Shown one piece after another: positions 1-28,916 of a stretch of 28,916 nucleotides of DNA. The translations under genes and the position numbers were made by a program. The notes beneath the pieces are model-generated. The model searched no databases and was not told where the DNA came from. It saw only the letters and a program-made list of their open reading frames with translations. Location of the stretch: NCBI GenBank assembly GCA_034189385.1, contig JAXHVD010000033.1:1-28916 (forward strand), written 5' to 3'. How positions within the stretch are numbered: the first letter of the stretch is position 1; each line of letters opens with the position of its first letter. The DNA comes from Thermodesulfobacteriota bacterium. GTDB taxonomy: Bacteria > Desulfobacterota > Desulfobacteria > Desulfobacterales > C00003060.

Positions 1-2
1 AC

Positions 3-593
3 ACCGTAGAGCCCAAGCTTGAAAATCCCTGCAGCACCCCTATGCTCAGGAAGTTGTTCCAGCGAGCCAAGCTCCCACCTTGGACTATTCTTGAGAAGGA
101 AACTGTAGACGAGATCATCTTCAGAACCTTGAAACCACGCAATCGGCTGATGCTAGAGCTCATGGCCCGTGGTGGGATGAGGATCAGCGAGGTGCTTAAC
201 CTCAGGCCCGAGGATGTGGATGGTCGGAAGCTGATTTTGAGAAACCCCAAAAGCGGCAGAGAAGCCGAAGTGGTCTTTATCCCCCAGAAGATCGCTGACA
301 GACTCAAAGACTACGTTGAGCAAAAGGGAATTATTGGCCAGCAGCGAATCTTCCCCCTGACCTACCAGGGAGCCAGGATGATTGTGAAAAGGGCAGGCAC
401 CTTGGTCGGCATCAAGCTCAGGCCCCATGACCTCAGAAGGCACGCAGCCACCCACGCATCACGTTCAGGGACTCCGATTGAAATCGTCAGCAAGGTGATC
501 CTGAGACATGCCAATCTGTCAACAACTCAGAGGTATCTGGGCAAGGTGAGTGATACTGAGGCCATGAAGTGGATTGAGAATCTTTACGGCTAA
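3..593 (+). CDS. Tyrosine recombinase/integrase, 5' part probably outside the window
   Basis: Catalytic motifs GMRISE (R), HDLRRH (H-x-x-R) and LRHANLSTTQRY (H...Y). The frame is open back to the window edge (TVEPKLENPCSTPMLRK). Confidence 0.93.
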   Translation, partial: TVEPKLENPCSTPMLRKLFQRAKLPPWTILEKETVDEIIFRTLKPRNRLMLELMARGGMRISEVLNLRPEDVDGRKLILRNPKSGREAEVVFIPQKIADRLKDYVEQKGIIGQQRIFPLTYQGARMIVKRAGTLVGIKLRPHDLRRHAATHASRSGTPIEIVSKVILRHANLSTTQRYLGKVSDTEAMKWIENLYG

Positions 594-600
594 ACAGATT

Positions 601-636
601 AAAAAAACAGGGTGAGGCATAGGACACCTCACCCTG
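601..636. terminator. Hairpin after the integrase gene
   Basis: Perfect 10-bp stem CAGGGTGAGG (608-617) / CCTCACCCTG (627-636), with an A-run on its left that would be a U-tract on the minus strand. Confidence 0.6.
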
Positions 637-667
637 CAAACCATCGTTTTGGGATGGAAACTGCACC

Positions 668-826
668 GATTAGTCTTGAATACCCGAAAAATACGGGTCT
701 TCCAAAAGGTTACCTTCCATAGCAAGATCGCTAATCGGCGTGATCAAACAAGTGGTGTAGATAGACAAGATCAACTTAACATTTCAGGAAGCCTTTGGCT
801 GGAAGGTGGCACCGCAAGATGTGAGG
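668..826 (+). repeat. Left copy of a ~160-bp block-conserved direct repeat (candidate att/recombination site or structured RNA)
   Basis: TCTTGAATACCCGAAAAATAC (674-694) is identical to 28003-28023. CAAAAGGTT, CATAGCA and a 51-nt block (38/51 identical) also match at a constant offset of 27329. Confidence 0.9.
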
Positions 827-845
827 TTAACGGAAATAGGCAGGG

Positions 846-1568
846 CTAAGATAATCCATTTTCTGAATATTGATCTCTTAGGCTATCCAGGTACAACTTT
901 GAACGCGCCTCCAAGCTTTTCCCCACAATCTTGAACAATGTGTTCAACCTCACTCCAAAGACCTTGTGACCATACCTATCACTGCAGTAGTAGGTCTCTA
1001 AATCGTCAACTCGGCCATGGTCTTCTATCATCATATCCTTATCGAATTGGGAAAACGCATCACTCTTACCGTCCCAATGAATTGTTGAGTGAACATGAGT
1101 GCCGTAACCGATAGTCAGGCCTTTTTCTGAGAGTTTAGCTCGCACGGCTTTAAACAACCTGCTGTCAAGTATGTAGCTATCAATGTTGTACCAAGATCCC
1201 TCGATTTTTACCTCCGTGTAGCAATGTGAGAGTTCTGCGGGAAGCAACCAATACCTATTGGGAGATACAGCGCCTTTCACGGTCTTTTTGGGTAATACGA
1301 CGAAATGACCATAGGCTTCTATGTCGGCTTCCCTAAAGAGTGTCCTCATCAGATCACTTTTTGGGTTACAGTGGCCTACCCCCAAGTCCAAGGTACTATC
1401 AGGTGTCGACAAATCGAAGTATCTGTTGAAACCAAATTTGATATTCTCCCGCACGTAGTCATGTAACGCGATGGCCCGTTCCCGTTCTGTAGCAAGCTCA
1501 GCAGTCACTCGCTCAGCTGTTTCTCGCACTCTGGACATGTGACACCCTTTTGGTTCTTCGAAAGCCAT
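846..1568 (-). CDS. Transglutaminase-like domain protein
   Basis: Cys-His-Asp pattern: GVGHCNPKS, HCYTEV and WYNID. Confidence 0.8.
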   Translation of the reverse strand: MAFEEPKGCHMSRVRETAERVTAELATERERAIALHDYVRENIKFGFNRYFDLSTPDSTLDLGVGHCNPKSDLMRTLFREADIEAYGHFVVLPKKTVKGAVSPNRYWLLPAELSHCYTEVKIEGSWYNIDSYILDSRLFKAVRAKLSEKGLTIGYGTHVHSTIHWDGKSDAFSQFDKDMMIEDHGRVDDLETYYCSDRYGHKVFGVRLNTLFKIVGKSLEARSKLYLDSLRDQYSENGLS

Positions 1569-1747
1569 AGGTCCGGTACTGGTGATCCTATGATGAAATC
1601 CAGCAGATTCTGTTTTTTGGAAAAGGACATAGATTTGAAAAGCGTACCATAGGATTTTGGACTTTCAAAACCGTTTGGTTTCATGCCTTAAGCCAGTCCA
1701 CAGCGGATGGGTGATTGTAATGGTCAAATGAAAACGGACACGAATTA

Positions 1748-2617
1748 TCAAGCAGCTTTCAGTTGTTTGGTTCGTTCAAACTCCATGGGGCTCAGATAGC
1801 CCAACGAGGAGTGGAGCCGATAGGCATTGTAGAACGTAATATACTCCAAGGACTCTCTTTTGGCGGCCTGCCTGGTGGCAGGTCTGCATGACAATAGATA
1901 TTCATGTTTTATGCTGTGGAAAAAGCGTTCGGTTGGAGCATTATCCCAGCAATCACCCTTTCGACTCATGCTCGGTATTATTTGAAACTGTTCCAGTTGT
2001 TTCTGGTAACGATCACAGGCGTACTGGATACCTCCGTCAGAGTGATGGATCAGCCCTGGCGGGGGCTTACGGCGCCAGTAAGCCATCATCAGGGCATCTA
2101 AAACGAGGTCGACCTTCATGTGCTTGTCTATGGCCCAGCCAACAACTTGGCGGGAGAAAAGATCCAGAATGACCGCCAGATATGACCAGCCCTCCAAAGT
2201 CCACAGGTAGGTTATGTCGGCTGTCCAGATCTTATTGGGAGCGTCTACCGTGAACTGACGGTTAACAATGTTGGCAGCTACACGATATGTATGATTGCTG
2301 TCAGTTGTTACCTTGTAGCGTCTCGGGGTTTTGGCCACCAGTTTAAGTTTGCGCATCAAGCTACGAACACGGTACCGTCCAATATCGTGTCCCTTGGATT
2401 TGAGGCTTTTGAGGACCCTACGAGATCCATAGGTTGCCTTGGATTCGTTGAAAATGGACCGAATGAGAGCCTCCAAGGCAATCTGTTCCGGGTCCTGAAT
2501 TGGGTTCCTGTAATGCCGACGATAATCATAAAAACCACTCCGGCTAACCTTCATCACCCTGCACAGCACGGTGACGGGATAGGCCTTCGTTTGCTGCCGG
2601 ATAAAGTCGAATCTCAC
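1748..2617 (-). CDS. IS3-family transposase OrfB (DDE)
   Basis: WTADITY, HHSDGGIQY and DNAPTERFF motifs. Overlaps the orfA stop (GTGA); a slippery A6G lies at ~2647-2653 on the minus strand. Confidence 0.95.
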   Translation of the reverse strand: MRFDFIRQQTKAYPVTVLCRVMKVSRSGFYDYRRHYRNPIQDPEQIALEALIRSIFNESKATYGSRRVLKSLKSKGHDIGRYRVRSLMRKLKLVAKTPRRYKVTTDSNHTYRVAANIVNRQFTVDAPNKIWTADITYLWTLEGWSYLAVILDLFSRQVVGWAIDKHMKVDLVLDALMMAYWRRKPPPGLIHHSDGGIQYACDRYQKQLEQFQIIPSMSRKGDCWDNAPTERFFHSIKHEYLLSCRPATRQAAKRESLEYITFYNAYRLHSSLGYLSPMEFERTKQLKAA

Positions 2618-2916
2618 TTCGACTCTTTCGCAAAGAAGGCCGCCGCCTTTTTTAAGATCTCACGCTCCATTTGTAGCCGCTGGTTTTCTTTCCTTAATCG
2701 TCGGTTCTCGGCTTCCAGCTCTTTGCGAGTCACCCCGCCTTCGGCAAGGTCCTCTTGGTCTCGACGATATTCACGCACCCAGCGGGAGATGTTGGATTGG
2801 TTGATACCGAGACGTCGGCCTGCTTCGTTGGCACTGTACCCCTGGTCGACTACCAGGCTGATAGCGTCTTGTTTGAATTCCTTTGTGTATTTTACCCGGT
2901 TTCGCTTTTCGTTCAT
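2614..2916 (-). CDS. IS3-family transposase OrfA (HTH)
   Basis: YTKEFKQDAI...ISRWV HTH and LRKENQRLQMEREILKKAAAFF tail. Start taken at MNEKRN. Confidence 0.92.
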   Translation of the reverse strand: MNEKRNRVKYTKEFKQDAISLVVDQGYSANEAGRRLGINQSNISRWVREYRRDQEDLAEGGVTRKELEAENRRLRKENQRLQMEREILKKAAAFFAKESK

Positions 2917-2988
2917 CGGACACCTCTTTTCTTCGTTGGCTGCTCTTACCACGGTGTCCGTTTCTTTTAAACCAGATCAGATTTTCAG

Positions 2989-3543
2989 TTAGTGGTGCGA
3001 AGGAGGCTTTTCCTCACTGCTGCATTGGTCAAGCATCTTGGCAACCTCGTCTATGAGCGAAGATGATGAAAGAATCTTCTGTGCTGCCGCATCAATCAAC
3101 GGTGAGGCGGCTGTGATTAACATCTCGCCACGCATTTCCTTTATGTTGTTCAGATATTCATTTGTGCGGTTTTTCATCTGCTCGGCGCTGTATTTTTGCG
3201 AATTGCAGTAATAGAACAGTCTGTCTTCTTCTACAAGTGACAACCTGCCGGTCATAGTTTCCATATATCGACATATTCCCTCCATGCTTCGGATGTTTTC
3301 AGAGGATAGCCTTATCAGGTGAGATTGAACGGATTCGTGAGCTGTCATGGAACTGGATAGCGTCCTTAAGTCCTCTCGCACCTGAGATAGTTCTCTCCTA
3401 ATCTCTCTAAACTCGGTGTTAAGGTGTTGGGCCTGTGGTTTGTCAACGCCGGTTATTGCTTTCCCTGGCTCAGTTCGTGAAGATGATGCGCTGGGCATCA
3501 GCGACAGAACTAACAATGACAACATAACTATTCTCTTTTTCAT
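2989..3543 (-). CDS. Hypothetical exported helical protein
   Basis: Signal peptide MKKRIVMLSLLVLSL after a G-rich RBS; coiled-coil-like central region. Confidence 0.65.
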   Translation of the reverse strand: MKKRIVMLSLLVLSLMPSASSSRTEPGKAITGVDKPQAQHLNTEFREIRRELSQVREDLRTLSSSMTAHESVQSHLIRLSSENIRSMEGICRYMETMTGRLSLVEEDRLFYYCNSQKYSAEQMKNRTNEYLNNIKEMRGEMLITAASPLIDAAAQKILSSSSLIDEVAKMLDQCSSEEKPPSHH

Positions 3544-4374
3544 GGCACCCCCCTCTGACTTCATGGTTAACATTCGGATATAACCATAGGCCCTTCCGCC
3601 CTGTCGAATGGCAAGGGCCCACCCCAGTCTTCAAAAACTGACAAGGGCGATTTTATTGGCCACATCTTGCCAAGATGACCCCTCAATAGGGCCACAGCCC
3701 ATGTTGAATTAACTATCAGGGGTTACAGTCAAACAAACCGTTTGATTTTATGCCATATTTCAAATGGAAATAGCCACGCGTCACTAGGAAGAAGTGGGCC
3801 TCCGGTGAGAGGCTATTGAGCACAAACCCAGAGGCCCTGACCCCCGTGACCGAGCTCAAAAGTCACCAAGCACGAGGATTCAGACAGGCGTCGGTCAGGT
3901 TCAGCTTATCCCATAGCATTGTCGAAGCGAATGTCAAGTTAGGAAGGGATCACGTTTCTGTAAAAAGGCAGGGAGGCTCAAGATTCCATGTGAATATCAA
4001 ACAAGATGATGCCGTTTAGGGGGTTGGCTTGAAGCAGTATCCTACCTTGAGCCAGTGCACAGCCCATAGCTGATTGGCAGTAAATACCCGTGGTTCAGCC
4101 TGACGGCAGTGCTGTGGAGCGAACATAATAGCCTTCTCATTTTCTTGGCTAGCTAACCCACAGCCCGCCCATGGTGGGTTAAGTCTACGCTCGCTCGTGG
4201 TATTCAATTTTCAACTCCCGCCCATTGAAATCTCGAACTTAACGTACTAAAAGATTTGATGTTAGTTGTTGCCTTTGGTTATACGCGTATGCTGGGAATC
4301 GCGCCGTTTTTGGACAGAGATTTGGGAATGTCTTGCGTCATTGCAAGCACCCAGTTTGTGGAGGGCATCCAATT

Positions 4375-5979
4375 ATGGATCCAATATGGATTGTTGCCGC
4401 GTTTCTTTTTGGAGCCGCATCTAGCAGGATCGGTCTGCCGCCCCTTGTGGGATACCTGATTGCCGGGTTTGTCCTTAACAGTCTCGGTGTCGAGAGCAGC
4501 GAAACACTGGAAAAGATCGCCGACACCGGGGTCACACTGCTCCTTTTTACCATCGGCCTGAAGCTGAAGTTAAAGAGCCTTGCCAGACCCGAAGTATGGG
4601 CAGGTGCAACAATTCATATGTTTATCACTGTAGCCGTCTTTGCGACTGGGATATGGGCTCTGGGTGTGTCAGAGGTGCCCTACTTTCGTCTTCTGGGCTA
4701 CGAAAAAGCGCTGTTGATCGCGTTTGCCCTAAGTTTTTCGAGCACGGTTTTTGCGGTAAAAGTGCTCGAGGAAAAGAAAGAAATGGCATCCCGCCACGCC
4801 GCTGTTGCGATCGGCATCCTGATCGTGCAGGATATTATTGCGGTCGCCTTTCTAGCCGCCTCTGCTGGAAAAGTCCCCTCGCCGTGGGCGATAGTGCTTG
4901 GATTATCGCTTTTCATCATCAGACCAGTAGTTGCCAGATTCATCGGCCGGTGCGGTCACGGCGAGCTATTGATGCTATTCGGGATACTCATGGCCGCAGC
5001 GGGGTTCGGCAGTTTTGAACTGGTGGGTTTGAAGGGAGATCTGGGAGCGTTGGTGTTTGGCATGCTTTTAGCTGGTCATCCCAAGGCGCCCGAACTGGCC
5101 GAGAGGCTCCTCAGCTTCAAAGATCTTTTTCTTGTGGGTTTTTTCTTGAATATCGGCATCTCTGGGTCACTGACGCTGCCGGGTTTCTTGGTTGCCCTTC
5201 TGCTGGCGCTGGCCATGCCTCTCAAAACGGCAATGTTTTTTGGACTCCTCACGCGTTTCAGGCTGCGAGCCCGGACTTCAATGCTTGCGTCGCTCAGCTT
5301 GTCTAATTACAGCGAGTTCGGTCTGATTGTGGGTTCTATCGGTGTGGCCAGCGGCTGGATTACCAGCGACTGGCTGGTGATCATCGCCATTGCGCTGTCA
5401 ATAACGTTTATTTGGGCAGCGCCTTTGAATGCTGGAGCCCACAGTATCTATGCAAATACTTCAACCCACGTGAAACGTTTTGAAACCTCAAAGCGTCTAC
5501 CCGAAGATGAACTGATAGAAAGCGGGGATGCTGAGATCGCCATTGTCGGCATGGGTGGTGTTGGGACAAGCGCCTATGACGAAATGAGGCGCCGATACGG
5601 CGATGTGGTTATCGGTGTAGATTTCTCCGCCGACAAGGTGGAGAACCATCAAAAACTTGGAAGAAATGTAATATATGGCGACGCAGAAGATAGTGATTTT
5701 TGGCAAAGGGTTGAACCGGCGAAAAGCAGAGTTGAACTGGTCATGCTGGCACTGCCGGAGGTGAGCGCCAATACATTTGCCATTCGGCAAATGCGCCGTA
5801 GGGGGTACCAGGGTCAGATTACAGCGTCCGTGCGCTACGAGGATGAAATATATGTCCTGAAACAGGAGGGAATCGACGCAGCCTACAGCCTATTCGAAGA
5901 AGCCGGTGTTGGGTTCGCAGACCATGTCTGTGACCATATGGATTATTGCAAACTCAAAGAAGCTCGTCCTACCAGCTGA
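4375..5979 (+). CDS. Kef-type (CPA2) cation:proton antiporter with C-terminal TrkA-N/KTN domain
   Basis: LPPLVGYL, FSSTVFAVKVL and SEFGLI motifs, many TM helices, C-terminal IVGMGGVG Rossmann motif. GGAGG RBS before ATG 4375. Confidence 0.9.
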   Translation: MDPIWIVAAFLFGAASSRIGLPPLVGYLIAGFVLNSLGVESSETLEKIADTGVTLLLFTIGLKLKLKSLARPEVWAGATIHMFITVAVFATGIWALGVSEVPYFRLLGYEKALLIAFALSFSSTVFAVKVLEEKKEMASRHAAVAIGILIVQDIIAVAFLAASAGKVPSPWAIVLGLSLFIIRPVVARFIGRCGHGELLMLFGILMAAAGFGSFELVGLKGDLGALVFGMLLAGHPKAPELAERLLSFKDLFLVGFFLNIGISGSLTLPGFLVALLLALAMPLKTAMFFGLLTRFRLRARTSMLASLSLSNYSEFGLIVGSIGVASGWITSDWLVIIAIALSITFIWAAPLNAGAHSIYANTSTHVKRFETSKRLPEDELIESGDAEIAIVGMGGVGTSAYDEMRRRYGDVVIGVDFSADKVENHQKLGRNVIYGDAEDSDFWQRVEPAKSRVELVMLALPEVSANTFAIRQMRRRGYQGQITASVRYEDEIYVLKQEGIDAAYSLFEEAGVGFADHVCDHMDYCKLKEARPTS

Positions 5980-6020
5980 AATAGAGATGGGTAACGACTG
6001 CTCTCCAGCCGGGAGGGACT

Positions 6021-6218
6021 GATTCTTGACAGCAGATGAAGATGACTCAGTATCAGTACCTAAGCATAACAACTCTACTTGGTCTCTACAATCATTTCCC
6101 CAAAACGATCCAAGAAATTGTTCCGGTCGGTGTTATTCCTGAAGATCTTACAGCGCCCAATCCCTTTCGCGTTAATATGATGCAATGCTCCAGCAGCATC
6201 TATCCTTTATTTCCTGGG
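6021..6218 (-). pseudogene. Decayed N-terminus of a REP-associated/IS200-like HUH (Y1) transposase
   Basis: Minus frame reads PRK*RIDAAGALHHINAKGIGRCKIFRNNTDRNNFLDRFGEMIVETK*SCYA*VLILSHLHLL: RAYT-like N-terminus and HUH motif with three in-frame stops. Confidence 0.8.
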
Positions 6219-6291
6219 CGGGAGTACCCCTTGACAGATATAGCTTCATCTAAAAAATGCAAAACTAGAGGGCTAGATGCCCAAATCCTAA

Positions 6292-6555
6292 TGTGTTGAG
6301 GCCCCTAAAGAGGCTCGGGGCGTTATAGGACCAAATTCTTTCTTACCGACCAGGAGCCCACTTCACCCGTCAGTCCTTCCCCAACGTATTGAAAGACCAC
6401 CAGGTGGGCTATCAAGCGGGATAGCCGTCGTCGAGTTCAAGACAACATTTTCATTGAGCGGCCCTGGCGGACGCTCGAGTACCAGTATCTTTACCTGTGG
6501 TCTTTTGACAATGGCACCGAGATCCGCCAAGGGCTAGGTGACCGGTTTCAATCCC
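6292..6555 (+). pseudogene. Fragment of a second, unrelated IS3-family transposase
   Basis: Frameshifted pieces CVEAPKEA, FLTDQ and RVQDNIFIERPWRTLEYQYLYLWSFDNGTEIRQGL resemble the TDQG...DNIFIERLWRSLKYE core. Confidence 0.75.
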
Positions 6556-6567
6556 AAAAACCGTCAC

Positions 6568-6810
6568 TCACATCGAGGCCCTGGCGAGGGGCCGACTCTC
6601 TCCTTTTTCATCCGTCAAGAAGGCTGCCTGAGGCTGGTCTACAGCCAAAGGAGCGCCCAGCTCCAGCTCATTCTGCTTCTCAGACTGTCCAATACTCTGG
6701 GACCACCGCCGTTTCTGGAAACGATCAATGATAGTTAACACTATGAAACCAAGGACAACCGATATACCGGCTACTACAAATTCCATCCATTTAGGCCACG
6801 GTATTTCCAT
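6568..6810 (-). CDS. Small single-TM hypothetical protein
   Basis: GGAGGTG RBS before MEIPWPKW; one hydrophobic helix followed by a basic patch. Confidence 0.6.
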   Translation of the reverse strand: MEIPWPKWMEFVVAGISVVLGFIVLTIIDRFQKRRWSQSIGQSEKQNELELGAPLAVDQPQAAFLTDEKGESRPLARASM

Positions 6811-6982
6811 TCTTTTCACCTCCTTCACAAATGACTATTTCAATTCGGAGCGAGACATTACGACTGCCAAGCCAAAGTAGCCGTGCTTATTGACTTACCA
6901 ATGAGCTTAGCTCAAAATATCACTTTGAACAATTATAAAATTTATGTATTATTATTTGAATATATCAAAATGGAGGTACATC

Positions 6983-7894
6983 ATGGAATGGCTAAATTAT
7001 CATCATTTGCTCTACTTCTGGACTGTAATGCACGAAGGAAGTGTGACAGCGGCCTGCTCAAAGCTTCGCCTTTCACCGTCCACGGTCAGCATCCAGGTCG
7101 GAAAGCTTGAGGACTCACTAGGCGGTAAACTCTTTTACCGCATCGGACGAAACCTAGAGCCCACCGAGCTTGGACGCTTAGTTTTCCGTTACGCAAATGA
7201 GATTTTTTCCCTTGGCCGCGAAATGATGGATACAGTGCGCGGGCGGCCAACAGTAGGGACCTTAACACTAAAAGCTGGAATTGTTGATGTGTTGCCGAAA
7301 CTGATTGCGCGTAAACTTCTAGAGCCAGCATTAAGCCTTTCAGTAAAAACTCATCTGGTTTGCCACGAAGACAAAGAAGACCGACTACTTGCCGAGCTAG
7401 CCATGCACAATCTTGATGTGGTTCTGACCGATTCTCCCGTACGAAAAGGCCTGAATATTAAAGTATACAACCATCTGCTTGGAGAATGTGGGGTGACATT
7501 CTTTGCGAGGAAGAAGCTAGCCACCCGGCTAAAAAGACATTTTCCGGAATCACTCAACGGCGCACCAATGCTTCTTCCTATGCACATGACAACCCTCAGG
7601 GAGGGTCTTGAAAGGTGGTTTGAATCTCTTAGCCTGAAGGTGATTACAGAAGCTGAGTTCGACGACAGCGCCCTAATGAAGGAATTTGGCCAAAATGGCC
7701 ATGGAGTTTTTGCAGCTCCCTCTGTTATTGAAAAAGAGGTACAACGCCAACATGATGTTCAAATTGTGGGACGAACGGATGCGGTACGTGAACGCTTCTT
7801 CGCCATTTCATGTGAACGGATTGTCAAGAATCCTGCCGTTACCGCAATCACAGAGTCGGCAAAGAAAATTTTGTATACCAAAAAGATCAGGTGA
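6983..7894 (+). CDS. nhaR: LysR-family transcriptional activator NhaR
   Basis: Characteristic N-terminus MEWLNYHHLLYFW, plus AEFDDSALMK and ERIVKNPAV. GGAGG RBS before ATG 6983. Confidence 0.88.
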   Translation: MEWLNYHHLLYFWTVMHEGSVTAACSKLRLSPSTVSIQVGKLEDSLGGKLFYRIGRNLEPTELGRLVFRYANEIFSLGREMMDTVRGRPTVGTLTLKAGIVDVLPKLIARKLLEPALSLSVKTHLVCHEDKEDRLLAELAMHNLDVVLTDSPVRKGLNIKVYNHLLGECGVTFFARKKLATRLKRHFPESLNGAPMLLPMHMTTLREGLERWFESLSLKVITEAEFDDSALMKEFGQNGHGVFAAPSVIEKEVQRQHDVQIVGRTDAVRERFFAISCERIVKNPAVTAITESAKKILYTKKIR

Positions 7895-8119
7895 CGCAAT
7901 CTCTCCATTCAAAATAGGCGGCAGGCGAAATGTTGGTAAGATTGAGTTTTTTTCAGATCTCCTGCCCCAGCCTCCCGCCGCAAAAGGGGGTCGGGGAAAT
8001 AGATCTGAATAGCATACCTGACAAATCTAGCCACCTCAAATAGTTGCCTAGCATAGCATTATCAAGACCGGGGCTGGGCCCCCGAGGAAGTTGATCTATA
8101 GCATATCCTGCATTCATGA

Positions 8120-8226
8120 GCTTAACATCCGTAAATAAGCTACGCGCCTAATGCATTTCGAACCTGCACAGCTCTTACGGTAAACCGCCATGTTTCTTCA
8201 CGTCAGCTTCATTTGCATTGTTAGAA
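8120..8226 (-). other. Integron attC site (107 bp)
   Basis: Minus strand: R'' TTCTAAC, 5-bp spacer, L'' AAATGAAG ... L' CTTATTT, 6-bp spacer, R' GTTAAGC (GTTRRRY). One extra base in L'' and a second in CTGACG/CGTAG. Confidence 0.88.
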
Positions 8227-8236
8227 GTTCTTCTTT

Positions 8237-8977
8237 TCATTTCTTTCTTTTGTCTTTTAAATAAATTGCCTTTGAGGGTCCATCGCCAACAGCTCTTTCT
8301 TCGACTTGGAATAGCTTTGTTGCTGATGCAAGTTCCCCCAACTTCTTGTAACCATAGTTTCGCGGATCAAACTCTGGTGCCTGCTTGGCAATGTTACTTC
8401 CCACCGCTGCAAGATGAGCCCAACCAGAATCGTCCGAAGATGCCTCAACAGCGTTTCTTAACAAATTAACGAGTTTCGTGTCTTTCTTAAGTCCGGTGGT
8501 TGTCTCGCGTCTTATCTTGTCACTATGGTCATCTTTGGAGCGCAGTACTTCAGTGAAAATGAACTTATCACACGCCGAAACGAATGCTTTAGGGGTTTTC
8601 TTCTCCCCGAATCCATATACAAGAAGACCGGCTTCCCTTATCCTTGATGCTAACTTGGTGAAATCACTATCGCTGGATACAATGCAAAAACCGTCAAATT
8701 TGTCTGTGTAAAGCAAGTCCATTGCGTCAATTATCAACGCACTGTCAGTTGCATTTTTCCCTGAAGTATATCCAAATTGCTGTATAGGCTGTATTGAATA
8801 CTGTAGAAGAACTTCCTTCCACCCTTTAAGGCCTGACAGCGTCCAGTCACCGTAAATCCTTTTTACATTGGCTGTCCCATACTTTGCGATCTCCGACAGG
8901 AGCCCGTCAACAATAGAAGGTTGGGCGTTGTCTGCATCTATCAATACGGCCAGTCTTTCAACTTTTTCGTCTGACAT
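8237..8977 (-). CDS. NYN (LabA/DUF88, PIN-like) domain protein with C-terminal OST-HTH/LOTUS domain; gene cassette
   Basis: LIDADN, GKNATD, IDAMD and SSDSDF motifs; C-terminal FDPRNYGYKKL. Confidence 0.92.
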   Translation of the reverse strand: MSDEKVERLAVLIDADNAQPSIVDGLLSEIAKYGTANVKRIYGDWTLSGLKGWKEVLLQYSIQPIQQFGYTSGKNATDSALIIDAMDLLYTDKFDGFCIVSSDSDFTKLASRIREAGLLVYGFGEKKTPKAFVSACDKFIFTEVLRSKDDHSDKIRRETTTGLKKDTKLVNLLRNAVEASSDDSGWAHLAAVGSNIAKQAPEFDPRNYGYKKLGELASATKLFQVEERAVGDGPSKAIYLKDKRKK

Positions 8978-8992
8978 ATTTCCCCTTTATGA

Positions 8993-9059
8993 TTCTAACA
9001 TGGAGATGAGGTGTGAAATAGCGCGCTGGCGATACTTCACCCGCAAAATCTCGTTGTGA
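8993..9059 (-). other. Degenerate attC-like hairpin marking the cassette start
   Basis: Minus strand TCACAAC-GAGAT...GTGAAGTA...TATTTCAC...ATCTC-CAT-GTTAGAA. The GTTAGAA is the exact complement of the downstream R'' TTCTAAC. Confidence 0.55.
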
Positions 9060-9415
9060 GATATTTTTCCACTATCTAATCAGGACAGCCTCCACGGTCA
9101 AGGTTTGATAGCCTGCCCAGAGAACACCTCGGAAACGGTCCAGGCCGATGTTTGATTGCTTGCCATTATTTAGGTTATTGAAATCACACAGCTTTGCTAA
9201 GCATACCACAATCGATCCCATTGATCTCAATACAGCATCTCAGATGCTTTCGCCTTGACAGTCTGCCGTCAGATGCCATAGAGTCTTATCGACACACCAA
9301 GGAACCAGCCTGGGACCTTGATGATGTCCTCTACCTGCCCCACAGGTACTCTCACCTGTGGGGATTCTTTTTGGCTGGCCTTTAGTCGTGGGCGCCGTCG
9401 CTTCTTAACCCTTAT

Positions 9416-9595
9416 CTAGGTCTCCACCTTTGGCCGCTTGCGCTTAAGCTTCACGATCTCCTGGAAGAGTTCCTGTTTCGAGATTATCCCCTTTCGGTCA
9501 AGGAGATTGATCAGGGCTGCATTCTGATAAACCTCAGACAGGACCAGCTCTTTGAGATCCAATGTCTGCTGTTTTGGGTCAAGCTTTTTCCCCAT
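9416..9595 (-). CDS. Small hypothetical protein
   Basis: MGKKLDPK...ALINLLDRKGIISKQEL; the ATG lies 1 nt after the stop of the upstream small ORF. Confidence 0.6.
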   Translation of the reverse strand: MGKKLDPKQQTLDLKELVLSEVYQNAALINLLDRKGIISKQELFQEIVKLKRKRPKVET

Positions 9596-9596
9596 G

Positions 9597-9716
9597 TCAG
9601 TTATCTTCACGCTCTATTCTTGATCGGATCATATCTTGAAAAAGGGCAATGACGCCGCAGAAAATAAAGAAGGCGAAAGCACAGGTAATGGCGTAAAGAA
9701 TTTTCAGAATGATCAC
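9597..9716 (-). CDS. 39-aa membrane peptide (not in the ORF track)
   Basis: GAGGT RBS, GTG start, sequence MIILKILYAITCAFAFFIFCGVIALFQDMIRSRIEREDN, coupled to the next gene. Confidence 0.5.
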   Translation of the reverse strand: MIILKILYAITCAFAFFIFCGVIALFQDMIRSRIEREDN

Positions 9717-9796
9717 GGTTTACCTCACGTCGTTATTCCTGGGTCCAGGGGCAATCTTCTGAGCCTCACATGAGGTGTTCTGGCAATCACGCCAGT

Positions 9797-10633
9797 TCAA
9801 CCAGCCCATTCGCGAACCCAGGCCTCAAAGGTTGTTCCCTCTATTGAATTCTCTTCAGAATCTGGAAGTTCCCATAGAAAATCAAGCCCACTGCGGTTCT
9901 CCACTTCCTCAATCTTCACTAAGTGGTTTATGACATCCGATGACCTAGGGGTGTTTTGGTCCATGATGAAAGCTCCAACATGAATGCCACCAGATTCTTG
10001 GACAACAACGATCTTCCAGTAGCCACTGGGGACCTTGTGTGGTTCATCAGCTTTTGGAAGGGCAGGCATTGGCCTCTCGTACAAAGGGCCTGTCATTACC
10101 CAAACCTCTTCGTACTTCTTAACCAGCTGTCGAACCTTTGATTCAAGTCGCATCCAGGGCCCCTGATTAAGGTCCGACTTCTGTGGTGTGATGTTGCTGT
10201 AAAAGTTTACCTGCGAGGCGTAGCGTGAACCTTTAAAGGATGCCAACGGGGCCTGATGACCACGGTCATATCCTTTGTCTCTGTAGGCGTCCTTGTAATC
10301 CTCCGTGGCTTTGGGGGTGGCCTCTAATGTCTCAGCTGCATCAAGCCACGGGTCGCTTCGCCACTTCCGCTCAAGATCCAAGAGAGATGCCGTTTCGTGG
10401 CAAGTAAGCCGGTAGCATACCCAATCGGCGAGTTTGGTCTGGTCATTCGAACTAAGGGCGTAGAGGTCACGGATGATTAAATCGTTCGAGTCCGGAGCAC
10501 CAAGGGGATAGCCGTGGATGAAGTGCTTGCAATGAATTTCAGTCGGAAGCGCTGGTGGCTGAGCGATGGCTGTATTGAGAAACAATGCGCCAGAAGCCAT
10601 AATGAAACAAACAAAGAACAACCGAGGTTTCAT
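9797..10633 (-). CDS. Secreted DNA/RNA non-specific endonuclease (NucA/Serratia type)
   Basis: Signal peptide; DRGH active site; NITPQ...LNQGPWMRLE; VPSGYWKIV. Confidence 0.92.
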   Translation of the reverse strand: MKPRLFFVCFIMASGALFLNTAIAQPPALPTEIHCKHFIHGYPLGAPDSNDLIIRDLYALSSNDQTKLADWVCYRLTCHETASLLDLERKWRSDPWLDAAETLEATPKATEDYKDAYRDKGYDRGHQAPLASFKGSRYASQVNFYSNITPQKSDLNQGPWMRLESKVRQLVKKYEEVWVMTGPLYERPMPALPKADEPHKVPSGYWKIVVVQESGGIHVGAFIMDQNTPRSSDVINHLVKIEEVENRSGLDFLWELPDSEENSIEGTTFEAWVREWAG

Positions 10634-10661
10634 TCTTGCCTCCTCATTTTAGGCATGTGGA

Positions 10662-11033
10662 TCAAGCCTGAGTATAAACACCTCTGCCAGCCCGCTTGAT
10701 TTTACCCTGCTTGGACGCCCTGTAGACAATATCGCTGACTTTCTTCGTGTCATAGCCGGTCTTCTTAACCAGCGTGGATACATTGACACCCTTTTTGGAC
10801 CTGTTGACGATTTTCAGGACCTGGTCTGTGGCACTTAGACTTTTCACGCGTCTTGCTGAAGGCTTCTTTTTTGCCGTCCCTTTGATCCTTCTGGTTGGCA
10901 GCTCCTTGGTTGTCTTGGCTTTAGCCTGAGCCTTTTCCAGTTTGTCGACCGCCTTGACCAATCTATCCGTTGTCTTTGAGATAGCCTTCAGGCTCTTACT
11001 TAACAGCTGCAGATCCTTCTTCAGATTTTTCAT
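10662..11033 (-). CDS. Lys-rich DNA-binding protein (coiled coil plus winged-helix-like C-terminus)
   Basis: AGGAG RBS before MKNLKKDL; very basic; C-terminus SATDQVLKIV...GKIKRAGRGVY. Confidence 0.7.
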   Translation of the reverse strand: MKNLKKDLQLLSKSLKAISKTTDRLVKAVDKLEKAQAKAKTTKELPTRRIKGTAKKKPSARRVKSLSATDQVLKIVNRSKKGVNVSTLVKKTGYDTKKVSDIVYRASKQGKIKRAGRGVYTQA

Positions 11034-11236
11034 GAGGATGCTCTCCTCCTTTCCTGTGCTTGTTTTGCCTGCTAATGGGGTTAAAGACCGTTTTGTTCGG
11101 GTCACCATACATTCCTTTCGCTTTGCCGAAGGTCGCCGAATTAGTAGAAGCTTTCGGGCGCCAAGCCGAATTTGTGGAGTCATGCTCCAATATTACAGGT
11201 GCGCAACCTGCCTGCAAACGCAGGCCAATCCTTCAA

Positions 11237-11527
11237 CTAACCCCGCACGGTCACCTTTCCCTTGCCGTCCAGAAGCCACTCCCAAGGCACGTCACGGAGA
11301 TCAGGGTGCTCCTCCATGACCCTCTTCAATCTCAAAAGCTGATACAGGGTTGGACCGGCTTTTCCTGCTTCTATTTTCGAAACCTGGGACTGTGCAGTTT
11401 CCAGAGCATCTGACATGTCTTTTTGGTCGTAGCGCAAAATAGACCTTATCAATCTAAGCCTTTCTCCAAGTTTTTGAAGATAGTCAGGCGAGAGTCTCTG
11501 CTTATTCATGACAGATTTGTATATCAA
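11237..11527 (-). CDS. XRE-family HTH regulator
   Basis: LGERLRLIR...QKDMS...QSQVSKIEAG...WLLDGKG. The start may instead be the ATG at 11509. Confidence 0.85.
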   Translation of the reverse strand: MIYKSVMNKQRLSPDYLQKLGERLRLIRSILRYDQKDMSDALETAQSQVSKIEAGKAGPTLYQLLRLKRVMEEHPDLRDVPWEWLLDGKGKVTVRG

Positions 11528-11531
11528 ACAG

Positions 11532-11598
11532 GAAATAATATTTCTAGAAAAGAATATTTCTTGCTTGACAGATATGCCGTAGATATATATTATATCTA
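11532..11598 (+). promoter_or_regulatory. Sigma70 promoter with overlapping operator-like repeats
   Basis: TTGACA (11565-11570), 17 bp, TATTAT (11588-11593). Palindrome TAGATATA-N3-TATATCTA (11580-11598). AATATTTCT at 11537 and 11553. Confidence 0.75.
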
Positions 11599-11634
11599 GT
11601 AGATATTAACACCATAAGAAAGGAGGACTGCACT

Positions 11635-12276
11635 ATGAAAACCAAGTCGATACCCAGGATCACCTGGGTGGTTACGTTGATCAGCGTGTTTACTGTCTGT
11701 AGCTGCGGCGGAAACGGGGCTCTTAAGGAAACACGAGAGCTTGCACAGAGCTACGAATCCTATGTGATTAGGAGAACAGGGGATGACAAAAGGCCAGAGT
11801 GGACGTCCGAAAAAGCCTTCATCGAGAACGACAAGGGGCTCCATTTCACCGGTGCTCATGTTGGAGGTGCAGACTACGCGGTAACAGTGAGATTAGCCAA
11901 AAGCGAAGCCACCAAGAATCTCCTGGAATCAGTCGAGATTAAAACCAGGGGAGAATTCGGCACTGCCATGCATGGTGAAAACAGGCATGCTGAGGACATC
12001 GGCCGTTATGTTACCGACGCAATTGCCTGGATGGTTGACAGCCTTAGGGTAAGGGGAATCCGTCAAAAGGAAATCTACTACGAAGAAGTCCTTGATCCAA
12101 TGAGCCAGGAGATTCGGTACAACGCATGGGTCCAGGTTCAGATCACGAAACAAGACTACATCAAGGCAAAAATTGATGCAGCACGGAGGCTAGTGAACAA
12201 GACGATCGATGAGAAGGACGAAAAGGCAAGGGATAAGGCACTGGAACTCCTTGAGAAGTTGGAAGAGGAGGCCTAG
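11635..12276 (+). CDS. Putative lipoprotein (LPP20-like)
   Basis: AGGAGG RBS; signal peptide ending in CSCGG; RPEW motif typical of LPP20-like proteins. Confidence 0.65.
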   Translation: MKTKSIPRITWVVTLISVFTVCSCGGNGALKETRELAQSYESYVIRRTGDDKRPEWTSEKAFIENDKGLHFTGAHVGGADYAVTVRLAKSEATKNLLESVEIKTRGEFGTAMHGENRHAEDIGRYVTDAIAWMVDSLRVRGIRQKEIYYEEVLDPMSQEIRYNAWVQVQITKQDYIKAKIDAARRLVNKTIDEKDEKARDKALELLEKLEEEA

Positions 12277-12279
12277 CTT

Positions 12280-13128
12280 GTGGAGCTCTTGGAAGGAGTG
12301 GCTGTAAGTCTATTGATAAAGCTCTTGTGGCACAAATATGAGGGCTGGCGTTCGGTGCCTCCGCCTCCTGTTGCTATGCAGGTGGTGGAGGCCTCCCAGT
12401 CTGTTCAGATCCCGGCATGGGTTACAAACACCCCTGAAGGGTGCTTCGTGGGAATTTCCAAGCCCTGCCGCTCTCTTGAGGAAGCCAGACAGCAGGCCAT
12501 TGATTCTGCAATCTCTCAGGTACTTCAGGCCATGGGAGCAGACTACAATCTTACCCACAAGTCCTTGGTTACTGCTAATTCGGACTATATTCAGCATGAC
12601 CTAGAGGAGCGTCTGACCTACACTGCCAAGTGGTTTGTGAATGCCATCCAGCAAAATATCGAAGAGTCTGACGTTCAACAGATTCAGGGCAAGAACATAT
12701 GCTTTGTCCTGGTGCATTTGCCGCAGTCGAAGATTGATTGGTTCCGTAGGATGACTGTCGGGCCAAAGCTTGTAGCAAGAATGGCCAGCAAAGACAGCTA
12801 TCATATGGTCATCGACGTCAGAGAAACAAATGGTATCGGCGTTACCCTCACCGACTACCGGATTTCAATCACCAATGAAAACCACCACGCTGGTATCGTA
12901 ACGATGTTTGTGTGGAAAGTTCCCGAGACTTCCAACCAAACCTACGAAGGTGTCATACCTCAAAGGTGTGACTTGAAGGGCGACTCCCAATCGATCGCTA
13001 TTCCCTATTCCAGTTCCTCCAGTGGCCTGAAAGCCCTCTTGCTGGGTACTGAGAGCCAGGTGAGCATTGTGCTTCGGGGCCGCGATGAAATAGGTCGCGA
13101 AGTCGCAGCGCCTGTCATAACCCGCTGA
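12280..13128 (+). CDS. Hypothetical protein with LPP20-like N-terminal domain
   Basis: IPAWV...FVGIS...EARQQAI pattern; GGAGG RBS; starts 3 nt after the upstream stop. Confidence 0.6.
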   Translation: MELLEGVAVSLLIKLLWHKYEGWRSVPPPPVAMQVVEASQSVQIPAWVTNTPEGCFVGISKPCRSLEEARQQAIDSAISQVLQAMGADYNLTHKSLVTANSDYIQHDLEERLTYTAKWFVNAIQQNIEESDVQQIQGKNICFVLVHLPQSKIDWFRRMTVGPKLVARMASKDSYHMVIDVRETNGIGVTLTDYRISITNENHHAGIVTMFVWKVPETSNQTYEGVIPQRCDLKGDSQSIAIPYSSSSSGLKALLLGTESQVSIVLRGRDEIGREVAAPVITR

Positions 13129-13170
13129 AAAACCGCAAAATAGTTAAATCCCAACCCAAACTGACCGGTT

Positions 13171-14343
13171 ATGTCCGTCTCGATACTCTTGCCGTTTGAG
13201 GTGATCCAACCGAGTGAAATCCTGTCTGAGCATGCTGAATGGGTCTACTTCTTCCTTGTTCTGATCTTCTTCGTGTCAATTGCGGGCGTCACTTTGAGGA
13301 GGCATTTCAGCAAGCCCTATGTGAAGCCATTGGTCATATCTGTAGGTCTCATGCTGACAGTAGGCGTGTTTCAGGTGAGAGACCTGCTGGTTTCAATCTT
13401 CGAGGGATGGGGTGCCTTGGGATCCATACTGTTGCTGATAATGGCCGCCTTCATACCTTACGGGCTGTGCAGGGGATTTGGCATGCAATCAAGAAGGGCT
13501 GTCTATGTCACATACACTCTCCTGTACATTCTTTCGTGGGTGAAGTTCCCGGAGATTTACCATGCTTTGGCAAACAAGAACCTCGGGCTCCTCAATTTGG
13601 CTCTTCTGATCTTGTTCTTTGTTGCTGCTTACAAGAGCGTGAGGCTCCCCAAGTCAGTTAGAGATTTGGCTTCAGGAGTCGAGACTGCTAGCAGCCCATT
13701 TGAGCCGGAAATCGAACGTGAAATTGATGTCCAAAAAAAAGAACAATGGCTGATCAAAAAACGAGGTCTTAAGAACACCAAGCTTGAGATCAAGACGATA
13801 GATGACATTGAGAAGGCATTGAGTGAAATCCAAAGTATTGTTGACCAGCACCGAAACAACATTCCGCGTGAAGAGCGAGAGAGGATGGCAGTCATACTGG
13901 GTGAGATGGCCAAGAAAGAGGACGTTTTTGTGCGCAGCATTCAACATGTACAAGAGATTATTCGGCGCAGCGGCACCTTGGACGAAGCACAGATCGAGGC
14001 CTTAAGGGACCGTGTGACCAGGGTCTCTGGAAAGGAACAAGAAATGATCTACGCTGAGATAGCCCGAGAAGAAGAGAAGCTGAAGATTGAAAGCGCGGCC
14101 CTTGCATTGGGACAGAGGCTCCGGCGAGACCTGGATGCTTTCAATGGATTCGTGACGCGGGCGATGGAGTGTGTCAGGGCTGCCCCTTATCCGTATGACG
14201 CAAAGCCTCATCTTTCCAGCGCAGAGTCGGTCCTGAACTGTATTTCCAAAACACTTAAAACCGTCAAGTCGCTTGAACGCAAGCTTCTGAGGTTGACGAG
14301 CGCGGAAAGAAACTTGCTAAAGAAAGAGAGGCAAAAGGTCTAG
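13171..14343 (+). CDS. Membrane protein: ~5 N-terminal TM helices plus long coiled-coil C-terminus
   Basis: Hydrophobic segments in the first ~155 aa, then a charged heptad-rich region. Confidence 0.75.
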   Translation: MSVSILLPFEVIQPSEILSEHAEWVYFFLVLIFFVSIAGVTLRRHFSKPYVKPLVISVGLMLTVGVFQVRDLLVSIFEGWGALGSILLLIMAAFIPYGLCRGFGMQSRRAVYVTYTLLYILSWVKFPEIYHALANKNLGLLNLALLILFFVAAYKSVRLPKSVRDLASGVETASSPFEPEIEREIDVQKKEQWLIKKRGLKNTKLEIKTIDDIEKALSEIQSIVDQHRNNIPREERERMAVILGEMAKKEDVFVRSIQHVQEIIRRSGTLDEAQIEALRDRVTRVSGKEQEMIYAEIAREEEKLKIESAALALGQRLRRDLDAFNGFVTRAMECVRAAPYPYDAKPHLSSAESVLNCISKTLKTVKSLERKLLRLTSAERNLLKKERQKV

Positions 14344-14518
14344 AAGGATAAACTTGTCTGTGGAGACTTCACCAAGATAACCCTCCGGTTTGGCGAATCA
14401 TGGTTCTTGGAAGGCAAATTCCGGACTGGCGCCCCTGGCCAGGGCATACGATAATAGTCAACCCCAAGGGCCATAGCCAAAATGTTGGGTTGTAACCATA
14501 ACGGAGGCTGGTTTCCTC

Positions 14519-14574
14519 TTGACAAACCCACTTAGCACCAATAGGATCGTCCCTCAATGTGAATTGTGATTCAC
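14519..14574 (+). promoter_or_regulatory. Promoter and candidate TetR operator
   Basis: TTGACA (14519-14524), 17 bp, TAGGAT (14542-14547). Palindrome GTGAAT-N4-ATTCAC (14559-14574). Confidence 0.65.
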
Positions 14575-14606
14575 GCCTCATGTTTTGAATTGGAGGGTGT
14601 TGGTGC

Positions 14607-15236
14607 ATGGAAGATGAGAGAAAAAGGCGGATACTGGATGCGGCGGTAGAGATTATTGCCAAGAAAGGATTCACCGAAGCGAAGGTACATGAAATATCAG
14701 ACGGAGCGAGGGTCGGCGTAGGTACCATTTATTCTCAGAAACTCTTTAAGAACAAACTTGACTTGCTTTTATCCATTACGCTTGATTTTTGGAAAAACTT
14801 GAACAAGCAGATAGAGCTCAGAGTGTCAAAAAAGGAGCATCCAGAGCAGAAGTTCTATGAGCTGCTCGCTATACTGGAAGAACTACTACTCGGTAATGTT
14901 CAATCTATATATCTCTCGAAAGTACTTCACGAAGCAATACCTCACATCTATTTCATAGAGGATGAAGAGCTAATAAAGAAACGAAGAAAAATTACACACG
15001 AAAACAGAAAACTACTTCGTAGTCTGGACCGAATAATTGAAGAAGGACAGAAGCAGGGCGAGTTCGATGATGCTCTTAGACCAACTGTGATGCGCCAAGT
15101 GTTGTTCGGTTCCTTTGAATTCCTATTGTACGGACTTTCCTTGGAAGCATCGGGGAGGGAAAAAGATGTGGGATATAAGGAACAAGACGTGAGGAAAGCA
15201 ATGGATGTCCTGTTCAACAAGTTCCTGAAGAAGTGA
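14607..15236 (+). CDS. TetR/AcrR-family regulator
   Basis: RRILDAAVEIIAKKGF...VGVGTIYS N-terminal HTH. Confidence 0.9.
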   Translation: MEDERKRRILDAAVEIIAKKGFTEAKVHEISDGARVGVGTIYSQKLFKNKLDLLLSITLDFWKNLNKQIELRVSKKEHPEQKFYELLAILEELLLGNVQSIYLSKVLHEAIPHIYFIEDEELIKKRRKITHENRKLLRSLDRIIEEGQKQGEFDDALRPTVMRQVLFGSFEFLLYGLSLEASGREKDVGYKEQDVRKAMDVLFNKFLKK

Positions 15237-15246
15237 CTTGTTTTGA

Positions 15247-15289
15247 CTCCAGGTGGTGTGCCGTCTCAGTGGAAACACACCACCCGGAG
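15247..15289. terminator. Hairpin between the convergent tetR and helicase genes
   Basis: CTCCAGGTGGTGTG / CACACCACCCGGAG stem with one mismatch. Confidence 0.6.
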
Positions 15290-15291
15290 CG

Positions 15292-17598
15292 CTAGAACAA
15301 CGTAAACTGAGCCGACACCGGCCCTTGGGATCGGTTAAGCATCTGATCGAGGTCAGCCTGCCTCACCTCAACATGGGTAACTTTCTTCTTTCGCTTACCG
15401 ATATATTCAACAAATTGAACCTTCACTACGCGATCCGCGATCTTCTCAACCTCCGTGCTAGCCTTCCTTATCTCGGGAGAAGGGTCATTGACCTCGCTCT
15501 TCTCCAGGACCTCTGGTCGTGGCTCCAGGCTTGAGATGTCCTTTTGAAGGCGCGCTTCCACCTGGACCTCTCTTTTTCGAAATTTAGCCCAGATATCCTT
15601 GAGACTCCGGCTGTCTTGGGCCTTTTCCAGGAGCATCCTGGCAAGCTCTTTTGCTATCGAATCCGATGTGTTCGAAAGGGCTGCCAGACCCCTGTCAGAG
15701 AGCTCTCCCTCGATGGCAAGGCTGCACATGAGCTTGTCCGCCATAAGCTGCATCAGGCGTGTCTGCATTGTGGCCGAATAGGTCAGGAAATTGACCTTAA
15801 CTGGCTTTTTTTGAGGTATGCGCCACGACCTTCTGGATGCCTGCCTAAGAGTGTAGGTGCTGATGGGGATCTGGTAAAAGACAATGGAAGGAAACTCCAG
15901 AAGGTCCATACCGACCTCAACCTTTCTTGGGTTTGTAATGAGTACCTCCATGCCTTTTCTTGTCCACCGGTCGATGATCTTCGCCCGCCCTTCAGTGTCC
16001 CCTGACCTGAGGACCTTCACCTTGATGCTCTCTTTCTCCATCATGGCAGTCAGCCTTGGGCTGATGTCCGTGGTATTGGAGTTCTGGATGTAGACCAGAA
16101 CCCTGCGGTGTTGTCTAAGCTCCTGTTTTACAATGCTTAGAAGCTCATGCTCTTTTGGCATGACTCCCTGAAGGGGAGGTCCAATCGCCACGGTTTCCTT
16201 TGTATGAGGATGAATGACCTCAAGGCCTTTGTACATCCGCTCGGGGTATGAGAGCAATGCATGGAGATAAGCCCCAAGGAGCGAGTTATCACCAACTGCC
16301 AAGGCCCCCTTCAGCTCCTGCTTCATGACCTCTTCGAACTCAGCGTACAGGCGCGCCATCTCTTGGGGCATGGCAAGTTCGATCACGTCTTCTTCATAGG
16401 GCTGAAGGTGCTCCATACAGTCCGAAAGCCGCATAAAGACTGCGTTTGGCAGTAGCATCTTTCCCAGAAGCAGGGGGCTGATCCCGGGTTTCTCCTTTAC
16501 AATCGTCCTCCGCTTTGCCTTTGTTGTTAGGCCGTCTTCCATCTTCACAGTTGTGATCCTTTCAAGCACCCCGTATTGTTCGATGAATGCCCTAGGGTTG
16601 CCCCAGATATGATTGGCTTGCCGCATCAGCTGTGGATGGGTCCTGAAGAGCAGATGATAGACATCAGAGGCATAGCCGCCTACCAGGGTCCCCGTAAGGC
16701 AAAGAATATGCTTACATGCACTTGCCAGGGCTCCAAAGGCGTATCCCTGCCCGGACTCGTTTTTGAGTTGATGGACCTCGTCAGCCACAAGCAGGTCAAA
16801 GAAGCCCTTCATCTTCAACTTGATGAATCTTGCCGGTATTACCTTACGATAGTTTCTGCGCGTATTATCTGGCTGCCATAGTTGTTCATTGCAAAAAGTA
16901 ACGGCCTTTTCGTACCGGCCTGTGTGAGCATCGTATTTCCATTTGCACATCGTGTTCCTGCAGCGATGCCGCTTTTTAAACCGTCCATGGGTGTTCTTCT
17001 CAAAGATAGGAAGTGGGCAGCCGTCACGGTCAAGCAGCTCCTTGCCACACTTGGGGCAAAAATGCCGGCCTCTTCTTGTCACTACCGCAGGCTTCCACAG
17101 AAAGCCTGTCTTTGCCCTTTCTCGACCGATCACATAGAACTGAAGCCGGTCAGACTTGGGCTGTTTCTTGAGATTTTGAAGCTGACTGATCACGTCCCGG
17201 CCATTGAGATTGTAGACTCCAGCATCCCAAAGGCCCTTCTTGATTTCCTGGATCCACTTCGGCACCAGGTGGGGCGGGCATACAACCAGGACCCTTCGTA
17301 TGTTTTTCAGCTTGGACAGAACATAACTCGTGCCTATGGCCATCAAAGTCTTTCCCGTTCCCATCTCGCAGACTGTGTAGACTGCTCTGTTTCCCGAAAC
17401 TAAGGATTTGTAGCAGGCCTTAATGATCTCAGCCTGCGAAGCAAAAGGCTGCTTCTTCATTTGGCTGAGTAGGCGTGAAAGATCTTCTTCCTTTTCGGTT
17501 GTAGGGTCATGGATGACCGCCAATTCATTCGTGACCTTCTCGGCCATGCTCTCGCCATACTCGTCAAGAAACGCCTTAAGAGAAATAGGGGTTCCCAT
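15292..17598 (-). CDS. SNF2-like (SF2) helicase with Zn-ribbon insertion, mobile-element type
   Basis: CEMGTGKT, VADEVH, LTGT, CPKC and QASRRSWRI motifs. AGGAGG RBS before MGTPISL (17598). Confidence 0.88.
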   Translation of the reverse strand: MGTPISLKAFLDEYGESMAEKVTNELAVIHDPTTEKEEDLSRLLSQMKKQPFASQAEIIKACYKSLVSGNRAVYTVCEMGTGKTLMAIGTSYVLSKLKNIRRVLVVCPPHLVPKWIQEIKKGLWDAGVYNLNGRDVISQLQNLKKQPKSDRLQFYVIGRERAKTGFLWKPAVVTRRGRHFCPKCGKELLDRDGCPLPIFEKNTHGRFKKRHRCRNTMCKWKYDAHTGRYEKAVTFCNEQLWQPDNTRRNYRKVIPARFIKLKMKGFFDLLVADEVHQLKNESGQGYAFGALASACKHILCLTGTLVGGYASDVYHLLFRTHPQLMRQANHIWGNPRAFIEQYGVLERITTVKMEDGLTTKAKRRTIVKEKPGISPLLLGKMLLPNAVFMRLSDCMEHLQPYEEDVIELAMPQEMARLYAEFEEVMKQELKGALAVGDNSLLGAYLHALLSYPERMYKGLEVIHPHTKETVAIGPPLQGVMPKEHELLSIVKQELRQHRRVLVYIQNSNTTDISPRLTAMMEKESIKVKVLRSGDTEGRAKIIDRWTRKGMEVLITNPRKVEVGMDLLEFPSIVFYQIPISTYTLRQASRRSWRIPQKKPVKVNFLTYSATMQTRLMQLMADKLMCSLAIEGELSDRGLAALSNTSDSIAKELARMLLEKAQDSRSLKDIWAKFRKREVQVEARLQKDISSLEPRPEVLEKSEVNDPSPEIRKASTEVEKIADRVVKVQFVEYIGKRKKKVTHVEVRQADLDQMLNRSQGPVSAQFTLF

Positions 17599-17611
17599 CG
17601 CTGCCTCCTTT

Positions 17612-18184
17612 CTAGTCCATGCATCTGATGACCTCCGGCACCTTGTTCCTGATCGCGTCGGATATGAGGTCATGCAGTTTTTTAGGGTTGAAGTAAAAGG
17701 AATAGCCTTTATAGTCTCCAATCAATGTTTTAAGTCTGTTGAGCCAGCCGTCCTCCTGCTCAAATAGTTGCCAGAGCCATTGGGCCCAAGATGGATGCAT
17801 CGGGATATCGGTCTTTTCATCCAAATGCCTGAAGAAGACCTGTTTTTCTCGGCCTTTTTTTGTGAAGACGCAAAAGCTGTCCTGGTCTTGGTCTTCACCT
17901 CGTGGCAGGGCCAGCTTGGGCAGGAGCAACGCGTGAACCAACCCTGAGGGCAGTTTCTTGAGCTTTACCTTGTAGCCCAGGCCTGAGCGGGTAAGATAGT
18001 GGCCAGTGCCTTCAATTTCCAGGCTGATGCCGTAGTCTTCCAAGAAATTGGCTATGATCCCCCTGACTGTGGTCTGATAGCCGCACACGGACATGAAGTA
18101 GACTCTTTCAGGGTCGTGAGGATCCACGATCACGTCAGAGCAGTACGCCTTGATGCCGGTAGCATGTATTGGATACAGTTTCAT
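17612..18184 (-). CDS. Hypothetical protein between the methyltransferase and the helicase
   Basis: GGAGGTG RBS; tight operon spacing; PMHPSWAQWLW motif. Confidence 0.75.
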   Translation of the reverse strand: MKLYPIHATGIKAYCSDVIVDPHDPERVYFMSVCGYQTTVRGIIANFLEDYGISLEIEGTGHYLTRSGLGYKVKLKKLPSGLVHALLLPKLALPRGEDQDQDSFCVFTKKGREKQVFFRHLDEKTDIPMHPSWAQWLWQLFEQEDGWLNRLKTLIGDYKGYSFYFNPKKLHDLISDAIRNKVPEVIRCMD

Positions 18185-18203
18185 GGCTGATATTCACCTC
18201 CTT

Positions 18204-19238
18204 CTAGCTAATCGTGAGCATTTCGCCCTGGCGATTAAATGCGTTGATGAAGATCGTGATCTTGTCGGTCTCAAAGTGTTTCTCGGTATCCCCGTGTACC
18301 TCAACCGAATGGTTGAGCTCCTTTTTCGTCAGACCTTTGACCAGCAACGGGTTTCTTTTTTTCTTGTCCCACACAATGCCGTTCATGAAACCGCCGGCAA
18401 GGATCTGTGCCAGGTGGCCGTAGCGCAATGGCATGACCGGCTTGATCCTTTCAGCCATTCTCAGCGGAGTTGTCATCTCTTCAACCTGCGAGAAGACCCC
18501 GTGCTGTTCTATTTCCTTGGCAAGCTCTTCAGGGTTGATCACCTTGCTTGTGAAAATGAAGATTCCCTTTGAAGGTGCCAGAGGGACTTCGTAGACATGT
18601 GGGGGGTCTTCCGAAAGATACGGAACCACAGCCTGAAGCTGGCCGCACTGCTTCAGGTACTCGGAAATGCTATCATCCTTGTCAGGTCTTTTTTTTAGCA
18701 TGCCGAGGATGGCTAGCTGTTTGAAGGCCCTGTATTCAGCCTCCGGGAAGCGAAAGACGCTCAGCTTCTCGAACCGGTACGAGAGCATCCGAGCAATGTG
18801 TCCGTCCAGCCTGTTTTGAGGGATCAGGTAGACGAGGATCCCCCCCGGACAAAGGTAGGGCGTGCAATCTCTAAGGAAGGTTCTTTCGTAGCGTTCTGAT
18901 TTTGCGATCTCATCATCCCGCACAGCCCAGTCATAGGGCGGGTTAAGGTAGAGGGCACTGAATGAGTTGTGGCTGATCCTTGTGTTCTGGTAGTCTGTGA
19001 CAAGACACTTGGTGAGAACATCCTTTGCCTTGCTGCCCCGCTCAAGGTCGACCTCAATGCCGAAACTCTCAGCGTCCAGATGGCTACCTATCGCTCGAAC
19101 AGCAGTGCCTTCACCCGCGCAGGGGTCGAGAACCCTTATGAGTCCCTCGCGCTGACGTCTCAGGTACTTCTTTATGATAGGGACTACACCCTCTGGAGTT
19201 GGGTAGTATCCCATCTTTGCTTGTGCTGCTAATCTCAT
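18204..19238 (-). CDS. SAM-dependent amino-DNA methyltransferase (DUF6094-like)
   Basis: GYYPTP, motif I LDPCAGEG, motif IV NPPY. No cognate restriction endonuclease adjacent. Confidence 0.88.
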   Translation of the reverse strand: MRLAAQAKMGYYPTPEGVVPIIKKYLRRQREGLIRVLDPCAGEGTAVRAIGSHLDAESFGIEVDLERGSKAKDVLTKCLVTDYQNTRISHNSFSALYLNPPYDWAVRDDEIAKSERYERTFLRDCTPYLCPGGILVYLIPQNRLDGHIARMLSYRFEKLSVFRFPEAEYRAFKQLAILGMLKKRPDKDDSISEYLKQCGQLQAVVPYLSEDPPHVYEVPLAPSKGIFIFTSKVINPEELAKEIEQHGVFSQVEEMTTPLRMAERIKPVMPLRYGHLAQILAGGFMNGIVWDKKKRNPLLVKGLTKKELNHSVEVHGDTEKHFETDKITIFINAFNRQGEMLTIS

Positions 19239-19339
19239 TTCAGACTCCTTTCTTTCCATAAGAAAGGGGCCTCCTTTCAGATCTATTTCCTGTATAGAGT
19301 GATCGGAGGCCCTCTGTGTTTAAGGGTTATTGTGATTCG

Positions 19340-19852
19340 CTATGAACAAGAGGTAGGTTCTTCTCCACGCAGCAGCCTGGAAAAGCGGCTTGAGACATCT
19401 TTCAGCCATCCGCTATCGGCCATGCTGTGGTATCCGTCTCCAATGACGATGTGATCATGGAACTGCACATCAATGCTTGCAGCTGCGATTCCCACCTTGA
19501 TGGATATGGACTTATCTTCAGCAGACGGCTGGATGTGGCCGGAGGGGTGGTTATGAGCCATAATGAAGGCGCTGGCCTTCAGTTGAATTAGCCTCTTTAC
19601 AATCTCCCGAGGATATATTGATGAGGATGTGATGCTTCCGGAAAACAGGTTTTCGATGGCGAGCACCTTGTTCCGGGCATCAAGGAAAATGATGTAGACC
19701 TTTTCAATGTCGTCCTCCTCTGCAAAAACTGGTTTAAGAACATTGTACACCTCCTGAGAGTTTGATACTGATTGTCCTTTTGACGATTCCTTGACCATGG
19801 AGACAAAACGGCCGGACTTCAAAGCATCCCAGAATTCTGATTCGTTGGTCAT
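19340..19852 (-). CDS. RadC-like JAB domain protein
   Basis: YPREI, AHNHPSG...PSAED and DHIVIG motifs; AGGAGG RBS. Confidence 0.92.
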   Translation of the reverse strand: MTNESEFWDALKSGRFVSMVKESSKGQSVSNSQEVYNVLKPVFAEEDDIEKVYIIFLDARNKVLAIENLFSGSITSSSIYPREIVKRLIQLKASAFIMAHNHPSGHIQPSAEDKSISIKVGIAAASIDVQFHDHIVIGDGYHSMADSGWLKDVSSRFSRLLRGEEPTSCS

Positions 19853-19937
19853 AGGGGCCTCCTTTCGGCACAAAAAAGCCCCCCTGGAGAGTTCCAGAGA
19901 GGCTTTCTTGCTTGGATAGTTTATCAGTTTGTTTGTG

Positions 19938-20750
19938 CTAGTTCATGACTGGCTCGCACTCATTTCCGCTACTGACGGTTGCTCCTTTCAGTATCAGGTT
20001 CAGGACATTTTCCGCCTCTCCCAAGACTTTCAAGCAGGCCACATGCGGGGTGAGTTTCACCTCCTCTGCATATCTTTCGATGTATCTGAAGGAATTGCCT
20101 GTGGTATCGTTCGCCTGCCTTCCGACGAGCCTGCAAAGGGCCTGGGCCGATAACTCTGCCACTATTTCCTGGAGGGGCTCCTGGCCGCAGGTTAGCTTGC
20201 CTTTGATCCTTTCGTGCCCCGCGTGTGCCAGTTCGTGAAAGAAGGTCTTTTCTTCAGGACTGGCTAAAGCTATCTCCTGACGTTCAGGCGAATAGTATCC
20301 ACTGAACCTGTAGTTGCCAGGGATCGCTTTTACGGATATCCCCCATTCCTTTGCCTTGTCCAGAAGTGGCAGTTGCGGAAGTTCTATGTTTCTATAGTCC
20401 AGCTCTTTTCCTTCGGTGTCCTCGTACATGAATACCGGCGTTGACTTGAAATATCTCAAGACCTCCTTTTCTTCCCCGGTTTCATCGTCAGTCTCTTTCT
20501 TGAAACACGGAACAAGGATGTATATGGCCCTTGCCCCTTTCTTCACCCACCTGTTCACTTGTTTCCACTGGCGAAAACCTCTAGCGTCTGCCGTACCTGC
20601 GAGAAACATCAGGGTGCGGTTGGTAAATGACCACTTGCTGCTCGGGGTATCAGGCACAGGAAAACTGGCCATGGCCACAGCTTCAGGTATTTCACCTGAT
20701 TTGAACTTTTCAACTATCAAATCTAAAACCTGTTTGACTCTGTTATTCAT
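19938..20750 (-). CDS. ArdC-like antirestriction protein (ssDNA-binding domain plus zincin-like domain)
   Basis: WSFTN, GFRQWKQVNRWVKKG, HELAH and EIVAEL motifs. Confidence 0.8.
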   Translation of the reverse strand: MNNRVKQVLDLIVEKFKSGEIPEAVAMASFPVPDTPSSKWSFTNRTLMFLAGTADARGFRQWKQVNRWVKKGARAIYILVPCFKKETDDETGEEKEVLRYFKSTPVFMYEDTEGKELDYRNIELPQLPLLDKAKEWGISVKAIPGNYRFSGYYSPERQEIALASPEEKTFFHELAHAGHERIKGKLTCGQEPLQEIVAELSAQALCRLVGRQANDTTGNSFRYIERYAEEVKLTPHVACLKVLGEAENVLNLILKGATVSSGNECEPVMN

Positions 20751-20866
20751 TTCAACCCCCTCCATTTTTTTGGCTTTAGAAATACAAAAGCCCTTCTGTT
20801 AGGCCAGAGGGCTTTTGTGCAGTCTGTCTATGAGATTATGGGTTCTTGTGTGCTGGAAACTGCTGG

Positions 20867-21367
20867 TTAGAGGTATTCTTCGACCAGCGAGTAGTCGAAA
20901 TCCTCAATATCACAGTCTTGATTGTGCTTTTCCAATTCCTCTCTGCGTGCCGCAGACCCCTCTACAGGCTCAACACGATAGAGCTTCAAATGCCTGCCGA
21001 AGTCTTGCCTCATCTGTCCCAATTGAGATAAAGCCTCTGCTGGGTCATCATAGCCCAAGGGGTCATCTGGAGAGACGACCATGAATCCCAGCCTGTGTTT
21101 GGGGTTGCCGATAATGTGAATCGAGTCTCTTGTTTCCTTGGCAGCCTCGGCAATCAATGGTTCGTTTTCAGCATACTCGTCCTTTTCGTCTAAGAAATGC
21201 TTTGCATTGGCAATCATTCCATCAGCGTCGTAAAGGGCCGCATCATTGTGTTCAACATTCATGGCCTTGACATATTTTGACAGCGCCTGAATTGCCATGC
21301 TGGGATCATGGAAAAACACCACCTCTGCGATGATCCCTCTTGATACAGTAACTAAGACCTGGTTCAT
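20867..21367 (-). CDS. Acidic hypothetical protein
   Basis: 166-aa ORF with GAGGTG RBS, co-oriented in the gene run. Confidence 0.7.
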   Translation of the reverse strand: MNQVLVTVSRGIIAEVVFFHDPSMAIQALSKYVKAMNVEHNDAALYDADGMIANAKHFLDEKDEYAENEPLIAEAAKETRDSIHIIGNPKHRLGFMVVSPDDPLGYDDPAEALSQLGQMRQDFGRHLKLYRVEPVEGSAARREELEKHNQDCDIEDFDYSLVEEYL

Positions 21368-21428
21368 TTTTTCTCACCTCTCTCATTGGGGGTGAAGCCG
21401 CCCCAACTCTGCCAGGCGGCTTCACTGG

Positions 21429-21647
21429 CTATGATAGTTTTCCGTTTTGTCCATTTGAACCAAAGACGCATTGGTTGCAAAAGCTCCGGTCTCTACATGC
21501 GTCGCATACCAGTTTGGCGTCTGCGACCTGCCCAACATAATCAAATACATGTTCGATAGCTTGTGTCATAGGTATTTCAAGAGCCCAGGCGATTCGCCTG
21601 AGTGTACCACTATGCTTAAGGCTAAGTTCTGGCGTATATGCCATCAT
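21429..21647 (-). CDS. Small protein with a Cys cluster (CxxC...CxxC)
   Basis: AGGAGG RBS; C-terminal VCDACRDRSFCNQC. Confidence 0.7.
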   Translation of the reverse strand: MMAYTPELSLKHSGTLRRIAWALEIPMTQAIEHVFDYVGQVADAKLVCDACRDRSFCNQCVFGSNGQNGKLS

Positions 21648-21773
21648 CTACCTCCTTTCAAAAAAAGCAAAAGCCCGCCTGACCGAGACGGGCTATTTCA
21701 TGTTGTTGGTTCTTGTTTGCTCAGACTCTGGGAGCAGCTTGACCAACCACGAGGGTAGATTCGCGACTGACAA

Positions 21774-22067
21774 TCAGGGTAGCTTTCCCATGGCTTCGGT
21801 CGTATGGTCTCGGGCCGTTCTCTTTCGGCAGTGTTTGAGCAACTGGATTCCATTTTTGATGGCACTTATTGACTTGTTGAATTCACGTATCAGTAGCCTC
21901 CTTTTTCCAGGATCATCGGTTTTCTCGATACGGGATGCTGTGAAATGCGTCCCGAACATTGCAAGTGCGATGGTGTCCCTGAATTCATGAGTTGGTTTGG
22001 TCTGCTGGAGACAGTCCCGCAGTTCACCTCCTAGTGTTTTGAGTTCTTTTTGAAATGTTTCGCCCAT
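21774..22067 (-). CDS. Hypothetical protein
   Basis: AGGAGGTG RBS; 97-aa ORF. Confidence 0.65.
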   Translation of the reverse strand: MGETFQKELKTLGGELRDCLQQTKPTHEFRDTIALAMFGTHFTASRIEKTDDPGKRRLLIREFNKSISAIKNGIQLLKHCRKRTARDHTTEAMGKLP

Positions 22068-22160
22068 GACTTTTTCACCTCCTTTCTAAATAGAATGTGG
22101 CCTAAAGGCTGATGCAGTTAAGCCTGTGGTTAAGAAAATGACGGCTGTAGCTGTAGCTAC

Positions 22161-22187
22161 AAAAAAACCGTCTCCCGACGGAGACGG
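22161..22187 (-). terminator. Intrinsic terminator downstream of the HerA-like operon
   Basis: Perfect 8-bp stem CCGTCTCC/GGAGACGG followed by T7 on the minus strand. Confidence 0.75.
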
Positions 22188-22327
22188 CCTTACGGGTTGG
22201 CTCCAATGTTGCTGCGGTTGTCTTTTGCCTGAAGGTTTGTTTCTGGTGAGATGTCCCGGTGCGCCTTTTTCTATGAAGTGATCCGCATCCGGTACATTTT
22301 CCGGTTAGTATGAGGTAGGCTATATGA

Positions 22328-24262
22328 TCACAAAACGGGAGGATTGCTCAGGAAGTCTTTTGCAAAAACCACGCGGATGAGTTCCCTGTCAGGAACGATT
22401 AGCTCTCTTAGAACTTCCTTGATTCTGATTTCTGTCTCCCGGTTCGTGGTAACCATATATTTGAGGTCGGCTTTGTATCTGCCCAGCCTGGTGAGGTTTG
22501 CCTGGATATCAGATTTGCCGGTCTCCATTTGAATGGCCATTGTTCTTCCTACTGTTTCTACCACCAGGTCGATGTGATCTTTTTCCAAAAAGGTGAAGCC
22601 TTCTGCGCCCAAGTAGTGTTCCTTTATCTTTTCAAGATAGTATCTGTGCTCGAGGCCTCCGCGGCCTATTTGTACTGCCTTCTTTCCCAAGGCCTTTCTC
22701 GCTGCTAGCGTCAGCTCATAGAGCCGGTTGCCATCAATGGTAAGGGGCCTTATGAGTTGAAGAGACATGAGTTCTTCAATCACGCTATAGCCATGGGAAA
22801 TCGTAAGCCCCAGCTCTTTGAACCTTTTGACCAGGCCCAAGATGGGCCTCTGGGCGACGTGTTCAAGCATTATCCGGCCCAGGGGGGATAGTGTTTCACC
22901 CTTTTGAATACCGCAAATATTGCTGGTTTTGGGCGGAGCTATCACATTTGGGCTTGAATCCTTCAAATATCCTTCCATGTGCCTTTTTAGGTCATCATCG
23001 GTCACCAAACCCTTTTTCAGGGGAAAATTCGCAATGGACAGAAGGACGGGTTTGGCAAAACGATCGGAACGGCAAATGCACTGTCCCAGGGTCAGCATGG
23101 ATAGATATCTTTGCTCGTTTTTATCCAAGAGCATGGCATTTGATATGGCCTTTACGTCTTGATTGAGTGAAAGGGTAAGGGCGAATTTGGTGGAGAGGTT
23201 CCCCAGAGCACTCACTGACATTTTGCTCGGGTGCTGATCGATAATGATGATTGCTTCTCCCAGTTCACGGATCTCTCTCATGATCACATCGGCGATGTCT
23301 TCTTCTTGCCGTGTTTTCAAAAACAGGTGATGGGCCTCTTCGATGATCATAAAATGCTTCAAAACCTCCCGCTCGGGCTGCCTCATCCTGTAGTGGTAGA
23401 TCCACAAAAGCAGGCTTCCGATCACAAAGGCCTGGTCAGAGCCAGACAGCCCGTCCAGTTCAAGGATGACCTTTTTATTGAGCAGTTCTGGAATAGGATA
23501 TCCCGCTAGGCAGTTCACCATTTCCCCCAAGCCGGGATAGTTTATCGCGTTCAAGGTCCGTTTCACGCTGGCCCACCAGAGGAGCTCCCTGGCCTTCTTT
23601 TTCTGTTTTAGCACATTGTTCTGCATATCCTTAAATGTGCTCATGCCGGCACTTTCCATGAACACGTCATTGGCCCCGGGCCCAAGAAGGTAGACCTTTT
23701 CGATGATCTCCGAAAGCTGCTTGATCCAAACATATTCTTCCACTCCGGCAGGGCCTTGTTTCGGGTTGAAATAGAAGGGGACCACGTCATTTCTTCCCAC
23801 AGTGAAGACAAGAATTTCCTGGTCTTTGAAGTCAGGGTGTTTTAGGAGGTCGCGGTAGTTCCGCTTGTAGTCGAAGATCAGAAAGGGGTGGTTGTGTTTG
23901 CAAAGCTCTCTTAGAATCCTGATGGAAAGCGTCGTTTTTCCACTTCCCGTTTTTCCAAAGAGGCCCGTATGGCAAAGCCAGGAAGGCTGCTTCACACCAA
24001 AGAGCCCGAACGGTTTACCTCCAAACATGGCTTCACCAATGGGGTATTCTCCTTCAAGGAGGTTTCTTTCAGGGGGAGGAAGCAGTATGTTTTCCGTCTT
24101 AAGCCCCGGGACGTGTTTTGCGATCAAAAGGTCCATCATGTTTTCAATCTCTCTTCGCTTTCGGGGGTCTTTTTCTAAAATGTACCGGACGCGCAGGTAC
24201 TCCCACTGGGCCGGCGGAAGGACAGGCTTCAAGAGCTTCAGCTTTTCATCAATCCATTCCAT
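22328..24262 (-). CDS. HerA/FtsK-superfamily (DUF87-like) ATPase with C-terminal HTH-like and PD-(D/E)XK-like region
   Basis: Walker A GKTGSGKT, IFDYK, Walker B IIEEAH, REIRELG, IDQHP. C-terminal EHRY...IDLVV...QMETGKSD. Confidence 0.85.
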   Translation of the reverse strand: MEWIDEKLKLLKPVLPPAQWEYLRVRYILEKDPRKRREIENMMDLLIAKHVPGLKTENILLPPPERNLLEGEYPIGEAMFGGKPFGLFGVKQPSWLCHTGLFGKTGSGKTTLSIRILRELCKHNHPFLIFDYKRNYRDLLKHPDFKDQEILVFTVGRNDVVPFYFNPKQGPAGVEEYVWIKQLSEIIEKVYLLGPGANDVFMESAGMSTFKDMQNNVLKQKKKARELLWWASVKRTLNAINYPGLGEMVNCLAGYPIPELLNKKVILELDGLSGSDQAFVIGSLLLWIYHYRMRQPEREVLKHFMIIEEAHHLFLKTRQEEDIADVIMREIRELGEAIIIIDQHPSKMSVSALGNLSTKFALTLSLNQDVKAISNAMLLDKNEQRYLSMLTLGQCICRSDRFAKPVLLSIANFPLKKGLVTDDDLKRHMEGYLKDSSPNVIAPPKTSNICGIQKGETLSPLGRIMLEHVAQRPILGLVKRFKELGLTISHGYSVIEELMSLQLIRPLTIDGNRLYELTLAARKALGKKAVQIGRGGLEHRYYLEKIKEHYLGAEGFTFLEKDHIDLVVETVGRTMAIQMETGKSDIQANLTRLGRYKADLKYMVTTNRETEIRIKEVLRELIVPDRELIRVVFAKDFLSNPPVL

Positions 24263-24263
24263 T

Positions 24264-25013
24264 TTATGTCATGACAAAATCCCTTTTGCAGTACCCTCCG
24301 CATGTGCATGGATAGTCCTGTTCGTCGTGAGACACGGTCTTTTCACGCACTGACTTGATCAGGGTTCTCGCATAATCCAAGAGTTCGTCGTCCACACGGA
24401 TTGGCGCGGGGTCATCTGGAAATTTCACAAAATGGATTAAGATGGACTCAGGCACCTCGTTATATTTGTCCTGATACAACAGGGCATAAAGGGCAGCTTG
24501 TCTTAGGATGTCGTCTGTGATGTTTGCATATTTGGAGGTCTTGTAATCCACCAGTGCGACTTTGTCGTCCCATGTGTGAACCGCATCGATGATTCCCATT
24601 AGCCCAAGCGTTTTCGATACGATCTTTGTTTCTGAGAGATCAGGAGACGCCAGGTTGTTCCTGTAAAACCATTGGCTGAAATTAAAAATCATGAGTTCGC
24701 TGTCATCACGATAAAAGTCGATCTCCTGCCTTGTAAGGCCCAGGGAGTTCAGACTTCCCGCAGCCCCTATCCATTCCCTGTGAAATGTATTGAGAAGGTC
24801 TTGGCGGATCTTTGTAAGAGAGACTTGTGGCGCCGTTTTCGGGTAGTTTATGTGAAATTCATGGATGGCTTTGTGGACGATCCTGCCGCGGACAAGATGA
24901 ATGGATGGCTTTGTTTGAAGCCTTCTTATGTACCTGAGATAAAACTTTCGGGGGCACGAAAGATAGGTATTAATAGCTGTTGGGCTCAGTATTCGTTTTT
25001 CAATTTTGACCAC
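24264..25013 (-). CDS. PD-(D/E)XK nuclease, Cas4/AddB-like, with probable Fe-S ligands
   Basis: LSPTAINTYLSCPRKFYLRY, GRIVH, GIIDAV, VDYKT, QAALY; C-terminal CTCGGYC. Confidence 0.88.
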   Translation of the reverse strand: MVKIEKRILSPTAINTYLSCPRKFYLRYIRRLQTKPSIHLVRGRIVHKAIHEFHINYPKTAPQVSLTKIRQDLLNTFHREWIGAAGSLNSLGLTRQEIDFYRDDSELMIFNFSQWFYRNNLASPDLSETKIVSKTLGLMGIIDAVHTWDDKVALVDYKTSKYANITDDILRQAALYALLYQDKYNEVPESILIHFVKFPDDPAPIRVDDELLDYARTLIKSVREKTVSHDEQDYPCTCGGYCKRDFVMT

Positions 25014-25155
25014 CTCGGTCTGGTTTTCTTTTGTTCAATACGGAAACGAATGTCACGATCACGTGTTCGAGCTGCCAATCATCCATCATCATGGCGAAGC
25101 TAACTGGATCGCTGGCAAGTTTTTGTACCTCTTCCCTACTTACAAGACCTTTCAT
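25000..25155 (-). CDS. 51-aa protein (not in the ORF track)
   Basis: ATGA overlap with the upstream stop; reads MKGLVSREEVQKLASDPVSFAMMMDDWQLEHVIVTFVSVLNKRKPDRGGQN; overlaps the nuclease start. Confidence 0.6.
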   Translation of the reverse strand: MKGLVSREEVQKLASDPVSFAMMMDDWQLEHVIVTFVSVLNKRKPDRGGQN

Positions 25156-25679
25156 GCAAATTCCTCCGCTTGATTCATCAACATTGCTGCCTTCTGGTCT
25201 TCTTCGAGTTTCTCGATCAAAGTCTCTCTCAGTTCCTTCCGAAGGAAAGAGACGTCCCTAAAATAGTTTGCCATTTCCTTCCTTTTTTCTTGTTCGAGGC
25301 CAATGAGCTGCCGCTCAAGTTGGAGCCTTCGATTGTCAATCAGATCTCCGAGCTCGTAGATCAGATTTGTACACACACATTGGTCGAGGGAAATCCGATA
25401 AAGGTTTTTGTCTCTCAACTTGTATCTTTGGTACATTTCTGAAAAGAGCAGCCGGGCCTTGAATGAAATGATATCGCGTCTCTGGTTCATCAATTCTTCC
25501 AACCCGTACACCCCCCCCACATTGGAGTTATTCCCAAGCAAGGTGTCGCCATTATCTTGGTATCCATTTTGAGGATACAGATACTTGGGGTCAAATGGAG
25601 CGTAGAGAAGTGTTTTTGCTTGGGCATCATTTCGCTCCTTATTTGTTTTGAAAATCATCTTTTTGGCTCCAGTTTCCAT
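25152..25679 (-). CDS. Helical/coiled-coil hypothetical protein, first gene of the nuclease-ATPase operon
   Basis: 175-aa ORF; coiled coil RLQLERQLIGLEQEKRKE; coupled to downstream ORFs. Confidence 0.75.
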   Translation of the reverse strand: METGAKKMIFKTNKERNDAQAKTLLYAPFDPKYLYPQNGYQDNGDTLLGNNSNVGGVYGLEELMNQRRDIISFKARLLFSEMYQRYKLRDKNLYRISLDQCVCTNLIYELGDLIDNRRLQLERQLIGLEQEKRKEMANYFRDVSFLRKELRETLIEKLEEDQKAAMLMNQAEEFA

Positions 25680-25879
25680 ATTTTTACTACTAGAAAGTTG
25701 TCATCTTTTAAAAAACTTTGGGCCTCGAAAGGGTTTGCCGCTATCTAAGTGGTCGTGTTTCAGGAAGGGGAGGCAGGAAGAGCCCTTACTTTTCCCAGAA
25801 GTTGGCAGAGTTGTGTTTCCGAAAAGTATATATGACACCTGTGTCTCAGATTGTTTTTATGCTGATCGAGTCTCGTGGG

Positions 25880-26443
25880 ATGTATCGTCTACATAGATTG
25901 TCACTCATCATAATGGCAATCTTCCTTTACTCTGGTTGTTCCTGCGACCCTGTACCCACGGTCTGCAGATTTCACGAACCATTGAGTGAGTCTGGTTATG
26001 GGAACACCTGCTTGAACATCCACGGTGCTGTGGCAGGGGACATAATCCCTGGCGCGCAGGTCTATCTTTTCCAGCCTTCAAGCCTGAATTTGTCAGTCGT
26101 CTTGACTGAAATCAGGACGATGCCTGCGCTGGGGTGGCGGCCTGTAAACGAATCAGGGGCTTTTGAGTTTCATTGTCTCTCGCCAGGTGAGTACGTCTTT
26201 GTTATCCCCACAACGTCATATGATGGTTGGATAGGTTTCCCCCTGCCGTATGAGGTCGACTGTGAGAATCTCTCAGTTCGAATCGTCTTTCATGGTGGTG
26301 ATTATAAATACGCTGTCGGTGCGTTCGGGGTCATCGATTCCAGGGTAGAGTATGTTGAGAAATGCACTGGCTCGTCATGGGTCTGTAGGGACCTGATGGG
26401 CTCCCTGTACAGAGAATGTCGCAATAACTCTAGGCAACGGTGA
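25880..26443 (+). CDS. Cys-rich exported/lipoprotein-like protein with a beta-rich domain
   Basis: Signal-like MYRLHRLSLIIMAIFLYSGCSC; GAFEFHCLSPGEY resembles prealbumin-like/carboxypeptidase-regulatory folds. Start uncertain. Confidence 0.55.
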   Translation: MYRLHRLSLIIMAIFLYSGCSCDPVPTVCRFHEPLSESGYGNTCLNIHGAVAGDIIPGAQVYLFQPSSLNLSVVLTEIRTMPALGWRPVNESGAFEFHCLSPGEYVFVIPTTSYDGWIGFPLPYEVDCENLSVRIVFHGGDYKYAVGAFGVIDSRVEYVEKCTGSSWVCRDLMGSLYRECRNNSRQR

Positions 26444-26489
26444 CTGCTTTCCTTGAAATCTTCGACAAAAAATGGTTCTGGAAACAGTG

Positions 26490-26661
26490 TCCTAGACTGG
26501 AAAATGTCCAGTCTAGGAGTAAATGTCCTGTGGAAGGTGTAGTTGTTGTTTGTTGTATGTTGTCTATTAGTTATATATAGTTTCCATATAGAAAATAATA
26601 ATGAAAGAAAAAGAGGAGACAGGAAAAGGGAAAAGGGAAATTCCACAGGAAATCTCCCCCC
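26490..26661. other. Candidate replication origin: inverted ORB-like repeats flanking an AT-rich tract
   Basis: TCCTGTGGAA (26526-26535) and TTCCACAGGA (26641-26650) are a perfect inverted pair around an AT-rich tract that is T-rich then A-rich. A 12-bp perfect inverted repeat lies at 26490-26501 / 26507-26518. Confidence 0.6.
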
Positions 26662-26735
26662 ACATTTCGGTTCTCACCCAGGAGTGCTTACAAAGCATTA
26701 AATAGTACTGGCGCATCTGGAGGTAAAGGAAGAAA

Positions 26736-27995
26736 ATGTCTCCTAGAAAAGCATCCAAGCCAGACAGCACAGAATGTCTGATTGAAATGCTGCATGCTAC
26801 GAGACGCAAGCGCTCCTTGGTGATGAATCCAGACTATCTTGATGATGAAAAGCTTCCTGAAGAGGAGCGAACAGCTGTACTGAAAGAGATATTTAATCGG
26901 AATATTCGGGAAAAGCAGCTGAGCCGCATCATCTCTCACCTTACACCAGTGCTCGATGGTATTCACCCACCCTCTGCCCTGATTTTCGGCCCGACTGGTT
27001 CTGGGAAGACAGTTACTTTGATGCACGTGCTCTCTACTTTCAAGCGCGTGGCAAACAGCCACGGAGTCAGCTTTCGCTACGCCTATATAGACCTCACCTC
27101 TCCTAAAAGCTACTTTGGTGCCTTAAATGAGGTCGCCATTGCGCTGGACAGTACAAACAAGAAATATCGCAAAGGCATTCCTGTAGAGTATATGCAGGAC
27201 AGGATTGTGGATGCCATAAAGCAGGATAGTGGCTACGTCTGTTTCTTAATAGATGAAGCAGACAACATAAGACCTAACCCCGATTCCTTTCTTACCTTTC
27301 TTGGAAAAACACTTCCTCGTAAGGTGTCCTGCAGGCTCACAATGATCCTTCTTACAAACAAGCTGTACTGGGAAAAGAATCTTGATCCCCGAATCCTGAG
27401 TTTCCTTAAAAAAACAGACATTATCTTCGAGCCATACAATGCCCTGGACCTTCTGGAGATTCTCAAGTTGCGTGTCAAAAAGGCCCTCAACAAGAAGAAA
27501 GTGAAACCTGCGGCACTCAGAAAGGTGGCAGCTTACGCGTCCCGAGAGACAGGGGATGCCAGAAAGGCAGTGGAACTTCTGGCTAAAGCCGTCCGGGTGG
27601 CTGAGGAGACTTCCGGACATTTGACAGAGAAGGAAGTGGATGTTGCGGAAGATAGACTGGAAATCGACAAGACAGAAGAGCTGATTCGAGCACTGGCAAC
27701 CCAACAGCGGGTCGCCCTTGTTGCGTGCTACGCCATTTTGGCAAAAAACGTTTCAAGGGTGTCCACGGGACAGGTCTATCAGACCTACAGGCAACTCTGC
27801 GTGGAGGAGAAGCTCCGGCCCCTGACTCAAAGGCGGTTTAGTGACATCATTAGCTTTCTCGACCTATATGGGCTGATTAGCACGAGGATGGTTTCCAGGG
27901 GACGCTACGGTACTACGAGGGAAATATTGGTGTCGTTGCCTGCAGAGGTAGTCGAGGGGCTCTTAAAGCCAGGAACGGCTTTCCAAAATGGGTGA
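26736..27995 (+). CDS. cdc6: Orc1/Cdc6-family AAA+ replication initiator with C-terminal winged helix
   Basis: GPTGSGKT, FLIDEAD, LDPRILS, FEPYNALDLLEIL, GDARKAVELL; wHTH TGQVY...LTQRRFSDIISFLDLYGLI...SRGRYGTTREI. Confidence 0.92.
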   Translation: MSPRKASKPDSTECLIEMLHATRRKRSLVMNPDYLDDEKLPEEERTAVLKEIFNRNIREKQLSRIISHLTPVLDGIHPPSALIFGPTGSGKTVTLMHVLSTFKRVANSHGVSFRYAYIDLTSPKSYFGALNEVAIALDSTNKKYRKGIPVEYMQDRIVDAIKQDSGYVCFLIDEADNIRPNPDSFLTFLGKTLPRKVSCRLTMILLTNKLYWEKNLDPRILSFLKKTDIIFEPYNALDLLEILKLRVKKALNKKKVKPAALRKVAAYASRETGDARKAVELLAKAVRVAEETSGHLTEKEVDVAEDRLEIDKTEELIRALATQQRVALVACYAILAKNVSRVSTGQVYQTYRQLCVEEKLRPLTQRRFSDIISFLDLYGLISTRMVSRGRYGTTREILVSLPAEVVEGLLKPGTAFQNG

Positions 27996-27996
27996 A

Positions 27997-28155
27997 GATT
28001 GCTCTTGAATACCCGAAAAATACATCAGTTTCAAAAGGTTGGATCTCATAGCATTACCTAACACCCAGCGAAACCGTACGCCGGGCATGATCTGCAGAGC
28101 AGAGTTAACATCTCACGAAGTCCTGGACTGGCGGGCGCCACCACAACATGTGGGG
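27997..28155 (+). repeat. Right copy of the ~160-bp block-conserved direct repeat
   Basis: Matches 668-826 without gaps at offset 27329; begins 1 nt after the cdc6 stop. Confidence 0.9.
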
Positions 28156-28169
28156 GCTTTTGCGTAGGA

Positions 28170-28193
28170 AGGCAGGGCCGAATGACCCTGCCT
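28170..28193. terminator. Hairpin between the right repeat and the convergent gene
   Basis: 8-bp stem AGGCAGGG / CCCTGCCT. Confidence 0.55.
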
Positions 28194-28219
28194 CTGATCA
28201 TGATCCACAACGAGGTGCA

Positions 28220-28915
28220 CTAAGGGACAATACAGATGGAGTCTGTGCCCTCTATGGGTGTACCGTCCACTAGTTCCCCCGTTAGTTCTGCCATGTCATT
28301 TTGTGGAACCCAGTTCTCGGGATCGTCCTCAAAGTGGCAAACTAAATCCAGAAATTCATCCTCATTTGAATACTCCGTTGAACACAGCGGTCCCTTATTC
28401 CCTCTGACGCGGACTTCAAGGCCAGCAAATGACAAAGTCTCGACGTCAATATCGCTGACGTCAAAGTCGGCGCTGCCAAGGATCGCCACCGGGATAACAC
28501 CGTGCCCGTTGAGATTAAAGCAATTCGGATCACTACCAGGCTTGATGTCTATTTCTACGGTGATGAACTCATTTTGGACAGCGACACACAGACTACCCCA
28601 TTCGTTTCCTCGGCAGTACGGTGTTTCATTTGCTCCCAGAAACAGATATCCTGATACATCAACCGTTGCCGTCAGAGATGATCCGACCAGAAAGACCTGA
28701 TCATCGATTTTCCCGATGAGGGCACCTATCCTTTCACCGGGCAGAGGGTAATAGTCATTAGCTATGTTGGTCTCACCATCGGGGCCTACTCCGCTCCCAC
28801 TTCCCTGCCCAACACCCCATAGGCCGGTAGCGGTAATGGTAAGCTTGTCACCTGAAGAAACAGGTATGAAGGTATTTGTCCATTCAACTTCAGCTGGGAC
28901 CTCTATTGTTCCTGC
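28220..28915 (-). CDS. C-terminal part of a probable extracellular protein with a LecA/PA-IL-like beta domain; start outside the window
   Basis: The frame is open to the edge: WTNTFIPVSSGDKLTITATGLW...GPDG...GALIGKI, then IDIKPGSDPNCFN...GVIPVAILGS. Confidence 0.75.
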   Translation of the reverse strand, partial: AGTIEVPAEVEWTNTFIPVSSGDKLTITATGLWGVGQGSGSGVGPDGETNIANDYYPLPGERIGALIGKIDDQVFLVGSSLTATVDVSGYLFLGANETPYCRGNEWGSLCVAVQNEFITVEIDIKPGSDPNCFNLNGHGVIPVAILGSADFDVSDIDVETLSFAGLEVRVRGNKGPLCSTEYSNEDEFLDLVCHFEDDPENWVPQNDMAELTGELVDGTPIEGTDSICIVP

Positions 28916-28916
28916 C

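Follow-up and report, generated by a model that had tools for sequence, protein, structure and literature searches.

Integrons and CALINs combine a tyrosine recombinase with an array of unrelated units, each of one gene and all in one orientation, between which a repeated site recurs at the 3′ end of the gene, and orphan arrays also occur; the locus described here shares these traits, as well as the attI-like placement of accessory binding sites beside a partly degenerate core. Integrons, however, use attI plus attC, whereas only one type of site is found here, flanking the recombinase gene on both sides with the gene nested inside one copy, and each cargo retains an upstream region and a terminator of its own and may span several kilobases. 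Cores with accessory motifs and an IHF-type bend are also known from the IRS of Tn4430, where TnpI is a simple tyrosine recombinase, and from lambda attP-type sites. These sites resolve or integrate one element, whereas here tens of sites punctuate unrelated genes. In the pdif modules of Acinetobacter, which are carried on plasmids, a XerC site and a XerD site surround a 6-bp spacer and are served by host XerC/XerD; the sites are inverted, and C modules take turns with D modules (PMC13141974). The likeness to pdif lies in accessory modules between Xer-type double-stranded dyads, shuffled in pdif by matching-spacer recombination, but the sites here are ~100-bp composites, all direct, on large contigs, and have a dedicated single recombinase in the array (PMC13141974).

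The window analysed here is a stretch of 28,916 nucleotides from a Thermodesulfobacteriota bacterium (genome G000; Table 1), two repeats of which had been read in the initial annotation as the bounds of a single 27.3-kb unit. We consider it likely that both serve as junction sites in a system of gene cassettes operated by a small tyrosine recombinase dedicated to it. A cassette system that is neither integron nor pdif, with predicted recombination activity, is the best reading of the locus.

Table 1. Features of the window, with predicted junction sites numbered from left to right
Feature	Position	Strand	Remarks
Tyrosine recombinase, C-terminal 196 aa of 278 aa (XerA-like)	3..593	+	R-K-H-R-H-Y intact
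Terminator-like hairpin 3′ of recombinase gene	608..636	+	z −5.86
Junction 1 (left site of the initial annotation), central dyad GATT-N9-TACC	668..684	+	
Junction 1, linker	685..712	+	A-tract and IHF-like site (700-712)
Junction 1, right core ATAGCA(A)	719..725	+	main predicted crossover point
Junction 1, lineage-specific extension	726..846	+	41-47-bp modules between further dyads (~760, ~806)
Cargo: transglutaminase-like gene	846..1568	−	
Junction 2, decayed	1632..1689	+	18.4 bits
IS3-family element	1713..2979	−	missing from related contig
Cargo: 194-aa ORF without Pfam match	2989..3573	−	
Junction 3, decayed	3982..4039	+	14.9 bits
Junction 4, full-length type	7961..8105	+	left core 7961-7967, central dyad 8002-8018, right core 8053-8059, extra ATAGCA 8098
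Cargo: NYN/OST-HTH gene	8237..8977	−	between junction 4 right core and 9159 left core
Orphan left half-junction	9159..9207	+	core CTTGCCA 9159-9165, dyad 9191-9207
18.8-kb block	9208..27996	.	
Junction 5 (right site of the initial annotation), central dyad	27997..28013	+	left arm overlaps cdc6 stop
Junction 5, IHF-like site and right core ATAGCA(T)	28029..28054	+	IHF-like site 28029-28041, right core 28048-28054
Junction 5, extension	28055..28194	+	'allele II' module, further dyads
Cargo: ORF with weak PA-IL-like lectin match	28220..28915	−	5′ end beyond contig

Much of what had been said of the two repeats holds on recomputation: they align without gaps at offset 27329, AGGCAGGGC begins 3′ of both copies, at 838 and at 28170, and each copy is preceded by a plus-strand stop (integrase, 593; cdc6, 27995) and faces the end of a convergent gene. 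At this offset, 44/57 positions are identical in block 668-724, 14/51 in the 51-nt spacer and 38/51 in block 776-826. Scored with a matrix built from 34 site copies on other contigs, the copies at 668 and 27997 reach 70.2 and 48.7 bits, respectively, compared with at most 6.1 bits in window shuffles (n = 5), and their similarity is therefore far above chance. The spacer, previously taken for free sequence, is represented by two conserved alleles: that of the left copy has 13 other genomic matches (80-95%) and that of the right copy five (79-82%). Nor are the two repeats a sole pair, as three further co-oriented copies (1632, 3982 and 8002) and an additional left half-site lie between them. The supposed 27.3-kb unit consists of several cassettes plus an 18.8-kb Cdc6/HerA/ArdC block, and none of four cdc6 relatives carries the site after cdc6.

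The composite site, as read directly from its copies, comprises a core CTTGCCA, a central dyad GATH-N9-TAYC with symmetric consensus arms, an IHF-like linker and a core ATAGCAG, the two cores being imperfect inverted repeats of one another. At junctions 1, 4 and 5 the linker has an upstream A-tract and matches the IHF consensus within two mismatches (700-712 in junction 1); many relatives have TGATA at this place. The extension of junction 1 begins with an 'allele I' module and its terminal hairpin is decayed, while that of junction 5 ends in the convergent gene's terminator hairpin (28169-28194; z −3.40). A left core was looked for 42 nt upstream of junction 5 and is absent. A 95.6% identical copy of the stretch 835-1475 stands beside a different site allele on another contig (C6), and contigs from two other runs part from the window at 9165. 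The IS3-family element is not a component of the system.

The matrix scan yields five co-oriented copies in the window and 44 matches on 23 contigs of the genome, confined to accessory regions; 43 of the 44 lie outside long ORFs, all 20 neighbouring pairs are co-oriented, and two shuffled genomes gave no match with the same matrix. Genes point toward the site from its right side, and those nearby encode, among others, large proteins that are secreted or exposed at the surface (PKD, Kelch, FG-GAP, cadherin-like, PEP-CTERM, S8 and C25 peptidases). IS200-like genes are present near some copies. The initial annotation had named copies at many loci unrelated to integrases or island edges as one sign against its reading; copies are indeed many, but they lie between genes, share one orientation and adjoin the ends of cargo genes. 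BLAST with the window site found nothing in 20 related genomes, and the family is visible with a profile only.

Several known site classes were considered and rejected. An attC site is a single-strand hairpin with RYYYAAC...GTTRRRY ends, whereas eight site strands folded as DNA share no structure (z +1.0 to −2.3). Nor is a structured RNA indicated by Rfam, whose lone weak window match (E 0.89) is located elsewhere. A tRNA-anchored island is excluded by a window without tRNA. The pdif dyad type fails on the symmetric arms, which are not XerC/XerD arms around a 6-bp spacer, and its alternating inversion on the 20/20 co-oriented neighbours and on the 29/32 distal sites found on one strand. A dif pattern matched five times in the genome, never at a site copy. 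For TGGCA, a sigma-54 promoter is contradicted by the lack of a suitably spaced −12 box in the copies read in genome G186; a few recombinase upstream regions do fit the sigma-54 promoter pattern.

The recombinase is a simple tyrosine type with core-binding and catalytic architecture, and R142, K165, H224, R227, H251 and Y260 are invariant in 35/35 homologues (249-286 aa), which are without an arm-binding domain. Unlike an integron IntI, the 278-aa protein matches TIGR02249 in its N-terminal half only (profile positions 16-180 of 315), with 52-62 bits against a cut-off of 265; NF011946 gives 29-42 bits against 435, and no IntI structure is among its six PDB matches. Archaeal XerA is its best match both by family (NF040815, 118-126 bits) and by structure sequence (E 5.7e-19; PDB 4a8e, 5hxy), and the simple architecture is shared. 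With a score below the XerA cut-off of 220 bits and a multicopy, patchy distribution (65/301 genomes, up to six matches per genome, often frameshifted or broken), it is not a housekeeping chromosome-dimer resolvase, which would be a near-universal single-copy gene. The family has at least 5516 proteins. No match was found in 72,556 plasmids at E 1e-20, and site arrays lie on 0.7-5.2 Mb contigs in G186 and G251, which argues against the plasmid setting (Rep_3/OrfX) of pdif. In the Deltaproteobacterial subgroup IntDes the catalytic residues are altered and an arm-binding domain is present (PMC8138268), whereas the window recombinase shows neither trait.

Rather than simply lying outside a bounded unit, as previously described, the recombinase gene is embedded in the left junction, where it is nested at the central dyad. 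Many genomes have alleles with a +1 A-run, and this run is conserved; expression would thus often need a slip on the A-run, i.e., recoding. The 5′ part of the window recombinase, with an out-of-frame A9 run, and the left half of junction 1 both appear to lie on contig C10, the join resting on a 54-nt overlap, and the allele adjoining the window is apparently one of those out of frame.

The same site occurs 3′ of the XerA-like recombinase across Desulfobacterota, in direct arrays with up to 42 matches per genome. Of the 35 ATAGCA occurrences within the first 300 nt (92 distinct loci), 26 fall 80-140 nt downstream of the recombinase stop, and the motif is found at 11/29 recombinases versus 0-2 of 28-29 control windows. 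A model trained only on 28 recombinase-proximal sites from other genomes made 20 matches in G000, 16 of which are the repeat copies; it also recovered distal copies in recombinase loci (29/32 on the same strand) and found none at ≥10 bits in shuffles. None of 77 distinct sites is inside an ORF of at least 120 aa, and in 58/65 cases the first ORF met on the right side is encoded by the minus strand (background, 467/729). A left core at about −92 is present in 36/82 distal sites versus 0/33 recombinase-proximal sites, in which it lies upstream of the recombinase start instead. Across genomes, co-occurrence of site and recombinase is loose: with a census model trained partly on recombinase-bearing genomes, 33/65 genomes with the recombinase have site matches versus 26/80 without a strong recombinase match, and 13/65 versus 8/80 have at least five. 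Recombinase gene fragments are found in three of five site-rich 'negative' genomes, though not in G131 or G080, and about half of the recombinase loci are without a recognisable site. An exact-pattern scan of metagenome contigs gave five short loci with the same modules reordered, one with a recombinase and none providing an empty site for comparison, and viral contigs gave three loci, one of them close.

Homology between site copies is observed to break at the cores. Six paralogous recombinase units in G186 (75-94% nucleotide identity) lose their likeness at the last base of ATAGCAG in 9/14 pairs listed and 3-4 nt beyond it in 5/14. Among segments shared between distal sites, 27/73 end at +5 to +9 of ATAGCAG and three start exactly on this core. 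A 1.6-kb cassette that is 97-99% identical between contigs C34 and C41 has both ends within dyad cores, and of 28 ends of segments that lie within G000 sites, 23 coincide with dyad windows covering ~44% of the site, these events not being independent. Conservation stops at the core in part because the motif itself stops there. Since breakpoints occur at three or more dyads, not one, and central-dyad spacers vary among copies, strict homology-dependent exchange does not account for them. No joint between junctions, junctions 1 and 4 included, was seen among 24 of 251 loose ends in contigs of four runs over positions 1-10000. The phased dyads, the IHF-like linker and the core breakpoints make a multi-site nucleoprotein recombination site tied to the integrase, as first suggested, the best reading, which is also backed by the many genomes that have this site next to the integrase.

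The recombinase within the site probably shuffles cassettes, in the manner of an integron although the components differ. In the mechanism we propose, a full junction is ~100 bp of double-stranded DNA with several GATA/TATC-type recombinase half-sites in fixed phase: left core, central dyad, an A-tract/IHF-like bend at which IHF may bind, and right core. Junctions stand in direct repeat, with cargo genes between them on the opposite strand, each with its own terminator. Cutting by the recombinase, with exchange at matching cores of a pair of junctions (in most cases the right core), would release a circle carrying the gene(s) and one junction. This circle could reinsert at any other junction, and such events would leave arrays that run in one direction and junctions of mosaic make-up. 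The recombinase gene would itself be a passenger, throttled in many genomes by the +1 A-run and its need for slippage. The chances are evenly balanced that this is a third bacterial gene-cassette platform besides integrons and pdif, in which a slippage-activated XerA-like enzyme acts on composite double-stranded junctions with two unlike, outward-facing cores and a central dyad. Such an enzyme could swap single genes, its own gene and entire replicon-like blocks, of which the 18.8-kb Cdc6 block would be one, possibly through a double crossover that uses both unlike cores, as a natural cassette exchange. A search of the openly accessible literature found no description of such a cassette system. 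If the recombinase acts on the junctions, sediment sulfate-reducing bacteria would have an integron-like means of collecting and reordering accessory genes, in arrays that integron-finding tools would miss. The site model is directly testable, as it involves a single small enzyme, a site of 100 bp and a crossover predicted to span 7 bp, and a single-subunit recombinase with two unlike cores per site could serve as a cassette-exchange tool.

Alternatively, the mobile unit could be the ~1.06-kb segment from left core through recombinase to right core, an IS-like tyrosine-recombinase transposon whose gene-less (MITE-like) derivatives are the 100-bp junctions, with cargo moving as element plus adjacent DNA, as IS26-type translocatable units do. 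The homology among recombinase copies, which runs from CTTGCCA to ATAGCAG, the inverted-repeat character of the two cores, the five to six scattered copies per genome and the A-run, a form of recoding typical of IS transposases, all fit this view. Free insertion, however, predicts both orientations and copies within genes, contrary to the strict co-orientation and the absence from ORFs, and right-hand flanks common to copies begin exactly at the core, so that the flank travels with the gene; we regard the transposon as unlikely. A second alternative, which we judge distinctly unlikely, takes the repeats for BIME/RIB-like mosaic intergenic elements, or for promoter-terminator modules (with IHF site and regulator boxes) that have been shuffled; homologous recombination or a different enzyme, for instance host XerC/D or a nuclease of the IS200 type, would have spread them, and the recombinase link would be historical. 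The mosaic modules, the IHF-like site and the location at gene 3′ ends resemble E. coli RIB/BIME-1, and sites in genomes without a detected recombinase and the neighbouring IS200-like genes agree with it, but here REP palindromes and a consistent hairpin are lacking, TGGCA has no −12 box in the G186 copies read, sites are strictly co-oriented and confined to accessory regions, their position after the recombinase is fixed even in distant families, and the dyad is one base longer than the dif layout. It is highly improbable that the copies at 668 and 27997 are the attL and attR of a single island (or giant cassette) of 27.3 kb that is excised in trans. Both are intact and direct and share an ATAGCA core, so that such excision is possible as one of many events, but they are two of five window copies and 44 genomic matches, carry extensions of different alleles, enclose three copies and a half-site, and have no counterpart at cdc6 relatives.

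Under the cassette reading, it is about even odds that the Cdc6 block entered the central dyad of one junction, the halves of which are now at 9159 and 27997. The block has no site copy at ≥6 bits and encodes an endonuclease, a SNF2 helicase, a DUF6094 methyltransferase, RadC, ArdC, a HerA-like ATPase, a PD-(D/E)XK nuclease and Cdc6/Orc1. The Cdc6 element is unrelated to the cassette array in which it is lodged. It is partly syntenic with a site-free element in genome G146, around which 55 kb hold no site match. A plasmid search with cdc6 returned haloarchaeal homologues only, at 26-30%.

The source genome G000 comprises 4.1 Mb in 64 contigs, and the window is its complete contig C27. The initial annotation had taken two sites as the ends of a single 27.3-kb unit. 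We reproduced their alignment at offset 27329 (44/57, 14/51 and 38/51 identical positions), found AGGCAGGGC after both copies, at 838 and 28170, and confirmed the genes ahead of them, a tyrosine recombinase fragment and a Cdc6/Orc1 gene, as well as the convergent genes downstream of both. The two sites are, however, no unique pair bounding one unit: the window holds five copies, every one plus-strand, and the whole genome 44 matrix matches. Nor is the 51-nt spacer free sequence, since each of its versions is found again in the genome, in 13 and 5 other places, so that the site copies are mosaics of conserved modules. Thus, the observation itself holds, while its interpretation is supported only in part. 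A literature search returned no published description of this arrangement, and we regard the window sites as real members of an apparently unpublished cassette system, for which the proposed mechanism is fairly probable.

Counting copies, as the initial annotation had proposed, gave 48 matches in G000 by BLAST and an iterated profile. The window was scanned with a 58-nt matrix built from 34 copies that lie on contigs other than C27, the best score in shuffled windows (n=5) being 6.1 bits. A genome-wide matrix built from 37 G000 copies, for which the presence of copies is partly circular and their orientation is not, placed the 44 matches on 23 contigs, with none in two shuffled versions of the genome. 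All but one (43/44) fall outside ORFs of at least 130 aa, neighbouring pairs less than 25 kb apart are invariably co-oriented (20/20), and of the 35 matches whose next ORF lies within 1.5 kb, 27 face a convergent one. Genes adjoining the sites include PKD, Kelch, FG-GAP, cadherin-like, PEP-CTERM, TPR and peptidase genes (136 of 167 ORFs scanned).

Features of the window, ordered from the left; junctions are site copies scored with the 58-nt matrix
Feature	Position	Strand	Score (bits)
Tyrosine recombinase fragment	3-593		
Junction 1	668	+	70.2
Transglutaminase-like gene			
Junction 2	1632	+	18.4
IS3-family element	1713-2979		
Unknown ORF			
Repeated upstream region, first family	3717-3946		
Junction 3	3982	+	14.9
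Antiporter and LysR genes			
Junction 4	8002	+	29.2
NYN gene			
Repeated upstream region, second family	9108-9205		
Orphan left half	9159-9207		
18.8-kb block without site copy	9208-27996		
Small lysine-rich protein	10662-11183		
Cdc6/Orc1 gene	26736-27995		
Cdc6 end extending beyond relatives	27960-27995		
Junction 5	27997	+	48.7

In distal sites, those away from a recombinase gene, the left core CTTGCCA is followed by ~10 nt, TATC, ~21 nt and the central dyad GATA-N9-TATC, and then by 18-19 nt containing an A-tract, either GATA or a stretch resembling the IHF consensus (a putative IHF site), 10-11 nt, the right core ATAGCAG and N-TATC. The left core lies ~92 nt ahead of the right core in 36/82 distal sites and in 0/33 recombinase-proximal ones, where it instead stands upstream of the recombinase start codon, which indicates that the recombinase gene is nested at the central dyad. 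Within G000, the left core has plain spacing in 10/37 copies and the right core is recognisable in 29/37; in other copies the central dyad holds a 95-bp filler. The source lineage has additional 41-47-bp modules right of the right core, which correspond to the 51-nt spacer and 51-nt block of the initial annotation. Because no fold is common to the site strands, the site looks like a double-stranded protein-binding site. The two repeated upstream regions of the window precede junctions elsewhere in G000, the first with a TTGACA-like box directed away from the site.

Against the proposed mechanism, several dyads rather than one behave as breakpoints. Among six recombinase units of the related genome G186, 75-94% identical to each other, similarity extends to the final base of ATAGCAG for 9 of the 14 pairs listed and 3-4 nt further for 5. 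Likewise, 27 of 73 segments shared among 80 distal sites terminate between +5 and +9, and three start at position 0, extending rightwards, so that left-shared and right-shared segments overlap in the 7-bp core; further breaks lie at the left core and central dyad (-138 to -85; -95 to -46). A 1.6-kb unit, 97-99% identical on two G000 contigs (C34 and C41), has both ends in dyad cores, and 23/28 segment ends inside G000 sites fall in dyad windows spanning ~44% of the site, the pairs not being independent. A further point against the mechanism is that contigs of four other sequencing runs, aligned to window positions 1-10000, showed no excision joint between junctions among the 24 of 251 loose ends inspected; their departures from the window sequence at 677, 718, 767 and 9165 may simply be other site copies. 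One such contig, of run X2, lacks the IS3-family element, joining 1712 to 2980.

The recombinase belongs to a conserved 278-aa family of at least 5516 proteins, with homologues mostly from Desulfobacterota, and occurs in 65/301 genomes of the order, with up to 6 matches per genome. The catalytic set is invariant among 35 sequences; archaeal XerA models and structures match the protein best, at scores under the cut-off, and integron-integrase models score far below theirs. Of the 35 times that ATAGCA occurs within 300 nt past the recombinase stop (92 distinct loci), 26 are at 80-140 nt. A profile built from 28 recombinase-proximal sites, none from G000, had no match in shuffled sequence at 10 bits and 20 in G000, 16 of them already known copies; the further copies that it detected within 10 kb of a recombinase lie on the same strand in 29/32 cases. 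A further iteration yielded 77 distinct sites. All of them lie outside long ORFs, and the gene to their right is on the minus strand in 58/65 versus a background of 64%. G186, with 42 site matches in total, has site-gene-site-gene arrays across 20-35 kb with the recombinase mid-array.

Site and recombinase gene co-occur only loosely, which also weighs against the proposed mechanism. Site matches occur in 33/65 genomes with the recombinase versus 26/80 without a strong recombinase match, and at least five matches in 13/65 versus 8/80, in a census of at most 75 or 61 candidates per genome and mostly fragmented genomes. Three of five site-rich "negative" genomes contain recombinase fragments and two do not, and about half of the recombinase loci lack a site by the model used. 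One recombinase subgroup (L048, L057, L060, L047) has another conserved downstream sequence without ATAGCAG, possibly reflecting a different site specificity. At least five further gene pieces, some deleted or frameshifted, lie on G000 contigs C12, C20, C36, C52 and C10; the C36 copy encodes an identical protein over residues 85-196, yet a different site allele follows.

The frameshift on C10 falls in an A9 run towards the 5' end of the recombinase gene. Of 109 loci surveyed, 87 remained once 12 without a usable start and 10 duplicates were left out: 49 carry a single additional base together with an A7-A10 run at codons 19-21; the frame stays open, with no stop, in 25, of which 23 lack the run; and the other 13 are broken in some other way or mis-started. 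This pattern makes programmed slippage likely.

The proposed cassette system would work much like an integron or an array of pdif modules (as described in PMC13141974), but lacks the defining features of either. At three loci (L041 in G143, L032 in G035, L046 in G029), attC-like hairpins, read by eye, directly adjoin the right core, an arrangement suggestive of integron-cassette insertion at the right-arm GTTA. From L153:6379 onward in G186, ~30 nt right of the core, the sequence resembles a group II intron 3' end; it is absent at the twin site L154:18841. The best match to a dif-like pattern lies on the reverse strand of G000 contig C62, near 4687 from its end, and is unrelated to the junctions.

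The 18.8-kb block carries Cdc6/Orc1, HerA-like, PD-(D/E)XK, ArdC, RadC, DUF6094 methyltransferase and SNF2 helicase genes, and junction 5 lacks a left half. The layout here, left half, insert, then central dyad and right half, is that of the nested recombinase gene, so the block may likewise have entered at a central dyad; as the orphan left half is a shorter variant and the spacers differ, we give this about an even chance. Cdc6 of the window type occurs in 5/301 genomes of the order, and the site follows cdc6 in none of the four relatives (69-73% identical). In one of the other genomes, G146, six genes of the block are part of an element that also encodes a relaxase and in which no site match was found. 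The Cdc6/Orc1 of this bacterial element is of archaeal type (TIGR02928, above cut-off); it extends ~9 residues beyond its relatives' end, and its stop overlaps the junction 5 left arm. An AT-rich stretch just upstream of cdc6, in both the window and G146, is a candidate origin; the orientation of cdc6 relative to herA is opposite in the two. Five paralogues of the small lysine-rich protein are encoded elsewhere in G000, and the protein weakly matches an AbiEi antitoxin HTH.

Follow-up and report, generated by a model that had tools for sequence, protein, structure and literature searches.

The Orc1/Cdc6 gene and its product

The window, that is, the whole stretch of 28,916 nucleotides that was analysed, carries on its forward strand an open reading frame (26736–27995) for a protein of 419 amino acids, which is confirmed by profile matches, alignments and motifs in its sequence as a genuine full-length Orc1/Cdc6. 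Pfam searches returned the Cdc6_C winged helix (2.2e-24) for residues 315–406 (27678–27953) and the Cdc6_lid (5.4e-12) for residues 241–305 (27456–27650), and AAA_22 and AAA_16 were also matched. With the NCBIfam model for orc1/cdc6 (TIGR02928) the protein scored 256.7 bits and passed the family cut-off of 181.3; the best score obtained with the NCBIfam archaeal ORC1 equivalogs (NF001625, NF001623 and NF001626) was 246.8, far under the cut-off of 501. The AAA+ module starts at residue 58, and its Walker A motif reads GPTGSGKT (residues 85–92, 26988–27011). The Walker B motif is LIDEAD (residues 171–176) and sensor-2 is GDARKA (residues 273–278). Within 26 members of the clade, G85–T92 (with the exception of S89), D173, E174, D176 and G273–A278 are invariant. 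An earlier reading of the frame, as a full-length Orc1/Cdc6 with Walker A and B motifs, a sensor-2 GDAR and a winged helix, is borne out by these matches. The ribosome binding site proposed in that reading is likewise present: Shine-Dalgarno-like GGAGG (26719–26723) and AGGA (26727–26730) strings, read from the sequence on the same strand, lie 12 nt and 5 nt, respectively, ahead of the ATG.

Residues 58–410 can be aligned without a large gap to Aeropyrum ORC1 (PDB code and chain: 2v1u_A; 2.3e-47) and Sulfolobus Orc1-1 (2qby_A; 3.9e-46), and in the region of the initiator-specific motif (ISM) the sole gap relative to these two proteins amounts to two residues. The same two structures were the top Foldseek matches for a model of the window protein (E 6e-20 and 8e-20 for 2v1u_A and 2qby_A, respectively), with TM scores of only 0.34–0.40 and a pLDDT of 64.7 for a model built on a shallow alignment of 26 rows. 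In Sulfolobus Orc1-1, mutation of G120/L121 in the ISM, R341 in the helix or R365 in the wing weakens binding to the mORB, according to Table 1 of PMC3089459. With an offset of 11 in the Sulfolobus numbering, inferred from motifs, these residues correspond to G147/I148, R366 and R390 of the window protein, all of which are invariant in the same 26 sequences, so that the DNA contacts listed in that table appear to be kept.

In comparison to the archaeal proteins, the fold is preceded by a stretch peculiar to the clade. The N-terminal 57 residues (26736–26906) are conserved among clade members and have no alignment to archaeal proteins; they set the clade apart, as do the scores below the archaeal equivalog cut-offs. 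In the tree the window protein falls into a distinct clade with a long stem, and the one cluster with an organism name among 20 representatives of the nearest outgroup proteins is a Micrarchaeota Cdc6.

Upstream boxes and their conservation in related loci

The DNA directly ahead of orc1 contains two ORB-like boxes in inverted orientation. The proximal box (26638–26669, reverse strand) has the core TTCCACAGGAA at 26641–26651 on the forward strand, which reads GGGGGGAGAT-TTCCTGTGGAA on the reverse strand, and the distal box (26507–26538, forward strand) has the core GTCCTGTGGAA at 26525–26535. The cores form part of inverted arms at 26516–26535 and 26641–26660 (core TCCTGTGGAA / TTCCACAGGA) that lie 105 nt apart and are 80% complementary over 20 nt. 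The stretch between them (26536–26640, 105 nt) is a candidate DNA-unwinding element, with an A+T content of 70%, rising to 85% in the best 40-nt window, versus 51% in the orc1 gene. To the left, a perfect 12-nt inverted repeat, TCCTAGACTGGA / TCCAGTCTAGGA, with a loop of 5 nt spans 26490–26518 (arms 26490–26501 and 26507–26518), and its right arm occupies the place at which the distal box of other loci has its G-rich string. Both the inverted 10-mers around about 105 bp with an AT-rich core and the 12-bp repeat beside them had been pointed out in the preliminary description, and both were recovered here. The two boxes differ in strength: the proximal copy scores 31.9 bits with the position weight matrix described below and is the sole match of at least 20 bits in the whole 4.13-Mb genome; the distal copy, with GTCC in its core in place of TTCC and a score of 15.6 bits, does not qualify as a strong box. 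A promoter scan of 26300–28300 returned no sigma-70-like site.

By rough arithmetic, about 0.1 perfect 10-nt inverted pairs are expected by chance anywhere in 500 nt, which makes such a pair weak evidence by itself, and about 6e-4 perfect 12-nt hairpins with a short loop. It is therefore the comparison with related loci, and not the window alone, that places the boxes beyond chance. The comparison set comprised 77 related loci and the window, and the upstream region was taken as the 450 nt before orc1. The preliminary description had proposed to look for the motif upstream of bacterial homologs, and the outcome is clearly positive: exact copies of TTCC-NNN-GGAA number 91 in 32,656 nt of upstream DNA (2.79 per kb) versus 30 in 529,811 nt elsewhere (0.057 per kb), and at least one exact box is found in 55 of the 66 loci having at least 350 nt upstream. 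A 32-nt matrix gave 170 matches of at least 14 bits in 35,481 nt upstream versus 13 in 526,986 nt elsewhere; since the exact boxes served as its training set, only its degenerate matches add new information.

The arrangement of the boxes is conserved as well. A convergent pair of boxes, with a G-rich string on the outer side of each, is present in 54 of the 65 loci with sufficient upstream DNA, at a median spacing of 146 nt, and the A+T content between them exceeds that of the gene in every one of the 54 two-box loci (median 0.74 versus 0.52), with 93% in the best 40-nt window. The window conforms to this arrangement. Its distal box, at −211 from the ATG, agrees both in position and in its forward orientation with the distal box of those 54 loci, and its proximal box, at −95, falls within the range of −82 to −137 seen for proximal boxes of related loci. 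The boxes also co-vary with one another and with the protein. In 37 of 57 loci the two arms share their central triplet, where the marginals predict 20.3, and the box type, GAT or TGT, tracks the protein clades. Both observations are indirect evidence of a binding of the boxes by the initiator; only three changes of type are needed on the tree, which provides too few independent events for a test of residue-by-box co-evolution.

In full ORBs, a G-rich string adjoins the dyad. The dyad of the window clade resembles the Sulfolobus Orc1-1 mORB oligonucleotide printed in PMC3089459, and the placement of boxes beside orc1, inverted around A+T-rich DNA, is the layout of archaeal origins as set out in the available text of PMC5333045. 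In both family and domain order, the pair of protein and boxes is similar to the archaeal replicator-initiator pairs, such as Sulfolobus oriC1/oriC2 with Orc1-1, Aeropyrum ORC1 and Pyrococcus oriC. Layout and conservation together point to a putative origin.

The same DNA could, however, be an operator. Orc1 would then be an autoregulated DNA-binding factor that could repress or switch genes for excision, transfer or maintenance, with the A+T-rich stretch as its promoter and with no role in replication. The boxes lie at most 310 nt from the start of Orc1, a third exact box is positioned in an operator-like manner at −14 to −7 (once at −38) in 11 loci, in ten of them on the start codon or immediately ahead of it, and the lack of another strong site genome-wide is as expected for a local regulator. 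Autoregulation alone would also put boxes beside the promoter of an initiator. A plain repressor would nevertheless have no need of the full ATPase machinery and the ISM that are invariant across the clade, and the convergent pair with outward G-rich strings around 74% A+T is the defining origin layout in the available text of PMC5333045. Regulation without any replication role is thus unlikely in our view, and autoregulation as such is compatible with origin function.

Bacterial host and the integrated element

The genome was binned from a metagenome, and its contamination is estimated at 4.19%. In tetranucleotide use only one of its 40 contigs of at least 10 kb is less typical than the window contig (C27; correlation 0.863), whose G+C content is 0.486 versus 0.518 for the genome. 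These values would be in keeping with mis-binned archaeal DNA or a chimera, in which case there would be nothing unusual about the locus. This explanation is hardly credible given the continuity of the contig with the bacterial chromosome. The left end of C27 overlaps contig C10 by 54 nt, and no other two contigs of the assembly overlap in this way. Across the join, an integrase frame of 253 aa continues without a break: its C-terminal part, a tyrosine recombinase (PF00589, 1.4e-22), occupies 3–593 on the forward strand of the window, and its first 74 codons are found at the beginning of C10. The latter is a core chromosomal contig, as its segment 45001–60000 is conserved in 36 of 36 genomes of the same genus. 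C27 itself also bears LysR and TetR regulators and an IS3-type transposase, together with ArdC and RadC. A 649-nt piece of the window orc1, with three differences, was found in an assembled run of an independent study; the four sequencing runs listed with matching DNA include none of RNA. Finally, close relatives (70–77% identity) occur in named bacteria that include the cultured Desulfocarbo indianensis and strain NaphS2, and the family resides on bacterial contigs of up to 8.16 Mb. The objection of an archaeal/bacterial chimera, which the preliminary description itself had raised, accordingly fails, and the host of orc1 is a bacterium.

The genome has both DnaA and DnaB, with DnaB_C matches of 370–380 bits in G000 and G364. 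The PF00493 model for MCM gave only partial matches of at most 33 bits in G000, G126 and G364, and matches of the same kind were returned for 14 of 14 control genomes, E. coli among them. The remark that the window holds no MCM is thus upheld, and PF00493 finds no real MCM genome-wide either.

Just past the orc1 stop, and outside the module, a dispersed repeat with a G+C-rich hairpin (27989–28195) has seven further matches (69–89% identity) at six places on contigs C22, C60, C6, C36 and C1. A Logan contig that extends beyond the end of the window meets 28142–28194 again. This repeat is the reason that the assembly breaks near orc1.

The DNA around orc1 is accessory and mobile. It is absent from all 36 genomes of the same genus (0/36) and, in a sample of 400 further genomes of the phylum, was found in two; orc1 is multi-copy where present and otherwise rare. 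Two related loci were returned by a scan of a genome-contig collection, and a scan of viral contigs returned none. Several traits of integrative elements are combined here, namely the integrase at the join, the accessory distribution, ArdC-N, RadC and the HerA/FtsK-type ATPase, as well as ParA, ParB and a Replic_Relax protein on contig C22. The last-named contig also has backbone genes whose relatives elsewhere are neighbours of orc1, and, to judge from gene content only, may be linked to C27. Neither the ends of the element nor a type IV secretion set was found, and a search for tRNA genes in the window and in C10:1–15000 returned none and yielded no attachment site. The preliminary description had spoken of an autonomous replicon using an archaeal initiator. 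The initiator is retained, and the autonomy is not supported: the DNA is an integrated island, its related copies lie within contigs of 318 kb to 8 Mb, and overlapping ends were seen in none of 83 related loci, most of which are pieces of longer contigs and therefore a weak test of circularity. From their position inside long chromosomal contigs it follows that the copies are replicated passively most of the time.

The gene neighbourhood is that of a transferable element. On the reverse strand a block at 15292–20765 encodes an SNF2-type helicase, a DUF6094 methyltransferase, RadC and ArdC-N, and relatives of the latter adjoin orc1 in 5 of 30 long loci. Two backbone genes are found closer to the boxes: one for a protein of 175 aa (cluster 14; 25152–25679, reverse strand), with relatives in 5 of the 30 long loci, and one for a protein of 241 aa directly left of the boxes (cluster 10; 25718–26443, forward strand), with relatives in 6 of the 30 and no match in Pfam, PHROG or PADLOC. 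For the commonest downstream neighbour in the family, cluster 2, a protein atlas gave only bacterial clusters and weak ScpA-like leads (below 0.8). Neither the window nor the set of conserved neighbours has a gene recognisable as a replicative helicase, primase or loader.

Between the transferable block and the boxes, on the reverse strand, are genes for a HerA/FtsK-type ATPase (DUF87; 22328–24262) and a PD-(D/E)XK/Cas4-like nuclease (PF12705, 2.4e-22; 24264–25013), 2.5–4.4 kb to the left of orc1. The ATPase matches HerA models and PADLOC mad8 (8.2e-18). Mobile bacterial neighbourhoods in which an Orc/CDC6-family ATPase is coupled with HerA/FtsK and restriction-type nucleases are described in the available text of PMC10853773, where a role in immunity is proposed, and the window Orc1 could by analogy be the ATPase of such a 'HerA/FtsK capture' defence against invaders, acting with its two neighbours. 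The resemblance extends to the bacterial, mobile setting and the genes nearby. The Orc/CDC6 proteins of those systems, as described there, invariably have an inactive nuclease domain inserted after the AAA+ core and before the winged helix. The 419-aa protein of the window has no such insert: it is collinear with archaeal Orc1 (2v1u_A), and its AAA+ core is followed directly by the lid and the winged helix. Its linkage to the neighbours is also loose: a HerA-like ATPase is found in 5 of the 30 long loci (−6.9 to +6.6 kb from orc1) and a nuclease in 7 of the 30 (−8.0 to +8.9 kb), on either side, which is not the behaviour of operon partners. Orc1 matches no defence model beyond its P-loop stretch, and a defence function would leave the conserved box–AT–box layout unexplained; origin-like boxes of this kind have no mention in the text of PMC10853773 that is available. 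A defence role is thus decidedly improbable.

Proposed initiation module and its meaning

Taken together, the window probably holds an Orc1/Cdc6 initiation module with its own recognition boxes, set in a mobile element that is integrated in a bacterium of the Desulfobacterota type. In such a module, Orc1 in its ATP-bound state would use the winged helix and the initiator-specific motif to bind both boxes and would deform the DNA, upon which the A+T-rich stretch between the boxes would open. A helicase could then be loaded at the opened stretch. It would be the DnaB of the host or another protein of the element, because these genomes have no MCM, and for the same reason the step following box binding is without known precedent. 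A complex prediction for Orc1 and the DnaB of the same genome gave a score of 0.00, which has no bearing either way. Once excised, the element may replicate like other integrative elements. The proximal box, and in some relatives the third box over the start codon, would in addition let Orc1 repress its own gene.

In carrying its own Orc1/Cdc6 on an accessory or mobile replicon, the element is similar to the Orc1/Cdc6-dependent plasmids, megaplasmids and viruses of archaea, whose hosts supply MCM. The matches listed for plasmid and phage collections comprised archaeal replicons only (haloarchaeal, Methanosarcina, Methanothermobacter and Picrophilus plasmids and virus SNJ2); the 90 plasmid records examined of 425 (30 best and 60 spread) and both phage records were all archaeal, with at most 30% identity, and none was bacterial. 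In contrast to the archaeal pairs, the host here is bacterial, having DnaA and DnaB and no MCM, and the module resides on an integrated, rare and multi-copy element. For the way in which it could operate in a bacterium, the closest functional analogy is provided by the iteron-type initiators (the RepA/RepE/pi class), which are encoded by their elements, bind repeats beside an A+T-rich stretch, repress their own genes and use the DnaB of the host. These initiators lack an AAA+ ATPase module and are members of different families, and the domain content of the window Orc1 excludes it from being one of them. Their winged helix has been proposed, in the available text of 10.1101/2024.09.03.610885, to be related to that of Orc/Cdc6.

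A further-reaching proposal can be advanced tentatively. The archaeal-type Orc1/Cdc6 and ORB-type origin might constitute a true bacterial replicon that loads a helicase other than MCM, most simply the host DnaB, with the invariant, clade-specific N-terminal 57 residues perhaps serving as an adaptor; it would then represent a natural cross-domain hybrid, combining both cellular systems of initiation and spread by mobile elements among anaerobic bacteria. As outlined in the available text of reviews (PMC11880632, PMC5333045), replication is started in bacteria by DnaA and DnaB, and in archaea and eukaryotes by Orc/Cdc6 and MCM. A literature search, which covered few subscription journals, turned up no account of a bacterial Orc1/Cdc6 accompanied by ORB boxes.

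A conserved unit of Orc1 and origin-like DNA thus persists in bacteria without MCM. Since close relatives have cultured carriers in Desulfocarbo indianensis and strain NaphS2, its activity is directly testable, and the module could yield a new replicon for the genetics of anaerobes. If it does not fire, an initiator would have been re-used as a regulator on mobile DNA. If it does, an Orc-type initiator can couple to a bacterial-type helicase, which would bear on the evolution and the interchangeability of the two initiation systems.

The encoded protein and its family

The orc1 gene (26736-27995, + strand) is an open reading frame of 419 residues, with GGAGG lying 12 nt ahead of its ATG. Its product belongs to the Orc1/Cdc6 family: the Pfam models Cdc6_C (2.2e-24), Cdc6_lid and AAA+ are matched, and TIGR02928, the orc1/cdc6 family model, scored 256.7 bits, above its cut-off of 181.3. 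The cut-offs of the NCBI archaeal ORC1 equivalogs are missed (246.8 versus 501). Walker A (GPTGSGKT), Walker B (LIDEAD) and GDARKA can be read directly, and the preliminary description of a full-length Orc1/Cdc6 with intact Walker motifs, GDAR and a preceding GGAGG is thus borne out.

Among all solved structures, the closest by sequence were Aeropyrum ORC1 with DNA (2v1u_A; 2.3e-47) and Sulfolobus Orc1-1 (2qby_A; 3.9e-46), both aligning to residues 58-410 with no large gap. The same two entries were also at the top of a fold search, with TM-scores that are low because the structure model is mediocre (pLDDT 64.7). According to PMC3089459, mutations of G120/L121 in the initiator-specific motif (ISM), R341 in the helix and R365 in the wing weaken the binding of Sulfolobus Orc1-1 to its mORB site. 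In the sequence alignment to these solved structures, and with a numbering offset of 11 that was inferred from motifs, these fall on G147/I148, R366 and R390 of the window protein, none of which varies among 26 aligned members of the bacterial clade.

Residues 1-57 (26736-26906, + strand) are strongly conserved in the same 26-member alignment, with many invariant positions around YLDDE..L...ER. Archaeal proteins do not align over this stretch; their matches start at residue 57-58. The structure model has no confidence there. We regard the stretch as a candidate adaptor to a bacterial partner.

An exhaustive profile-free search returned 3,053 representatives, the nearest at 55, 45, 40 and 40% identity and the others at about 30%. 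In a quick maximum-likelihood tree (116 rows) the window protein falls in a clade of 11 rows (support 99) inside one of 19 rows (support 96) on a long stem, with a Micrarchaeota Cdc6 as the sole protein bearing a name on the neighbouring side. The matches listed from plasmid and phage collections all come from archaea and do not exceed 30% identity. The named holders are all bacterial, namely Thermodesulfobacteriota bins, a Desulfobacteraceae bin, strain NaphS2 and Desulfocarbo indianensis (two copies), on contigs of up to 8.16 Mb. The protein was not found in 60 searched relatives, of which 36 share the genus and 24 the order. Of 400 other genomes drawn from the phylum, 2 have it, in four and two copies; two of these copies contain a stop codon. 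The two are L096 and L097, on contigs C475 and C66 of genome G126, with one in-frame stop each in two of its four copies, which indicates that some orc1 copies are decaying.

A conserved pair of convergent boxes upstream of orc1

A word-based search gave 479 relatives; the best 120 have identities of 72-77%, with one more at 95%. Loci were fetched from genomes (2) and metagenomes (80); L073, L075, L076, L082 and L087 were left out, as their match begins after residue 70 and the upstream DNA is missing, which leaves 77 loci plus the window for comparison. In this set there are 91 exact TTCC-NNN-GGAA dyads in the 32,656 nt upstream of orc1 versus 30 in the 529,811 nt elsewhere. The full box spans about 30 nt and consists of a G-rich string, (A/G)AT and then the dyad. 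Scanning with a matrix derived from 75 unique boxes gave, at 14 bits or more, 170 sites upstream of orc1 versus 13 elsewhere, counts in which only the added degenerate sites are new information since the matrix was trained on exact boxes. Across the whole 4.13-Mb genome a single site reaches 20 bits, the proximal box beside orc1. The dyad closely resembles a 17-nt mORB oligonucleotide used for Sulfolobus Orc1-1 in PMC3089459.

The two inverted repeats of the preliminary description are both in place: the 12-nt hairpin at 26490-26518, and the 10-mer pair, whose arms fall in boxes at 26507-26538 (+) and 26638-26669 (-). Of these boxes the left one is a weak copy (15.6 versus 31.9 bits). The box motif does recur upstream of homologs: at least one exact box is found in 55 of the 66 loci having at least 350 nt upstream, and a distal box on the + strand is paired with a proximal box on the - strand in 54 of 65. 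The distal box lies at about -210 to -310 in most loci, out to -412, and the proximal box at -82 to -137; the G-strings face outward and the median separation is 146 nt. The DNA between the boxes is 74% A+T versus 52% in the gene, and is the richer in 54 of 54 loci. The central triplet is identical in both arms in 37 of 57 loci versus 20.3 expected from marginals, a difference overstated by the non-independence of related loci. Mapped on a tree of 75 proteins, the GAT and TGT box types track the protein clades and change 3 times.

A third exact box, on the + strand, is present in eleven loci. In ten it lies at -14 to -7, on or immediately before the start codon (L008, L040, L044, L049, L052, L059, L062, L063, L074 and L081), and in L038 at -38. 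Absent from the window, this third box looks like an autorepression site.

The location of the boxes at Orc1's own promoter would also suit a non-replicative, autoregulated DNA-binding factor. We consider this unlikely, however, as the ATPase and ISM are invariant and the layout is of origin type: archaeal origins are defined, in PMC5333045, as an A+T-rich unwinding element between flanking ORBs.

The surrounding element and its host genome

The source bin (4.13 Mb, 64 contigs, 90% complete, 4.19% contamination) encodes DnaA (167 bits) and DnaB (370 bits). The lack of MCM noted earlier for the window extends genome-wide, where only partial matches of 33 bits or less were found, of the same kind as in all 14 control genomes including E. 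coli.

In composition, only one of 40 contigs is less typical than the window, which is the whole 28,916-base contig C27 (G+C 0.486 versus 0.518 for the genome). Positions 14000-28916 have a match in none of 36 same-genus genomes. That the contig is mis-binned archaeal DNA is nevertheless very improbable, and the archaeal/bacterial chimera considered in the preliminary description is contradicted by the same evidence. The left end shares a 54-nt overlap with the start of contig C10, the sole such pair in the assembly, and a tyrosine recombinase frame of 253 residues spans the join; within the genus, C10:45001-60000 is conserved in every one of 36 genomes; and the named holders of relatives are bacteria. 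The left end carries an integrase and transglutaminase-like region (253-1475) with copies at 92-96% identity on three other contigs (C6:116536-117177, C36:8663-9100 and C12:12335-12644), so the genome holds several related integrating elements, and this accounts for the contig break.

The window also encodes LysR and TetR regulators, an IS3-type transposase, an SNF2 helicase with a DUF6094 methyltransferase, RadC, ArdC-N, a HerA/FtsK-type ATPase and a Cas4-like nuclease. The transposase (rve, HTH_21; 1748-2952, - strand) is preceded by a 112-residue frame overlapping its start by 4 nt, the two-frame layout usual for this family. An NYN-domain protein with OST-HTH/LOTUS adjoins a non-specific DNA/RNA endonuclease (8237-10633, - strand). 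The 200 nt that follow the orc1 stop (27989-28195) include a G+C-rich hairpin and form a dispersed repeat, with further matches at 69-89% identity on C22 (three places), C60, C6, C36 and C1. A Logan contig extends beyond the window end and re-enters 28142-28194, placing the PA-IL-like gene (28220-28915) between two repeat copies.

In PADLOC, the DUF6094 methyltransferase matched mad2 (1.7e-12) and the HerA/FtsK-type ATPase mad8 (8.2e-18) (15292-19259; 22328-24262), and with the SNF2 helicase these may form a partial methylation-associated defence set. Orc1 itself could be a defence ATPase of the HerA/FtsK-capture kind, but this seems quite doubtful: the nuclease insert that defines that kind in PMC10853773 is missing here, and linkage is loose, with HerA in 5 and a nuclease in 7 of the 30 long loci scored for neighbours.

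Clustering of neighbours across all loci revealed a common backbone in variable order. Cluster 2 (L017:2296-3093 and relatives) is the gene seen most often directly downstream of orc1 (in 13 of the 30 long loci); no family was found for it, and a protein atlas returned unnamed bacterial clusters only, with weak ScpA/kleisin-like leads (0.76-0.79). Several backbone genes that flank orc1 in other loci lie on C22, which is also compositionally odd. Its stretch at 9.9-29.7 kb (L110-L112) carries clusters 2, 3 and 1, found after orc1 elsewhere, followed by a methylase, GmrSD, a Replic_Relax protein, ParB, ParA, anaerobic ribonucleotide reductase (NrdD) with its activase, toxin-antitoxin pairs and a second integrase. 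Judged solely by gene content, C22 probably continues the same island.

A putative replication-initiation module

A split between DnaA and Orc is stated in reviews (PMC11880632), and we found no description of Orc1/Cdc6 with ORB boxes in bacteria in the full-text literature, a scope that excludes most subscription journals. The reading we favour, with some reserve, is that the window holds a replication-initiation module that belongs to an integrated element. Orc1 would bind the convergent boxes and open the A+T-rich stretch between them, and would then load a helicase other than MCM, while the box nearest orc1 may double as a site of autoregulation.
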